From an uncultured Lachnospiraceae bacterium (GTDB lineage: Bacteria > Bacillota > Clostridia > Christensenellales > UBA1242), in contig CAZTNT010000001.1 of the NCBI GenBank assembly GCA_964614965.1, positions 1 through 36,074 on the forward strand: a DNA stretch of 36,074 nucleotides. Reading direction: 5' to 3'. This document shows positions 1-36,074 of this stretch, piece after piece (positions within the stretch are counted from its first letter, which is position 1; each line of letters begins with the position of its first letter). Under the pieces are notes generated by a model. It was not told the origin of the DNA, searched no databases, and saw nothing but the letters and a program-made list of their open reading frames with translations. The position numbers were made by a program, and so were the translations under genes.

Positions 1-43
1 GACCTAATTCATCAACACGTCTTACAATTCCTTTACTTTCCAT
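1..43 (-). CDS. SpoVT/AbrB-family transcriptional regulator, first 14 codons only (gene continues past the left edge)
   Basis: Reverse complement of 1-43 reads ATG GAA AGT AAA GGA ATT GTA AGA CGT GTT GAT GAA TTA GGT = MESKGIVRRVDELG. This matches the conserved N-terminus of AbrB/SpoVT swapped-hairpin regulators (AbrB MKSTGIVRKVDELGR, SpoVT MKATGIVRRIDDLGR, from memory). AAGGAG SD on the complement of 50-55, 6 nt from the ATG. Confidence 0.6.
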   Translation of the reverse strand, partial: MESKGIVRRVDELG

Positions 44-96
44 AAAATTCTCCTTAATTTAGTATGTGTTTTTTTCTTGTTCATATTCGTTTAGTC

Positions 97-125
97 TTGC
101 TTGAAAATAAATTTTATGATATAAT
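97..125 (+). promoter_or_regulatory. Sigma-A-type promoter positioned for a leaderless transcript of the 132-1358 gene
   Basis: TTGCTT (97-102), 17-nt spacer, TATAAT (120-125) with an extended -10 TG at 117-118. Only 6 nt (ctatat) lie between the -10 and the ATG at 132. No purine-rich SD. Confidence 0.45.
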
Positions 126-131
126 CTATAT

Positions 132-1358
132 ATGAAACCTATAATTAAAAAAGTAAAAAATTTGTTAAAGATTTCAATTGCTGGAGTTTTGCTTGCGACA
201 ACAGTTTTTTTATCAACATCTTGTTCAAATGTAGAGTATGATAGTTTTTATGATACGGATGAAATTGATTCGATTGCTGAAAAAATGGAATGTGATACTG
301 GATATCTTTGGAAAATAAATGATAACTATGCAAGAATGAAACATAATGGTGATGAGCCAATTTATGTTTGTTTTGATGAACAATTAACTGAAGATGAAAT
401 GTCCACAGCTAAAGAGGCTTTGGAATATGTTTTTGGACTTCTTAGTAAAATTAATGAAAAATATCAATACAAAATTGTTGACAAAAAGGAGTATGAATTA
501 AAAAATAATAAAACAAGAATTTATTTTGGGTTAGGACAACATGATATAATAGCTAACGGTATAGAATTTGCTTCACAAGGACATATTTATCAGGACTATG
601 ACTTCTTTAGTACTTTAACAGATGTTCCACTTTGGAATGACTATAGAATTAATATAGATAGAGAAGAGATAAAAAAAGATCCAAATCCCAATGCTTTATA
701 TTATACTAATGTTCATGAATTGATGCATGCTTGTGGAGATAAAGATGTGTATGACATGAGTGCTAAAAATCATGCTTCAACCTTCAGAGGAAACACATTG
801 ATTAATCCTAATTCTGGTCCTATAGTTTTAAAATTTACGCCAAACGATGTTAAGTGTAAGATTCTTTTATATGCTGAAAAAGACGCAGATAAAAAAGAAC
901 TTAAACAAATTTTAAATGATTACACTAAAGAATATTATGATGAATATGTTAAAAAATGTGAAGAAGTAGGTGGAATAAAAGGATTTTTAAATGAAGAAGA
1001 TTTTGGGTTGGAAACAGCAATTAGAGTAACCGATGAGAAAGGAAATAAGTATGGGTATAGATATGTTGTTGAAGTTAATGACGGAAAATATCAATTTTAT
1101 TTATATGAATACTATTCTAATAAACTTTTAGATGAGTGTAAAGGCGATGTTGTTTATCATAATGGAGTTGCAATTTTAACTGATTTGAATTTAAAACATG
1201 GTTTTAGACCTTTTGATGTTTCCGATACTTATTCAAACGGATTAATTCAAGATTTGATAATAGGAGACTATAACGGAAGTCCAGCGATGTACGATTTATT
1301 TACAAATGATGTAAAGCTGGGAAAAATGTATGAACTTGAAAAAAATATGGTGCAATAA
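132..1358 (+). CDS. Putative secreted lipoprotein with a single HExxH zinc-metalloprotease motif
   Basis: 408-aa ORF. The signal peptide ends in a lipobox-like L-S-T-S-C (Cys31). VHELMHACG (HELMH at nt 714-728) is an HExxH motif. I recognise no other family signature. Confidence 0.7.
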   Translation: MKPIIKKVKNLLKISIAGVLLATTVFLSTSCSNVEYDSFYDTDEIDSIAEKMECDTGYLWKINDNYARMKHNGDEPIYVCFDEQLTEDEMSTAKEALEYVFGLLSKINEKYQYKIVDKKEYELKNNKTRIYFGLGQHDIIANGIEFASQGHIYQDYDFFSTLTDVPLWNDYRINIDREEIKKDPNPNALYYTNVHELMHACGDKDVYDMSAKNHASTFRGNTLINPNSGPIVLKFTPNDVKCKILLYAEKDADKKELKQILNDYTKEYYDEYVKKCEEVGGIKGFLNEEDFGLETAIRVTDEKGNKYGYRYVVEVNDGKYQFYLYEYYSNKLLDECKGDVVYHNGVAILTDLNLKHGFRPFDVSDTYSNGLIQDLIIGDYNGSPAMYDLFTNDVKLGKMYELEKNMVQ

Positions 1359-1373
1359 TGCACCATATTTTTA
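1347..1373. terminator. Bidirectional Rho-independent terminator shared by convergent genes
   Basis: ATGGTGCA (1347-1354) pairs with TGCACCAT (1359-1366). The 4-nt loop ATAA contains the TAA stop of the plus-strand gene. T-rich run follows (atttttat). Confidence 0.5.
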
Positions 1374-2282
1374 TAAACTTTCAATCAAGTCTTCAATTTG
1401 CTTAAGTGTTGTAAACTCAAGAATTTTAAGTTTAGTGGCAGTTGCGTTAGTTAAGGATTTAACATACCACATCAAATGTTTTTTGAAATAAGCAACCAAA
1501 GTTTTTTCTGTACGATAGTAAGTTTTAAGTAATTCTAAATGCTTTTTTATTGCTTCTTTTCTTGAGTAAGGAGGAACAATATCTTTAAGTGTGGAAAATA
1601 TTTCAGGATTTCCCATTGCGTGTCTTCCAATCATAACTCCGGAGCATCCAATTGATTTTGCATATTCAACGTCTTCTTTGGTTAATATGTCGCCGCTCCA
1701 GAAAACTGGTATGTTGACATGATTGATTAATTTTTCGTAGGCAGATTTGTCCACTTCACCAGAATATCCTTGTTCACGTGTTCGAGCATGCAAGGTTAAA
1801 AATGCAACCCCACACTCTTCACACATTTTTGCAAACTCGATGTAATTGCTACTTTCTTCAATTCCAAGTCTAAATTTTATGCTGATAGGTTTCTTGCTGT
1901 TTTGGACCAAACTTGTTATAACTTTTCTTGTGTTTTCAATGTTTCTCATCATTGCAGAACCGTCATTGTTTTTAACAATTTTTGGAGCAGGACATCCACA
2001 ATTAAAATCTATAAAATCAAATTGATCAAACAAACTTGTGTGTAAAGCTTTTTCAATTGCGTTAATGTCGTGACCAAAAAGCTGACATACTTTAATTGCA
2101 TTTGATTCTTCTCTTAGCATTTTTTCAGTTCTGAAACTTTTGTTTTCAAGTGCTTTAACACTTATCATTTCGCTCACAACCATGTCTGCACCAAAATCAG
2201 CACAAATTTTTCTAAATGCAAAATCAGTAACTCCAGCCATTGGCGCTAACGCATAAATAAATTTATTAAATAATTTTTTCAT
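1371..2282 (-). CDS. dus: tRNA-dihydrouridine synthase (Dus family, FMN TIM barrel)
   Basis: 303 aa. N-terminus LAPMAGVTDFAFRKIC and the internal DFNCGCPAPKI motif (catalytic Cys region) are typical of DusB-like enzymes. Confidence 0.9.
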   Translation of the reverse strand: MKKLFNKFIYALAPMAGVTDFAFRKICADFGADMVVSEMISVKALENKSFRTEKMLREESNAIKVCQLFGHDINAIEKALHTSLFDQFDFIDFNCGCPAPKIVKNNDGSAMMRNIENTRKVITSLVQNSKKPISIKFRLGIEESSNYIEFAKMCEECGVAFLTLHARTREQGYSGEVDKSAYEKLINHVNIPVFWSGDILTKEDVEYAKSIGCSGVMIGRHAMGNPEIFSTLKDIVPPYSRKEAIKKHLELLKTYYRTEKTLVAYFKKHLMWYVKSLTNATATKLKILEFTTLKQIEDLIESL

Positions 2283-2288
2283 AAAATA

Positions 2289-2317
2289 ATTATAATAAAA
2301 ATATGAAAATATTTCAA
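2289..2317 (-). promoter_or_regulatory. Sigma-A-type promoter positioned for a leaderless dus transcript
   Basis: On the minus strand: TTGAAA (complement of 2312-2317), 17-nt spacer, TATAAT (complement of 2289-2294), 6 nt (tatttt), ATG (complement of 2280-2282). No SD. Confidence 0.45.
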
Positions 2318-2398
2318 TAAATTTATTAAAAATATTATTTTTTCATAAAAAAATATAAAAATTAAATAAAATTAAAATAAAAAACAAAAAATAATCAC

Positions 2399-3904
2399 AT
2401 GAAAAAAAGTAGTGTGTTTTCTGGTGCGCTTGTTTTGTCTGTTGGCAGTATTCTAGCAAAACTATTTAGCGCAATTTATCGTATTGCTCTAACGCGAGTG
2501 TTAGGAGGTGAGGGAATTGGATTGTATCAATTGATATTTCCATTCTATTCATTGTGTGTTGTCTTGGCAACTGCTGGACTCCCAATGGCTATTTCAAAAG
2601 TGATATCAAAAAACAAAGGGAATGAACTGGGAGTTTTAAAAAAATGTTTTTTATTTACAATTGTTGTTGCATTAAGTTTAATGTTTATTTTGCTAATTTC
2701 TTCGAAAGGATTAGCTATGTTGCAGGGGCAAAAACAAATTTCAATTTGTTACATTATTTTGGCTCCAACTATAATCCTTGTTAGTGTTGGAAGTGTTCTA
2801 CGTGGTTATTTTCAAGGTAAACATAATTTTGTTCCTAGTGCTGTTTCAAATATATTTGAACAATTTGTGAAAATGTGTGTTGGTTTAATTTTAAGTTTGA
2901 GTTTGATTGGTGTGAGTTTGTTTGCATCAATTGTTGGAGCGGTAGTTGGAATTGTGGTGAGTGAAATTATCTCATTGGTGATTCTATTGCTATATATTAA
3001 AAAAGAGAAATTCGTAAAAACTTCTTCTAAAGATGTTTCAATAAAAAATCTTATTAATGACGTTTTACCAATTACTTTAACAAACATTATTTTGCCAATT
3101 TCAACATTTATAGATAGTATTTTGGTTGTTAATTTATTAAATATAAATTTTTCAAATAATATTTCAGTTTTTTTGTATGGATTAGAAAGTGGTGCAGTGT
3201 CGAGTTTGGTTAGTTTGCCAACAATTTTTTCATTTGCAATTGCAAGTGTGATTTTACCTAATTTAGCAAGTATGAAAAATCAATTAAATAAAAACCATAA
3301 ATTTAGCTTAGCAATTAGGGTAGTGTTGATGATTACAATACCTTGTGTGATTTGTTTTGTGTTGATTCCAAATAGATTGATGGAAGTCTTATATCAAAAT
3401 AGATTGAATGCTTATGGTATTAATGGTTTAAACATTGCAGCACGTTTGTTAAGCATATCTGGATTTGGAGTTGTTTTCTTGGCAATAAATCAAATTTATT
3501 CAAGTGCATTGCAAGCAGTTGATGAGCGATTTAAAACAATAAGAAATTTATCAATTGCAATTGTAATTAAGTTGATTGTTGAAATACTTTTCTTACCTGC
3601 AAAAAGTTTAAATATCTATATGCTTGCAACTTCAAACACAGTATGTTATTTGACTGTAATGGTGTTAAATCATATGGAAATAAGGCAACATTTGAAACAC
3701 AAGATAAGATATGATTTTGTTGGTAAACTAGTATTATCTAATTGCGTTATGTTGTTTTCATTAGTTACTATTTTATCTATCAAAAGTACCATTCCTAATA
3801 CTATACTATCAATTTTTATTGCTGTTATTGTCTACTTACTATGTTTGTGGAAATTTAATATTTTTAATCGACATGATAAAGCAATGTTGAAATATAAGGT
3901 TTAA
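2399..3904 (+). CDS. MOP-superfamily polysaccharide/lipid II flippase-like membrane protein (SpoVB/YabM/MurJ-like)
   Basis: 501 aa and polytopic. The N-terminus (GALVLSVGSILAKLFSAIYRIALTRVLGGEGIGLYQLIFPFY...AGLPMAISKVISK) matches the conserved start of SpoVB/YabM-type flippases. Confidence 0.8.
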   Translation: MKKSSVFSGALVLSVGSILAKLFSAIYRIALTRVLGGEGIGLYQLIFPFYSLCVVLATAGLPMAISKVISKNKGNELGVLKKCFLFTIVVALSLMFILLISSKGLAMLQGQKQISICYIILAPTIILVSVGSVLRGYFQGKHNFVPSAVSNIFEQFVKMCVGLILSLSLIGVSLFASIVGAVVGIVVSEIISLVILLLYIKKEKFVKTSSKDVSIKNLINDVLPITLTNIILPISTFIDSILVVNLLNINFSNNISVFLYGLESGAVSSLVSLPTIFSFAIASVILPNLASMKNQLNKNHKFSLAIRVVLMITIPCVICFVLIPNRLMEVLYQNRLNAYGINGLNIAARLLSISGFGVVFLAINQIYSSALQAVDERFKTIRNLSIAIVIKLIVEILFLPAKSLNIYMLATSNTVCYLTVMVLNHMEIRQHLKHKIRYDFVGKLVLSNCVMLFSLVTILSIKSTIPNTILSIFIAVIVYLLCLWKFNIFNRHDKAMLKYKV

Positions 3905-3942
3905 AATTTTTAGTGTTGAACATAATCACAATGGAGGCATGT

Positions 3943-4215
3943 ATGAATAAAAATGAATTCGTAAACGAAATTAATGTAAAATCAGGGTTGAGCAAGAAGG
4001 ATTGCAAATTGTGTTTGGATGCAATGTTGGAAGTGATAAAAACAGCCTTGCAAAACGGTGAAAGCGTTACATTGTCTAACTTTGGGAAATTCAAAGTGAG
4101 TGATGTTAAAACTAAGTCGATGTATAATTTCCAAACAAAGAGAACTGAAATTGTGGAAGCGAGAAAATCTCCAACATTTAAGGCAAGTGATAATCTTAAG
4201 CAATGTGTGAAATAA
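3943..4215 (+). CDS. hup: HU/IHF-family DNA-binding protein, divergent beta-arm
   Basis: 90 aa from the ATG at 3943, with a GGAGG SD at 3933-3937. The track ORF begins at an upstream GTG (3913) that lacks an SD. MNKNEFVNEI...LSKKD...GFGKF-like core and a C-terminal P-x-FK motif fit the HU fold. Confidence 0.85.
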   Translation: MNKNEFVNEINVKSGLSKKDCKLCLDAMLEVIKTALQNGESVTLSNFGKFKVSDVKTKSMYNFQTKRTEIVEARKSPTFKASDNLKQCVK

Positions 4216-4263
4216 TTTAATTTTTCACTAAACTCACAAATTTAGTTTATTTTTAAATATGAT

Positions 4264-4294
4264 AAAAAATTGAGAAATATTTTCTCAATTTTTT
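4264..4294. terminator. Bidirectional Rho-independent terminator between hup-like gene and tadA
   Basis: AAAAAATTGAGAAA (4264-4277), TAT, TTTCTCAATTTTTT (4281-4294): a perfect inverted repeat flanked by A and T runs. It overlaps the last codons and TGA stop of tadA. Confidence 0.55.
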
Positions 4295-4743
4295 GGTTTA
4301 AGGAGTTTTTTTCTTCTATTTTTAAAAAAATTTTGAATTAAAACTCGGTTTTCATCTTCAAATGTTTTATCGTGAATGCAATTAACTGAATGGTTTAAAG
4401 TGTTGTTGAACATATCAAAACGAGAATGCCCACCATTTTCAATGTCAGCTACCGCAAAGAAAACATTTCTAATCCTTGCATTCAAAATTGCACCTGCGCA
4501 CATTGGACAGGGTTCAAGTGTTACATATAAATCGCAGTCATCCAATCTCCATGATTTAAGCTTTTTGCATGCTTTTTCGATTGCTAAAATTTCGGCATGA
4601 TGAGTTGCAATTTGTGTTTTTTCTCTCGTATTGTGAGCTTTTGAAATAATTTTATTATCTTTTACGATGACTGCGCCAATAGGTATTTCTTCCATCGAGC
4701 AAGCTTTGTAACCGAGCTGTGTGGCTTTTTGCATAAATTTCAT
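4285..4743 (-). CDS. tadA: tRNA-specific adenosine deaminase TadA
   Basis: CDA-fold motifs HAEILAIEKA and TLEPCPMCAGAI. I prefer the ATG at 4743 (MKFMQKA...) because AAGGA lies 8 nt upstream. The ATG at 4752 has no usable SD spacing. Confidence 0.9.
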   Translation of the reverse strand: MKFMQKATQLGYKACSMEEIPIGAVIVKDNKIISKAHNTREKTQIATHHAEILAIEKACKKLKSWRLDDCDLYVTLEPCPMCAGAILNARIRNVFFAVADIENGGHSRFDMFNNTLNHSVNCIHDKTFEDENRVLIQNFFKNRRKKLLKPKN

Positions 4744-5650
4744 TTTTAACATCCTTTGTTATATTTTGCAAAATTGGTGAAGTAAAGTCAATTTCTTTTG
4801 CATATTCTTTTGCAAGATTTAAAGCAATTAGAGGAACGTCCTTGTTTCTTGCATATATTTCTGGCAAAGTTTCAATTCCTAACGGGTGAGGCAGATTTTC
4901 ATCACCAACCTCAATTGTGTATGCAGGAATTTTCAGTGTGTTAATACACCAATCTTTATACCCGCCAGTGGAATTCTCTGTGAGGATTAACGGATATCCA
5001 GTCACTTCGCTTAAAGATTCGCCAATTGTTCGGTCTCTAATTAAATTTTTTTCACTTTGTCCTTCAAAACCATAGAAAATCACATTTCCTTTTGTGTGAT
5101 ATGAGATAGTTAATAAAGGTTTGTTTCTAAGAGTTAAATTGATTAAATTTTGGACCTCTCGTTCGCTGTTAGGGTAAAAACCAATAAAGTTTTCCGTTGC
5201 TGGACAAAAAACATTTTGCGAACCTTCTCCCCAGTTTGCATCGAAATTAGTGTTTAAGTCAACTAAATTAATGTTGGCTTTATATTGTGAAAAATCAAGA
5301 TTTCCATTATTTGCGGAAATTAAATAGTTTTTTGTTATTTCGCAATCAACCACATCAATTCCATCAAGTGAAATTTCTGCACCATCGGGATTTGTTAGAA
5401 AAACAAAGTAAATTCCTCCGTCTGTTACAAGCTGATTGTTATGTAAATATCTTGCTTGTTCAACCAAAAGTAGAGATGTTATATATTCGCGTGCATGAAT
5501 TCCTGCTTGAATTATAATTTGTGTGCCAGAATAATCACCAACATGTGTTGCTAAAATATTTTTTCCTAAAACAGACTTTCCAACATTAAAAATCTCCAAA
5601 CCCTCTTCTTGAAGTTGGAGAATTTGATTTATTAATTCTTGATATGTCAT
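4655..5650 (-). CDS. M14-family zinc carboxypeptidase (gamma-D-glutamyl-diamino-acid peptidase-like)
   Basis: IIIQAGIHAREYIT carries the HxxE zinc motif of M14 peptidases. The track start at 5662 is a GTG. The ATG at 5650 (MTYQELINQ) is preceded by GGGGTGA with an 8-nt spacer, so I prefer it. The 3' end overlaps tadA. Confidence 0.8.
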   Translation of the reverse strand: MTYQELINQILQLQEEGLEIFNVGKSVLGKNILATHVGDYSGTQIIIQAGIHAREYITSLLLVEQARYLHNNQLVTDGGIYFVFLTNPDGAEISLDGIDVVDCEITKNYLISANNGNLDFSQYKANINLVDLNTNFDANWGEGSQNVFCPATENFIGFYPNSEREVQNLINLTLRNKPLLTISYHTKGNVIFYGFEGQSEKNLIRDRTIGESLSEVTGYPLILTENSTGGYKDWCINTLKIPAYTIEVGDENLPHPLGIETLPEIYARNKDVPLIALNLAKEYAKEIDFTSPILQNITKDVKNEIYAKSHTARLQSLLDGRNTYWRSHRKR

Positions 5651-5672
5651 ATTTCTAATCACCCCTTATGTT

Positions 5673-5855
5673 ATAACAAATCTAAATGTTTGTTATCTCT
5701 TTATTTGAATATATCGCTAAGGCAGATATATCACTGCATAAAGCGCTAACAAAACATAAATGTTTGTTATCTCTTTATTTGAATATATCGCTAAGGCAGA
5801 TATATCACTGCATAAAGCGCTAACAAAACATAAATGTTTGTTATCTCTTTATTTG
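5673..5855. repeat. 74-bp tandem direct repeat, about 2.5 copies, filling the rlmH-peptidase intergenic region
   Basis: Units 5684-5757 and 5758-5831 are identical by eye. A 24-bp partial third unit (5832-5855) runs into the rlmH stop codon. A degenerate fragment lies at 5673-5683. Each unit carries two AT-rich hairpins: ATATATC-9 nt-GATATAT, and TAACAAAACA-TAAA-TGTTTGTTA with one bulge. Confidence 0.9.
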
Positions 5856-6319
5856 TGATATGAAATATTGTTTAAAATTGTGAATGCGCGATATAATTGT
5901 TCTAAGAAAATCACACGCATTAATTGGTGAGGAAAGGTCATTGGAGAAAAAGAAATTTTTTCATTAGCAAGTGACTTGATTGTTTCATGAATGCCATTTG
6001 ATGCTCCAATAACAAAAGATATTTCGCTGTTGGTTAAGCAAATTTTATTAATTTTTGCGCTGAATTCTTCACTTGAAAACATTTTTGCGTTTATATCTAA
6101 ACAAAAAATGTGACCTTTTAAATATTTTTTAATTTCATCTGCATCTTTTCTTAATGCGATGAGAATGTCGGATGTTGTGTTTGATTGAGCAACATGTTCT
6201 TTTAATTCAACAATTTTAAGATCGGCGAATCTAGAAATTCTTTTTGAATATTCGCCTATTGCTTCTTTTAGATATTTTTCTTTTATGTCGCCAACACAAA
6301 TTAAATTAATTTTTATCAT
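5849..6319 (-). CDS. rlmH: 23S rRNA (pseudouridine1915-N3)-methyltransferase RlmH (SPOUT)
   Basis: MIKINLICVGDIKEKYLKEAIGEYSKRISRF and the C-terminal FPHQLMRVIFLEQLYRA are typical of RlmH. The ATG at 6319 overlaps the upstream stop as TAATG and follows a GGGGGA SD. Confidence 0.9.
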   Translation of the reverse strand: MIKINLICVGDIKEKYLKEAIGEYSKRISRFADLKIVELKEHVAQSNTTSDILIALRKDADEIKKYLKGHIFCLDINAKMFSSEEFSAKINKICLTNSEISFVIGASNGIHETIKSLANEKISFSPMTFPHQLMRVIFLEQLYRAFTILNNISYHK

Positions 6320-7353
6320 TAGATGATCCCCCAAATAAAACTTGAAAGTGTGATTAAAATTCCTAAAATCAAACTAGAAATTAAGAAAATATTGTCAGAA
6401 AATGAAGACCTTGGTTTTGATTGTTCTTTATCGGCTTGACGCTTTAACAATAAATTAATTTCATTGAATTTTATTTGAGCTTGATCAATCGGCATTTGCT
6501 CAACTTGAAGAGCTTTCACAATGGCTTTTATTTCTTTTTGTGCTCGCTCACGCATTAAAACTTTAACCAAGTAATTGAAAAGCAACAATAATAAAATCAC
6601 TGAAACTGCAGAAGAAACAATAAATATAAACATGTTACTCATGAATATGTTTGTGATAAAATTAACAAATTTTGCAACTGGCCAATTTAAATAGGTTCCA
6701 TAAACGAAATAATTGCTTAAGAAGTTGTTCATAAAATGAATTATGATGCTTGGAATAATACTATCAGCAACTAGCGAAACATAACCCATTAAAAAGCCTA
6801 AAATTGTTGCATAAAAGAATTGGCGGATGTTGAGGTGTGTTAAACCGAATAAAATAGATGAAATAATTAAGCAAAATTTTGTGTTTCTATGTTTTTTTTG
6901 TGAATGAAGCATAATGCCTCTGTGTAAAAATTCTTCACAAAAACCAGGTAATATACAAGACAACACAAACTCCTTTAGAAGTGTTTTGTAACTTAATGTT
7001 ATCGTTCCAGAACCTAAACTTTCATAACCAAAAAGTGAAATAATTCCGTAAAAGGCGTCGGCAACAAAACTATTGATAAAATATAAAACAACTCCGAGAA
7101 GAATAGAAATCAAAATCATCTTTCCTGAGATTTTTTTGAGTCCGCAATCAGTAAGGGTTTCTTTAAAATTTTTCTTCATTAGAATTGTATACATAAACAT
7201 CGGGATTGCAAACATAACAATAATTTGAATGAGGAAAGATGTTAAGATGTCATTTTGTAAAATTCCGGTGTATCCCAAAACAAAAACAATGGCAACAAGA
7301 GAGATTGCCATAAAATATATCAAATTAATTTTAAATACGTTTTTGTTTTTCAT
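6319..7353 (-). CDS. CPBP-family intramembrane glutamic endopeptidase (CAAX protease/Abi family) with a C-terminal extension
   Basis: The three CPBP motifs are present: CEEFLHRG, FGLTHL, HFMNNF. An extra charged helical segment of about 80 aa (RERAQKEIKAIVKAL...KRQADKEQSK) and a final TM helix follow. Confidence 0.85.
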   Translation of the reverse strand: MKNKNVFKINLIYFMAISLVAIVFVLGYTGILQNDILTSFLIQIIVMFAIPMFMYTILMKKNFKETLTDCGLKKISGKMILISILLGVVLYFINSFVADAFYGIISLFGYESLGSGTITLSYKTLLKEFVLSCILPGFCEEFLHRGIMLHSQKKHRNTKFCLIISSILFGLTHLNIRQFFYATILGFLMGYVSLVADSIIPSIIIHFMNNFLSNYFVYGTYLNWPVAKFVNFITNIFMSNMFIFIVSSAVSVILLLLLFNYLVKVLMRERAQKEIKAIVKALQVEQMPIDQAQIKFNEINLLLKRQADKEQSKPRSSFSDNIFLISSLILGILITLSSFIWGII

Positions 7354-7354
7354 A

Positions 7355-8239
7355 TTAAACCAAATTTACAATAATCCAAATAATTAACATTATCGCCAAA
7401 CAAGAAAAGAATATAACTTTGTTAGACTTTTCAATTTTTTGTTTTTCTTGATTGGATGTCTTAAATGTAAAATACAAAATGATTGATAAAAATGCAATCA
7501 ACAACAAAAATGCAAAAATGATGTAAGACCAATGATTAAACACTAAATTGATTTTGAAATAAGATAAGGTTAATGATAAAAAGTTGTTAGTAAGATGAAC
7601 AGCAATACAATAGTATATGTTGTTTTCATAAAACATTATTACAGCAAGAAGCATACCTATTAAAATTGGATAAACTGTTTGACTCAATGACATATGGAAA
7701 AGAGCGAACATTAAAGAACTGACGATGATTGCAAAATTTTTTCCATATTTTTTCAGTCCTTTAAAAATAACGCCTCTAAATAACAATTCTTCACAAACTG
7801 CTGGAGCAACCACGAGTGAAATCAATGAAATAAAATAGTTTTTTGTCGTTAAAGAATATGGTAAAGTGCTAATTTCCGCACCGCATTTAACCAAAAGAGA
7901 ATCAACGCAAATTATAATTGGATATAAACATAAAAAGGACACAACTGCTATCAATATATAAAATAACAATTTTTTAAATTTCAATTTTTGAATGATTTGA
8001 TTTTCTTTTTTTCGATTGAAGTAAAAGAAAACACATAACATAGCTGAATACAAACCTAAGGAAGATATCATATATCCCCAAGCTTCGTTTAAAAAAGATG
8101 TGAAATTTTCCATTTCAAAGCCACAAACGTTGTAAACTATCATTGTTACGCATGTAAAAACAACAACAGACAACTGGCACAACAAAAATCCTACTAAAAA
8201 CGATAATGCGCTATCTTTAATTGTTAATTTTGTATTCAT
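7355..8239 (-). CDS. CPBP-family intramembrane glutamic endopeptidase (CAAX protease/Abi family)
   Basis: Motifs CEELLFRG, FALFHM, HLTNNF. Polytopic. Confidence 0.85.
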   Translation of the reverse strand: MNTKLTIKDSALSFLVGFLLCQLSVVVFTCVTMIVYNVCGFEMENFTSFLNEAWGYMISSLGLYSAMLCVFFYFNRKKENQIIQKLKFKKLLFYILIAVVSFLCLYPIIICVDSLLVKCGAEISTLPYSLTTKNYFISLISLVVAPAVCEELLFRGVIFKGLKKYGKNFAIIVSSLMFALFHMSLSQTVYPILIGMLLAVIMFYENNIYYCIAVHLTNNFLSLTLSYFKINLVFNHWSYIIFAFLLLIAFLSIILYFTFKTSNQEKQKIEKSNKVIFFSCLAIMLIIWIIVNLV

Positions 8240-8245
8240 AATCTT

Positions 8246-8274
8246 ATTATACTAAAAATAAAAAGAATTAGCAA
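8246..8274 (-). promoter_or_regulatory. Sigma-A-type promoter positioned for a leaderless CPBP-CPBP-rlmH transcript
   Basis: On the minus strand: TTGCTA (complement of 8269-8274), 17-nt spacer, TATAAT (complement of 8246-8251), 6 nt (aagatt), ATG (complement of 8237-8239). No SD. Confidence 0.45.
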
Positions 8275-8346
8275 TAGTATATTTAAAATTAAATCTAGTT
8301 TTTTGATTTGTAAAACAAATTTGTAAAGAGTTTCATATATATTAAC

Positions 8347-8991
8347 ATGAAAATTGTTTATAATAAAAATATTAATAAGGAAATTTTATTGCAGAAAAAC
8401 ATTGTAGTGGAAGATAATGCTAAGATAGAAGAAGGTGTTTTGTTGGGTTGTGGAGTTTGTGTTATGGGTAACTCGATAATCAAAGCTGGCTGCGATATAG
8501 GTGATAACACAGTTATTGAAAATTCAATTTTAAATGAAGGTGTTAAAGTTTTGTCAAGTTATGTTTTGGATTCAGAAATAGGAGAAAGAACAACAATAGG
8601 TCCATTTGCAAATGTAAAAAATAAATCACATATTGGTGGTGATTGCAGAATTGGCAATTTTGTTGAAATAAAAAATTCTAAAATTGGAAACAAAACTAAA
8701 ATTGCACATCTAACTTATGTTGGCGATGCTGAAATTGGCGAAGGATGCAACTTGGGTTGTGGTGTGATTTTTTGCAATTATAATGGGAAAATAAAACAAC
8801 AAATTATTGTTGGTAATGAGGTTTTCATTGGTTCAAATGTTAATCTGATTGCTCCATTAAAAATTGATGATGGGGCATATATCGCGGCAGGAAGTACAAT
8901 CAACAAAAATGTTGAAAAGAATAATTTTGCAATAGCGCGAAGCTATCAAACAAATAAGGAAAATTTTAATAATCCACACAAAAAATTGTAA
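8347..8991 (+). CDS. Stand-alone GlmU-type left-handed beta-helix acetyltransferase (GlcN-1-P N-acetyltransferase domain only)
   Basis: 214 aa. GPFANVKNKSHIGGDCRIGNFVEIKNSKIGNKTKIAHLTYVGDAEIGEGCNLGCGVIFCNYNGKIKQQIIVGNEVFIGSNVNLIAPLKI aligns by eye with the C-terminal LbH domain of GlmU (GNFVE.K...G...K..HL.Y.GDA.IG...N.G.G.I.CNYDG..K). No N-terminal uridyltransferase domain is present. Confidence 0.8.
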   Translation: MKIVYNKNINKEILLQKNIVVEDNAKIEEGVLLGCGVCVMGNSIIKAGCDIGDNTVIENSILNEGVKVLSSYVLDSEIGERTTIGPFANVKNKSHIGGDCRIGNFVEIKNSKIGNKTKIAHLTYVGDAEIGEGCNLGCGVIFCNYNGKIKQQIIVGNEVFIGSNVNLIAPLKIDDGAYIAAGSTINKNVEKNNFAIARSYQTNKENFNNPHKKL

Positions 8992-9000
8992 ATATTGTTA

Positions 9001-9027
9001 AAAAAGCATAGATTTATATGCTTTTTT
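9001..9027. terminator. Bidirectional Rho-independent terminator
   Basis: AAAAAGCATA (9001-9010), loop gattta, TATGCTTTTT (9017-9026). It lies between convergent genes and overlaps the stop of the minus-strand gene. Confidence 0.6.
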
Positions 9028-9703
9028 ACTTTATTTTTGTTTTATTGTCTAAATATTTTTCAAATTTCCACAAGAGAAAAATATCAACAGCAACAACATT
9101 TATTAAAACAATCCAATCAAGAAGTGAGAGGGCTGACCAATTGATAAGTCCACTACCAATAAAACAGAACAATCCAATTTCGAAAGCATGATAGATTAAG
9201 CTAACCAAAAGAACATACCAATATTTCATTTTTGTCATTCCAGCAACCAAGCAAATTGCTTCATCTGGAATTCCAGGAGCAATGAATAAGATTGGCAACC
9301 AAAATTTTGATTTGTGATCAATTCTGTTTTGAGTCTCTTCCAAATTTCGTTTTCCAACCAACTTTGATGCAAATTTTTCACCAAGTTTATCTCCAATGAA
9401 AAATAAAATTGTTGTTGAAAGGAAAATAGCAACTACATTTGTTATGAAAGCAACTTTTGCTCCAAACAAGGCGATTCCAAGAATTGCTAATGCTGTGTTC
9501 AAAAATGGTACAAAGCAGAAAGCCACAAGAACAATGACCATTATGATGGTGTAAACAATAAATCCAAACTTTCCACTTTTGGAAATTAAATTTTTTAATG
9601 TTGCTATGTCTGCAATTCCACATGCTTTTAAAATAAAATATAAAGCAATGGATATCAATGCGAAAGATAATATTACAAGAAAAATTTTAAGCCATTTATT
9701 CAT
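9026..9703 (-). CDS. TVP38/TMEM64 (DedA-related, SNARE-associated domain) membrane protein
   Basis: 225 aa with 5-6 TM helices. Central segment WLPILFIAPGIPDEAICLVAGMTKMKYW resembles the conserved DedA/TVP38 re-entrant region. Confidence 0.65.
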   Translation of the reverse strand: MNKWLKIFLVILSFALISIALYFILKACGIADIATLKNLISKSGKFGFIVYTIIMVIVLVAFCFVPFLNTALAILGIALFGAKVAFITNVVAIFLSTTILFFIGDKLGEKFASKLVGKRNLEETQNRIDHKSKFWLPILFIAPGIPDEAICLVAGMTKMKYWYVLLVSLIYHAFEIGLFCFIGSGLINWSALSLLDWIVLINVVAVDIFLLWKFEKYLDNKTKIK

Positions 9704-9782
9704 ATTTCATGGTATGTTATTTTTCTAAATCTTGTTAAAATAAATTTATTTTTTTGCTAGCATTTAAAAATATTTTGTTATT

Positions 9783-9813
9783 AAATAAAAAAACAAAGCA
9801 CATTGCTTTGTTT
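9783..9813 (-). terminator. Rho-independent terminator after the kinase gene
   Basis: AAACAAAGCA (9791-9800) pairs with TGCTTTGTTT (9804-9813). On the minus strand it is followed by TTTTATTT (complement of 9783-9790). It overlaps the stop codon at 9813-9815. Confidence 0.5.
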
Positions 9814-10358
9814 TAGTTTATTTGTTTGTATTTTTTATATATTTTTGCAACAACCTCACTAGGTGTTAAATTGCTACTGTCAATCACATAATCATAATTG
9901 TTGGGATTTAAATTATTAACTTGATAAAGTTCTAAATATCTTTCATTTTCAACATTCCATCTTGTTTTTAGGTTGTTTATTGCTTCACTTAAAGTTGTGG
10001 ATTTCTCGGTGTCACGATTTGCGTTAATTAATCGTTCGCCTGCCGTTTTATCATCAACGTCGATGAAAACCTTGAAAGAATTGGGGATGAAGTTCCACGC
10101 AAGTCGAGAATCAATCACAATGTTTTCATTTGCGCGAGTTTGGCCGATTTCATAAATTTTGTCATCAATTAGTTTGTCAATCTGTTTAATTCGCGGATCT
10201 TGCTCTTGAAAAGCCAAAATGTTGTCATATCCAAATTGTTTTGCGTAAGCTCTAAACATATCTCCAGTGCAAATATATTCAAAACCATATTTTTTGCAAA
10301 ACTCTTTCGCTACTGTACCTTTTCCACTGCAAGGTTTTCCTGTTATTGTGATTATCAT
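9813..10358 (-). CDS. Cytidylate kinase-like P-loop NMP kinase (type-2/archaeal-like cmk family)
   Basis: MIITITGKPCSGKGTVAKEF (Walker A) with the ATG at 10358 preceded by AAGGAG (complement of 10367-10372), which overlaps the TAA stop of the upstream gene. The 22-codon N-terminal extension in the track has no SD. Confidence 0.65.
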   Translation of the reverse strand: MIITITGKPCSGKGTVAKEFCKKYGFEYICTGDMFRAYAKQFGYDNILAFQEQDPRIKQIDKLIDDKIYEIGQTRANENIVIDSRLAWNFIPNSFKVFIDVDDKTAGERLINANRDTEKSTTLSEAINNLKTRWNVENERYLELYQVNNLNPNNYDYVIDSSNLTPSEVVAKIYKKYKQIN

Positions 10359-10371
10359 GTTAGTTGCTCCT

Positions 10372-10581
10372 TTATAAAATAACTTCATAATCTGATTCTG
10401 GTTGTTTGTTTTGCCAATAATCAATTTCTTTTTCCAGCCGTTCTATTTGGTCTTGTTTAGATTTCAGTTTGTTGTTTGTTTTGATTATATTACAAAGTTG
10501 AAAAACAATCACAGTAAGTAAAGTGACAACAATTAACAATGCTAATATAATTAAAAATTTAACTTTTCTTGGAGAGTTCAT
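10372..10581 (-). CDS. Small bitopic coiled-coil protein, DivIC/FtsL/FtsB-like septum formation initiator
   Basis: 69 aa with one TM (FLIILALLIVVTLLTVIVF) followed by a short coiled coil (KLKSKQDQIERLEKEIDYWQNK). Its position directly after the yabP/yabQ-like genes mirrors Bacillus yabP-yabQ-divIC. Confidence 0.5.
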   Translation of the reverse strand: MNSPRKVKFLIILALLIVVTLLTVIVFQLCNIIKTNNKLKSKQDQIERLEKEIDYWQNKQPESDYEVIL

Positions 10582-10951
10582 TTAATCCCTTTTTGTGTTG
10601 TTTTATAAATCTCTTTTTTAAGAATTCATGTTTCTGTTTACAAACATTATACCACTTTCTTTCCAAAATAACAAGTGTTTTTTTAAAAAGAGTTTTTGCC
10701 CAAAGATAAGCGAGCAAAAAGAATATGAGAAGAGTTAAACTGAATTTTCCAAAATTGAAAAAATTTATCAAAAACACAAAAAATATACTTAAAAATGCGT
10801 AAAAAATACTTAAAAATAAAGATTTAATATATTTTTTTTGAAAATTTATTGCAAATAAAACTGAAAAAACATTTGAGATAAATCCCAAAATTATTCCGCC
10901 TAAAACGAAAATAAGTAAACAATTTAATTGATTTTGAGTTGAAAAAATCAT
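10559..10951 (-). CDS. Small polytopic membrane protein in the YabQ position (spore cortex protein YabQ-like)
   Basis: 130 aa with 3-4 TM helices. ATGA overlap with the yabP-like gene upstream and a 23-nt overlap with the divIC-like gene downstream. Assigned mainly by position. Confidence 0.45.
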   Translation of the reverse strand: MIFSTQNQLNCLLIFVLGGIILGFISNVFSVLFAINFQKKYIKSLFLSIFYAFLSIFFVFLINFFNFGKFSLTLLIFFLLAYLWAKTLFKKTLVILERKWYNVCKQKHEFLKKRFIKQHKKGLNELSKKS

Positions 10952-11229
10952 TTAAAAATTTTCCTAAAAAGAGGTTGTTTTTCTTTTGACTCAACAAATT
11001 TTAATGAATCAATGTTCCCAGAAATTTCAGCACGAGTTGATGAATTATCCAGTTTTACCAACTCCAGTTCGCTTCCATTAATAACAAGACAACCGTAGAC
11101 TGTGTCTAGTTGAACGAGGTCTGGTTTTAAACTTAGGATTTTCTTTGTTCCAGAAATTGATAGATTCTTTTTGTTGCTTAAAACAATAAGTTGCTCTTTG
11201 TCAGTTTTATTTTCTTTAATAATTTCCAT
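10948..11229 (-). CDS. yabP: Sporulation protein YabP
   Basis: 93 aa. LSISGTKKILSLKPDLVQLDTVYGCLVINGSELELVKLDNSSTRAEISGNIDSLKF...PLFRKIFK aligns by eye with B. subtilis YabP (L.ITGV..V.SFD.E...LET..G.L.I.G..L....L......V.I.G.I..L.Y....GFFSKLFK, from memory). AAGGAAG SD. Confidence 0.75.
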   Translation of the reverse strand: MEIIKENKTDKEQLIVLSNKKNLSISGTKKILSLKPDLVQLDTVYGCLVINGSELELVKLDNSSTRAEISGNIDSLKFVESKEKQPLFRKIFK

Positions 11230-11303
11230 TTTAAATACTTCCTTTTATTAATTTATAATTTAAAAAAATTAAATATGAATATTTACTAAAATTATTTTTT
11301 TGT

Positions 11304-11333
11304 TTGACAAATTGATTGGGCTTTTTATATAAT
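11304..11333 (+). promoter_or_regulatory. Sigma-A-type promoter of the giant gene
   Basis: TTGACA (11304-11309), 18-nt spacer, TATAAT (11328-11333). A leader of about 58 nt follows, with a GGGGA SD at 11389-11393. Confidence 0.5.
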
Positions 11334-11398
11334 AAATTTAATAATTAATTTTAAAATATTTTAATGCGTTTAGGACAAATTATTATTAGGGGAAAAAG

Positions 11399-14300
11399 AT
11401 GAAGAAGTTTTATAGTTTTGCATTGATTATATTGTCGCTGTTCTCGTGCGTTGTTTTTTCTGCATGCGGAAATAAATATAAAAATCTGAAAATGAATATT
11501 TTCTCAAATGAAGGTGAAATGTTAACGGTGGCCGAGTTTGTGATTGATTCTTCAAAAGGTTCTACCAAAACGTTTTGTGTTGAATTTTTAGGAATAGATA
11601 AAGATGATATAGGTGAAATTGTTGTTTCATCTCTTCCTCAAGAGTTAATAACTGTTACAAATTATTCTTATTCTGGAAACCGTTGTTATGTTGATATTAC
11701 TCCAAACATGTCGAGTGGTAGTGATGCAAAATTGGTTGTTTCACATTTAAATTCTGGGAAAAAGAAATCAATTAATTTGTCAATTGATAAAAAAGCTGAA
11801 AACTTAAATTTAGTTTCAAATTCGTATGCTATTGCACTTCCTCAAACTGAAACAGTAAATCATGTCGTTGATTTTTCACAAATTGTGAATTTGTCGCCAA
11901 GTGGAAGTACTGACAAAATTTATTTCAAACTTGCTGATGGGAGCACTTTAGAAAATCATATTAAACCAATCAACTTGACTGATGTTGAAGGATATGAAGA
12001 TGTGTTGACTGGTTTTGAAGTTTCTGTTGGTAAGGATTTTGAGGTTGACATATATCCTGTAACCTATATGAAGGGGTACATCAGAGGAGAAACAGATCCT
12101 TACATCAATAAGAAAATCAAAATTTACTTTAAAAATGCTTTATCAAACGATAACGTTAAAATAAAAGATGATATTTCAAGTTTAAACTTAATTGCAAATG
12201 ATGAATCATTAAATTTGTTTAAAGTAACCTTGTTGAATCAAAATGACGAATTGTTGATGCAAACAGATTGTGTTAATTTCTACAATCTTAACCATGAAAC
12301 ATCTGAGCAACTTAAAGTTTCAACATTTATAGATTCAAACAAAGATGTAATTATTAAAGCAAACACTCACACAGACGACTATGTGGATGTTAAAATTATT
12401 CTAAGTCCTAAAATGCCAGGGAATTTGCCAACTGTTGAAAAAATAATTAAAGTTAAAGGTGAATCAAAGGCTGACACAATTTATGTGGAAAAATTCCAAC
12501 AAGAGGTTGAAGATTTTAATAATGTAAATATTTTTGATTACTATGATGATGGTGGAAATTCATTGGGAGCACTATTTACATTTAAACCTTCAACAAACAA
12601 TGGCTCTGAAGTTCACGAAGAGTTGAAATCAATGCAGATTGTAATTGATCCAGCGATTTTATATATAGAGAATTGCACGCCAGTTCCATCTGGTGTTTCT
12701 GTTGACAGTACACTTTTCTCGTTAACTTTCAACCATATTAGTTTAATCCCAAATGATCCATTTAAAGAAGCAGATTTGTTAAAATTTACTTATAAAGATG
12801 GGAAAATGGTGTCGGAGGAAATTGGTGTTAACAGTCGTGTTTACATAAAATATATAAAACATGCTTCTGGTGATGGAAGATATGAACCATCAAGTTTTGG
12901 AATTGATGTTGTAACATTGAATAAGTCTGAAAATGAATTTTGGAAAAATTTGGAACAAACAAAAATTTCTTTAAATTTCAACAGAATGGAAGGCGTTGCG
13001 AAAGCAACTTTGCAGGCAGGTGAATATTATTATCAAAACAACTTCATGTATCCAAAAGTGGGTGCTGTTTCTGCTCCTGAATATATATATCTTGACAGAC
13101 TTAAGGGTTTGAACAACACAACAGCAAACAGAACGTTTGTTAGCATAATAAACGAGTCAGTTGAAAGTCGTGATGGTGGAAAAATTGCAACAACCGACTT
13201 CACTGTTACAGTTGAACCTCTTCAAGAAGTTGAGAATCCGTTAAAAATTGCTTTTGGAAGTATTAATAAAGACGACCTTGGAAACATTGGTAACAACGAA
13301 AAAGGTGTTGATAAAATAGTTTATAAGTATGATAGCAAGCTCGAAACAGATATTGTGAGTTTGGTGTTCAGAAACAACACAAGTTTGGGAGATTATAAAA
13401 TAACTTTTTATCAAGAAAACATTGAAAAAGTTAGTTTGATATGTAGAGTATATGAAAATTTAAATGGAATTAATGAAAGTTATATTGAAATTGAAACAAA
13501 CGCAAAAGCATTTAAAAATGTTAATTACATTGAACAATATCAGTCACAATATATCGTTGCAAGTGGTCAAAGTTTGAATCTTTCAATCAATTTGCCACAA
13601 GCTGTTTTAAATTCAAACATTGTTGTTGGCTATGATTTAACTCAATATGAAATTAAAGACTCTTTGATTGAAACTATAGACGAAGACCCTGTTGAGCCAG
13701 GAATTGATGAAGAACCAATCAATGTGAAAGATTATTTTGATGTTAAACATGACCATGATATGTTAAGCACAGCAGTTTTAGATTTCAAAAAAGGAACTTA
13801 CATTAAAGATAAACCGCAATACGTTTGTTTAACTATTGTTGTGGGAACTAAAATTTATTCAGATATAACTCAAGAATCTTCAGAGATAGATTACAGCAAC
13901 ATAATAACTTTAACATTCTTTATTTATGAAGAGATTGAAAATAAGGATGCTTCAATTAATCACACAAGCATGACAAGATATATGACAGACTGTGTTGGTG
14001 TTTATTATGAAGATTTAACTAAAGCCGACTTGAAAATCACAATGGCAGATGAATTGTGGAATTATGTTACTTTAATTGATTCGAAGCAAATTAAATGGAG
14101 CCAAAATTGGAGTGAGGCACCTATTGGAAAGGTAGAAAATAATGATGAACATTCATGCGCGATAACCTTTAATTATTCTGGAGTTGATTCAAAATACGAA
14201 GTTGAAATTAGTGCATTTATTCAACAATTTGATAATTTGTTTGAGTATAAATGTGTGTTCTTGGTGGAAAAACCAATTTTAACTCAAAAACTTTTGATCA

Positions 14301-17300
14301 AAAGTGATGTATATGAATCAGATGGTGAATTATACATTGATTTGAAAAAAGGTGACACTTATCAAGTTGAAGCAACAAATTATTCAAAATTGGGTGATGT
14401 CACTTTTGATGATATCATAATTCAAGTTGCAGCCGAAGATGGACAAGCTTTAAAGGCTTATGATTATTTCGAAATTGACCGAACAAACTCAAAAATAAAA
14501 GTAAAAGATGTGAATAGTGCTTATAATTTCACTTTGATTGTGTTTACAAAAGATGTTTTAAGTGAAAGAATTGAATCAACCATGTCTGGGTATGAAAATC
14601 CTTCCAGTTTCATTAAAAAGTTCGATTACGACAATAATAATTATTCAAATGCTTTTGTTAAAATTGCAATAAATTTATTTGATGGAAGTGTTTCTAGACC
14701 TATTCCAATTCATACATATGAGGATTTTTTGAATATTAATAAAGCTACTGAATTGCATTATGTTTTAAAGAACAACATTAATTTAAGCAATGGTTTTACA
14801 CCAATTGAAAATTTCACAGGATCACTTAAATCTTTTGGAAATGAAACATTCACAATTGATGGAATAACCCTTGATGGAACCAATGTTAACTTATTTAAAG
14901 ATTTCAAAGGGGAAATTGATAATATTAAATTTGGTGTTCAATATGCTTATGACATGAAGTCTAGTGCAAATGAAGTTTACTTAGGTTTATTTAACAAAAA
15001 TGCTGGAACACTTGAAAATGTTAAAGTTCAAATGTCTGGTTCTGCACAGTTGAAAGGCTCTGCAACCTATATCTTTGGAGGATTAGTTGGAGATAACCAT
15101 AATATAATTACATATTCAAGTGGATATGGAGTGGCAGGTAAGATAAGCATAACTGGAGAACAATCTACAACAGTATATTTTGGAGGATTGGTTGGTAGAA
15201 ACATTAATTTAATTAAAGGTTATGAAACTTCAAACAATCAAGGTGGAACAAATTCAATTACTATCGGTACAAACGGTGGGGTATCTCATGCAATTTCAAT
15301 GATTGAAGCAACAGAAACCACTCTTTATGGCGAAAGTTCAATTGGTGGAGTTGTTGGCTTAAACACATATGATGGTTCTAGCGTTGGAACCATAAAAAAC
15401 ATGTTTGTTAAAGCAAACATTGATGCCAATGCTTCAAATGTTGGTGGTGTGATTGGAACAAACAAGCAACAAGGAACTGTGAGTGTGGAAATTTCAAGCA
15501 ATATTCCAGTTAATTTTGATTCTGTTTTAACATCTCAAAACACTAAGGCAATCTACAATGTAAAATCTGCTTCAACAATCAATGCAAACAACAATGTTGG
15601 TGGAATTGTTGGAAATGATGAAAATGGTGTTTATGTTGAATGTGATTATCAAATTTTAAATACCACAAAGAATTCTATATGTGCGAATTCAAATGTCGGC
15701 GGAATTGCTGGATTCTCAAAATATGGTAAATTTGCTTATTGTTCAGTGATGAACTATAATTTGGATTATGAAGAATTAAATGTTGAAGACAAAACAGATT
15801 TAGTTATATCCATTAATTCTAATGCGGATATTTCGGGTGCTGACTATGTTGGTGGAATTGTTGGAAAAGCAGAAAGTTCAACTGACCCGATGTCATCTAC
15901 TGAAAAAAGATATGATAGAGTTATTGTGCTTTATTCAAGTGTTAATGCATACCTTAAAGCAACAAAAACTGATAACAACATTGGTGGAATTTTAACACAA
16001 GATGGAACAAAAACAGCAGACGATGGTCCGAACTTGCTTTTATATGGTGTTTACTTTATTGGTAAACTTGATGGAAATGTTGTTTATTATAATAAAACAA
16101 CAACAAATAACGGTGTACCAACAACTCATTACTTTGCTTTAGATAATGGATATGCATTGTTTGATCAATCATATTCAATTAACATTGAAGAAAATGTTAT
16201 TCGTTGTGGTTCAATGTCTGGAAATCAATTAATGACTAATTGGTTTGAGAATTTAAGCGATGATGATTATTCTCAACTTGCACTCTATTGGGGATGGTTA
16301 AAAAATGTTAATGGAGGTCACATTTTTATAACCACAACTCAAGAGGCAAACTCAGATTCACTTCCAATTTTTGATTTAGCTCCAGAAAGCATCACAGCAA
16401 CTGTTGTGAAACCAAAAGCAACAGGACTTGAAAAGGTTTTAATGCTGGATTATTATGATTTCTCATTGAACAGCATTTCAAATGAAGATTTGGAAAAATT
16501 AAATGAAAGTTATAATCGTAATCAATATATAATCGATCATATTGCTGGCAATGGAAATAGAACAGCTGGGTTGCTCAACATAACTGCAAAACCTGAAAAA
16601 ATTGGAAATGTTGTTGTGAGTGTTAGATCAACAGACCCATCTGTAATTGATATTAATTTTGATGGAAGAATAATTATCAACGGCGTTGGTGAATGTGAAT
16701 TAATTTTCAGTTCAATTTTGAATACAGAAGCAGAAGCAAGAATCAAGGTTGTTGTTGATTATCCGATTGGAGATCAATTCAATATAACAAAATATCCTAA
16801 TGATGAAGGAAGAATTGTTTCAGGAACAGAGAAAATTGCCCAAGGCACAACAAAACAATACTATGTTTTAACAAGTGGTTCTAAAACAATAAACCAAAAA
16901 TCAAATGAAAAAACTTATTCTTATATAACAAAAACAAATGTTTGGTTAGATATTGCAATTGAATGTAATGACGTTATAATTGAGGATTATGTTCAAATTA
17001 GTGGAAAAACAGCAACTTCAGTTGATTCAAAATTATCCATTAAATTGGATGACAAAACTCCATTCACAATTTCAGTTTTGAAAATGTTGGAAGATGATCA
17101 ATTTACGTTTACAATCAAACCATTTGTTGTGGTTGATGATATAGAAGTTTATCTTGAAACAGTAGACAATCAGGAAGCTAGCACAACTTTCAACTTGTCA
17201 ACTTTAAAGGGTGTTACAGGGGTATCGTTTAGTTATGATGATGCGATTGTTTATCCAAACGACACTGTTTACTTAACTATGCAACTTCAAACTGATGATC

Positions 17301-20300
17301 CACTTTGTCCTGACACAACAACTTCTTCTGCTAATGGAGATGTGCAAATTAGAATTGACGTCTTGAAAAACGTGATAAGTAACTTGTTAAATTTAGACCC
17401 TGACACTCAAAATTTATATAATTTGTCTTTAATGCTCAACAATAATCCAAATGTGAAATGTGCTATAAATGTTGACCGTTCGAGTTATAACAAAAACACT
17501 CAAATTCAAACAATAGTTTTGAGAATTGAATTTGAAGATATGAATCTTGAAGAACCTGAAAATATGAAAATTACATTGTCAACATTAGAAGATGATGCTT
17601 ATGCTCAAGTTAATTTCAAAATAATTCCTCAAAGAATTAATAAAATTGAAGTTAAAAACTATTATTATCGCTTAGATGATAACCAAGAAAAAGTTTTAGA
17701 ATTATATGATGTATTAAAACCGAATGATTTCGGTTTGATGATCATTGACCTTGTTCCAAACAATGCATATTATGATTATCTTGAAATTAGCGATATAACC
17801 GGAAATGAAGAAATTGTTTTCATTCAAATTGATGGTGATGGAAAAGCTTATAACCTTCAAGATGTTTCAAGTGATGGAAAAGGAATTAAATTATATAACT
17901 ACAATTCATCAAGACTTTATGTTAGAACTCAAATAAGCAACACATATTCTTCAAAACTTCACACAATTGAAATTCGTGCTTATGCTTCAGACAGAACACA
18001 GTTGGGGGATTCTTACAGGAAACAAATTGATGTTAGAATGCTTCCTCAAATTGACATTAAATATCTTAAACCGGATGGTAGTGTTGGTGCAAGCCTAAAT
18101 TCAACAGATAATGAAACCAGCAAAGATGGATTATACCTTGCAACTGGTGTGGATGCAATTTTCACAATCACAACTCAAAATGCGGATGAAATTATTGTCA
18201 GCAAAGATGGCTCAAGTGCTGGTGATTATGAAATTGAAAAGATTACAGAAACACAGTATAGATTAAAAGCAACAAATAAAGTTGACATTGGAAACAAAAT
18301 AACACTTAAAGTGAAAGCAATTTCTGAAATCAATGCTAACGACACTGATGAAACTGAATGTTCAATCACTTTCACAATTGTTGATTTTGTGATTCATGGT
18401 GTGAGCGTTAACAGTAGCATTAACAACTTAACAACAAAAGAAATCTATGGATATTACAATAGAGACGTTAAATTAAATTTCTATTTTAGCAAAACAGACG
18501 TAAGTTACTACGATTCCTCATCAACAGGTGAGAAGTTCTGGGACACTGAATACAATTATGGTGATGCATATGATGAAACAGATGATAATTTAGTTAAAAT
18601 CTATTCAATTTTGCAAGCTTTGAATGGATATGATTCGGCTGGCAACCTTCAAGAAACAAACGACTACTTAATATTAAATAAAAATAAGAAAGAAACAAGT
18701 GGACAGTATGATGAAGACGAAATACTTAATCAAGGACAAGTTAGTGGGCAAAAAGTTCAACTTTATCAAAACGTGTTAACCGTTCAAGAAGGATATGATA
18801 AAGAAACAGTTGAAAAAGATGGTAAAGAAGTAGAAGTTGATTCTCCTAAATATTTAGCAGTTGCGTTTAAATTAAATTATGATAAAGAAGCACCTACACC
18901 GTCTTGGGAATTGGCAACATTAAATTCTAGCATTGATAGAGGTGTTGTTGACTACAGCTATATTGTTGATGTTAACTTTAAACTTAATTTTATGAATGTA
19001 ACGCAATGGGATAATCCTGAGGTTGTCAACAATGTTGAAGATTTCTATAACATGGAATCAGGAAAGCAATATATTTTGAACACCGATTTAACGCTTGAAA
19101 ATCACACTCCAATTGATGCGGATTTAGTTTACTTTGATGGAAATGGTCACACAATCACAATTCATAGTTTCTCAACGTTTGAAGGAACTCAAATGAATGC
19201 GGGATTGTTTGCACAAGTTTACCCTAACATGATTGTTAAAAATGTTAATGTGAAATATGTTAGCATGAATGTGAATGGTAACTACACCTTCGGTCTTGTT
19301 AAAGGTAAATCAAATGGTTCATATGAAGTTGAATATGCTGATTTATCTCAAGGTTCAGCAGCTTTAACAAATGCAAACTTTGGTGGTGTTTGTGCAGTTA
19401 ACAAGGGTATTATAACTAATTGTTATGTCTCAGGATTGATTGCTGTTACAGCTTCTGCTCTTGGAACAAGTGAAGCAATGAATCTCGGTGGTTTGGTGGC
19501 GGAAAATTCATCAACAGGTTACATAACAAACTCTCACAGCGAATTGAATATGTTTGCATTGGCAAATATTGGTGGATTTGTTAATTCAAATAATGGAAAA
19601 ATTGCTTCGTGTGGAGTGGAAGAAAACGCAACAATTTATGGTTATCAACCGAACTTGGAAAACACAATCACAGCTCAATTTGCAGGATTTGTTGTTCAAA
19701 ATGCTGGCGAAATTTCAATGAGTTATGTAAACTTAAATGCATCAAGAATTGAAATTGGTTATGCAAAAAAGAACATGGTAAACAATGAAATTGAGAACGA
19801 TTATTTACGCTTAGAAATAAATGGTGGTAAGATGTCTGTGAAAGACAGCTCTGCAGGATTTGTTTATTCAAATTCAGGAAATATCTATGATGCGTATGTT
19901 CAAATGACGGAAATTGGTGTTAACAATAACTATTTTGCAGGATTTGTTTATTCAAATTCAGGAAATATCAACAGGGCATATACTTATCTCAATGAAGGTA
20001 AAATTGACATTTCTAACACATTTATGTTTGCACCTTCAAAAACATCTGGAATTGAAAATAGTGTTGAATTTATGTCTTCAACATCTTCAAGTTATAATAA
20101 TGGAATTGATGGATTGGAAACAAAACCAATAGCAATTAGGTATTCACGATCTTTCTTTGAGACTTTAGGTTTTGCTTTTGGTGATAATGAGAGTGCTGTT
20201 TGGCAAACTTCGGCAGGTAATGCGCCAAAACTTGTTTCAGCAAAACGCCTGGAGTTTAAAGCGCTTACAATTAATTATGTTCCAGACAATGATGTTTCAG

Positions 20301-22093
20301 ATGGTGTTGACAATTCTCGTTATGTACCTGATTATGGAACATATGGCACAAAAGAAAATCCATTCATAATCCATGATTTAACAACTTGGAATCGTTATTT
20401 TGATTATGACTTAAACAAGGGTATCATGACAGGATATTATCGAATTGTTAAAGATATTGACTTTGCTTCAGTTGGTAAAAACCCATCAACAAGTGAATTG
20501 ATTTTCCAAGGAAATATTCAAGGGAATAATATGCAACTCATGAATATGATGCTCTATTCAAATGAAGGTTTAGATTCATTGGGATTATTCAAAAAATTGC
20601 AAGGTGTGAGCGATAGTTCAATCCAAAATGCTGTTAGAAATTTACAAATTTCAGCAACATCAGTTTGGGCAAGTTCAACTAAATCGGTTGGAATACTTGC
20701 TGGCATCATTGAAAACTTTAACATCTATAATTTAACTATTGATTCTGAAGGCGTTATCATGGTTGGTAAAAATGCTGTTGGTGGTGTTGCGGGTGTTGTT
20801 AGAGGTGAATTTGATATGGATCAAATTTCATCAAACATCGGAGCAAACAGCACACGAGCTTCAACTTTGAATAGTTATTCAATTTATATGTCAGAAAACA
20901 ACAGCAAAAATGCTTCAGAAAATTTAAGCAATGTTTATTATGCTGGGGCTGTTGCGGGAATTTTAGACGGTTATTCAACAAGAAAGATTTATAACATTAA
21001 TGATGAAAGAAATTTGCAATCTGATTACTACAAAGTTAGAAACGTTAATGTGAGTGGGGCAGTAACAGTCGCTGGAGATACAATTGGTGGAGCTTTTGGT
21101 TTTGTTGGAGAAAGTGTTCTGGTGGATTCAGTTAATGTTAACATCACTGGTTCATTGTTCGGTTCACAATATTCAGCAGGAATTGTTGGAGAAAATAGAG
21201 GTGTTTTGAAAAATGCGAAAGTTGTTTTGCAAAACGGAATTTTCACCAATGCAAAAAATGTTCATGCTGGTGCAGTTGGATTGAATATAGGTGGACTTGT
21301 AAGCGATGTCAGCGCTCAAGCATTTATTGAAAAGAACAATTATGGATATGTTGTTGCTGGAATTGTTGGAAGGAATATTAACGGAGTTGTAACAAAAGTC
21401 TATTTCGATGGAGAGTTGTATGGTTATATCACTGGTGGAATTATTGGAACAGACTATGATTATAAAATTTACGAAAGTTTGACATCTGGTAGAAATTCCC
21501 TTAATGTTGAATGCAGAGATAATTTTAAAAACATTGTTCCTGAAAACACAGTTATGTATTCCGATGATTATAAACATTTACAAGAAGTTTCTATAGGTGG
21601 AGAAACATTGAATTGGATGATTAACAATTCAAATAGATTCTATGGCTATCAAAAACTTTCTTCAGGAGCAGAAGCAAATTTAACCAACTACACAGTTGAA
21701 AGCAAAGTCTTAGGACTTGTTGTTGGATTGAGTTATGATAATTCAGTTGCTCCAATTGGAGGAATTTATAAAGATATAAAAGAAACAAAAATTATCTTTA
21801 ATGGTCCAATAGATTCAACCGATGATAAAATGGATATAACAAGCGTAACTGTAAATGATAATAATGATGACATGATTACTACATATAACTTTAATGTATA
21901 TGGAAATATCGAACTAGAACTTAAAGAAGGAACAACATTCAATTTTGTTTCTCAAACGGGCGATATAAGTTATGTAATGTATTTATTGGGTTCTACAGTT
22001 GCATCATTTGATTCTTGGTCTACTTATGATGGCGAATATTTGATTTTTGGAACTTATACTCAAGAATCAATTCAAACTGAGCCTGAAAATTAA
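11399..22093 (+). CDS. Giant (3,564 aa) surface lipoprotein with three GLUG-like parallel beta-helix modules and an Ig-like (Big_2-like) domain
   Basis: Uninterrupted 10,695-nt ORF. The signal peptide has lipobox-like LFSC (Cys17) / FSAC (Cys23). There are three modules at about nt 14694-16100, 19008-20250 and 20338-21470. Each opens with P-x-x-I-x-x-x-E/W-D/N-F, then Y-x-L-x-x-D/N-I/L-x-L/F, then F-x-G-x-x-x-G-N-G/N-x-x-I/L (FDGNGHTITI in module 2). A train of G-G-[ILV]-[VA]-G / AGFV motifs follows. A Big_2-like segment lies at about 16390-16760 (GNVVVSVRSTDPSVIDINFDGRIIINGVGECELIFSS). Confidence 0.9.
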   Translation: MKKFYSFALIILSLFSCVVFSACGNKYKNLKMNIFSNEGEMLTVAEFVIDSSKGSTKTFCVEFLGIDKDDIGEIVVSSLPQELITVTNYSYSGNRCYVDITPNMSSGSDAKLVVSHLNSGKKKSINLSIDKKAENLNLVSNSYAIALPQTETVNHVVDFSQIVNLSPSGSTDKIYFKLADGSTLENHIKPINLTDVEGYEDVLTGFEVSVGKDFEVDIYPVTYMKGYIRGETDPYINKKIKIYFKNALSNDNVKIKDDISSLNLIANDESLNLFKVTLLNQNDELLMQTDCVNFYNLNHETSEQLKVSTFIDSNKDVIIKANTHTDDYVDVKIILSPKMPGNLPTVEKIIKVKGESKADTIYVEKFQQEVEDFNNVNIFDYYDDGGNSLGALFTFKPSTNNGSEVHEELKSMQIVIDPAILYIENCTPVPSGVSVDSTLFSLTFNHISLIPNDPFKEADLLKFTYKDGKMVSEEIGVNSRVYIKYIKHASGDGRYEPSSFGIDVVTLNKSENEFWKNLEQTKISLNFNRMEGVAKATLQAGEYYYQNNFMYPKVGAVSAPEYIYLDRLKGLNNTTANRTFVSIINESVESRDGGKIATTDFTVTVEPLQEVENPLKIAFGSINKDDLGNIGNNEKGVDKIVYKYDSKLETDIVSLVFRNNTSLGDYKITFYQENIEKVSLICRVYENLNGINESYIEIETNAKAFKNVNYIEQYQSQYIVASGQSLNLSINLPQAVLNSNIVVGYDLTQYEIKDSLIETIDEDPVEPGIDEEPINVKDYFDVKHDHDMLSTAVLDFKKGTYIKDKPQYVCLTIVVGTKIYSDITQESSEIDYSNIITLTFFIYEEIENKDASINHTSMTRYMTDCVGVYYEDLTKADLKITMADELWNYVTLIDSKQIKWSQNWSEAPIGKVENNDEHSCAITFNYSGVDSKYEVEISAFIQQFDNLFEYKCVFLVEKPILTQKLLIKSDVYESDGELYIDLKKGDTYQVEATNYSKLGDVTFDDIIIQVAAEDGQALKAYDYFEIDRTNSKIKVKDVNSAYNFTLIVFTKDVLSERIESTMSGYENPSSFIKKFDYDNNNYSNAFVKIAINLFDGSVSRPIPIHTYEDFLNINKATELHYVLKNNINLSNGFTPIENFTGSLKSFGNETFTIDGITLDGTNVNLFKDFKGEIDNIKFGVQYAYDMKSSANEVYLGLFNKNAGTLENVKVQMSGSAQLKGSATYIFGGLVGDNHNIITYSSGYGVAGKISITGEQSTTVYFGGLVGRNINLIKGYETSNNQGGTNSITIGTNGGVSHAISMIEATETTLYGESSIGGVVGLNTYDGSSVGTIKNMFVKANIDANASNVGGVIGTNKQQGTVSVEISSNIPVNFDSVLTSQNTKAIYNVKSASTINANNNVGGIVGNDENGVYVECDYQILNTTKNSICANSNVGGIAGFSKYGKFAYCSVMNYNLDYEELNVEDKTDLVISINSNADISGADYVGGIVGKAESSTDPMSSTEKRYDRVIVLYSSVNAYLKATKTDNNIGGILTQDGTKTADDGPNLLLYGVYFIGKLDGNVVYYNKTTTNNGVPTTHYFALDNGYALFDQSYSINIEENVIRCGSMSGNQLMTNWFENLSDDDYSQLALYWGWLKNVNGGHIFITTTQEANSDSLPIFDLAPESITATVVKPKATGLEKVLMLDYYDFSLNSISNEDLEKLNESYNRNQYIIDHIAGNGNRTAGLLNITAKPEKIGNVVVSVRSTDPSVIDINFDGRIIINGVGECELIFSSILNTEAEARIKVVVDYPIGDQFNITKYPNDEGRIVSGTEKIAQGTTKQYYVLTSGSKTINQKSNEKTYSYITKTNVWLDIAIECNDVIIEDYVQISGKTATSVDSKLSIKLDDKTPFTISVLKMLEDDQFTFTIKPFVVVDDIEVYLETVDNQEASTTFNLSTLKGVTGVSFSYDDAIVYPNDTVYLTMQLQTDDPLCPDTTTSSANGDVQIRIDVLKNVISNLLNLDPDTQNLYNLSLMLNNNPNVKCAINVDRSSYNKNTQIQTIVLRIEFEDMNLEEPENMKITLSTLEDDAYAQVNFKIIPQRINKIEVKNYYYRLDDNQEKVLELYDVLKPNDFGLMIIDLVPNNAYYDYLEISDITGNEEIVFIQIDGDGKAYNLQDVSSDGKGIKLYNYNSSRLYVRTQISNTYSSKLHTIEIRAYASDRTQLGDSYRKQIDVRMLPQIDIKYLKPDGSVGASLNSTDNETSKDGLYLATGVDAIFTITTQNADEIIVSKDGSSAGDYEIEKITETQYRLKATNKVDIGNKITLKVKAISEINANDTDETECSITFTIVDFVIHGVSVNSSINNLTTKEIYGYYNRDVKLNFYFSKTDVSYYDSSSTGEKFWDTEYNYGDAYDETDDNLVKIYSILQALNGYDSAGNLQETNDYLILNKNKKETSGQYDEDEILNQGQVSGQKVQLYQNVLTVQEGYDKETVEKDGKEVEVDSPKYLAVAFKLNYDKEAPTPSWELATLNSSIDRGVVDYSYIVDVNFKLNFMNVTQWDNPEVVNNVEDFYNMESGKQYILNTDLTLENHTPIDADLVYFDGNGHTITIHSFSTFEGTQMNAGLFAQVYPNMIVKNVNVKYVSMNVNGNYTFGLVKGKSNGSYEVEYADLSQGSAALTNANFGGVCAVNKGIITNCYVSGLIAVTASALGTSEAMNLGGLVAENSSTGYITNSHSELNMFALANIGGFVNSNNGKIASCGVEENATIYGYQPNLENTITAQFAGFVVQNAGEISMSYVNLNASRIEIGYAKKNMVNNEIENDYLRLEINGGKMSVKDSSAGFVYSNSGNIYDAYVQMTEIGVNNNYFAGFVYSNSGNINRAYTYLNEGKIDISNTFMFAPSKTSGIENSVEFMSSTSSSYNNGIDGLETKPIAIRYSRSFFETLGFAFGDNESAVWQTSAGNAPKLVSAKRLEFKALTINYVPDNDVSDGVDNSRYVPDYGTYGTKENPFIIHDLTTWNRYFDYDLNKGIMTGYYRIVKDIDFASVGKNPSTSELIFQGNIQGNNMQLMNMMLYSNEGLDSLGLFKKLQGVSDSSIQNAVRNLQISATSVWASSTKSVGILAGIIENFNIYNLTIDSEGVIMVGKNAVGGVAGVVRGEFDMDQISSNIGANSTRASTLNSYSIYMSENNSKNASENLSNVYYAGAVAGILDGYSTRKIYNINDERNLQSDYYKVRNVNVSGAVTVAGDTIGGAFGFVGESVLVDSVNVNITGSLFGSQYSAGIVGENRGVLKNAKVVLQNGIFTNAKNVHAGAVGLNIGGLVSDVSAQAFIEKNNYGYVVAGIVGRNINGVVTKVYFDGELYGYITGGIIGTDYDYKIYESLTSGRNSLNVECRDNFKNIVPENTVMYSDDYKHLQEVSIGGETLNWMINNSNRFYGYQKLSSGAEANLTNYTVESKVLGLVVGLSYDNSVAPIGGIYKDIKETKIIFNGPIDSTDDKMDITSVTVNDNNDDMITTYNFNVYGNIELELKEGTTFNFVSQTGDISYVMYLLGSTVASFDSWSTYDGEYLIFGTYTQESIQTEPEN

Positions 22094-22100
22094 TAAACAC

Positions 22101-22128
22101 TTGACAAATTTCATATTTAAATTAAAAT
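22101..22128 (+). promoter_or_regulatory. Sigma-A-type promoter positioned for a leaderless queH transcript
   Basis: TTGACA (22101-22106), 16-nt spacer, TAAAAT (22123-22128), 6 nt (attagt), ATG at 22135. No SD. Confidence 0.45.
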
Positions 22129-22134
22129 ATTAGT

Positions 22135-22716
22135 ATGAAAATTGATTACAACAAAATAATGCAAGAAGAAATAAGTAGTTTTGGTGAAAAGCCAAAACTA
22201 CTTTTGCATTGTTGTTGTGCACCTTGTTCAAGTGCTGTGATTGAGAGAATTAAAGAGTTTTTTGATATTACCTTTTACTATTACAATCCAAACATATTCC
22301 CGCAAGAAGAATATGTTTTGCGTCAAAGTGAATTTAAAAAATTGGGTGTTAAAGTGGTGGCGGAACAATATAACCATGAAGAATTCTTAAGGGTTATAAA
22401 AGGTAAAGAAAACGAAAAAGAAGGTGGAATTCGTTGTCAAATTTGCATCGCTGAAAGATTGGATAAAACTTTTCAGTATGCTATTGAAAATGGTTATGAT
22501 GTTGTCACAACAACTCTTTCGATTAGTCCACATAAAGATTGTGAATTTATAAATCAACTTGGTGAAAGACTGCAAGATAAGTATGGAGTTAAATATCTTC
22601 ATGCAGATTTCAAGAAGCAAAATGGCTATTTAAGAAGCATTCAAATCTGCAAAGAACTTGGAATTTATCGTCAAGATTATTGTGGCTGTGAATTTTCAAT
22701 TGAAAAGAAAAATTAG
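22135..22716 (+). CDS. queH: Epoxyqueuosine reductase QueH (DUF208 family)
   Basis: 193 aa. LLLHCCCAPCSS, YYYNPNIFP..EY, ISPHKD and the C-terminal YRQDYCGCEFS are the signature Cys/His motifs of QueH. Confidence 0.85.
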   Translation: MKIDYNKIMQEEISSFGEKPKLLLHCCCAPCSSAVIERIKEFFDITFYYYNPNIFPQEEYVLRQSEFKKLGVKVVAEQYNHEEFLRVIKGKENEKEGGIRCQICIAERLDKTFQYAIENGYDVVTTTLSISPHKDCEFINQLGERLQDKYGVKYLHADFKKQNGYLRSIQICKELGIYRQDYCGCEFSIEKKN

Positions 22717-22735
22717 TTTTAGCATATATAAACAT

Positions 22736-23752
22736 ATGTTAAACAAAAAGATTATATATAGAAATAATTTAATAAATAATATAAAGCAAGTCAAAAAAGA
22801 AAATCCAAATTCAAAAATTTGTGCAATGGTAAAGTCAAATGCTTATGGTGTGGGCGATAAGATTGTTGTTCAAACGCTTGAATCTTTTGTGGATTTTTGG
22901 GGAGTGGCTTGCTTTTTTGAGGCAAAGCGAATTTCAAGTTTAACTAAAAGACCTATTTTAATTGTTGGAGCATGTGGGAAAGATGAAGTTGATGAAAGAT
23001 TTTCATATTCATGCTTTGATTTGGAACAACTTGAATTTTTGATTTCATTAAACAAAAAAATAAATATTCATTTAAAGATTAACACTGGTATGAATAGATT
23101 TGGATTTAAAAACTTAAAAGATTTAAAGAAAGCATTAAAAATGATTTTAAATAGCAGGTTGAATCTTGAAGGAATTTTCACACATTTTGCCACAAACGAT
23201 GAATTTACACAACATCAAATGAATGAGTTTAAAAAATTTGTTCAGCTAACGCACACATTTGGGTTAAATCCAATTGTGCATGCAGATAATAGTTTTGTTA
23301 ACGAACAACAAAATCATCAATTAGATATGGTTAGAATTGGTTTTAGTTTATATAACAGATGTGATGGTTGGTTTTTGCCAGCAATAGAAATAAAAAGCAC
23401 AGTTGTTCAAATTCAAGATGTTAAAAAGAACGAATTGATAGGTTATAATTATAGGTGCGTGGCAAAAAGCAATATGAAAGTTGCGATAATGCCTTTAGGT
23501 TATGCTGATGGATTTGATATGAAATTTTTGGGAATAGAAATTAATATCAATGGAATTAAATGTAAAGTTTTAAACATATGTATGGATTGTTTTATGCTTG
23601 ATGTAACAAAAACTAACTTTAAAAAAGGGGATGAAATCTATTTGTTAAATAAATTTAATCCCCTGAAAGCTTATGCTGATTATGCAGAGACCTCAGTTTA
23701 TGAAGTTATGACTAAATTTTCTCATATGAGAGCAGAGAAAATTTTAATTTAA
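22736..23752 (+). CDS. alr: Alanine racemase
   Basis: 338 aa from the ATG at 22736. ICAMVKSNAYGVG contains the PLP-lysine motif (VKANAYGHG consensus). FTHFA and GYADG motifs are present. The track ORF starts at a TTG (22658) inside queH, which I reject. Confidence 0.85.
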   Translation: MLNKKIIYRNNLINNIKQVKKENPNSKICAMVKSNAYGVGDKIVVQTLESFVDFWGVACFFEAKRISSLTKRPILIVGACGKDEVDERFSYSCFDLEQLEFLISLNKKINIHLKINTGMNRFGFKNLKDLKKALKMILNSRLNLEGIFTHFATNDEFTQHQMNEFKKFVQLTHTFGLNPIVHADNSFVNEQQNHQLDMVRIGFSLYNRCDGWFLPAIEIKSTVVQIQDVKKNELIGYNYRCVAKSNMKVAIMPLGYADGFDMKFLGIEININGIKCKVLNICMDCFMLDVTKTNFKKGDEIYLLNKFNPLKAYADYAETSVYEVMTKFSHMRAEKILI

Positions 23753-24471
23753 TTTTTGTCTCCTCGCATTGCAAATATGAACAACAGAACTCTAACTAAT
23801 GATAAAACCGATGTGATTAATGCGGCAACATATGTCCATGCTGCTGCATTTAAAACCTTCTTTGCAGATTTTGCTTCTTCCTCGGTTAATTCGTGTGTGC
23901 TAACTAACATTTTGTAAGCACGATTACTTGCATTTAGTTCAACTGGAAGTGTGACTAAACAGAAAATCGTGTTTAAAGCATAAATTCCAAGACCAATATA
24001 AATTAAAGTTGTTGCCCAAGTTGCCATGTAAGCCACTTCAAAAATTAATCCCAAAACAATCAATGGCCACATAAAATAACTTGAAATATTTAAAATTGGT
24101 ACCAAAGCTTTTCTGATTTTAATTGGAGTATAGCCTTGTTTATGTTGAAAAACGTGACCAACTTCATGCGCTGCAACACCGATGGCTGAAATGGAATTTT
24201 CATTTGCAACATTTTGCGAAAGAGAAACAGTGTTTGTTTTTGGATTGAAATTATCTGTTAGTTCACCGCGGATTTCTTTAATCTGTGTGTCGTAACAACC
24301 ACCTCCATTTAACATTGTTCTTGCAACATCTTTTGCTGTTCTTCCTCTTGAAGAAGAAACGGAAGAGAATTCATCAAAAGTGGTTTTAACTTTTATTTGA
24401 GCGAAAACACCTAACATAATTCCAGGAATCATAACGAAACCTAAAATGTAATAAACAAGATATGCGTACAT
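23749..24471 (-). CDS. YugP-like membrane zinc metallopeptidase (Zn_peptidase_2 family)
   Basis: 240 aa. An N-terminal TM is followed by ...TVSLSQNV...SISAIGVAAHEVGHVFQH (HExxH), then C-terminal TM helices, the characteristic YugP layout. AGGAGA SD. Confidence 0.8.
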   Translation of the reverse strand: MYAYLVYYILGFVMIPGIMLGVFAQIKVKTTFDEFSSVSSSRGRTAKDVARTMLNGGGCYDTQIKEIRGELTDNFNPKTNTVSLSQNVANENSISAIGVAAHEVGHVFQHKQGYTPIKIRKALVPILNISSYFMWPLIVLGLIFEVAYMATWATTLIYIGLGIYALNTIFCLVTLPVELNASNRAYKMLVSTHELTEEEAKSAKKVLNAAAWTYVAALITSVLSLVRVLLFIFAMRGDKN

Positions 24472-24703
24472 AATCTCTCCTTTAAATTATGATATAATTA
24501 TTTTATATTTTTGTCAATAAAATATGTTTCAAAGTGATTTTTTATTATTTTTAATTAATTTATAAATAATTTTTTTTAAAAAATTAAATAAAATTCGCGA
24601 ATTATTAATTTTGTACATATATTTGTAATTCTACATTATAATAAAAAAATTTTAAAAAAATTAAAAAAATATTAAAAAATTATTAGTAATTAATATTTCT
24701 TTG

Positions 24704-24712
24704 TGTTATAAT
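24704..24712 (+). promoter_or_regulatory. Extended -10 promoter element upstream of the AT-hook protein gene
   Basis: TGtTATAAT at 24704-24712. No good -35, which is acceptable for extended -10 promoters. Confidence 0.35.
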
Positions 24713-24805
24713 AACAATGTAGATTAATGTCAAATGAAACAAATTATTGGTGAAAATTTGTGGCTTTGGCAACAAAATCATTTTGTGATATTAAGGGGTA
24801 TTTTT

Positions 24806-27229
24806 ATGGTCAACGTTTTTAAATATGTGGACAAGTTCTTCACATCATTGACAAATTATCTAACGTACAACTATATTTTTATTATCTTTATTGGATTATT
24901 TTTGTTCACTGCTTTATGTGTGATTTTTTTCACATCTCGTTCTTATGAAGCAAGATTAATAAAAGCAATTGATAAATTTAATGTTTATTTTATTGATAAT
25001 CCGCATATTAACGAGGAAAATTTGGTTGCGTTTAACGCAAAAATGAAGTCAAGAAAAGTTCCAAAGCAATTGAGAAAGAGTTGGCAACAATTCGTGCTTT
25101 ATCGTGAAGGAAAAGCAAGTTCTTATATGTCTTTTGAAAATTGCGTTGCAAATCCAATCAAAAACAGCACTTACACTCGTGATTTGAAAACAATGAATTC
25201 TTTTGCTTGGATTTTCAGCATATCTTCAATGATTTTAAATGCATATTATTGCTATGAAGTAGGCGATTTGGCTTCAATCTTGCAAAGCATTTTGCTCACT
25301 CCAGTTCTTATCCTATTATTGAATTACATAGTTCAAATTTTCTTAAATTTAAGACACAGCGCAATTGTTAGTGATTTATTCCAAAATTATCAATATTTTG
25401 AAGTTAACATTGACAAAGCAACTGAAACATTACCTGATTATGTTGATTATGAAGTTTTGTTTGACAAAAATGAAATTAAAAAAGGTATTCCAATTCTTTA
25501 TGCGTATCTTCAAAAACGTGCAGAAGAGGAACAACGAGAATTGGAAAGAGCTCGACTTAGAAACGTTGAACACGAAAAATTCAATTTTGATGATCAAGGG
25601 GTGGCTGCCTCTTTGGTTCTTGAAAGAGCGATGCAAGAAGCTGAAAACTATATTGCAGAACGTAAAAAATATAACCAAAACATTGGTCAAATTAACTCAG
25701 ATATCACTCAAGAAGATATGAATTATCGTGAAATCACGAAAGAATATAACCGTCAAATGCAAGTCAGCAAGGAAACATTTGAAAACTTCAAATCTCAATT
25801 GCAAGATGTTTCTTCTTCAATTGAAGCAAACTATTTAAAGAAGCAACAACAACAAGAATTGGATCGTCAACGTAATTTGGAACGTGACTTTGACACTGCA
25901 ACTGAAAGACATAAAAAAGTTATCGATGATTATCATGCAGAGCTTGATACTGTTGACAAATTTATTGCAACAAGTAGAAAAAATCTTGAAGATGCAATGA
26001 AGAGTGAGTTTAGTTCTTACAGTAGCAAAGTCTATGATGAAGCAAAGAAACTCGTTGAAGAAAGAGAAAAAGAAAAGATTGCTCAATTGAAGCAAGAAAT
26101 TGAAAATTTGGAAGAAGCTATTGTTGCAAAAAATCAAGAACTCGACAATGTTTATCAACAAAATCAAATTATGAGTGATAAACTTGAAGAGATTGGAATT
26201 GCTGTTAATGAACAACCGGGATATTCATCTTCATTTAAGCCAACAGAAACTGAACAACCTAAACAAGAACAACCAACATTTGAACCTTTAAAAGCAGAAC
26301 CTGTTGTAAATGAAGAACCAGAAGATGAAGAACCTCCAGTTGCTGAAATCAAACCAGAGTTCGTTGAACCTGTGGAAGAAACTCAAGCAGAAATAGAAGA
26401 AACTCCAGAAGAAACGGAAGAGGTTCAAGAAGAATTGGCGGAGCAAGAAACTGTTCAACCTGAAAACATTGAAAAAACTGAATATCTTTCTATAGAAGAA
26501 ATGATAGAACAATTAAAAGAAGAACAAGCAAATGAAGAAGCAACAGAAGAATTAAAAGAAGAAGATCAATTTTTTGATTTCGATGAGGAACTTCCATATG
26601 AACAATTAAATGCTGAAGATTTAAAACAAATCTCCACCGAATCAATTGATGATAGCATTGAAACAAAGCCAGTGTCAAAAAGGGGTAGACCAAGAAAGGT
26701 CGTTGATATGGCTCAAACTCAAGGGGAAAAGAAAAAGAGAGGTCGTCCAAGAAAAGAAAAGGTTGATGTTCAAGAACAACCAAAACGTAAAGTTGGTAGA
26801 CCTAAAAAATCAGAAAGCGTTGTTGAAACACAAGGATTATCAACTGAACCAAAACATGGAAGGGGAAGACCTAAAAAGCAAGTTGCTCAAGTCGAGGAAA
26901 AGGTTAAACTTGGTGTTGGTAGACCCAAAAAGGTTTCAACAGAAGAAGTGAAAACAGCTCCAGTAAAAAAAGGTCGTGGTCGTCCAAGAAAAGTTGTTGT
27001 AGAACAACCTGAGGTATCTCAAGTTAAGAGGGGTCGTGGTCGTCCAAGAAAAACTGAGCAAGAACAGGTTTCTAGCATTGCAAACGAAAAGGTTGAGAAT
27101 TTGTCAGACATCAAGGAAATTGATGAATATTTAAAAGAAATTGACAATCAAATTGCAGCTGAAAATGCAAAACTTGAAGAAACTCAAAGAGAACTTGCAA
27201 AAAAAGCTAAATTAAGAGCAAAAAAATAA
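24806..27229 (+). CDS. Membrane-anchored coiled-coil protein with an acidic E/P-rich spacer and seven C-terminal AT-hook (RGRP) motifs
   Basis: 807 aa from the ATG at 24806 (AAGGGG SD at 24793-24798). The upstream ATG at 24734 has no SD. It has three hydrophobic TM segments in the first ~200 aa, a charged heptad-like region, and an E/P-rich acidic region (nt ~26200-26650). Seven hooks follow at nt 26678-27052: KRGRPRK, KRGRPRK, KVGRPKK, GRGRPKK, GVGRPKK, GRGRPRK, GRGRPRK. It ends in a short coiled coil. Confidence 0.8.
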   Translation: MVNVFKYVDKFFTSLTNYLTYNYIFIIFIGLFLFTALCVIFFTSRSYEARLIKAIDKFNVYFIDNPHINEENLVAFNAKMKSRKVPKQLRKSWQQFVLYREGKASSYMSFENCVANPIKNSTYTRDLKTMNSFAWIFSISSMILNAYYCYEVGDLASILQSILLTPVLILLLNYIVQIFLNLRHSAIVSDLFQNYQYFEVNIDKATETLPDYVDYEVLFDKNEIKKGIPILYAYLQKRAEEEQRELERARLRNVEHEKFNFDDQGVAASLVLERAMQEAENYIAERKKYNQNIGQINSDITQEDMNYREITKEYNRQMQVSKETFENFKSQLQDVSSSIEANYLKKQQQQELDRQRNLERDFDTATERHKKVIDDYHAELDTVDKFIATSRKNLEDAMKSEFSSYSSKVYDEAKKLVEEREKEKIAQLKQEIENLEEAIVAKNQELDNVYQQNQIMSDKLEEIGIAVNEQPGYSSSFKPTETEQPKQEQPTFEPLKAEPVVNEEPEDEEPPVAEIKPEFVEPVEETQAEIEETPEETEEVQEELAEQETVQPENIEKTEYLSIEEMIEQLKEEQANEEATEELKEEDQFFDFDEELPYEQLNAEDLKQISTESIDDSIETKPVSKRGRPRKVVDMAQTQGEKKKRGRPRKEKVDVQEQPKRKVGRPKKSESVVETQGLSTEPKHGRGRPKKQVAQVEEKVKLGVGRPKKVSTEEVKTAPVKKGRGRPRKVVVEQPEVSQVKRGRGRPRKTEQEQVSSIANEKVENLSDIKEIDEYLKEIDNQIAAENAKLEETQRELAKKAKLRAKK

Positions 27230-27250
27230 GGCATCATGCCTTATTTTTTT
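27228..27250 (+). terminator. Rho-independent terminator
   Basis: AAGGCAT (27228-27234), C, ATGCCTT (27236-27242), followed by ATTTTTTT. The innermost pairs must open to form a loop. Confidence 0.6.
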
Positions 27251-27291
27251 GTTTCTAACAACAAAACACATTTTCGCTAGACAATAGTTTT

Positions 27292-27477
27292 TTACTTATT
27301 TAAAGCTTTTAACAATTCATTGACATCAACTTCATGAACAGCGCATGCTTCTTCCAAACTTTCCATTTGTGAACATGGGCAATATAAACAATGAAAACCA
27401 AAACTTGTTAAAATTTCTTCAGCTTTTGGATGGTTTTCCAAAACGAAACTAATGATATCTGTTTTTTTGAATTTCAT
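27292..27477 (-). CDS. DUF1858 / hybrid-cluster-protein-associated redox disulfide domain protein
   Basis: 61 aa. ...ISFVLENHPKAEEILTSFGFHCLYCPCSQMESLEEACAVHEVDVNELL matches the family consensus (..P....F...GMHCLGCP....ESIEEA...HG.D...LL). AAGGAGA SD. Confidence 0.7.
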   Translation of the reverse strand: MKFKKTDIISFVLENHPKAEEILTSFGFHCLYCPCSQMESLEEACAVHEVDVNELLKALNK

Positions 27478-27590
27478 ATTTCATCTCCTTAATCAAGGTT
27501 AGTATAACACGAATTAAAATAAATTACAACTTAATTCATAAATTAAATCAATTAACCCAAACTAACATTAACGAATTTTAAAAATATATC

Positions 27591-27619
27591 TTGACTATCA
27601 AGTTATAAAGTTATATAAT
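27591..27619 (+). promoter_or_regulatory. Consensus sigma-A promoter positioned for a (near-)leaderless LtaS-family transcript
   Basis: TTGACT (27591-27596), 17-nt spacer, TATAAT (27614-27619), 8 nt (aaaaatat), ATG at 27628. No SD. Confidence 0.55.
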
Positions 27620-27627
27620 AAAAATAT

Positions 27628-29799
27628 ATGTTTAGAACAATCTCAAACAAACTTTTGATGGTGTTATATTTTGTTGTTGGTGCACTGATTTTGGAAGCAC
27701 TAACTTTTTCCATCTTAGATTTGGGATTTATGCCGGAATATTTTTGGTATAATTTCTTTTTAATCTTAGTTGTTGCAATCACTGTGTTTATAATTCCAAA
27801 TTTCACAGCTCAATATGTGATTTACACAATAATTTTGATTTTGCAAGCTGTTTTAGCATACATAAATTATTCACTTAGTCGTGTTTATGGAGATTTAATT
27901 TCAATCGAAATGGTAAGATTAATCGGTGAAGCAGGTGCTGCCATGACGTCAAGTTTTGTGTATATGGCTGTTTTGTTGGAACTTGTTCTTGTTTGTATTT
28001 TTATTGCGCTAATGGGTGGGCTGTTGTTAAAATATTGTAAAAAAGATAAGAATAACATCAAACAACATTTTTCTATTTTTAGCATTATTATAATAATTAG
28101 TGTTCAATTGTTTGCTGTTGGATTTTCAATTCAAACACGTGAGCGAGTTAATGCAATGTCAAGTTTAACAGATGTGGAATATGCATTAACAGATGAATTT
28201 TTGATGAACACTTCAATTCTTAAAACAAGCAGTTACACAAAGTTTGGAACATATGGCTATTTCACCAACATGATTGTTAATTCAATTAGAAATGATGGTC
28301 AGACTATTGAAAAAGCAACGATAGATTATTTTAATTCTGGTGAAATTTATGGAACAGAAAATAATAAAAGTGACGTTTTTGGAGTGGATAGTGGCAATAA
28401 TGTCATAGTTGTTATGATGGAATCTCTTGAATGGTTTGGTTTTGGAGACGGAATGTATGACTCGCAATTTAACAATCTTTCTCCAGAATTTATTCCAAAT
28501 CTTTATTCAATCATGTTTGGAGATGATTATGAAACCGACACAAGCAATGATAATTTGAACAATGATTCTATTCTTGCAAAAAATTTCTTTGCAAAATCAA
28601 AAACAAACATGAGTGAAGGTCAAGGAATTATAGGTAACTATCCTATTGCTCAGCCATTGACAGATGTTGTTAGAAACGACACTGCAACAAAACATGCATT
28701 AGGTTATTCAATGCCACATGTGTTAAAAAATTTAGGATATAACACAAGTTATGTTCATTCTCATGACATTTCGTTCTATAGTAGAGGAAAAACACATTCT
28801 TATCTCGGCTTTGACACTGTTATTGGCAAAGATGGTGTTAAAGATGAGAATGGAAATTATATTTACACTGGCAATAACTTAGATTTTGACAATTGGGCAG
28901 CAGAAGGAGAATTTGTTGAAAATGCAATTGATCACATTGTTCCCACTGATCGAACAAAACCATTCTATACGTTCTATTTAAATGTTTCATCACACGGTGC
29001 ATACACAGCCAAAGATAATACCCACGATGGCGATGCAAACAAGTATTATTACTATGTTAAATATGGCGAAGATGATTGTGAAATAAACGGATCTGGAAAT
29101 TGGCAATTGTCAAAACCAGAAAGCGAAGCAACAAAAACAGAATGGTATCAAAATGTTCTTGAAAATCACTCTAAAATTGCTGAAGATTTGGTTTATTATC
29201 AATGTGGTGTTAAGGGTCTTGATGATGCATTGGGAGTTATCATCAACAAACTGAAAGAATATGATATATATGAAGAAACCACAATGTTGTTATATTCAGA
29301 TCATTACGCATACTATGATAGTTTATCGCATATATACAAAGGTTTGAGCACAACAAATAATAACAATAAAGAATTGAACACAATTCCAATGATAATTTCA
29401 AGTCCAGGAGTTAAACAATATAATTCAACATCAGAAGCTAAGTACTTAATAAACACGCGTTTCACATCTGCTTATGATGTTGTTCCAACCCTCTTTGATT
29501 TGCTGGGAGTGAAATTTAATGAAAATCTTTATGTTGGTCAATCTATTTTCAGCCCATCTGACGTGGTTTACACTGAAAATGATGTAACAAAAGATATGAT
29601 TGTTTACTATTCAAACACAGGTGGTTTGTTTGGGGATGGAATTTACACCTTTGATTTAAAAACCATAGTTACAGAGCACAATTACAGCGAAGAGACGGTT
29701 GAACTTTTCAAAGGACAATGCACAAATTTACTCACCAAAATCAATTTTATAACATTCCTAAATCGTTATAATTTGTATCATAAATTAACAAATGTTTAA
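27628..29799 (+). CDS. LTA synthase-family (sulfatase/alkaline-phosphatase superfamily) membrane transferase
   Basis: 723 aa. About five N-terminal TM helices precede a large extracytoplasmic domain whose start (NVIVVMMESLEWFGF) resembles the conserved LtaS/sulfatase metal-site strand. Confidence 0.8.
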   Translation: MFRTISNKLLMVLYFVVGALILEALTFSILDLGFMPEYFWYNFFLILVVAITVFIIPNFTAQYVIYTIILILQAVLAYINYSLSRVYGDLISIEMVRLIGEAGAAMTSSFVYMAVLLELVLVCIFIALMGGLLLKYCKKDKNNIKQHFSIFSIIIIISVQLFAVGFSIQTRERVNAMSSLTDVEYALTDEFLMNTSILKTSSYTKFGTYGYFTNMIVNSIRNDGQTIEKATIDYFNSGEIYGTENNKSDVFGVDSGNNVIVVMMESLEWFGFGDGMYDSQFNNLSPEFIPNLYSIMFGDDYETDTSNDNLNNDSILAKNFFAKSKTNMSEGQGIIGNYPIAQPLTDVVRNDTATKHALGYSMPHVLKNLGYNTSYVHSHDISFYSRGKTHSYLGFDTVIGKDGVKDENGNYIYTGNNLDFDNWAAEGEFVENAIDHIVPTDRTKPFYTFYLNVSSHGAYTAKDNTHDGDANKYYYYVKYGEDDCEINGSGNWQLSKPESEATKTEWYQNVLENHSKIAEDLVYYQCGVKGLDDALGVIINKLKEYDIYEETTMLLYSDHYAYYDSLSHIYKGLSTTNNNNKELNTIPMIISSPGVKQYNSTSEAKYLINTRFTSAYDVVPTLFDLLGVKFNENLYVGQSIFSPSDVVYTENDVTKDMIVYYSNTGGLFGDGIYTFDLKTIVTEHNYSEETVELFKGQCTNLLTKINFITFLNRYNLYHKLTNV

Positions 29800-29836
29800 A
29801 ATTTTCATTAATTTCACAAAAAAATTTTAAAAACAG

Positions 29837-29865
29837 TTGACAACGAGTTTTCTTTGAGTTATAAT
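29837..29865 (+). promoter_or_regulatory. Perfect-consensus sigma-A promoter of tRNA-Asn
   Basis: TTGACA (29837-29842), 17-nt spacer, TATAAT (29860-29865). The mature tRNA starts at 29881. Confidence 0.6.
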
Positions 29866-29880
29866 AAACTCGTTTTCAAT

Positions 29881-29955
29881 GCCTCGATAGCTCAATGGTG
29901 GAGCAACCGGCTGTTAACCGGTAGGCTACAGGTTCGAGCCCTGTTCGGGGCGCCA
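29881..29955 (+). tRNA. tRNA-Asn (anticodon GTT), CCA encoded
   Basis: Acceptor stem GCCTCGA / TCGGGGC (one G-U pair). D-arm TAGCTCAATGGTGGAGCA. Anticodon stem-loop ACCGG-CTGTTAA-CCGGT. T-arm ACAGGTTCGAGCCCTGT. Discriminator G and CCA at 29953-29955. Confidence 0.9.
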
Positions 29956-29963
29956 GAAAATCA

Positions 29964-29987
29964 CTCAGGAGAAATCCTGAGTTTTTT
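29964..29987 (+). terminator. Rho-independent terminator after tRNA-Asn
   Basis: CTCAGGA (29965-29971), GAAA-type loop, TCCTGAG (29975-29981), then TTTTTT (29982-29987). Confidence 0.7.
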
Positions 29988-30000
29988 AATGATTAATTAA

Positions 30001-30062
30001 GAGTGAATAATGAAGAATTGTGGAAAGTTTGAAGTGATTTTCTAATTCTTCATTTTTCATTC
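30001..30062. repeat. Long imperfect inverted repeat (19-bp arms, 24-nt loop) between the tRNA and the four-helix-bundle gene
   Basis: GAGTGAATAATGAAGAATT (30001-30019) pairs with AATTCTTCATTTTTCATTC (30044-30062), with one mismatch and one G-U pair. Confidence 0.6.
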
Positions 30063-30072
30063 TTCATTAAAT

Positions 30073-30101
30073 TTGACAAAATCAAACAAATGTGTTAAAA
30101 T
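30073..30101 (+). promoter_or_regulatory. Consensus sigma-A promoter positioned for a near-leaderless four-helix-bundle gene transcript
   Basis: TTGACA (30073-30078), 17-nt spacer, TGtTAAAAT (30093-30101), 9 nt, ATG at 30111. No SD. Confidence 0.5.
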
Positions 30102-30110
30102 AAAAATACT

Positions 30111-30449
30111 ATGAAAGAAAATTTATTAATTTCAAAATCTAAAGATTTTGCATTAAAAATTATTGCACTATGCAAAAATATTAAAAATCAAGGAAGTTTA
30201 ACAAATCAACTACTTCGTTCAGCAACTAGCATAGGTGCAAACATTCACGAAGCAAATTATGCTCAAAGCAAAGCAGATTTTGTAAGTAAATTGCAAATTG
30301 CTTTAAAAGAGTGTTATGAAAGTGAATATTGGATTGATTTGCTAATTTCAGCAAATATAATAGGAGAAGAAAATAAAAATTTATTAGATGATTGTATTGA
30401 AATAAAAAAGATTTTAATCAAATCTTGCAAAACTGCAAAAGGTGAATAA
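30111..30449 (+). CDS. Four-helix-bundle protein (23S rRNA intervening-sequence protein / Avd-like family)
   Basis: 112 aa. QLLRSATSIGANIHEANYAQSKADFVSKLQIALKECYESEYWIDLL matches the family signature (R.A.SI.ANI.EG....S..DF..KL.IA.KE..ET.YWL.LL). Confidence 0.8.
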   Translation: MKENLLISKSKDFALKIIALCKNIKNQGSLTNQLLRSATSIGANIHEANYAQSKADFVSKLQIALKECYESEYWIDLLISANIIGEENKNLLDDCIEIKKILIKSCKTAKGE

Positions 30450-30470
30450 TTGCTTCAGTTCGTCAAATCG

Positions 30471-30500
30471 TATCTCATCCATAAAGGTGAGATATTTTTT
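30471..30500 (+). terminator. Rho-independent terminator after the four-helix-bundle gene
   Basis: TATCTCATC (30471-30479) pairs with GGTGAGATA (30486-30494), 9 bp including one G-U. Followed by TTTTTT (30495-30500). Confidence 0.6.
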
Positions 30501-30533
30501 ATTTCCTACAATAATTCATAAATATTTTAAACT

Positions 30534-30559
30534 AAATAGACTTATAGTCTATTTTTTTT
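30534..30559. terminator. Second palindromic hairpin plus T-run (terminator or operator) upstream of the 1,492-aa gene
   Basis: AAATAGACT (30534-30542), TAT, AGTCTATTT (30546-30554), followed by TTTTT. Confidence 0.4.
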
Positions 30560-30616
30560 ATACAACTATTGATTTTTTATTTTGTGTATGGTATAATTAA
30601 ATTAAGAGGTAAAAAA

Positions 30617-33600
30617 ATGGCAAATAAAGAAGTCACTATTTATAAAGATAGATACCAAACATTAGAATACGCTAAATTAACTCGAACTCAAAAAGAAAAA
30701 TTAAAACTCGACGAAGTTTTTATAAAGTTTAATGGAAAAGCTGTTCCGCTTACTGAATTGTCTGTTATAATTAGTTCAGATGAAAAAACGGTTACAATGC
30801 GTAAATTAATTTCGATTGAGGATTTGCAAGAGAATATTGTTCAAAAAGCTGTCTGTGTGGGAACAAATGCTGAGGCAAAATTAACTGCAAACGATTATTT
30901 GCTGTTCACTCAAGCTGTTCCAGAATTCAAAATTTATACTTCACATTCAATCAATCCAAAAGGCAAAGAAATTCCGTATGGATTGAAAAGAACTTTGAAA
31001 GTGGAAGAAGCAACAGAAGGTGAAAAAGAAAAATATCGTTATGTTTTGCAACAAGGTAAATGGGAATTTGTTAAAGAAAATGATATTTTCTATTTTGATG
31101 GGGCAATCATAAAGCCATTTAAGGATTTGCCAGAAGATGTTGACCTTTCAACAATTCAATTGTTTGATGCGGAATATAAACAAATCACAAGTGTTTACAC
31201 AGGCAAGGCATACACATTTAAATCTCTAGTTCATGAAGAGGCTTACGAACAGTTTAATCCAACAACAAATGAGAAAAAGTCTTATATTTTAAAAGTTGAT
31301 GATAAATTATTGACAGATAGAGATTTTGAATTAGATGTTGAAGGAAAAACAATCACAGTTGATTCTCATCCGGTTGTTTTTGATAGATTCTACACAGAGC
31401 AAGAATATGTTCAAATTGAAGAACCAAAACCCAATTCGTCAGATATGCAAAAAGTTCACAAGAGAAAGGTCAGAAACTTTCAAACTAATGTTGACGGGAA
31501 GTTTGTTGCATTAACAATTCATGGCCAAGTTAAAATGGTTGACATTGAAAATCTTTATGATAGCAAAGGAAATAAAGTCACAGATTTGTCAAAAATGGTT
31601 GGAAAAAGAGTTAGAATTACGGAAGGTGACAAAGTTGTTGCAACTTCAGATTTCCTAACCTTCGAACAAGCAACCAGACGTTTCGACTCAATCAAAAGTC
31701 ACCAAGAAGTAAGTGGTCAAGCAACCGAAACATCTTTATTAAGATTAAATGATGGTAATTATGTTAATGAACTTGAATCAGTGCAACCAATTGCTTATAA
31801 ACTTGCGGATGACTCTTCAACAGATTTTGACAAGTTGTTAGTAGAACAAGTGGTTGGAACTGCAAAGAAATATGTTATTGTTGATAAGGATTTCTTGAGA
31901 AAAAGACCTAAAGGTTTCAATTTAAGCAGAGTTAAAAAACTTAAAAGATGTGCTTGGAAAGATTGTGATGTTATGCAATCTAAATCACAAAGACTTTCTG
32001 CTAAAGATAGAAAAACTGCCATTGAAGAATGCAGAGTTGTTGGAAAAGTAAGTTTTGGAGATGAAGTTCTTCCAACTGTTGATAAGAACACTCAATTTGA
32101 ATCATTTTTAACAGCATATAAAGAAGGTAATTACTATCTTGAAGATGTGGCGGTTGGAGATCAAATTAAAAAGATTGAAACTCCAGGGAAAAGATACGAA
32201 AACACTGACACATTCTACATGCATGATAAAGCTGCAGATAGTGTGTCATACAGAGCTTTGGAAACTCAAGATTTAACATTTGAAAACGGAAAAATCACTG
32301 GTAAACCAAAATATAATGTTGGCAAAGCAATTTGGGATTCTTATTCAAAAGGTTTTAAGCCAGCAGTTTATGCAACCGCAATAATTCCATTCTTTGGTGT
32401 GCTTCCTCTAACAGCCCCATTGTCAGTTGTTGCTGCTGTTGGCGTTGTGGGTATGATTCCAGCAGTTCCAATTTATCATATAATCAAAGGTGTTTTCAAA
32501 AACAACACTTTTGGTAAGTTAAAACGCGCATTAGGTAAATATAAAGATAAAACTGAAACAAACAGAGATATTGACGCAAACAACATTGAAAATGAACTTA
32601 AAATTTTAATGAATAAAAGTTCAAGCTTCACTCCAGAACAAGTAAATGATTTTTACAGTTCAAGAATTTTACCAAAAGTTGCGTCACTTTATCAAACAAC
32701 CAGTAACAATGCTTTGAGAATGGTTGATGGAAAAGCCAAAGTTGATTCAAGCAATGTTAATTTAGCAATTGATCAATGTGAAGAATATCGTGAAAATGCA
32801 AATCAAAGAACAACTTGTTCAAGAAGATTGAAAAGAGCACAATCTCAATTTGATCGTCAACAAAAAATCATGGATGATCTTGAAGCTAGAGGAAAAACTC
32901 CATCGAAGTTCCGTCAAAAAAGATATGATAATGCGAAAGATACTTTAGATAAACGTCAAGAAGCGTTTGATAAAGTTGAAGCAGATTATTTAGAACTTAT
33001 GAATGCAACTTTTGGTGAAGATTACAAAAAAGATGCAAGAGCGGATGATTTTATGAATTTAACAACCGGATTAAAAGTGTTTATAGAGTTAACCAAATTT
33101 AAAGATTCTTCATTGTGGGAACAATTTGCTGATTTAGGCTTATCACATGATGAAATAAAAGCAATGTTGTCATTTAACATTAAAAAAGGTTTAATGATTG
33201 ACGGAAAATCGGTTTTTGACAAAGATTTGGAAAATAAAAGACACTTTAAAAATGAAGGCTGGAAAAAGCTTAGAGAAAGAATCTTAAAAGCATGTGAAAT
33301 CGAGTCTTCAAATCTCATGGGTGAACGCGTTGATAAAGCAGAAGTGGTTGAAGAAGTTCCATTGGAAAAAATCCCATTAGAACTTGATGAAACAATTTCT
33401 AGGGATGTGATTGTTCAATTATTAACTGATTATCTAAATGCTGATGAAAAGATTACTACAAATTCTGGTGAATTAACTTACTTACAACAACTTGAAACTT
33501 CGTTAAATGCTAAATTAGAAGCATTAAATAACAATTTAAAGAACGAAGATTTAAAGGAAGATGAAAAAACATTAATTAATAATAGCATTCATGACACAAA

Positions 33601-35095
33601 AAAATCTTTGCAAATAATGAGTTCTGCAATTGAAGCATTTAAAAAATCAATTGAAGAATTAAACAATGTAAAAACATCAAAACAAGTTGAAATTCAAAAA
33701 CTAGAACCACAAATTCTTGAAATGATAGAATCTGATGAAGAGCTTAAAGAATTATATGAAAAATATAAAACTTCTCTAAATATCAAAAATGAAAAAGATG
33801 CGGACTTGGATGTTGATAAAGATGTTGTTGATGAAGAAACTCCAGTTGTTGAAAAAGTGAATGTTGAGTTTGTTATTAATCATATAAGTGATATTGAAAA
33901 GTTCTTAACTGAAGAAGAAAAATTAAGAAAAGTAATTTCAGATAAGGAATTGGAAATTAAGCAACTTTCAAAACAAATTCTTGAAGTGAATGCAAAGAGA
34001 ATAAAAAAAGAACAAGAGTTAAGGAACGGAACAACAGAAGAAAAGAATAAAGAACTTCAAGAAATTCAAAGCGATTTAGAAAAACTTAAACAACTTAGAG
34101 AAAAATATACAACAGAGTTAAAAGGGTTAGAAACACAAAAAACCCAATATAATGCGGAGATAAATAGACTCGAGAAAGAAATTGCGGATATGAAAGGTCA
34201 AGACCCAGTTATTGATAAAATAATTGATGCACGCGAAAAACAAAAAGAAAGAGCAGATAAAGAAGTGGAAAGAGCTTCGCGTGAAGCACTTGACGCTATG
34301 ACAAGAGAAACTGATTTAAGAAAATTAATACGTGATTTAGGTTTAGAAAAAGATGCTCTTGAAGCGCAAAATCAAGACTTGCAAAGTAGATTAATTTCAA
34401 ATGATAAATTGATTAGTGGATTCAAAGGTTCTATGTCAAAGGTTGATGAATCAATTGCTCAAATTGAAAAAGATATCAGCTTAATTGATGAACAAATTAA
34501 AGCAAAGCAAAAAGAATATGACGCTTTGTTAACAAAAATTGAAAATAGCACAAATTTAACACAAACAAACAAAGAAATTGAAGCTTATCAAAAACAATTA
34601 AAAGCAATATCTTCTCAAATCAGTCAAAAGAGACTTATTTTAGATTCTCTTAAGATTGAAGCAGAGAAATTTAAAAATCTATGGAAAGAGGCTTTGATTC
34701 CTGAAGGAGAAACAACACACGAGGAAAATCAAAAACGTGTTGAAAAAATTTCTGAACTTATTGCTTCAACTGAAAGTAAATTAAATCTTATTAAAGATTT
34801 AGAGATTAAGAAACTTAAAGGAAAGAAGAAAAAAGAATTTGATGCTAACATAAATAGTGAAGATAACTTAAAATATCTCTTGATTGATAGAGATTCTGGA
34901 CTATTTGATTATTTGAATGAACAAGGAATCCACCCAACTGATAAAGAAATTGAATCAGCTATAGATTTGATTGATAGTAAGCATTCAGAGGGTGTAAAAG
35001 CAACTTCAAGGTCAACAAAGGTAGTTAACAAAATTTTAATTGAAGGTCAAGCATATATCACTAAGGTATTATCTAAAGGTTACAGCAATTTTTAA
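30617..35095 (+). CDS. 1,492-aa orphan protein: ~580-aa N-terminal domain, central TM hairpin, ~850-aa C-terminal coiled coil
   Basis: ATG at 30617 with an AAGAGGT SD at 30604-30610. The track start at 30569 is a TTG without an SD. Two adjacent hydrophobic helices (AVYATAIIPFFGVLPLTAPLSVVAAVGVVGMIPAVPIYHII) lie at nt ~32358-32490. The C-terminal half is a long K/E/L/Q-rich heptad-like sequence. I see no Walker A or other catalytic motif. Confidence 0.85.
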   Translation: MANKEVTIYKDRYQTLEYAKLTRTQKEKLKLDEVFIKFNGKAVPLTELSVIISSDEKTVTMRKLISIEDLQENIVQKAVCVGTNAEAKLTANDYLLFTQAVPEFKIYTSHSINPKGKEIPYGLKRTLKVEEATEGEKEKYRYVLQQGKWEFVKENDIFYFDGAIIKPFKDLPEDVDLSTIQLFDAEYKQITSVYTGKAYTFKSLVHEEAYEQFNPTTNEKKSYILKVDDKLLTDRDFELDVEGKTITVDSHPVVFDRFYTEQEYVQIEEPKPNSSDMQKVHKRKVRNFQTNVDGKFVALTIHGQVKMVDIENLYDSKGNKVTDLSKMVGKRVRITEGDKVVATSDFLTFEQATRRFDSIKSHQEVSGQATETSLLRLNDGNYVNELESVQPIAYKLADDSSTDFDKLLVEQVVGTAKKYVIVDKDFLRKRPKGFNLSRVKKLKRCAWKDCDVMQSKSQRLSAKDRKTAIEECRVVGKVSFGDEVLPTVDKNTQFESFLTAYKEGNYYLEDVAVGDQIKKIETPGKRYENTDTFYMHDKAADSVSYRALETQDLTFENGKITGKPKYNVGKAIWDSYSKGFKPAVYATAIIPFFGVLPLTAPLSVVAAVGVVGMIPAVPIYHIIKGVFKNNTFGKLKRALGKYKDKTETNRDIDANNIENELKILMNKSSSFTPEQVNDFYSSRILPKVASLYQTTSNNALRMVDGKAKVDSSNVNLAIDQCEEYRENANQRTTCSRRLKRAQSQFDRQQKIMDDLEARGKTPSKFRQKRYDNAKDTLDKRQEAFDKVEADYLELMNATFGEDYKKDARADDFMNLTTGLKVFIELTKFKDSSLWEQFADLGLSHDEIKAMLSFNIKKGLMIDGKSVFDKDLENKRHFKNEGWKKLRERILKACEIESSNLMGERVDKAEVVEEVPLEKIPLELDETISRDVIVQLLTDYLNADEKITTNSGELTYLQQLETSLNAKLEALNNNLKNEDLKEDEKTLINNSIHDTKKSLQIMSSAIEAFKKSIEELNNVKTSKQVEIQKLEPQILEMIESDEELKELYEKYKTSLNIKNEKDADLDVDKDVVDEETPVVEKVNVEFVINHISDIEKFLTEEEKLRKVISDKELEIKQLSKQILEVNAKRIKKEQELRNGTTEEKNKELQEIQSDLEKLKQLREKYTTELKGLETQKTQYNAEINRLEKEIADMKGQDPVIDKIIDAREKQKERADKEVERASREALDAMTRETDLRKLIRDLGLEKDALEAQNQDLQSRLISNDKLISGFKGSMSKVDESIAQIEKDISLIDEQIKAKQKEYDALLTKIENSTNLTQTNKEIEAYQKQLKAISSQISQKRLILDSLKIEAEKFKNLWKEALIPEGETTHEENQKRVEKISELIASTESKLNLIKDLEIKKLKGKKKKEFDANINSEDNLKYLLIDRDSGLFDYLNEQGIHPTDKEIESAIDLIDSKHSEGVKATSRSTKVVNKILIEGQAYITKVLSKGYSNF

Positions 35096-35102
35096 AAAAT
35101 AG

Positions 35103-35131
35103 TTGACATTATTAATCTTTAACTATATAAT
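35103..35131 (+). promoter_or_regulatory. Perfect-consensus sigma-A promoter of the glyQS T-box leader
   Basis: TTGACA (35103-35108), 17-nt spacer, TATAAT (35126-35131). Confidence 0.65.
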
Positions 35132-35137
35132 GTAAGT

Positions 35138-35294
35138 AATCTAATAAGCAAAGTGGCGATTTGCTTGGAGGCGCTCAAATGGCGTTCGCGTGTCTCGGCG
35201 TAAAAGAGTAAGTAAGGTGGGTATATCCAATTAGGGTGGAACCGCGGTATTGAGTTATCGTCCCTATGCAATTTATTTTGCATAGGGATTTTTC
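35138..35294 (+). promoter_or_regulatory. T-box riboswitch leader (glycine-type, short form) with intrinsic terminator
   Basis: Conserved T-box sequence AATTAGGGTGGAACCGCGG at 35229-35247. The terminator is TCCCTATGCA (35261-35270) / TGCATAGGGA (35279-35288) plus TTTTT, and its 5' arm competes with the T-box for an antiterminator. Several GGC triplets in the stem I region (for example 35153-35155, 35197-35199) could be the Gly specifier. The downstream gene is glyQS. Confidence 0.8.
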
Positions 35295-35322
35295 TTGCAG
35301 GAAACTAGCCCTTTGTAAAATA

Positions 35323-35437
35323 AATGTCATATAGAGAGAAGCGATATGTTGAGAAGTATAGACTGCTCTTAATGAGGCGCAGTGCTCCGCATTATGGGAT
35401 TCTTCGATTTCGCTAAAGCTTCACTCAGAATGACATT
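35323..35437. repeat. 115-nt inverted-repeat-bounded element between the T-box terminator and the glyQS start codon
   Basis: AATGTCAT (35323-35330) pairs perfectly with ATGACATT (35430-35437). Pairing continues imperfectly (GAGAGAAGC 35334-35342 with GCTTCACTC 18-26 of the 354xx line). The interior is visibly more GC-rich than its surroundings (GAGGCGCAGTGCTCCGC). Confidence 0.4.
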
Positions 35438-35481
35438 GATAAGTTGCAATATTTTAAAATAATTAAAAGGAGAGAAATAAA

Positions 35482-36074
35482 ATGAATAATTTAACAATGG
35501 ATAAATTAGTAAGTTTATGCAAAACAAGAGGATTTATTTTTCAAGGAAGTGAAATCTATGGCGGAATGGGAAACACTTGGGATTATGGTCCAATTGGTGT
35601 GGAACTTAAAAATAACATCAAGCGCGCATGGTGGAAGAAGTTTGTTCAAGAAAGCAGAAACACATATGGAGTTGATGCTGCAATCTTAATGAACAGAACC
35701 GTTTGGGAAGCAAGTGGTCATGTTGCAAGTTTTGGTGATCCAAAAATGGATTGTAAGGAATGTAAAACTCGTCATAGAGCAGATTCTATTATCGAAGATT
35801 ATTGCAGAAGACATAACTTGGAAGATGTTAAACCAGATGCAATGACAAAAGAAGAATTAATGCAATTTATCGACGAACATAAAATAAATTGTCCTGTTTG
35901 TGGAAAGCATAATTTCACTGAAATCAGAAACTTTAACCCAATGTTTGAAACTGCTCGTGGTGTTGTTGACGAAAACCAAAACAAAATTTATTTGCGTCCT
36001 GAAACTGCTCAAGGTGAATATGTTAACTATTTGAATATTCAACGTAGTATGAGAGCAAAAGTTCCATTCGGAAT
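35482..36074 (+). CDS. glyQS: Glycine--tRNA ligase (class II, homodimeric GlyQS type), N-terminal 197 codons; continues past the right edge
   Basis: ATG at 35482 with an AAAGGAGAG SD at 35467-35475. The translation MNNLTMDKLVSLCKTRGFIFQGSEIYGGMGNTWDYGPIGVELKNNIKRAWWKKFV...RPETAQG is the highly conserved GlyQS N-terminus. Confidence 0.9.
   Translation, partial: MNNLTMDKLVSLCKTRGFIFQGSEIYGGMGNTWDYGPIGVELKNNIKRAWWKKFVQESRNTYGVDAAILMNRTVWEASGHVASFGDPKMDCKECKTRHRADSIIEDYCRRHNLEDVKPDAMTKEELMQFIDEHKINCPVCGKHNFTEIRNFNPMFETARGVVDENQNKIYLRPETAQGEYVNYLNIQRSMRAKVPFG

Follow-up and report, generated by a model that had tools for sequence, protein, structure and literature searches.

Start-adjacent promoters and predicted leaderless genes in Candidatus Onthoplasma, a small-genome member of family UBA1242 (Clostridia)

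Start-adjacent promoters and SD-led genes in the window

The window, a stretch of 36,074 nucleotides, belongs to a genome of Candidatus Onthoplasma (family UBA1242, Christensenellales, Clostridia) of ~1.1 Mb and 31% GC. Six putative promoters in the window lie directly against the start codon of the gene that follows. They are given below with the gap between the -10 hexamer and the ATG.

97..134, + strand: lipoprotein gene unit; -35 TTGCTT 97-102, TG 117-118, TATAAT 120-125, gap 6 nt, ATG 132
2280..2317, - strand: dus unit; -35 TTGAAA 2317-2312, spacer 17 nt, TATAAT 2294-2289, gap 6 nt, ATG 2282
8237..8274, - strand: CPBP (Rce1-like) operon unit; -35 TTGCTA 8274-8269, spacer 17 nt, TATAAT 8251-8246, gap 6 nt, ATG 8239
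22101..22137, + strand: queH unit; -35 TTGACA 22101-22106, spacer 16 nt, TAAAAT 22123-22128, gap 6 nt, ATG 22135
27591..27630, + strand: LtaS-family (sulfatase-domain) gene unit; -35 TTGACT 27591-27596, spacer 17 nt, TATAAT 27614-27619, gap 8 nt, ATG 27628
30073..30113, + strand: four-helix-bundle (23S rRNA IVS protein family) gene unit; -35 TTGACA 30073-30078, spacer 17 nt, TG 30093-30094, TAAAAT 30096-30101, gap 9 nt, ATG 30111

Reading of the sequence confirms all six layouts, with a gap of 6 nt in four units, 8 nt in one and 9 nt in one, and no motif resembling a Shine-Dalgarno (SD) sequence occurs at any of them. A good -35, which the sequence-only reading had attributed to every unit, is missing from the lipoprotein gene, where TTGCTT (3/6) is weak and an extended -10 (TG 117-118) is present instead. 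The dus promoter matches 11 of 12 consensus positions in the promoter scan. The LtaS-family and four-helix-bundle units are better called near-leaderless, with a predicted leader of 0-3 nt, probably 2-3 nt in the latter. The strict cases (gap 6) number four, where 1.6 are expected for a window of this size. A simple -35/-10 scan of the window rises hardly above shuffled sequence (127 vs. 114; 87 vs. 75), so the signal is one of position relative to starts and not of motif count.

The lipoprotein ATG at 132 is the sole start ahead of the signal peptide and lipobox (MKPIIKKVKNLLKISIAGVLLATTVFLSTSC). The Dus Pfam profile aligns from residue 12 of the dus product, and the IVS protein encoded by the four-helix-bundle gene aligns from residue 5, at profile position 4. 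In PolA and GT8, Pfam profile position 1 falls on residues 3 and 4, respectively. These alignments thus put the predicted N-termini at the ATGs that adjoin promoters. Genetic code table 4 (TGA = Trp), considered for the low GC, is rejected because the long ORFs, including a 3564-aa gene, are open under table 11 and contain no in-frame TGA.

SD-led initiation operates in the same genome, and two units of the window illustrate it:

35468..35484, + strand: example of the SD mode; SD AGGAG 35468-35472, 9 nt before ATG 35482
24469..24517, - strand: short SD-bearing leader; -35 TTGACA (from 24517), TATCAT ending 24489, 17 nt with AAAGGAGAG, ATG 24471

The coexistence of two initiation modes, proposed from the window alone, is borne out across the genome: ~60% of starts are preceded by SD 4-mers, with a maximum at 5-8 nt, and the 16S gene closes with the canonical 3' sequence ...GGATCACCTCCTTT, its anti-SD intact. 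Genome-wide, the -10 boxes of SD genes cluster 14-22 nt before the start. The claim that the other genes of the window carry strong SDs applies to some of them; those at 2399, 8347, 9703 (complement) and 24734 lack both an SD and an adjoining -10. As to whether loss of ribosomal protein S1 might account for SD-independent starts, an S1-like protein of 336 aa with several S1 domains is encoded here and in relatives; only 2 of 14 control genomes reach the NCBIfam cut-off, so that this profile carries no weight in either direction.

Position of -10 boxes and accompanying promoter elements

The sequence-only reading had called for a scan for -10 boxes 6-9 nt before starts that lack an SD. Run on the 1.13-Mb genome, it returns a peak that is very sharp and lies at exactly 6 nt. 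A -10-like hexamer stands at this gap in 56 genes, 52 of which start with ATG (13.7 expected, Poisson p 2e-15); ATG makes up 75% of all called starts (Fisher p 0.001). Expressed as a rate, 69 per 1000 gene-start ATGs have such a hexamer 6 nt upstream, vs. 11 per 1000 internal in-frame ATGs and 12 per 1000 intergenic non-start ATGs, and neither control shows a peak at this distance. At gap 6 there are 30 exact TATAAT boxes, at neighbouring gaps ~4. No SD-like 4-mer is found at -18 to -4 in 53 of the 56 genes. Gaps of 5, 7, 8 and 9 nt are weakly enriched in the set without SD (11-17 genes each vs. ~7). A TATAAT at gap 2, 5, 8 or 11 has its TAA in frame, and this skews start calls made by the longest-ORF rule; the enrichment at gaps 5 and 8 is therefore partly an artefact, since the next ATG becomes the "first" one.

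The gap-6 class is concentrated in first genes of transcription units. It comprises 9% of genes with a divergent upstream neighbor, 5% of those that follow a same-strand gene at a distance above 40 nt and 1% of operon-internal genes, and the median intergenic distance upstream of its members is 79 nt. Promoter elements that were not used for selection accompany it. In the ATG-anchored profile, TTG occupies -35 to -33 (71, 76 and 47%) and TG occupies -15/-14 (78 and 55%). TGn precedes the box in 25 of 49 gap-6 genes vs. 9% of intergenic -10-like hexamers (p 1e-13). Position -1 is a pyrimidine in 46 of 49 (94%) vs. 58% of SD genes (p 7e-8), which is the bias to be expected with +1 at the A of the ATG. 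With a gap of 6 nt, this A is the seventh base after the -10; the usual distance is exemplified by Mesoplasma florum, in which transcription starts 6-7 bases after the -10 (PMC7745072).

The predicted leaderless share is ~5% of genes, or ~50-60 of 450-666 possible unit-first genes (roughly 8-13%), these absolute fractions being rough because genes were called by a home-made procedure (longest ORF plus a codon-usage score). "Widespread," the term originally applied to the layout, is thus an overstatement, as the share lies far below that of Actinobacteria. In Actinobacteria or Deinococcus, leaderless initiation amounts to 20-40%.

Conservation in the genus and distribution in Clostridia

The -10/ATG geometry of the dus, queH, CPBP and LtaS-family genes is kept across ~30 species of the genus. 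For dus, a -10 box, exactly 6 nt and an ATG are found in 18/18 genus genomes and 47/57 public loci; the sequence of the spacer varies freely, and the box shifts along with the ATG when the N-terminus moves. CPBP orthologues in the genus have gap 6 in 20/28 and gap 7 in 3/28. Among 30 queH orthologues, the gap is 6 in 22, 7 in 5 and 8 in 2, and the -35 TTGAC is conserved among those listed. In the 30 LtaS-family orthologues, a strong promoter always abuts the ATG, at a gap of 6-8 nt in 25 of them (6 in 10, 7 in 12, 8 in 3). Nearly all of the orthologue starts listed are ATG. Conservation of the four-helix-bundle and lipoprotein units is little informative because few genus genomes have the genes (3/30 and 5/30, respectively). 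Two homologues of the former, read by eye, show a -35, 17 nt, TGn, a weak -10 and ~6 nt to the ATG, and two of the few homologues of the latter (L186, L187) also show TGnTATTAT, 6 nt and ATG. Between genera, strict 6-nt spacing is kept in only 5 of 22 orthologue pairs and ~9 have an SD instead; the predicted leaderless state is labile at this level.

Genomes were compared by the count of the pattern TGnTATAAT-N6-ATG relative to an N7 control, in a sample of 150 Christensenellales and 150 Clostridia. The N6 count exceeds the N7 count 3.4-fold in family UBA1242, vs. no N6 spike in 146 other Clostridia (922 vs. 1093 for N7). Per Mb, the excess is 12.6 in UBA1242, 3.3-4.5 in the nine Christensenellales families that come next and zero elsewhere in class Clostridia, so that the signal is far denser in this family than in other Clostridia. 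It drops as genome size rises (Spearman -0.39). A complete genome from another genus of the family (G084) has gap 6 in 68 of 852 genes (exact TATAAT 36 vs. ~4). A literature search that combined leaderless mRNA with Christensenellales gave no hits.

On balance these data lean toward an expansion within the lineage: in UBA1242 (Onthoplasma and relatives), leaderless initiation may well have become several times more common than in other Clostridia, together with a reduction of the genome to ~1 Mb, as an independent parallel to Mycoplasma. The leaderless gene set would then be fixed within a genus and turned over between genera, genes passing between the leaderless and the SD-led state, with the genomic share steady at 5-8%.

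Interpretation and comparison with known systems

From the geometry, its genome-wide excess, the promoter features and the conservation, all observed directly, we infer the position of transcription start and the mode of ribosome loading. Sigma-70-type promoters very probably place the start of transcription at the A of the ATG or up to 3 nt ahead of it, giving rise to leaderless or near-leaderless mRNAs; the gap-6 peak, the independent promoter features and the orthologues all point to this reading, which was first suggested by the six units. RNA polymerase would begin on this A or 1-3 nt ahead of it, and the resulting mRNAs would have neither a 5' untranslated region nor an SD. As in bacteria in which this mode has been studied, ribosomes would then start at the 5'-terminal AUG itself, without SD pairing and through 70S or IF2-dependent loading. 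This mode may serve ~50-60 genes, many of them low-abundance housekeeping genes, with SD-led initiation as the majority mode. It would be a known mode of gene expression in a lineage where it was not described before, and it brings no new mechanism to light.

The promoters could also be real but secondary, the translated mRNAs being mainly leadered and coming from upstream promoters or readthrough. There is a precedent in C. phytofermentans: 4% of starts there are potentially leaderless, but for most of these a second start further upstream and an ordinary ribosome-binding site were reported (PMC5171806). In addition, queH begins 42 nt past the stop codon of the 3564-aa gene, and no terminator is predicted between the two. 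However, 53 of the 56 gap-6 genes have no SD, so a leadered copy would be without the usual ribosome-binding site; the short upstream intergenic distances (median 79 nt) also speak against it, and the exact 6-nt register, the preference for ATG and the -1 pyrimidine are left unexplained if the adjoining start is unimportant. This account is unlikely.

Mis-assigned start codons would likewise turn the boxes into ordinary promoters of leadered mRNAs, with the true starts downstream behind their own SD. Longest-ORF calls do over-extend many genes, and 157 of those with neither signal have a downstream start with an SD. Yet these ATGs are where Pfam profiles and the lipoprotein signal peptide start (six units, PolA, GT8 and others), the same ATG is kept in orthologues, and a fortuitous upstream ATG would not give exactly 6 nt in 5 times more genes than expected, which makes general mis-assignment very improbable. 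Equally slim is the chance that the boxes are not promoters at all, either TATAAT-like strings arising by chance in 31%-GC DNA or an A/U-rich translational enhancer. The promoter scan that barely exceeds shuffled sequence would fit such an origin, but the excess is position-specific and restricted to gene starts, -35 and TGn elements accompany the boxes at the proper distances, and the N6 surplus of the family is not seen in other Clostridia of similar composition. Readthrough or upstream promoters could add leadered copies to the transcripts from the adjoining promoters, for example at queH.

The predicted leaderless initiation through start-adjacent promoters resembles what is described for several other bacteria. 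In Lactococcus, Streptococcus and other Lactobacillales, leaderless genes have been predicted from a Pribnow box by the start codon (Zheng et al., 2011, PMC3160421). As here, these are low-GC Firmicutes with TAtAAT, often with an upstream TG, at a few percent of genes and with SD-led initiation dominant. Unlike the Lactobacillales, which are Bacilli, the carrier here is an uncultured gut Clostridium of ~1 Mb. The leaderless share in Firmicutes averages 4.2% (range 2.4-16.6%), and the leaderless genes of that survey come from Lactobacillales and Mycoplasma only (PMC3160421). The view that this mode is not typical of low-GC Bacillota therefore holds in part: it is rare in the Clostridia studied so far, but similar frequencies are described for Lactococcus/Streptococcus and Mycoplasma (PMC3160421). 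Among cultured Clostridia, which share the class and a sigma-70-type promoter with a frequent extended -10, leaderless starts are, in contrast to UBA1242, rare: 2-3% of transcripts in the C. acetobutylicum group (PMC9045289) and 15 genes in C. difficile (PMC7438776).

The Mollicutes M. pneumoniae and Mesoplasma florum share a small, AT-rich, Firmicutes-derived genome and leaderless genes in normal housekeeping expression. In M. pneumoniae, 16% have a 5' UTR of 8 nt or less (PMC10568206); this species has an SD in 8% of genes and no ribosomal protein S1, whereas the present genome has an SD on ~60% of genes, an intact anti-SD, the 336-aa S1-like protein and a lower leaderless share. GeneMarkS-2 "group C" (Actinobacteria, Deinococcus-Thermus), to which only 3.4% of Firmicutes are assigned, has 25-50% of operons leaderless (PMC6028130). 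A Pribnow box at 6-8 nt from the operon's first gene is common to both, but the large operon share is not reached here, at roughly 8-13% by our own count.

SD-led starts are the usual assumption of gene finders and expression models applied to gut metagenome bins. If leaderless starts are allowed, ~1 gene in 20 of UBA1242 would be better called and its promoter located for free; among those concerned are polA and genes for a release factor, for replication and repair and for tRNA modification. The family would add a second, independent small-genome Firmicute lineage, besides the Mollicutes, with leaderless genes as a regular minority mode. Because SD usage and the anti-SD are intact, it offers a useful comparison for whether genome compaction itself favors loss of the 5' leader.

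Promoter-to-start layout and its genome-wide frequency

The sequence-only reading describes six units of the window in which a -10 box lies almost against the ATG, and all six layouts are present exactly where it placed them. The gap, i.e., the number of nt between the -10 box and the start codon, is 6 in four units, 8 in one and 9 in another.

The six promoter-ATG units, from the sequence
120-125, forward: TATAAT of the lipoprotein gene, gap 6 nt, ATG 132
2294-2289, complement: TATAAT of dus, gap 6 nt, ATG 2282
8251-8246, complement: TATAAT of the first CPBP (Rce1-like) gene, gap 6 nt, ATG 8239
22123-22128, forward: TAAAAT of queH, gap 6 nt, ATG 22135
27614-27619, forward: TATAAT of the LtaS-family gene, gap 8 nt, ATG 27628
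30096-30101, forward: TAAAAT of the four-helix-bundle gene, gap 9 nt, ATG 30111

The good -35 ascribed to all six takes the forms TTGACA, TTGACT, TTGAAA and TTGCTA with 16-17 nt spacing, but not in the lipoprotein unit, where TTGCTT matches at 3/6 positions and an extended -10 TG occupies 117-118. Pfam profiles bear out the gene identities and begin at the N-termini of the called ATGs. The second CPBP gene (in 6319-7357, complement) has its ATG at 7353, 1 nt past the stop of the first (7355-7357), and lacks a Shine-Dalgarno (SD) sequence, which suggests translational coupling within a leaderless-headed operon.

In the whole 1.13-Mb genome containing the window (G000), ~1,090 genes were called from longest ORF and codon-usage score, and hexamers with at least 5/6 matches to TATAAT, A at position 2 and T at position 6 were counted as -10-like. 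A peak at 6-9 nt before SD-less starts had been proposed as the check; the hexamers form one sharp spike, in which 56 genes have a gap of exactly 6 nt (vs. ~15 at other gaps) and exact TATAAT occurs 30 times (vs. ~4 elsewhere). Per 1000 ATGs, the gap-6 rate is 69 at gene starts (Poisson p 2e-15 for the excess), 11 at internal in-frame ATGs and 12 at intergenic non-start ATGs, and the two control profiles stay flat over all distances, with no peak. SD-less genes hold the entire spike (53/56), and ATG is the start codon in 52 of its 56 genes (p 0.001). Because the TAA within TATAAT is in frame with a downstream ATG at gaps 2, 5, 8 and 11 nt, longest-ORF calls are mildly biased to ATGs at those distances; this bias leaves the 6-nt spike unaffected. 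The excess is real genome-wide, but "widespread" has to be toned down to ~5% of genes.

Strict cases (a -10-like hexamer at gap 6) also share promoter features outside the selection criteria. When 49 of them are aligned on the ATG, TTG at -35 to -33 appears in 71, 76 and 47%, and TG at -15/-14 in 78 and 55%. TGn is found in 25/49, vs. 9% of all intergenic -10-like hexamers (p 1e-13), and a -35 with at least 4/6 matches in 54% of the gap-6 class vs. 26% of controls (p 7e-5). Transcription starts usually follow a pyrimidine-purine rule; the pyrimidine at -1 in 46/49 strict cases, vs. 58% of SD genes (p 7e-8), fits this rule with transcription starting on the A of the ATG. The class accounts for 9% of genes whose upstream neighbour is divergent and for 1% of operon-internal genes; the median spacer upstream of its members is 79 nt, vs. 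140 nt for SD-led first genes.

The gap-6 genes are ordinary housekeeping genes, many of them for replication and repair. Pfam profiles of the twenty best-scoring cases outside the window, which again start at the called ATG, include DNA polymerase I, MgsA/RarA, a DnaD/DnaB-like replication protein, RecX, DNA polymerase III delta' and AddB, as well as a class-1 release factor, SpoU methylase, LicD, a family-8 glycosyltransferase and an M16 peptidase.

Initiation modes

At gap 6 the A of the ATG is the seventh base past the -10 box, where transcription usually starts (e.g., 6-7 bases after the box in Mesoplasma florum, PMC7745072). RNA polymerase would most likely start on this A, yielding an mRNA that begins with AUG; gaps of 8 and 9 would leave leaders of 0-3 nt, too short to hold an SD. 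In studied bacteria, ribosomes bind leaderless mRNAs directly at the AUG of the 5' end, which is required, whereas an SD is not (PMC10568206). For the gap-6 genes, where transcription starts and how ribosomes load are both inferred; the indirect support is good, and the layout very probably reflects leaderless transcripts.

The genome retains an intact SD pathway, with GGATCACCTCCTTT as the 3' end of its 16S rRNA and SD 4-mers peaking 5-8 nt upstream of ~60% of starts. Together with the gap-6 class, this upholds the proposal of two coexisting initiation modes. In SD-bearing genes, -10 boxes cluster 14-22 nt upstream of the start codon (e.g., 24469-24517, complement), so that many leaders would be just ~8-15 nt, barely room for an SD; 5' leaders are compact generally in this genome. 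A third gene set has a leader and no SD. Strong SDs had been attributed to the other genes of the window, which is true of some, but several have neither element.

SD-led genes, from the sequence
35482, forward: start preceded by AGGAG
24471, complement: start preceded by AAAGGAGAG

Among the window starts examined, 2399, 8347, 9703 (complement) and 24734 have neither an SD nor an adjacent -10 box. The last belongs to an 831-aa AT-hook protein gene that lacks an SD and is preceded, at 21 nt, by an extended -10 TGtTATAAT (box 24707-24712); it exemplifies the third class, in which a short leader carries no SD. Four nt past this box comes a minimal ATG-TAG start-stop (24717-24722).

Conservation and turnover

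For dus, the -10 box, exactly 6 nt and ATG occur in 18/18 genus genomes first sampled and, by a conservative automatic count, in 47/57 public-genome loci. The six gap bases vary freely among orthologues, and where N-terminal length differs (-75 to +6 nt relative to the protein alignment) the box shifts together with the ATG. In a relative with 61% identity (L075), TATAAT is followed by a leader with GGAG. Gap 6 occurs in 22/30 queH orthologues (gap 7 in 5, gap 8 in 2), those listed conserving -35 TTGAC, and in 20/28 of the CPBP gene (gap 7 in 3). The consensus promoter of the LtaS-family gene always adjoins the ATG, at gap 6 in 10, 7 in 12 and 8 in 3, so the 8 nt of the window represents one end of the tolerated range. 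The four-helix-bundle and lipoprotein genes have homologues in too few relatives to be very informative, although most of these keep the box-ATG adjacency.

The complete genome G084 (984 kb, 10 contigs), from another genus of family UBA1242, repeats the spike, with gap 6 in 68/852 genes and exact TATAAT 36 times vs. ~4. Orthologues shared with G000 have a median protein identity of 46%; those of strict cases are again strict in 5/22, compared with 21/395 among the remaining genes (odds ratio 5.2, p 0.008). A small number of further orthologues are at gap 5 or were mis-scored, and ~9/22 carry an SD instead (loci L216-L269). Since the layout is kept within the genus and few pairs are strict between the two genomes, the leaderless state, as read from promoter layout, appears stable within the genus and to turn over between genera, its overall share staying similar. 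As a composition-controlled proxy, TGNTATAAT-N6-ATG was counted against the same pattern with N7; re-tabulated order-level counts agree with the original totals.

Occurrences of the N6 and N7 patterns
Family UBA1242, 6 genomes: N6 102, N7 30
Rest of Christensenellales, 145 genomes: N6 1009, N7 735
Clostridia outside family UBA1242, 146 genomes: N6 922, N7 1093

Elsewhere in Christensenellales, N6/N7 ratios are ~1.5 to 4 in about nine families, whereas many show none. The N6 excess per Mb is 12.6 in UBA1242 and 3.3-4.5 in the next families. It declines with genome size (Spearman -0.39), a lead rather than a test, as related genomes are not independent.

Lineage, known systems and further elements

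The G000 assembly comprises 154 contigs (1.13 Mb, 31% GC, completeness 90%, contamination 4%). Its Dus protein has its nearest public relatives in bins that carry the label Candidatus Onthoplasma, a genus placed by NCBI in Christensenellales, Clostridia, and by GTDB in family UBA1242, whose members live in the gut and have genomes no larger than ~1 Mb (PMC12306168); the source is thus a low-GC Bacillota, not a Mollicute. The standard bacterial code keeps the long ORFs of the window open, and in-frame TGA is not required. Two are very large, 3564 aa (11399-22093) and 1508 aa (30569-35095); the TTG start called for the latter is probably too far upstream.

The standard way to recognise bacterial leaderless genes computationally is by a start-adjacent Pribnow box (PMC3160421; GeneMarkS-2 "group C", PMC6028130). 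Among Firmicutes, 56/209 genomes have it, on average at 4.2% of genes, carriers being concentrated in Lactococcus/Streptococcus, Oenococcus/Leuconostoc and Mycoplasma, whose leaderless genes share the TG-extended TATAAT with G000 (PMC3160421); group C covers only 3.4% of Firmicutes (PMC6028130). Clostridia with mapped starts have 2-3% leaderless transcripts in a C. acetobutylicum group study (PMC9045289), 4% potentially leaderless starts in C. phytofermentans, most with a ribosome-binding site (PMC5171806), and 15 genes in C. difficile (PMC7438776). The view that leaderless initiation is atypical of low-GC Bacillota suits such Clostridia, where it is rare, but the ~5% of G000 is typical of Firmicutes having the trait, and far below Actinobacteria or Deinococcus. 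A literature search on leaderless mRNA and Christensenellales found no paper linking the two. Novelty is limited to the carrier, a clostridial, genome-reduced lineage; the features that deserve further attention are the enrichment seen in UBA1242 and the switching between the leaderless and SD-led states.

Two perfect promoters of the window precede other elements.

Promoter-associated elements
29837-29865: perfect consensus promoter (TTGACA, 17 nt, TATAAT) upstream of a tRNA gene
29881-29952: tRNA gene (Rfam 69 bits)
29963-29982: terminator hairpin 3' of the tRNA gene
35103-35131: second perfect promoter, upstream of the SD-led gene at 35482
35094-35268: weak T-box leader match (38.5 bits, below the gathering score of 93; E 3e-7)
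35260-35289: terminator-like hairpin upstream of the SD-led gene at 35482

Between the LtaS-family and four-helix-bundle genes, the strongest promoter is accounted for by the tRNA gene that it drives, and 35094-35289 is probably a divergent T-box riboswitch.

Follow-up and report, generated by a model that had tools for sequence, protein, structure and literature searches.

UBA1242 bacteria are widespread across animal guts, and the locus described here carries a single giant gene of 10.7 kb. The stretch of DNA that was analyzed, the window, is 36,074 nt long; through its orthologues it is assigned to UBA1242 (a GTDB family of the Christensenellales) or a close relative, Candidatus Onthoplasma being the nearest lineage with a name. 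Onthoplasma MAGs measure 0.79-0.92 Mb and are devoid of standard transporters (PMC12306168). UBA1242 lacks most biosynthesis, sporulation genes are unexpectedly retained, and an obligate symbiont or parasite lifestyle has been predicted for Onthoplasma from MAGs (PMC12306168). In broiler chickens, UBA1242 rises with age and was one of the taxa whose association with body weight was negative (PMC13155120). Based on genomes of Onthoplasma size (0.8-0.9 Mb), the giant gene would take up ca. 1.2-1.35% of the genome, which probably places it with the costliest genes of UBA1242 cells. By analogy with known surface proteins, we infer with a probability of roughly 0.6 that its product functions as an N-terminally lipid-anchored, adhesin-like fibre presenting beta-helix binding modules. 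The giant protein is the prime candidate for how uncultured UBA1242 bacteria hold on to a partner or host.

The gene and its putative expression signals are located as follows.

11399 to 22093, plus strand: giant gene, a single ORF of 3,564 codons and a stop codon, encoding 3,564 amino acids (10.7 kb).
11304 to 11333, plus strand: promoter-like site of the sigma-70 type, TTGACA, 18 nt, TATAAT (consensus match only).
11388 to 11392, plus strand: Shine-Dalgarno-like AGGGG, 6 nt 5' of the ATG, read directly from the sequence.

The ORF runs without an internal stop and covers 29.6% of the window, in agreement with the preliminary description, in which a single uninterrupted ORF filled about 30% of it, and its product is identical to the database protein P0022. 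The own near-consensus promoter proposed for the gene was confirmed as a sequence match: the site agrees with the consensus at 12 of 12 positions and scored highest across the scanned 11.9 kb (10900-22800). Only this site is noteworthy because weaker promoter-like matches in the same region were no commoner than in shuffled sequence (66 observed, 62 expected). The Shine-Dalgarno sequence previously called strong is present, but we would grade it as moderate since its five base pairs include one G-U wobble.

Could the gene be an assembly artefact or a decaying pseudogene? Some MAG copies do look split, since the copy in L001 has one frame change and that in L002 is divided into three ORFs. However, the breaks in L002 fall on runs of N at scaffold gaps, and intact ORFs of 3,440-3,721 aa were found in five independent genomes. 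Together with 54 collinear full-length homologues, these orthologous ORFs in independent assemblies answer the earlier concern about a pseudogene or misassembly. Neither DNA tandem repeats nor homopolymers of at least 8 nt were found within the giant gene, which makes a repeat-collapse misassembly unlikely and led us to reject phase variation as well. We therefore regard an artefact as having a negligible probability. Paralogy between the giant gene and the other large ORF of the window (30569-35095) was rejected, and a PADLOC scan for membership in a defence system gave no match.

A word-index search with the protein in three pieces turned up 2-17 relatives for each and failed to reveal the family, whereas an exhaustive profile search gave 100 representatives. 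The 54 full-length relatives comprise 3,374-4,027 aa, are 30-50% identical and are collinear from end to end. As judged by these alignments, the giant protein is one member of an undescribed family. Its members also share a chromosomal position, defined by the following neighbours.

10948 to 11229, minus strand: yabP, the divergent left neighbour (Pfam YabP, E=3.7e-13), followed by yabQ-like and divIC-like ORFs.
22101 to 22128, plus strand: promoter-like site of queH, matching the consensus at 11 of 12 positions.
22135 to 22716, plus strand: queH, the right neighbour (Pfam QueH, E=7e-63), with synteny in L002-L009.

The gene lies between yabP and queH-alr at all nine related loci examined and is a complete ORF at seven of them; the yabP side is syntenic in L001, L003, L005, L007 and L008. 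Even the most distant full-length member (29% identity) retains this position. The giant protein is 39-58% identical to its orthologues, as opposed to mostly 65-87% for the flanking housekeeping genes. Such faster divergence than that of flanking genes is what exposed surface proteins usually show. Since each examined member of a streamlined lineage has kept the gene intact and at full length, always at one chromosomal position, strong selection must act on it.

The conserved divergent neighbour, a yabP-yabQ-divIC-like operon, could suggest a sporulation or spore-surface protein, as could the sporulation genes kept by UBA1242 (PMC12306168). Against this, the giant gene points away from the operon and has a promoter-like site of its own that matches the vegetative sigma-70/SigA consensus perfectly, its right-hand neighbours queH and alr are housekeeping genes, and domains of spore-coat or exosporium proteins were not found. 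We consider a role in the spore very improbable.

How would such a protein be held at the cell surface? The envelope is of the Gram-positive type, as indicated by alr, murJ-like and ltaS-like genes in the window, and the N-terminus carries a putative lipoprotein signal.

11399 to 11467, plus strand: signal peptide and lipobox, residues 1-23, V-F-S-A-C23 (PROSITE-type pattern).

The signal peptide and lipobox, MKKFYSFALIILSLFSCVVFSA followed by C23, match the lipobox pattern of the PROSITE PS51257 type: the N-terminal MKK, a hydrophobic h-region and VFSA-C23 all lie within the first ~35 residues. Cys23 is present in 53 of the 54 family members and the complete pattern in 50, and the members departing from it resemble truncated gene starts. 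In a 13-sequence alignment, M1, K2, F20, A22 and C23 are invariant. The lipoprotein signal noted earlier is thus well supported across the family, and so is the accompanying claim that other anchors are missing: an LPXTG sorting motif (searched as LP.[TSA]G) is absent from the giant protein, and full-length and segment Pfam scans gave no SLH, LysM or choline-binding match. Nor did the Pfam scans find CWB2 or any other wall-binding or self-assembly domain. No hydrophobic segment was found beyond the signal peptide, so there is no second membrane segment. Neither lgt nor lspA was found among the genes of the window.

The most informative parts of the protein are three modules that the preliminary description had interpreted as non-identical, GLUG-like beta-helices.

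14681 to 16198, plus strand: beta-helix module 1, residues ~1095-1600, with seven GLUG motifs GG[ILV][VA]G.
19001 to 20293, plus strand: beta-helix module 2, residues ~2535-2965, with the entry FDGNGHTITI and the C-terminal cap ...AVWQ..G..PKLVS.
20351 to 21613, plus strand: beta-helix module 3, residues ~2985-3405, where conservation of the giant protein is highest.

Self-BLAST of the giant protein showed no off-diagonal match, and pairwise BLAST and phmmer comparisons between the modules were only marginal; the kinship emerged by profile-profile comparison. In hhalign, module 1 matched module 2 with 97.6% (E=3e-12) and module 3 with 98.4% (E=7e-15), and modules 2 and 3 matched with 94.4%. 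By these profiles, all three modules are mutual homologues, and the proposed threefold architecture stands. The entry motif FDGNGHTITI of module 2 was also recognized correctly, its FDGNG (residues 2579-2583) being invariant in 13 homologues.

The assignment to GLUG holds directly for one module. Full-length Pfam and NCBIfam scans of the giant protein gave zero matches, Glug included, and the motif reached E<0.01 in four of 13 family members scanned at full length. When residues 1080-1600 were scanned as a segment, Pfam Glug (PF07581) matched module 1 in two stretches with 24.7 bits (E=2.7e-5), above the gathering score of 20.5 bits. In the same kind of scan, module 2 remained below the threshold (10-11 bits, E=0.83-1.3) and module 3 of the window protein gave no match; the orthologue from L003 has a module 3 that scores 21.3 bits. 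Moreover, the tandem modules 2-3 match P0019 by BLASTP (E=1e-16), a protein with seven matched GLUG stretches (Pfam E=6e-50) and Peptidase_M26_N. Modules 2 and 3 can thus be tied to GLUG indirectly, via module 1, P0019 and the L003 module 3.

Segment-wise structure prediction, one of the checks proposed at the outset, agreed with the beta-helix interpretation. The AF2 model of residues 2365-3564 has a mean pLDDT of 73.9, and most blocks of modules 2-3 exceed 90. Module 2 is all-beta with short strands (blocks mostly at pLDDT 80-97), and module 3 has only short strands (mostly 85-96). For module 1, the structure model has only moderate confidence at residues 1100-1240. The top four PDB matches of Foldseek for modules 2-3 are the IgA1 proteases 7uvk, 6xja, 7uvl and 7jgj, with probabilities of 0.96-1.0, and the lower matches, to tailspikes, Ag43, SRRP and lyases, are all beta-helix proteins as well. 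In BFVD, the model matched, among others, EsV-1-160 (E=3e-11) and a 'putative IgA1 protease' from a phage. IgA1 proteases carry a GLUG-type beta-helix. On the strength of the models, modules 2 and 3 can be confidently predicted to be beta-helices like the N-terminal domain of IgA1 proteases, and we read the modules as right-handed because of their homology to that beta-helix. Searches of the literature for GLUG in combination with beta-helix gave nothing relevant.

Conservation in the family peaks in the beta-helix modules, with 0.54-0.67 over 54 sequences in module 3. Adhesin tips, on the other hand, are often the most variable part of a protein, and to this extent the conservation speaks against an adhesin tip. 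A large part of the beta-helix conservation concerns Gly, Asn and hydrophobic residues of the ladders, which may be kept for structural reasons.

The resemblance to IgA1 proteases does not extend to catalysis. HEXXH is absent throughout the giant protein, and full-length and segment scans found neither M26 nor other peptidase domains in Pfam. An identity as M26 IgA1-specific metalloendopeptidase is therefore rejected, with no match to Peptidase_M26_N or _C, and the protease-like character suggested earlier is not supported. Families of pectate-lyase-like and tailspike enzymes likewise gave no Pfam or NCBIfam match. As far as motif and profile searches indicate, the giant protein is without a catalytic signature.

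A surface-tethered enzyme, either a beta-helix lyase or hydrolase or a hidden hydrolase, that degrades the glycans of a host or partner or the cell wall would nevertheless be in line with several observations. Foldseek on modules 2-3 lists fucoidan lyase, PL6 alginate lyase, GH28, GH49, GH55 and phage tailspike depolymerases, yet with a probability of ~0.16 or less as compared with 0.96-1.0 for the IgA1-protease beta-helix. The near-invariant residues D2563, D2580, D3019, D3190, E3238, E3265 and R3267 lie inside the modules; however, E3265 and R3267 belong to a GENRG turn of the repeated GG[ILV]VG-N-G type. The ~2,000 residues without a known fold could also accommodate an enzyme, but Pfam, NCBIfam and PDB sequence searches gave no lyase, hydrolase or peptidase match. 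A C-terminal transglutaminase-like core was found in one family member, that is, in a single one of the 13 scanned with Pfam. Furthermore, neither sugar transporters nor upper glycolysis are encoded in UBA1242 genomes (PMC12306168), so that glycan harvesting would have no obvious use. Taken together, we consider the enzymatic reading unlikely.

Besides the modules, the protein contains long stretches specific to its family.

11468 to 14680, plus strand: N-terminal family-specific region, residues 24-1094, all-beta, a probable chain of beta-sandwiches (stalk).
16199 to 18988, plus strand: middle family-specific region, residues 1601-2530, beta-rich.
16466 to 16768, plus strand: segment earlier called Big_2-like, residues ~1690-1790, with a model pLDDT below 50.
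17630 to 17998, plus strand: most conserved segment outside the beta-helices, residues ~2078-2200, PQRINKIE...LEISDITG..E...SSDGKGIKL.
21614 to 22090, plus strand: C-terminal tail, residues 3406-3564, the least conserved part, with SFDSW...Y..[ILV] conserved near its end.

The preliminary description recognized nothing in large parts of the protein, and the searches bear this out for residues 24-1094 and 1601-2530, which together comprise ~2,000 residues without a known match. Residues 24-1094 have no Pfam, NCBIfam or PDB sequence match and were found solely in the giant family by the exhaustive profile search. Residues 1601-2530 match neither Pfam nor PDB, and the word-index search returned only two homologues for them. 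PDB sequence searches with the full protein and with profiles of residues 25-560, 540-1100, 1650-2060, 2060-2530 and 2365-3564 gave nothing meaningful, that of 1650-2060 being empty. The Big_2-like Ig domain proposed between modules 1 and 2 was likewise rejected: no match to Big_2 (PF02368) was found in 1650-2060 at E<=10 in six orthologues, including the segment from the window. An all-against-all hhalign of 110-aa windows from the non-beta-helix regions gave a single weak match of 22 columns, so these regions have no recognizable tandem repeats. The segment at residues ~2078-2200 has a conservation of 0.52-0.61 over 54 sequences with many invariant residues, and it has no match among known families in Pfam or PDB.

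The tail is of a different kind. Its conservation is 0.14-0.38 over 54 sequences, the last ~120 residues of the giant protein are modeled at pLDDT <50, and in about half of the family the tail is longer by 100-250 residues, in one member with the transglutaminase-like core (a cysteine-protease fold) mentioned above. We also considered a polymorphic toxin or CDI protein because of the variable tail. This candidate was rejected, as queH and then alr always follow where a cognate immunity gene would be expected, and no toxin domain was found apart from the core in that one member.

The model of residues 600-1799, built from a 5-sequence alignment, has a pLDDT of 52. Residues 600-1090 are all-beta in this low-confidence model, and Foldseek matched it with cadherin/Ig-like arrays, a SusE-like protein and Bacillus anthracis Sap S-layer domains. 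The model is suggestive only, but it would fit a chain of beta-sandwich domains forming a stalk over residues 24-1094. The Sap match also brings up a structural role in the envelope: instead of holding a foreign ligand as an adhesin, the protein could be an S-layer-like or wall-spanning scaffold by which the cell surface is shaped or protected. A strict single-copy, syntenic core gene of conserved length would suit a scaffold, and beta-helices as the most conserved parts would be expected for self-assembly or for binding to the own wall. Wall and teichoic-acid genes (alr, murJ-like and ltaS-like) also lie nearby in the window, but in separate transcription units with their own orientation. The Sap match derives from a model at pLDDT 52, domains for wall binding or self-assembly (SLH, CWB2 and others) were not found in the Pfam scans, and the protein diverges faster than its neighbours; we judge a scaffold improbable.

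We thus favor the lipid-anchored, adhesin-like fibre. The giant protein would be exported by Sec and then lipidated at Cys23, and the lipidated N-terminus would hold it in the outer leaflet of the cell membrane. Residues 24-1094 might serve as a beta-sandwich stalk leading through and beyond the wall. The beta-helix modules, chiefly the tandem modules 2-3 near the free C-terminal end, could then offer long flat binding faces for a ligand located on another cell, host mucus or epithelium, and the variable tail, with extra domains in half of the family, may form the distal tip. Such a fibre could be the attachment device for a partner-dependent life in a lineage without most biosynthesis and standard transporters. 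The binding role of the beta-helices is proposed by analogy with the beta-helix of IgA1 proteases, which binds the IgA1 Fab, with SRRP and with the giant proteins of Apilactobacillus kunkeei. The adhesin reading gains weight because a lineage with reduced genomes, which probably depends on a partner, keeps the gene as part of its syntenic core.

More tentatively, the fibre could be a dedicated attachment device of UBA1242, possibly longer than 100 nm, in which the orphan regions 24-1094 and 1601-2530, including residues 2078-2200, have undescribed folds or functions in ligand recognition or uptake; we regard this extension as possible but doubtful. If it were true, the fibre would tether a transporter-poor, still-sporulating Clostridium of <1 Mb to a partner cell or gut surface, as a Firmicutes counterpart of the giant surface proteins in episymbiotic Patescibacteria, DPANN and Omnitrophota. 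The gene also provides a molecular handle on the lineage: it could supply an antigen or bait with which to enrich and image these bacteria, act as their marker gene and open a route to testing the hypothesis of partner dependence. New here are the ~2,000 conserved residues without a known fold, and the protein is a case of GLUG beta-helices without any protease domain.

Among known systems, the M26 IgA1 proteases (ZmpA/IgA1P from Streptococcus pneumoniae and IgA1P from Gemella haemolysans; 6xja, 7jgj, 7uvk, 7uvl) are the best structural match to modules 2-3, and the sequence homology to P0019, which combines GLUG with Peptidase_M26_N, connects them as well. The N-terminal beta-helix of IgA1P binds the IgA1 Fab and is compact with few protrusions (PMC7695701). 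Unlike these proteases, the giant protein has no catalytic middle and C-terminal domains, HEXXH, G5 or LPXTG, and it bears three beta-helices instead of one, together with a predicted N-terminal lipid anchor. By analogy, it would correspond only to the binding part of an IgA1 protease, outside the protease family.

The GLUG giants P0019 and P0020 from Planctomycetota, annotated at NCBI as 'GLUG motif-containing protein', have tandem beta-helix modules as found here. The caps are common to both, with F.GN..GNGHTI at the entry and W....G.P.L at the exit, as are the repeated GG[ILV]xG-N-G turns. The motifs of the giant protein are, however, too diverged for a full-length Pfam scan, and its modules are embedded in ~2,000 family-only residues in a single syntenic orthologue group of one lineage.

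The giant proteins Giant1-5 of A. kunkeei and the SRRP of Limosilactobacillus reuteri are 3,000-8,000 aa long, occupy much of a small genome and carry a beta-solenoid on a long rod; the beta-solenoids of SRRP and Giant1-4 are binding domains for glycans and epithelial cells (PMC12863079). They are built from an N-terminal beta-solenoid, an alpha-helical or Ser-rich rod and a C-terminal wall anchor (SH3b or LPXTG). The polarity is reversed in the giant protein, with a predicted N-terminal lipid anchor, beta-rich spacers and three beta-helices towards the C-terminus. The SRRP structure 5ny0 ranks 19th in the Foldseek search with modules 2-3, a weak match, and no sequence relationship to the A. 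kunkeei giants or SRRP was detected.

Giant surface proteins also occur in other genome-reduced, partner-dependent microbes, among them the Omnitrophota and, with the SPEARE proteins, the Nanohaloarchaea. The Omnitrophota giants contain many transmembrane regions, SecA-like domains and antiparallel beta-helices (bioRxiv 10.1101/2023.11.21.568195), in contrast to the single predicted lipid anchor and the GLUG-type beta-helices found here. Their likeness to the giant protein is one of lifestyle only and not of homology: common to both are a very large surface or secreted protein, a very small genome and a predicted attached life.

The giant, a predicted lipoprotein of 3,564 residues, is encoded by one unbroken ORF that covers 29.6% of the window, in agreement with the preliminary description of a single uninterrupted ORF of about 30%. 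The proposed promoter of its own, then called near-consensus, proved to match the consensus at 12 of 12 positions and was the sole such match in the 11.9 kb scanned; only this site is noteworthy, because the total count of weaker promoter-like matches equalled the shuffle expectation. Neither DNA tandem repeats nor homopolymers of at least 8 nt were found in the gene. The identical protein entry in the NCBI database comes from the window itself.

10372-11229, reverse strand: operon of yabP, yabQ-like and divIC-like genes, directly upstream of the giant and divergent from it
11304-11333, forward strand: promoter-like TTGACA-18-TATAAT
6 nt 5' of the ATG of the giant ORF, forward strand: ribosome-binding site AGGGG
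11399-22093, forward strand: ORF of the giant

Word-index searches returned just a few relatives, fragmentary ones from MAGs labelled 'Clostridia bacterium'. With residues 25-1100 as the query, an exhaustive profile search recovered 100 cluster representatives. Of these, 54 are full length (3,374-4,027 aa); they share 30-50% identity with the window protein and align with it collinearly from end to end. Intact orthologous ORFs occur in five species-representative genomes, namely four Candidatus Onthoplasma sp. MAGs (3,560, 3,440, 3,552 and 3,495 aa) and one uncultured Clostridia MAG (3,721 aa). Some MAG orthologues appear split. Both breaks at L002, one of the related loci compared, are 10-N scaffold gaps, and the single reading-frame change at another (L001:14617-14635, no N-gap) may stem from a local assembly error or from a true disruption of the gene in that strain. 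The giant is flanked by the divergent yabP-yabQ-divIC-like operon and by queH-alr in every locus examined, and the most distant full-length member (29% identity) has the same neighbours. Identity to orthologues is 39-58% for the giant versus 65-87% for most flanking housekeeping proteins, so that it diverges faster than most of them. The preliminary description had named frameshifts or stops as the mark of a pseudogene or misassembly; the full-length collinear homologues, five intact orthologues, synteny and divergence pattern settle that doubt: the gene is real and under selection, and an artefact or pseudogene has a negligible probability. No description of the family seems to exist: we found no paper on it in the literature searched, and sources that name a member say only 'hypothetical protein'.

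NCBI taxonomy places Candidatus Onthoplasma within Christensenellales, and a 2025 study assigned it to GTDB family UBA1242, reporting MAGs of 0.79-0.92 Mb for the genus (PMC12306168). The lineage was described as being without amino-acid, nucleotide and lipid biosynthesis, ATP synthase, standard transporters and several glycolytic enzymes, while keeping sporulation genes, and as probably an obligate symbiont or parasite (PMC12306168). The window agrees with this picture in its ~30% G+C, yabP, and genes for wall and teichoic acid (alr, murJ-like, ltaS-like), and its yabP-yabQ-divIC-like operon independently confirms the retention of sporulation genes. Orthology and synteny suggest that the window belongs to the Onthoplasma/UBA1242 lineage, in which case the 10.7-kb gene would occupy ~1.2-1.35% of the genome. 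Next to such an operon the giant might be read as a spore-related protein, to which we give very low odds.

The window holds other genes worth noting. In an 831-aa protein (24734-27229, forward strand), membrane segments at the N-terminus and about eight GRGRPRK AT-hook repeats at the C-terminus (Pfam AT_hook E=2.9e-12) accompany a long coiled-coil and acidic region; the protein looks like a membrane-anchored DNA-binding protein and is conserved in the lineage, since counterparts of 907 aa in L002 and 805 aa in L008 lie at the matching position. After a tRNA-Asn (29881-29955) come a four-helix-bundle '23S rRNA IVP' protein (30111-30449) and a 1,508-aa ORF (30569-35095) with only weak SMC/JetC-like coiled-coil matches. 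Because these two lacked tblastn counterparts in L001-L007, of which only L002 extends past the ltaS-like gene and carries different genes there, the stretch 29881-35095 may have arisen by insertion of an island at the tRNA.

The giant itself divides as follows (forward strand throughout).

Residues 1-23: signal peptide and PROSITE-type lipobox, N-terminus MKKFYSFALIILSLFSCVVFSA-C23-G
Residues 24-1094: N-terminal region, present in the giant family alone in the exhaustive search
Residues ~1095-1600: module 1, with seven GG[ILV][VA]G turns
Residues 1601-2530: second orphan region
Residues 2078-2200 (window 17630-17998): highly conserved segment, PQRINKIE...LEISDITG.EE..F.Q...SSDGKGIKL...H
Residues ~2535-2965: module 2, all-beta with short strands in an AF2 prediction
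Residues ~2985-3405: module 3, likewise predicted
Residues 3406-3564 (window 21614-22090): poorly conserved C-terminal tail, ending SFDSW...Y..[ILV]

The lipoprotein signal noticed earlier is borne out across the family, the lipobox Cys being kept in 53 of the 54 full-length members; 50 retain the full pattern, and the exceptions look like mis-called starts. A motif scan of the window protein found no LPXTG, as previously noted, and no HEXXH or second hydrophobic segment. The giant is not the sole lipobox protein in the window: a 408-aa ORF (132-1358, forward strand) starts like a lipoprotein (…VFLSTSC), contains an HELMH motif, gave zero Pfam or NCBIfam matches, and may be an orphan metalloprotease lipoprotein.

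Module 1 scored 24.7 bits in a segment scan against the Pfam GLUG gathering score of 20.5, whereas in the window copy the GLUG motif of modules 2 and 3 is too diverged for that model. Pairwise similarity among the modules is marginal; family profile-profile alignment gave probabilities of 97.6% (modules 1-2), 98.4% (1-3) and 94.4% (2-3). Modules 2-3 also aligned at E=1e-16 across ~590 columns, spanning exit cap, linker and next entry motif, with P0019, a Planctomycetota protein in which Pfam matched seven GLUG stretches (E=6e-50) and Peptidase_M26_N, and the orthologous module 3 of L003 reached 21.3 bits, above the Pfam threshold. From these comparisons we assign all three modules to the GLUG-type beta-helix superfamily, as first proposed, with Pfam itself recognizing only module 1 in the window copy. 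Most blocks of modules 2 and 3 were predicted with pLDDT >90. Among PDB structures the IgA1 proteases from Gemella and S. pneumoniae matched them best (probability 0.96-1.0), with classic right-handed beta-helix proteins coming next; the best matches in a viral library were EsV-1-160 (E=3e-11) and, from a phage, a 'putative IgA1 protease'.

Outside the modules, the earlier impression of large unrecognizable stretches held: the giant contains ~2,000 conserved residues without any recognized fold. Residues 24-1094 had zero Pfam, NCBIfam or PDB matches, orthologue profiles included, and no internal repeats were found. A model with pLDDT 52 shows residues 600-1090 as all-beta, and Foldseek matched it to cadherin/Ig-like arrays, a SusE-like protein and Sap S-layer domains, which hints at tandem beta-sandwiches, nothing more. 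The S-layer matches bring to mind an envelope or S-layer-like scaffold, a reading we consider unlikely. The Big_2-like Ig domain formerly placed between modules 1 and 2 is not supported, six orthologues giving zero Big_2 signal at E<=10. The ~120-residue segment at 2078-2200 is as conserved as the beta-helices across the 54 homologues, matched no Pfam family or PDB sequence, and may be a functional domain with no recognized fold.

Within the gene, modules 2-3 evolve slowest and the tail fastest, its tip being the most variable part. About half of the 54 members, the window protein included, stop within 11-28 residues after SFDSW; the others carry 100-250 residues more, with no known domain. 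The syntenic member P0072 (4,027 aa; L009:122-12205) has a 495-residue C-terminal extension, in which residues 3783-3883 match Pfam Transglut_core (transglutaminase/cysteine-protease-like, E=5.5e-12). This suggests that the free C-terminus can take an effector-type domain. A tethered enzyme that breaks down glycan or wall is nevertheless improbable, the giant being no recognizable lyase or hydrolase.

For a lineage predicted to depend on other cells, the most economical function is attachment to a partner bacterium or gut surface, which we rate at roughly 60%. Sec would export the giant, and lipidation at Cys23 would make its N-terminus the sole tether. The N-terminal 1,070 residues could then form a stalk across the Gram-positive-type wall, and the beta-helices would offer surfaces for binding; modules 2 and 3, as a tandem pair, would lie farthest from the cell together with the variable tail. 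Overall, the preliminary observation is confirmed and its interpretation supported in part.

A giant adhesin per se is unsurprising. What is new is that one protein joins a lipid anchor to three GLUG beta-helices and two large orphan regions, and that a genome-reduced lineage keeps it as a syntenic core gene. The giant also gives direct and testable access to how an abundant, uncultured gut lineage lives. There are precedents for the proposed binding role: the beta-helix of IgA1 protease binds IgA1 Fab and is an independently folded unit that moves as a rigid body (PMC7695701), and in L. reuteri SRRP and A. kunkeei Giant1-4, beta-solenoids carried on long rods bind glycans and epithelia (PMC12863079). 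The giant is neither a Big_2 protein nor a polymorphic toxin locus, and the protease-like reading fails with the missing HEXXH, which sets it apart from M26 proteases. Without LPXTG it is no LPXTG adhesin or SRRP either; its modules fall within the GLUG beta-helix kind, and LPXTG adhesins have the mirror polarity of the giant, whose anchor is N-terminal and whose binding modules lie toward the C-terminus.

Follow-up and report, generated by a model that had tools for sequence, protein, structure and literature searches.

A three-pass membrane protein of uncultured gut Clostridia with a stator-like predicted fold and seven AT-hooks, a candidate tether between nucleoid and membrane

What might a bacterium do with a predicted integral membrane protein that carries, beyond a long helical stalk, an array of seven AT-hooks of eukaryotic type? 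This question is raised by a gene in the window, i.e. the whole 36,074-nucleotide stretch of DNA analyzed here. The gene and the elements at its two ends are as follows.

24806..27229, + strand: complete coding sequence of 807 amino acids plus stop codon, monocistronic (list of open reading frames; orientation of flanking genes)
24793..24798, + strand: Shine-Dalgarno-like AAGGGG ahead of the start codon ATG 24806 (sequence; N-termini of homologs)
27219..27251, unstranded: palindromic hairpin between A- and T-runs, probably a bidirectional terminator common to the convergent DUF1858 gene (sequence)

The open reading frame delimited mechanically runs from 24734 to 27229. The ATG at 24806 is the better start, because AAGGGG lies 7-8 nt upstream of it and the N-termini of homologs align there; around 60 of these begin M-[VF]-x-[VI]-F-K-Y-V-D-K-F. 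The original prediction had placed the start at the same codon, and both observations bear this out. Its neighbors are oriented divergently upstream and convergently downstream (DUF1858), so that the gene is monocistronic. The order QueH-Alr-Zn-peptidase / target / DUF1858-LtaS is conserved in approximately 30 species-level MAGs. The identity of the N-domain is 59-80%, and conservation equals or exceeds that of the neighboring Alr and LtaS. Collections of phages and plasmids contained 0 homologs, and an origin in a mobile element was rejected on this ground. Judged by its conserved synteny and the lack of phage and plasmid homologs, this is a chromosomal gene of housekeeping type.

The encoded protein is predicted to be divided into the following parts.

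24806..24871, + strand: N-terminal segment (aa 1-22), a short amphipathic helix predicted to be extracellular (few K/R family-wide, mean 1.8; variable length; AF2 helix aa 3-18)
24872..24934, + strand: TM1 (aa 23-43; Kyte-Doolittle maximum 3.06; AF2 helix aa 21-44)
24935..25192, + strand: cytoplasmic loop 1 (aa 44-129), highly conserved, length fixed at 83-86 aa, with 11-17 K+R (family alignment)
25193..25255, + strand: TM2 (aa 130-150), with a small/polar stripe T/A134, A/S138, S/T141, G/N145 (alignment; AF2)
25256..25273, + strand: short external TM2-TM3 loop (aa 151-156), of 4-22 aa in homologs and almost without K/R (alignment)
25274..25345, + strand: TM3 (aa 157-180), P166 invariant; the helix runs into the cytoplasm to about aa 208 (alignment; AF2)
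25346..26191, + strand: conserved cytoplasmic helical stalk (aa 181-462; alignment, AF2 helices, periodicity)
26192..26665, + strand: acidic E/P-rich linker (aa 463-620), non-conserved (charge; homolog alignment)
26678..27052, + strand: seven AT-hooks, KRGRPRK twice, KVGRPKK, GRGRPKK, GVGRPKK and GRGRPRK twice (motif scan; Pfam; homologs)
26972..26992, + strand: identical 21-nt repeat, copy 1, encoding hook 6 (GGTCGTGGTCGTCCAAGAAAA)
27032..27052, + strand: identical 21-nt repeat, copy 2, encoding hook 7 (GGTCGTGGTCGTCCAAGAAAA)
27083..27226, + strand: conserved C-terminal helix (aa 760-807) with a K-rich end (identity 0.5-0.67 among homologs)

The interpretation that we favor, and to which we would give about an even chance, is that the protein is a nucleoid-to-membrane tether that couples an AT-rich chromosome to the membrane via its predicted DNA-binding hooks. 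The protein would oligomerize in the membrane, plausibly as a pentamer by analogy with its structural relatives, and the stalk would project into the cytoplasm. The many low-specificity AT-hooks would then grip the minor groove of the chromosome, thereby coupling nucleoid DNA to the membrane for chromosome organization or positioning. A minor-groove module of low specificity suits this genome, since its composition is ~30% GC. The conserved loop and stalk would probably recruit a partner, and that interaction would be the ancestral function of the family, while the type of tail (AT-hook or H1-like) may be interchangeable between lineages. A role in anchoring, segregation or occlusion, as put forward in the original prediction, is plausible.

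The tail is HMGA/CarD-like and predicted to be disordered, with an acidic segment, the seven AT-hooks and the conserved short helix. The net charge is -43 over aa 500-620 and +29 over aa 620-750, and 104 of the 115 family representatives have an acidic window ahead of the basic window. In the C-terminal domain of Myxococcus xanthus CarD, a disordered tail, RGRP AT-hooks come after an acidic segment (PMC4374960). The HMGA-like domain of CarD and an H1-like one can functionally replace each other, and orthologs in another lineage carry an H1-like tail (PMC2919716). The window family has both the acidic-then-hook disordered tail and the alternation between lineages, more distant relatives having histone-H1-like K/A/T/P tails in place of hooks. 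This swap, as in the myxobacterial protein, supports a DNA-binding tail. By contrast, CarD is a soluble transcription factor of myxobacteria that binds RNA polymerase and CarG and has four hooks, whereas the window protein is an integral membrane protein of Clostridia from a family with 4-11 hooks, and its N-terminal domain is unrelated to that of CarD. HMGA1 and HMGA2 also have several hooks in a disordered region together with an acidic stretch, but they are small, soluble, nuclear proteins with three hooks, and their acidic tail is C-terminal to the hooks. The first hook of HMGA1 has the canonical core K-R-G-R-G-R-P-R-K.

The family, defined by the N-terminal 460 aa, comprises at least 244 clusters at 50% identity and is seen in uncultured gut Clostridia only (Ca. 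Onthoplasma and relatives). Pfam has no model for it, and it is a previously undescribed protein family. No part of the protein is better conserved than the stalk (identity of 0.75-0.99 per 20-aa block of the homolog alignment), which contains the family-invariant motif P210-x-YVDYE-x-LF-xx-EI-xx-GIP-x-L-xx-YL-x-KRA. AlphaFold predicts two long helices in it, at aa 263-334 and aa 338-462, with periodicities of 3.52 and 3.66 residues, respectively; with ~280 helical residues it should be roughly 30-40 nm long. About 300 aa of charged coiled coil had been predicted here. The long helices are indeed present in the model, but the region is no bland spacer. In loop 1, residues E48, N59, P86, W93, Q94, R100, C113 and P117 are invariant in the family alignment, and the AF2 model has four short helices (pLDDT about 90). 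Since conservation is highest in the TM1-TM2 loop and the stalk, the core function of the family probably resides there.

The tail is far less conserved than the loop and stalk. Identity in the acidic linker falls to 0.1-0.2 with a gappy alignment, and GAA-rich short tandem repeats were found within it by TRF at 26375-26564. The C-terminal helix has a motif I-xx-EN-x-KL-xxx-Q-x-EL that is family-wide, distant relatives included. Sorted by 50%-identity cluster, ~40% of tails have at least 3 hooks, ~28% are otherwise strongly basic and H1-like, and ~32% are weakly basic. The hooks are therefore the version of the tail adopted by one lineage and not the defining feature of the family; and because about a third of the family carries weakly basic tails, DNA binding may not be its core function.

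The protein might be primarily a membrane scaffold (for division, the envelope or another process) that acts via the loop and stalk, with a basic tail that is accessory or an autoinhibitory polyampholyte. The ligand of the tail could in that case be RNA or ribosomes, polyphosphate or anionic lipids instead of chromosomal DNA. The pattern of conservation and the third of representatives without a strongly basic tail argue for this, and the C-terminal helix found in all subfamilies resembles a partner-binding motif. AT-hooks are moreover documented to bind RNA and proteins (PMC11354804). However, GRP flanked by R/K is a motif specific for the minor groove, and the cores of five hooks are identical to those of the HMGA type. 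The alternative tails are H1/Hc2-like, also of DNA-binding type, and the acidic-then-hooks order mirrors the DNA-binding domain of CarD. We consider a scaffold of this kind unlikely.

The N-terminal domain matched no known family in Pfam, NCBIfam and PADLOC, where only coiled-coil noise was obtained. The AlphaFold model used here was made from 36 diverse N-domains (pLDDT 88.6, pTM 0.74); an earlier one made from 21 close homologs had a pLDDT of 72.8, and Foldseek gave the same family. With the predicted monomer as query against the PDB, the top 18 of 93 Foldseek matches are all ZorA, TolQ or ExbB. The best is 8qyd_A (E 6e-3, probability 1.00, TMq 0.52), with none at E <= 0.001; the best unrelated match has a TM-score of about 0.3. 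This suggests that the membrane and juxtamembrane domain, as modeled, resembles the A-subunit fold of ion-driven 5:2 motors, ZorA most of all, followed by TolQ/ExbB. The membrane part had been taken as an anchor. It is three-pass, but its likeness to this stator-A fold suggests that it is not a mere anchor.

ZorA, of the ZorA5B2 motor in Zorya anti-phage defense (PDB 8qyd, 8qyy and 8vvn), gave TM-scores of 0.47-0.55 and Foldseek probabilities of 0.97-1.00, and shares with the window protein three TM helices in the same topology and a membrane-proximal cytoplasmic domain. In ZorA a long alpha-helical tail extends from after TM3 into the cytoplasm (PMC11946911). A long helical cytoplasmic tail after TM3 is common to both proteins, with about 280 helical residues in the window protein and about 500 in ZorA. 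The window tail ends in the acidic linker, the AT-hook array and the short helix (aa 760-807), which ZorA lacks, and its gene is found in housekeeping synteny whereas ZorA is located in a defense island. The proteins TolQ, ExbB and MotA (Pfam MotA_ExbB, PF01618; TolQ/ExbB at ranks 3-18 of the fold search) are likewise N-out/C-in proteins of three TM helices, in which TM1 and TM2 are separated by a large cytoplasmic loop and TM2 and TM3 form a tight hairpin, but they have neither a long tail nor a DNA-binding module. At the level of sequence, Pfam MotA_ExbB gave no match at E <= 10 with the window protein and none at E <= 1 with 10 relatives, and PADLOC gave no ZorA match. The probability by hhalign against E. 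coli ExbB and TolQ was below 1%, with only the TM1 stretch aligned, and hmmsearch of PDB sequences with two profiles returned nothing.

The structural likeness raises the possibility that the protein is the A subunit of an ion-driven 5:2 rotary motor with its B subunit encoded elsewhere, such that PMF-driven rotation of a pentameric tail would be coupled to DNA via the hooks. Its purpose might be to sense or handle incoming DNA in a Zorya-like manner, or to move or twist chromosomal DNA. In favor are the fold match of the model, the shared topology, the long tail, the small/polar stripe of TM2 and the invariant proline of TM3. The distal stalk has a periodicity of 3.66 residues, as would suit a bundle that is not left-handed, such as the tail of ZorA. 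In ZorA the polar residues T147 and S184, in TM2 and TM3, line the ion path; possible counterparts here are position 141, which is S/T in 72% of members, and position 134, which is S/T in 64%, while 173 is G or N. TM2 is otherwise poorly conserved in the family. In real stators TM2 and TM3 are the most conserved parts, whereas here they rank with the most variable segments of the N-terminal domain.

The genetic context also argues against a motor. No gene for a B subunit (MotB/ExbD/TolR/ZorB-like, with a single TM helix bearing an essential Asp and a domain that binds peptidoglycan or a partner) is present in the 36-kb window, in the flanks of 39 species-level homologous loci or beside two distant members (about 40 homologous loci, with flanks that span three different syntenic contexts), and the same loci contain no other conserved partner gene. 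There are no ZorC/ZorD genes nearby, and PADLOC gave no relevant matches. With housekeeping surroundings and no defense island in addition, we regard a 5:2 motor as quite improbable. Zorya defense systems are operons of ZorB with ZorC/ZorD (or ZorE/F/G) in variable defense regions; the present gene does not fit this pattern, being monocistronic with housekeeping neighbors, preserved synteny and no phage or plasmid homologs. It is very improbable indeed that we are dealing with a new 5:2-type motor driven by protons, in which the protein would be the rotor-forming A subunit and a pentameric tail would be attached directly to the chromosome via about 35 AT-hooks. Were it so, ion flow would power mechanical work on DNA in wall-bearing gut Clostridia, such that the nucleoid is pulled, spooled or twisted.

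The individual hooks (..GRP[RK][KR]) start at aa 625, 644, 662, 685, 703, 723 and 743, a spacing of 18-23 aa, and the core is the canonical RGRP in five and VGRP in two. With Pfam AT_hook (PF02178) the array reaches 45.7 bits over 6 stretches, where the gathering cutoff is 17.4. Other frames and open reading frames of the window have no such motifs, except in the reverse complement of hooks 6 and 7. Between 4 and 11 hooks are present in 119 of the 120 closest homologs. The original prediction had named a general lack of the repeats in homologs as an outcome that would speak against it, and this outcome did not occur. These data agree with the original prediction on several points. It had quoted the seven hooks within nt 26678-27052 and proposed a search with the AT_hook profile. 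It had also located both copies of the 21-nt repeat, given the order as coiled coil, acidic spacer, hooks and final short coiled coil (as the charge profile and alignment now confirm), and suggested that the number of hooks may be evolving. A recent tandem duplication of DNA was rejected as the origin of the array, since TRF detected no tandem array there and identity at the DNA level is confined to hooks 6 and 7. Codon choice varies among the hooks, indicating selection on the peptide.

That the hooks are low-complexity drift of no specific function, in a disordered and repeat-prone basic region where hook number varies and the linker has slippage-type repeats, is largely refuted and barely credible: G-R-P-[RK] does not vary between hooks or between homologs, unlike the diverging spacers, the codons differ, GRP[RK] occurred on average 0.04 times (maximum 3) when aa 620-760 were shuffled 200,000 times, against 7 observed, the closest homologs generally keep the hooks, and the hook state is phylogenetically stable (6 changes on the family tree of 115 taxa, with hook-bearing proteins forming two large stable clades).

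Across 36 diverse members the mean K+R is 1.8 in the N-terminus, 14.1 in loop 1 and 0.3 in the TM2-TM3 loop, and the last varies in length among homologs, as is typical of external loops. By the positive-inside rule the topology is three TM helices, N-out/C-in, family-wide. Three TM segments and a cytoplasmic C-terminus had been proposed, and both stand: the former on hydropathy, the AlphaFold model and the homolog alignment, the latter on this charge pattern. TM1 and TM3 are strongly hydrophobic and TM2 is weaker, yet TM2 is helical in the model and present in all homologs. If this moderately hydrophobic segment were not a TM helix and the basic loop were inside, the C-terminal half would be outside the cell and might bind extracellular polyanions (teichoic acids, eDNA), but we give this hardly any credence, as TM2 is a confident helix packed against TM1 and TM3 (pLDDT about 90) and the distribution of charge fits N-out/C-in. 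Cell-wall-binding repeats, considered for the Y/D/G-rich inserts of some distant relatives because they would put the tail outside, were found by Pfam in no member tested.

Returning to the nucleoid-to-membrane tether, this is the role performed by Noc, RacA-DivIVA and RocS. These have folded, sequence-specific DNA-binding domains (ParB-like or HTH), and are peripheral at the membrane, via amphipathic helices or an adaptor. Pfam families of these types gave no match to the window protein, for which AT_hook is the only Pfam match; the profiles for EzrA (PF06160), SMC, ParB/Noc and DivIVA were not matched, and 17.6 bits for SMC_prok_A against a cutoff of 729 is coiled-coil noise. To our knowledge, coupling of chromosome to membrane is known in few model organisms, and the proteins responsible there are always peripheral ones or adaptors, whose DNA-binding domains are folded and sequence-specific. 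If a tether, the window protein would be an integral-membrane solution that uses a eukaryote-type, low-specificity minor-groove module.

Comparable layouts are found in eukaryotic organelles. Plastid MFP1 has a TM segment and coiled coil, then a C-terminal DNA-binding region. The trypanosome TAC (p166, TAC102, TAC53) includes a membrane protein whose coiled coil faces the genome compartment, and a basic AT-hook/SPKK element near AT-rich DNA (PMC13108849). TAC and MFP1/PEND are however without sequence homology to the window protein, and in TAC the roles are split over several proteins. The literature searched contained no characterized membrane-anchored multi-AT-hook protein, in agreement with the original prediction, and no description of the window family. 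We too know of no such characterized protein, and the combination of TM helices, stalk and AT-hooks has not been described before.

We note that the structural class of ZorA, TolQ and ExbB would gain a conserved housekeeping member that has a long tail and apparently no partner. This raises the questions of non-motor uses of stator-like scaffolds, and of a motor acting on DNA. A family with at least 244 clusters and no Pfam model, restricted to uncultured gut Clostridia, lends itself well to annotation, and the isolated tail to biochemistry. The parallel with CarD is an independent evolutionary argument for HMGA-like and H1-like tails as interchangeable DNA-binding modules in bacteria.

The H1-like type of tail is seen in the distant relative P0215, for which Pfam HC2 (PF07382) gives 40.8 bits (cutoff 40). 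Chlamydial Hc2, a soluble nucleoid-condensing protein, resembles the tails of such distant relatives but not that of the window protein. A PRC-barrel-like gene is located beside distant members; its product has no TM helix, and the gene is missing from loci of the Onthoplasma type. AddAB adjoins the family gene in two distant lineages only.

The gene encoding the AT-hook protein lies within a mechanical open reading frame at 24734..27229 on the + strand, in a window with a GC content of ~30% throughout. The sequence AAGGGG is located 7-8 nt 5′ of the ATG at 24806, and this ATG coincides with the N-terminus of ~60 non-redundant homologs, which have the consensus start M-[VF]-x-[VI]-F-K-Y-V-D-K-F. 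The gene has therefore been taken as 24806-27229 (807 aa), with the start chosen in the original prediction. It is monocistronic, the upstream neighbour being divergent and the downstream neighbour convergent. The local features are:

24472-24805: upstream intergenic region (330 bp), extremely A/T-rich, with long A and T runs
24806-27229 (+): gene for the AT-hook protein
27219-27251: palindromic terminator, shared with the convergent downstream gene

Translation gives exactly the seven hook peptides that had been read at nt 26678-27052, with ..GRP[RK][KR] motifs starting at aa 625, 644, 662, 685, 703, 723 and 743. The core is the canonical RGRP in five of them and VGRP in the other two. The 21-nt repeat is likewise present, as the 21-mer GGTCGTGGTCGTCCAAGAAAA at 26972 and 27032. 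The Pfam AT_hook model scores 45.7 bits (cutoff 17.4) over six stretches of the protein. In 200,000 shuffles of aa 620-760 such motifs averaged 0.04 per sequence, with a maximum of 3, compared with the 7 of the real sequence, and no hook motifs occur in the other open reading frames of the window. The net charge is -43 over aa 500-620 and +29 over aa 620-750. The AT-hook membrane protein is confirmed as an observation, and is real and robust.

The computed layout is that of an integral membrane protein, predicted to be N-out/C-in and to fold like a stator A subunit; a conserved helical stalk, an acidic linker, the seven AT-hooks and a terminal helix follow. The stalk comprises ~200 residues in two long helices, and would span ~30 nm if extended as a bundle. 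The disordered acidic linker (~155 aa) lies ahead of the hooks, and the conserved terminal helix behind them. The protein would oligomerize; by comparison with its structural relatives a pentamer is plausible, and such a complex would carry ~35 hooks. It would extend tens of nanometres into the cytoplasm, where many weak minor-groove contacts could keep A/T-rich chromosomal DNA at the membrane, while the highly conserved loop and stalk (aa 44-129 and 181-462), whose conservation of 90-99% implies a partner, may bind some other protein or molecule. We give roughly even chances to a function as a nucleoid-to-membrane tether. The protein could instead be a scaffold whose tail has a ligand other than chromosomal DNA; we consider this unlikely, if deserving of some weight. 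AT-hooks can also bind RNA (PMC11354804). A consensus scan of 24472-24805 for a promoter gave no convincing match. If the protein binds A/T DNA, one might speculate that its own upstream region is a prime binding site.

The nature of the tail can be examined across the family. When a profile HMM of the N-terminal domain was run exhaustively against 1.84 billion cluster representatives (50% identity), 244 proteins matched at E <= 1e-3 and 157 at E <= 1e-30; the match spans the whole of region 1-465 in almost all of them. The only named members are 'Clostridia/Clostridiales bacterium' and 'Christensenella sp.' MAGs, and Candidatus Onthoplasma, which NCBI taxonomy places within Christensenellaceae; we know of no cultured host. 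Near-complete MAGs with the gene include those of contigs CAKVHT010000001.1 (804 kb), CAKVNK010000001.1 (583 kb) and SVHS01000001.1 (219 kb). The family is large and unannotated, and its 'anchor' is predicted to be a stator-like domain, making the protein more interesting than first described. At least three hooks are present in 46 of 115 full-length representatives, while 32 have a hook-less but otherwise strongly basic tail and 37 only a weakly basic one. In 104 of the 115, an acidic window comes before the basic one. Where a basic tail has no hooks, it consists of histone-H1-like K/A/T/P repeats, such as KKTATKKAATKKATTKK... in P0215 (which exceeds the Pfam HC2 threshold) and APKPAAKPA... 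in P0158. In a neighbour-joining tree of the N-terminal domains the hook state switches only 6 times, and there are two large hook-bearing clades.

Myxobacterial CarD bears either of two tails, one HMGA-like (an acidic segment and AT-hooks) and one H1-like, and the two types are experimentally interchangeable (PMC4374960; PMC2919716). The present family similarly swaps HMGA-like and H1-like tails on a conserved N-terminal body. By analogy, we read this as independent evolutionary evidence that the job of the tail is probably non-specific DNA binding. Since a third of the family has only a weakly basic tail, this would be an add-on to a core function residing in the loop and stalk. By its sequence the tail of our protein is assigned to the AT-hook class, resembling the CarD/HMGA arrangement.

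No Pfam, NCBIfam or PADLOC model matched the first 460 aa of the protein or of ten relatives, and profile searches of PDB sequences with the N-terminal half returned nothing. Conservation peaks in the cytoplasmic loop (aa 60-125) and in the helical stretch of aa 180-420; ANYLKKQQQQELDRQRNLER, for instance, shows 99% identity among sequences with <80% overall identity. Conservation is lower in TM2 and TM3, and the acidic linker is not conserved at all. This pattern is the reverse of that expected for a mere membrane anchor with a spacer. A first AlphaFold model, of aa 1-470 and based on 21 close homologs, reached only a mediocre pLDDT of 72.8; it has long helices at aa 263-334 and 338-462, and its closest PDB structures were ZorA, TolQ, ExbB and MotA. 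A second (aa 1-262, 36 diverse sequences) was confident (pLDDT 88.6, pTM 0.74), and the top 18 Foldseek matches were all ZorA, TolQ or ExbB chains. Values were E 6e-3, probability 1.00 and TMq 0.52 for E. coli ZorA 8qyd_A, TMt 0.55 for 8qyy_A, TM 0.47/0.51 and rmsd 6.0 Å for Shewanella ZorA 8vvn_C, and TM 0.41/0.46 for TolQ 9ddm_A; unrelated structures reach a TM-score of ~0.3 at best. The membrane domain is predicted to have a stator-A-like fold.

ZorA is the A subunit of the proton-driven ZorA5B2 motor of the Zorya defence system, with a pentameric helical tail of ~70 nm beginning after TM3 (PMC11946911). Like ZorA, our protein has three TM helices and a membrane-proximal cytoplasmic domain, followed by long helices. 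The proximal stalk helix has a periodicity of 3.52 (i.e. heptad) and the distal one 3.66 (near hendecad), in the sequence and the family profile alike; the latter value fits, but does not prove, a straight or right-handed bundle as in the ZorA tail.

In predicted fold and in layout the protein would work most like ZorA, and this would favour a genuine motor whose B subunit is encoded at an unlinked site. Yet no gene for a B-type subunit (MotB, ExbD, TolR, ZorB) was found in the window, in the regions flanking the gene at 39 species-level homologous loci or beside two distant family members, and we regard a motor as quite improbable. Alignment to E. coli ExbB and TolQ by hhalign covers part of TM1 only. 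Genuine stators are most conserved in the TM helices that line the B subunit, whereas here TM2 is poorly conserved save for a small/polar stripe (T/A134, A/S138, S/T141, G/N145) and TM3 keeps only P166 and G/N173. The gene content of the window is entirely housekeeping:

Window neighbours: Dus, MurJ-like flippase, HU, TadA-like deaminase, M14 peptidase, RlmH, CAAX proteases
Window neighbours: VTT-domain protein, Cmk-like kinase, QueH, Alr, Zn-peptidase, DUF1858, LtaS-like sulfatase, tRNA-Asn

The order QueH-Alr-Zn-peptidase(-)/AT-hook gene/DUF1858(-)-LtaS is held in ~30 MAGs. Across homologous loci the N-terminal domain is 59-80% identical, equal to or above Alr (47-66%) or LtaS (44-67%), and no homologs were found among 50,697 phage and 72,556 plasmid records. 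The housekeeping synteny, conservation, monocistronic organization and lack of phage or plasmid homologs mark this as a gene of the cellular core rather than of defence. Assignment as a stator or Zorya component was rejected on the alignment, the missing B gene, the weak TM2/TM3 conservation and the housekeeping setting. By sequence, operon context and genomic behaviour the protein is outside the MotA/ExbB/TolQ/ZorA family as currently defined.

A homolog search over ~5.8 billion proteins gave 304 relatives, the best 120 of which are 50-100% identical to our protein. All but one of these 120 carry 4-11 GRP[RK] motifs with ~18-20 aa spacing and, behind them, a conserved tail of ~50 aa; the one that does not is truncated and comes from a 2-kb contig. 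The hooks are thus general among these close homologs, although a general lack of them in homologs had been named as a sign of drift, and their number does vary, as had been suspected. The hook cores differ in codons (GGT AGA CCA, GGT CGT CCA, GGA AGA CCT, GGT AGA CCC), only hooks 6 and 7 sharing DNA; TRF detected no tandem array at the DNA level in the hook region, and a repeat finder recovered only the hook core itself. We conclude that the motif is old and has been preserved as a peptide, with changing copy number. The hooks are under selection, and low-complexity drift is very hard to reconcile with 119 hook-bearing relatives out of 120, the varied codons and 7 motifs against a shuffle maximum of 3. 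GAA-rich short tandem repeats (periods 9-21 nt) lie at 26375-26564 within the acidic linker. These suggest slippage-driven length variation of the spacer, which fits the gappy linker alignment among homologs.

Topology was deduced by aligning 36 diverse N-terminal domains, which are 33-74% identical to our protein. The TM1-TM2 loop is highly conserved, with a fixed length of 83-86 aa and 11-17 K+R, while the TM2-TM3 connection (4 to 22 aa) has a mean of 0.3 K+R and the N-terminal segment 1.8. This charge distribution clearly points to an N-out, loop-in, hairpin-out, C-in topology, in agreement with the cytoplasmic basic loop and C-terminus of the original prediction; it would place stalk and hooks in the cytoplasm, and makes an extracellular tail most improbable.

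The known bacterial AT-hook proteins in the literature searched are soluble regulators (CarD, WhiB7, WhiB). As anticipated, no membrane-anchored AT-hook protein was found there, nor any description of this family; the pairing of a stator-like membrane protein with an HMGA-like DNA-binding tail has not been described before. The nearest bacterial functional analogues, Noc, RacA-DivIVA and RocS, attach peripherally to the membrane and are unrelated. The nearest architectural analogues are organellar. One is plastid MFP1; another is the trypanosome TAC, where a coiled-coil protein of the membrane connects to a protein with AT-hook/SPKK motifs beside the kDNA (PMC13108849).

Throughout the family two short helical motifs recur (EL..IQ..I..EN.KL...Q.EL and a terminal L..LL..I.KK), their order being variable. 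Repeated Y/D/G/N-rich linker inserts occur in P0152, P0186, P0205, P0206, P0215, P0143 and P0174, e.g. 'YYDENGNVVDF..YYD.NGN' or 'YFDANGHEFFYDKEGNPYY' in distant relatives; no Pfam repeat exceeds threshold in them, with only a trace of MORN_2 (E 0.66). The CALCEI01 bin has copies on two contigs (L021 and L025, 65% and 66% identical to our protein), which either are paralogs or reflect a mixed bin. In two distant lineages (L040 460-6925 and L042 889-7856) the homolog is directly 3′ of addB-addA, encoding the helicase-nuclease for double-strand-break repair, and is followed by a convergent soluble PRC-barrel-like gene and then a Band_7_1 gene. This arrangement was not seen in Onthoplasma-type loci.

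The convergent neighbour at 27292-27477 (-) encodes a 61-aa DUF1858 protein with a CxxC pair; it is present in nearly all homologous loci (60-87% identity), and near the homolog in the distant L042 too. The open reading frame at 11399-22093 (+) encodes 3564 aa, N/S/I/V/G-rich with a lipoprotein-type signal (MKKFYSFALIILSLFSCVVFSAC|G); it has no match in Pfam or PADLOC, and is presumably a very large lipoprotein or adhesin of the cell surface. That at 30569-35095 (+) encodes 1508 aa, K/E/L-rich; it has no Pfam match, and its sole match is weak, to the PADLOC JetC (DUF3584, SMC-like) coiled-coil (E 8e-6). Weakly similar open reading frames (25-32% identity) lie downstream of the AT-hook gene homolog in several homologous loci. 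A free-standing '23S rRNA-intervening sequence protein' gene (PF05635, four-helix-bundle family) at 30111-30449 (+) is just 3′ of tRNA-Asn (29881-29955). An HU-type nucleoid protein is encoded at 3913-4215 (+) (Bac_DNA_binding, 91.7 bits), so the organism has ordinary nucleoid-associated proteins besides the AT-hook protein.

Follow-up and report, generated by a model that had tools for sequence, protein, structure and literature searches.

A putative membrane-anchored scaffold protein with a coiled-coil arm of variable length in Onthoplasma/UBA1242 Clostridia

The window, i.e. the whole stretch of 36,074 nucleotides that was analysed, carries on its forward strand a gene for a 1,492-residue protein. 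The features of the gene and its upstream region are as follows.

30470..30495, + strand: terminator-like hairpin, 10-bp stem followed by a T-run
30569..30597, + strand: sigma-70-type promoter TTGATT-17-TATAAT with extended -10 TG, from the sequence
30604..30609, + strand: ribosome-binding site AAGAGG, ATG 7 nt downstream, from the sequence
30617..35095, + strand: whole coding sequence, 1,492 aa plus stop (ATG 30617, stop 35093-35095)
30617..32341, + strand: N-terminal region, aa 1-575, several small beta-rich modules (AlphaFold2 model)
32363..32488, + strand: transmembrane helical hairpin, aa 583-624 (hydropathy; conserved Gly and Pro, tight central turn)
32534..33301, + strand: membrane-proximal conserved domain, aa 640-895, helical with a beta hairpin (AlphaFold2, profile)
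33380..33790, + strand: coiled-coil block 1, aa 922-1058 (AlphaFold2 helices 922-974, 981-1028 and 1041-1058; heptad score)
33791..33850, + strand: acidic disordered linker, aa 1059-1078 (net charge -7; pLDDT <50, no secondary structure)
33851..34801, + strand: coiled-coil block 2, aa 1079-1395 (AlphaFold2 helices of 58, 53, 114, 46 and 33 aa)
34844..35092, + strand: C-terminal domain, aa 1410-1492, four short helices (AlphaFold2, profile)

Judged by stop-codon frequency, an open frame of 1,492 codons at 30% G+C cannot be of chance origin, and the ribosome-binding site, the promoter of its own and the terminator 5' to it indicate a real, expressed-looking gene. The terminator-like hairpin would close the upstream 23S-rRNA-IVP-family gene and insulate the transcription unit. 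The ATG agrees with the alignment of the homologues and the promoter falls within the TTG-extended frame, both supporting the start at 30617. GAGG is kept 5' of the homologue genes, and a wider motif, ATTGATTTTT-N11-TGnTATAAT, lies ~17-22 nt ahead of the ATG in 9 of 10 loci. An exact-pattern search for this motif returned one copy per locus in 7 loci, each directly 5' of a homologue. The promoter motif is thus kept although the proteins share just 25-48% identity.

In each of the 10 loci read, the family member sits directly 5' of glyQS and shares its strand, while the region farther upstream differs between loci; this speaks for a chromosomal core gene and against mobile cargo. The neighbours are the housekeeping genes alr, glyQS, rplI and leuS, and the loci read contain no phage genes close by and no division or sporulation genes as conserved neighbours. 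A gene for an LtaS-like sulfatase-family membrane enzyme is often near, with a variable island between, and is missing from some loci. In other genomes this island holds Zeta-toxin/AAA_33, AAA_15/AAA_21 and PemK genes. One homologue has a Spo0A_C-domain gene close to it.

The protein had been described as an orphan in the earlier note; this proved wrong, with 6 homologues found by an indexed search and 70 representatives (clusters at 50% identity) by an exhaustive one. The searches found no relatives outside a single bacterial family. The named members come from Candidatus Onthoplasma or unclassified Clostridia metagenome-assembled genomes of the GTDB family UBA1242, with genomes <1 Mb. The unnamed, fast-evolving family appears to be restricted to uncultured gut Clostridia whose genomes are tiny. 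Such UBA1242 genomes (<1 Mb) are predicted to be partner-dependent (PMC12306168). The retention of a 4.5-kb gene in them implies selection, and specific residues are seen to be under purifying selection when the family is aligned. The 70 representatives share a single hairpin at aa ~550-700 and a length of 1,000-1,700 aa. The family evolves far quicker than the products of neighbouring genes: identity between loci is 29-48% for the N-terminal region, compared with 91-99% for the adjacent GlyRS (the latter among other loci). Evolution this fast is more typical of conflict or surface-exposed proteins than of housekeeping scaffolds. The closest homologue is most similar in the C-terminal domain (61% identity), followed by the N-terminal region (49%) and the membrane-proximal domain (48%), and least similar in the rod (30%).

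Searches of Pfam, NCBIfam, PHROGs, PADLOC, PDB sequences, Foldseek (PDB and BFVD) and collections of phages, plasmids and viruses yielded no genuine match, in keeping with the earlier view that the N-terminal region has no recognised motif (the protein has no match in Pfam, PHROGs or PDB sequences). The expected misfit with SMC, EzrA, DivIVA and tape-measure proteins was likewise borne out, since their known signatures are absent in profile searches. Sub-threshold profile matches to SMC and JetC rods are confined to aa ~1093-1410 and reach 18-30 bits against cut-offs of 300-730. Contrary to the statement that no Walker A motif exists, a Walker A-like pattern, GLMIDGKS, is present at aa 858-865; however, its K and S are unconserved in the homologues, so that the match is put down to chance, a functional P-loop is rejected and the conclusion that the protein is not an ATPase holds.

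The N-terminus is hydrophilic and, as previously noted, the protein thus has no signal peptide. The AlphaFold2 model of the N-terminal 566 aa contains 45% strand and 14% helix (pLDDT 69.6), confirming the beta-strand-like character claimed for this region, and Foldseek found no fold match for it in PDB or BFVD. The AlphaFold2 models were built on 7-sequence alignments and have a pLDDT of ~70 with poor domain packing (pTM 0.49 and 0.29). The membrane-proximal half, aa ~329-562, is the best-conserved part of the N-terminal region. At least 85% of 53 members share residues G122, R125, G329, T348, Q351, G380, E385, P391, C450, Q454, C472, Y501, Y506, R526, D531 and D537. Judged from this conservation, about a dozen polar positions and a pair of cysteines might just as well belong to a catalytic or ligand-binding site.

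The sole hydrophobic stretch of the protein spans aa ~580-627 (nt ~32357-32491), in agreement with the two helices placed at nt ~32358-32490 by the earlier note. G594, P597, P601 and P618 are invariant in the 7 sequences aligned. The segment is nearly uncharged and 37-47 aa long in 38 members (43-45 aa in 34 of them), and its 15-residue flanks are basic, with mean K/R counts of 3.3 and 4.1 vs. D/E counts of 0.7 and 0.9; the C-terminal flank of this protein reads KGVFKNNTFGKLKRALGKYKDK. An uncharged hairpin with basic flanks on both sides is expected to be N-in/C-in by the established positive-inside rule. Although AlphaFold2 confidence in the hairpin itself is low, these features across the 38 members support the proposal that both halves are cytoplasmic, a topology that we infer from the sequence.

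The C-terminal half had been read as an uninterrupted coiled coil of ~850 aa. The models showed instead ~450 aa of coiled coil in two blocks split by the linker at 1059-1078, with several helix breaks, one of them in block 2 at GQDP 1194-1197. The longer estimate had taken in aa 640-895 and a separate four-helix end domain (the last ~85 aa). Aa 640-895 form a conserved domain of helices and small beta elements rather than a heptad coiled coil: the pLDDT is mostly 80-93, the heptad score is weak, and a profile from this region, which carries the motifs DKTxxNR and SNNxL...DGKAKV...N(A/V)NLA, matches essentially every full-length member. The C-terminal domain has the motif INSEDxL...DIExxIxRIxxKH...GQxY(I/L)T, occurs in 20 family members (~40%) and gave no match in PDB or Pfam. 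Homologues show a continuous range of lengths, 56 to 681 aa, for the segment between the membrane-proximal domain and the C-terminus, and some members are essentially rodless. The rod is thus an expendable arm of variable length and not the conserved functional core, which consists of the N-terminal region together with the hairpin and the membrane-proximal domain. This variation weakens the suggestion of a ruler, and a fixed-length ruler role is unlikely.

Our tentative reading, with a probability of roughly 45%, is that the protein is a lineage-specific, vertically inherited, membrane-anchored cytoplasmic scaffold or tether of Onthoplasma/UBA1242 with an arm of variable length; its topology, oligomeric state, tether function and partner are all inferred. 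The gene would be transcribed from the conserved housekeeping-type promoter. The central helical hairpin of 43-45 residues would enter the cytoplasmic membrane with a tiny outer turn, so that both large halves would remain on its cytoplasmic side, close to the inner face. The working core would comprise that half of the beta-rich N-terminal region which lies nearer the membrane, together with the hairpin and the ~250-aa helical domain. From this core the coiled-coil arm would carry the small four-helix domain out into the cytoplasm; its length varies greatly among species, and the ~450 residues here would reach ~65 nm extended, or about half if folded back. The protein may thereby hold or position a putative cytoplasmic partner relative to the membrane. 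As many members lack the long rod and the C-terminal domain, "tether" may fit only a subgroup.

A membrane-anchored enzyme or sensor, with a catalytic or ligand site built from the conserved polar residues of the N-terminal region at the inner membrane face and helical parts that only oligomerise or relay, is unlikely but is the best placed of the alternatives. The residues kept in 85-98% of the 53 divergent members, T348, Q351, E385, C450, Q454, C472, Y501, Y506, R526, D531 and D537, cluster at aa 329-537, many members dispense with the rod and C-terminal domain, and the LtaS-like enzyme is frequently nearby. However, Pfam, NCBIfam, PDB sequence profiles and Foldseek matched no enzyme or sensor family, the nucleotide-binding motif is not conserved, and the LtaS-like neighbour is separated by the variable island or missing.

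Surface fibrils, streptococcal M proteins among them, evolve fast and vary in rod length. These traits of the family, together with the predicted dependence of the host lineage on other cells (PMC12306168), would suit a surface stalk, in which a single-pass anchor or another export route places the rod and C-terminal domain outside as a fibril contacting a partner cell or host. This is improbable: the hydrophobic stretch has the length to cross the membrane twice and its central Gly/Pro turn is conserved, the strongly basic C-terminal flank (mean 4.1 K/R per 15 residues) speaks against export, and profile searches found no cell-wall-binding, LPXTG or S-layer domains in the protein or its relatives. 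A 3,564-aa lipoprotein encoded elsewhere in the window is a far better surface candidate.

Scaffolds of sporulation and division are often lineage-specific, membrane-anchored and rich in coiled coils. A morphogenetic protein standing in for a lost scaffold at the septum or forespore membrane would accord with the Spo0A_C-domain gene near one homologue and with the unexpected retention of sporulation genes in UBA1242 genomes (PMC12306168). It has similarly poor odds, as the promoter resembles, by consensus match only, a housekeeping sigma-70/sigma-A promoter with an extended -10 rather than a sporulation-sigma one, EzrA, DivIVA, SpoIVA, SpoVID or similar families show no homology by Pfam or profile search, and the conserved neighbours include no gene for division or sporulation.

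Defence systems often employ transmembrane effectors, and the fast evolution and the adjoining island with toxin and AAA genes would fit an anti-phage or toxin-like effector whose N-terminal region senses infection and whose hairpin damages the membrane. This is very improbable: the gene keeps its place at every locus, whereas the island differs in content, PADLOC gave merely coiled-coil noise against JetC and LmuB rods, and the relatives are limited to one bacterial family, whereas defence genes usually spread horizontally. Tape-measure proteins are long and helical and can have central hydrophobic segments, as here, but a mobile-element remnant (tape-measure, conjugation or surface-exclusion protein), the case that would have overturned the reading of the earlier note, is effectively refuted by the housekeeping context, the beta-rich N-terminal 575 aa and the lack of any match in PHROGs, BFVD, 50,697 phage and 72,556 plasmid records (tblastn) or IMG/VR.

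The architecture alone of the proposed scaffold resembles that of mitofusin/Fzo1, atlastin and bacterial dynamin-like proteins, which share a big cytoplasmic N-terminal region, a two-helix hairpin and same-side C-terminal heptad repeats; unlike them, it has no GTPase domain or conserved P-loop, and its beta-rich N-terminal region has no match among known folds. The Firmicutes division regulator EzrA is also membrane-anchored and cytoplasmic with a long helical soluble part, but it has one N-terminal transmembrane helix, spectrin-like repeats and no large pre-anchor domain, and its Pfam model matched neither this protein nor 37 relatives. The rod is comparable in length to one SMC arm, whereas the ATPase heads, hinge and signature motif of SMC/MukB/RecN/Rad50/JetC proteins are absent; the similarity reflects shared coiled-coil composition, not common ancestry. 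With Mycoplasma HMW2/TIGR04523 the protein has in common a very large, lineage-specific, fast-evolving coiled coil in genome-reduced, host-dependent Firmicutes relatives. Two relatives score 35-37 bits with NCBIfam TIGR04523 (cut-off 270) and this protein is unmatched; HMW2-type terminal-organelle proteins have no central hairpin or beta-rich N-terminal region, and the host here, unlike Mycoplasma, has the cell-wall genes alr, MurJ-like and LtaS-like. Golgins are eukaryotic, tail-anchored or GRIP-bound and unrelated in sequence or fold, and the anchor here is central with the conserved core at the membrane; the functional analogy lies in a membrane anchor, a long coiled coil of variable length and a small distal domain able to capture a partner.

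The target gene lies in a window of low G+C content (26-36%), in an open frame that runs from TTG 30569 to the stop at 35095 and has its first ATG at 30617. A start at this ATG gives a protein of 1,492 residues. The ATG start is supported by a ribosome-binding site (AAGAGG, 7 nt 5' of the ATG), by a sigma-70-like promoter (30569-30597, TTGATT-17-TATAAT with an extended -10) that falls within the TTG extension, and by the homologue alignment, which starts at the Met of 30617. The reading frame proposed in the earlier note is thus borne out. A terminator-like hairpin (30470-30495) ends the gene upstream. Among the homologue-bearing loci read, the motif ATTGATTTTT-N11-TGnTATAAT stands 17-22 nt 5' of the ATG in 9 of 10, and a search for the exact pattern matched seven loci, each with a single copy, always at the position upstream of the homologue. 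As a consensus argument, this conservation suggests housekeeping-type transcription of the gene. The kept bases (window 30567-30597, and loci L001, L002, L004 and L006-L010) include non-consensus ones, with ATTGATTTTT in place of the TTGACA of other promoters in the window, and they are kept although the proteins share just 25-48% identity across species. Their retention may be a sign of finely set expression or of a site for a regulator.

The domain map was drawn from family alignments, within-family profile searches, a simple heptad score and two AlphaFold2 models built on 7-sequence alignments, one of residues 1-730 (pLDDT 69.6, pTM 0.49) and one of residues 570-1492 (pLDDT 71.6, pTM 0.29).

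Domain map of the protein encoded at 30617-35095 (+ strand)
Residues 1-575: N-terminal region, 45% strand and 14% helix, several small beta modules
Residues 583-624: hairpin, uncharged, with conserved Gly/Pro and basic flanks
Residues 640-895: membrane-proximal domain, helical with a beta hairpin; pLDDT mostly 80-93, weak heptad signal
Residues 896-921: acidic linker
Residues 922-1058: coiled-coil block 1
Residues 1059-1078: acidic disordered linker, net charge -7
Residues 1079-1395: coiled-coil block 2, helices of 58, 53, 114, 46 and 33 residues, break at GQDP 1194-1197
Residues 1410-1492: C-terminal domain, four short helices

What had been read as an uninterrupted coiled coil of about 850 residues is therefore a conserved non-heptad domain of 250 residues, followed by an interrupted rod of about 450 residues and an end domain. 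The profile of the membrane-proximal domain matches essentially all full-length members of the family, and the C-terminal domain is present in 20 members. The best-conserved part of the N-terminal region spans residues ~329-562, and some modules of this region are duplicated in individual relatives. Neither the target protein nor its gene contains internal or tandem repeats; hhalign comparison of N-terminal sub-blocks gave one weak pair (residues ~139-170 and ~290-321, probability 16%), which was rejected. A DNA-binding role of the C-terminal domain was considered because the relatives are basic there, and was set aside for the target, whose domain is acidic (pI 5.2). Further towards the N terminus, the motif (I)PYGLKR (residues 119-125, window 30971-30991) has G122 in 94% and R125 in 89% of 53 members. 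It sits in an AlphaFold2 segment with a pLDDT below 50 and could serve as a strand for docking or as a short motif for interaction.

The N terminus of the target is hydrophilic, which confirms the proposed lack of a signal peptide, and the sole hydrophobic stretch (residues ~580-627) coincides with the pair of hydrophobic helices noticed earlier. Comparison of 38 members showed that the hydrophobic segment is 37-47 residues long, with 43-45 residues in 34 of them, and carries on average 0.6 K/R and 0.1 D/E. The 15 residues on either side are basic, with means of 3.3 K/R and 0.7 D/E on the N-terminal side and 4.1 K/R and 0.9 D/E on the C-terminal side. Together with the lack of a signal peptide and the 580 residues before the anchor, the basic flanks predict, by the positive-inside rule, a protein that crosses the membrane twice and keeps its two halves in the cytoplasm, as the earlier note had it. 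In both AlphaFold2 models the hairpin itself is of low confidence.

The protein is not an orphan, as had been supposed. The indexed protein search found six relatives of 1,011-1,584 residues, and an exhaustive phmmer search with residues 1-660 against 1.84 billion cluster representatives found 70 proteins at E <= 0.001, of which 33 reach E <= 1e-30. The indexed homology search had returned 7, 5 and 1 matches, a poor yield that is likely due to coiled-coil words saturating the candidate list. Nearly all full-length members have 1,000-1,700 residues, and each has a single hydrophobic segment of ~45 residues near residue 550-700. The few named members are hypothetical proteins from metagenome-assembled genomes (MAGs) of Candidatus Onthoplasma sp. 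or Clostridia bacterium, and among GTDB genomes, scanned at one per species, the only ones with relatives were four Onthoplasma MAGs and a 'Clostridiales bacterium' MAG. The NCBI taxonomy places Onthoplasma in Christensenellales, and a 2025 paper places it in the GTDB family UBA1242 (PMC12306168). One relative, P0003, carries a precomputed Pfam tag (PF28422.1) in the protein database; our own Pfam scans, at E up to 10, did not recover this tag. The family is genuine, conserved and unannotated, with unrecognised folds, and the target is plainer than first described, being neither an orphan nor an 850-residue rod.

Structural parts of the protein differ in how much they vary. Identity to the closest relative is 49% in the N-terminal region, 48% in the membrane-proximal domain, 30% in the rod and 61% in the C-terminal domain. 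The distance from the membrane-proximal domain to the C-terminal domain (or the C terminus) varies continuously from 56 to 681 residues (median 271). The corresponding segment of the window protein, at 517 residues, is near the long end of this range, and in short forms such as P0005 and P0006 about 60-70 residues separate the two domains. A ruler of fixed length is hard to reconcile with so continuous a spread of lengths and with the many species that have lost the rod. The N-terminal 640 residues are 29-48% identical between loci, while the N termini of the glycyl-tRNA synthetase (GlyRS) from the same loci are 91-99% identical to one another and 73% identical to that of the window. The protein as a whole is fast-evolving.

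The position of the gene is fixed. The homologue lies directly 5' of glyQS on the same strand in all 10 loci read, which include relatives just 23-31% identical to the target, and rplI and leuS follow further 3' of glyQS. The usual upstream order is alr, a Zn-peptidase gene, the gene of a membrane protein of ~800 residues, a DUF1858 gene and an LtaS-like sulfatase-family gene; the LtaS-like and Zn-peptidase neighbours are 68-87% identical between the window and the Onthoplasma loci, an identity that assigns the window to the Onthoplasma group. The content of the stretch between the LtaS-like gene and the target differs from genome to genome.

Genes of the window and the variable stretch
2399-3904, + strand: MurJ/polysaccharide-flippase-like gene
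4655-5662, - strand: M14 carboxypeptidase gene
22658-23752, + strand: alanine racemase gene
27628-29799, + strand: LtaS-like gene
29800-30560: variable stretch of the window
29881-29955: tRNA-Asn
30111-30449: 23S-rRNA-IVP-family gene
6786-10000 in L001, 7100-10000 in L008, 2954-10000 in L009, ~8100-9900 in L010: variable island in other genomes
Variable stretch in other genomes: Zeta-toxin/AAA_33 with AAA_15/AAA_21 ATPase, PemK toxin, glycosyltransferase and other genes

The target is a fixed chromosomal gene that borders this variable island and stands outside it, and the island may be an integration hotspot beside the fixed gene. An origin as a mobile-element protein is effectively excluded: tblastn found no relatives in 50,697 phage records or 72,556 plasmids, and none were found in IMG/VR or JGI metagenome contigs. 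A match to a phage or conjugation protein, which the earlier note had named as a result that would speak against its reading, was looked for and not found. Phage tape-measure proteins have a profile and a tail-gene module, whereas the target has no PHROG or Pfam match and has housekeeping neighbours in the 10 loci; no relatives of the target were found among phages, in IMG/VR or in BFVD. Conjugation and surface-exclusion proteins of the PrgA type have a signal peptide or wall anchor and reside on plasmids or ICEs, whereas the target has no signal peptide, a chromosomal core position, no Pfam match and no plasmid relative.

Comparisons with other known families showed no real match for the target. 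Pfam searches at E up to 10 with the target, 37 relatives and isolated domains gave for the target only sub-threshold coiled-coil matches, as did PHROGs, NCBIfam and PADLOC. Most library matches pair the rod with other coiled coils (SMC, Rad50, JetC, LmuB, Nuf2) below threshold. A PDB sequence search with the target and with profiles of the N-terminal region and the C-terminal domain gave nothing below E 0.29. Foldseek searches with the N-terminal model (in PDB and BFVD) and the C-terminal model (in PDB) gave no match with E < 0.02 or TM > 0.13, from multi-domain query models of moderate confidence that may miss small-domain similarities. The defining features of EzrA, DivIVA and SMC/MukB/RecN, which had been judged not to fit, are absent from the target. 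SMC/MukB/RecN/Rad50 proteins have ABC-type ATPase heads at both termini and a hinge or zinc-hook at the apex; the target lacks Walker B, LSGGQ and a conserved Walker A, the Pfam SMC_hinge has no match in it or in 37 relatives, and SMC models, whose cut-offs are 567-729 bits, reach 18-28 bits and do so solely within the rod. The claimed absence of Walker B, hinge and ABC signature therefore stands, but that of Walker A needs amending, since one Walker-A-like string is present (GLMIDGKS, residues 858-865, in predicted strands), with the Lys and Ser unconserved in homologues. EzrA has one N-terminal TM helix and spectrin-like repeats, whereas the target has a central hairpin after 580 predicted cytoplasmic residues, and the EzrA profile of Pfam matches neither the target nor 37 relatives. 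DivIVA/GpsB have an N-terminal lipid-binding domain and no TM segment, in contrast to the TM hairpin of the target, and Pfam gave no match for the target or 37 relatives. The helix-rich Mycoplasma model TIGR04523 (cut-off 270 bits) does not match the target, and the relatives P0002 and P0038 reach 34.9 and 37.3 bits, with matches confined to the rod.

The dynamin superfamily (mitofusin, atlastin, bacterial dynamin-like proteins) resembles the target in its two-helix hairpin with both flanks in the cytoplasm, a layout predicted for the target from 38 members. The mitofusin/atlastin arrangement of cytoplasmic domain, hairpin and heptad region is its closest architectural analogue, but without the GTPase: these proteins have a GTPase with a G1 P-loop, no Pfam GTPase was found in 38 members, and no GxxxxGK[ST] is conserved. 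In function, the nearest analogues are coiled-coil tethers anchored in the membrane. Scaffolds and tethers of this class have a membrane anchor and an extended, self-associating coiled coil that binds a distant partner; an anchor and long helices are predicted in the target.

We put the probability that the target is a cytoplasmic, hairpin-anchored scaffold or tether at about 0.45. A conserved core, made of the membrane-proximal half of the N-terminal region, the hairpin and the membrane-proximal domain, would sit at the inner face of the membrane, and the coiled-coil arm would hold the C-terminal domain out to a partner at a distance. The arm would be evolutionarily elastic, reaching ~67 nm when fully extended at 0.1485 nm per residue and less if folded back at 1194-1197. 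The protein could instead be a membrane-anchored enzyme or sensor, as the conserved polar residues and two cysteines would allow. An exported surface stalk is favoured by the fast evolution and disfavoured by the basic C-terminal flank of the hairpin. A sporulation or division scaffold is a further rival; UBA1242 bacteria unexpectedly retain sporulation genes (PMC12306168). A defence effector is another. In PADLOC-DB the target and its closest relative had nothing but weak JetC/LmuB matches inside the rod (E 7.6e-06 and 9.3e-06), and the distant relative P0038 had an LmuB match (E 1.6e-08, 32 bits) whose best stretch, residues 443-808, lies outside the rod.

Nothing so far points to a new mechanism. 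The large domains of the target resemble neither a known sequence family nor a solved fold, and the domain map, conserved residues and promoter offer an entry point to the cell biology of the lineage and to the naming of a new protein family; should the protein prove to be an ordinary scaffold of one lineage, the gain would be chiefly one of annotation. The UBA1242/Onthoplasma lineage is ecologically relevant, uncultured, widespread in animal guts and thought to live off other cells, with genomes mostly below 1 Mb that lack most biosynthesis and a predicted dependence on other cells (PMC12306168). In chickens, UBA1242/Onthoplasma abundance is negatively associated with body weight (PMC13155120). 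The gene takes up ~0.5% of a genome below 1 Mb, and its fixed position in all loci examined and its conserved promoter suggest that it matters for the build or interactions of these minimal cells. The M14 carboxypeptidase, MurJ-like, alanine racemase and LtaS-like genes of the window show that the organism makes a cell wall, so the comparison with mollicutes drawn earlier does not apply.

As a long shot, the family might form the inner, cytoskeleton-like part of a cell-contact or feeding structure in the partner-dependent UBA1242, convergent with the Mycoplasma terminal organelle. The hairpin would anchor a membrane platform, the arm would organise the cytoplasm beneath the attachment site, and the N-terminal and membrane-proximal domains would be new folds. 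The family might act together with two other proteins of the window. One, a putative giant surface lipoprotein or adhesin, is an ORF of 3,564 residues (11399-22093, + strand) with an N-terminal signal peptide, a lipobox-like VVFSAC|G and no further hydrophobic segment. It is rich in N, S, T, G, I and V, has no Pfam match and takes up ~1.2% of a genome below 1 Mb in a lineage thought dependent on other cells. The other is a protein of 831 residues (24734-27229, + strand) with N-terminal TM helices, a coiled coil at residues ~255-490, an acidic linker and about eight C-terminal GRPRK AT-hook repeats. It is kept upstream of the target homologue in the Onthoplasma loci L001-L003 (71-80% identity) and looks like a membrane-to-DNA tether.

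The glyQS leader downstream of the target (35094-35296, + strand) has a weak T-box match (E 3.5e-07; 38.5 bits against a gathering score of 93). It also contains a perfect promoter, TTGACA-17-TATAAT (35103-35131), and a terminator-like hairpin (35260-35289). Not every locus has such a leader: in L009, just 14 nt separate the target homologue from the start of glyQS. The GlyRS N terminus of the window (35482-36074, + strand) is 73-74% identical to those of L001-L006, which are themselves 91-99% alike. Unlike GlyRS, the LtaS-like and Zn-peptidase genes of the window are 86-87% identical to those of L001. This mismatch may reflect recombination or replacement of glyQS, or uneven evolutionary rates.
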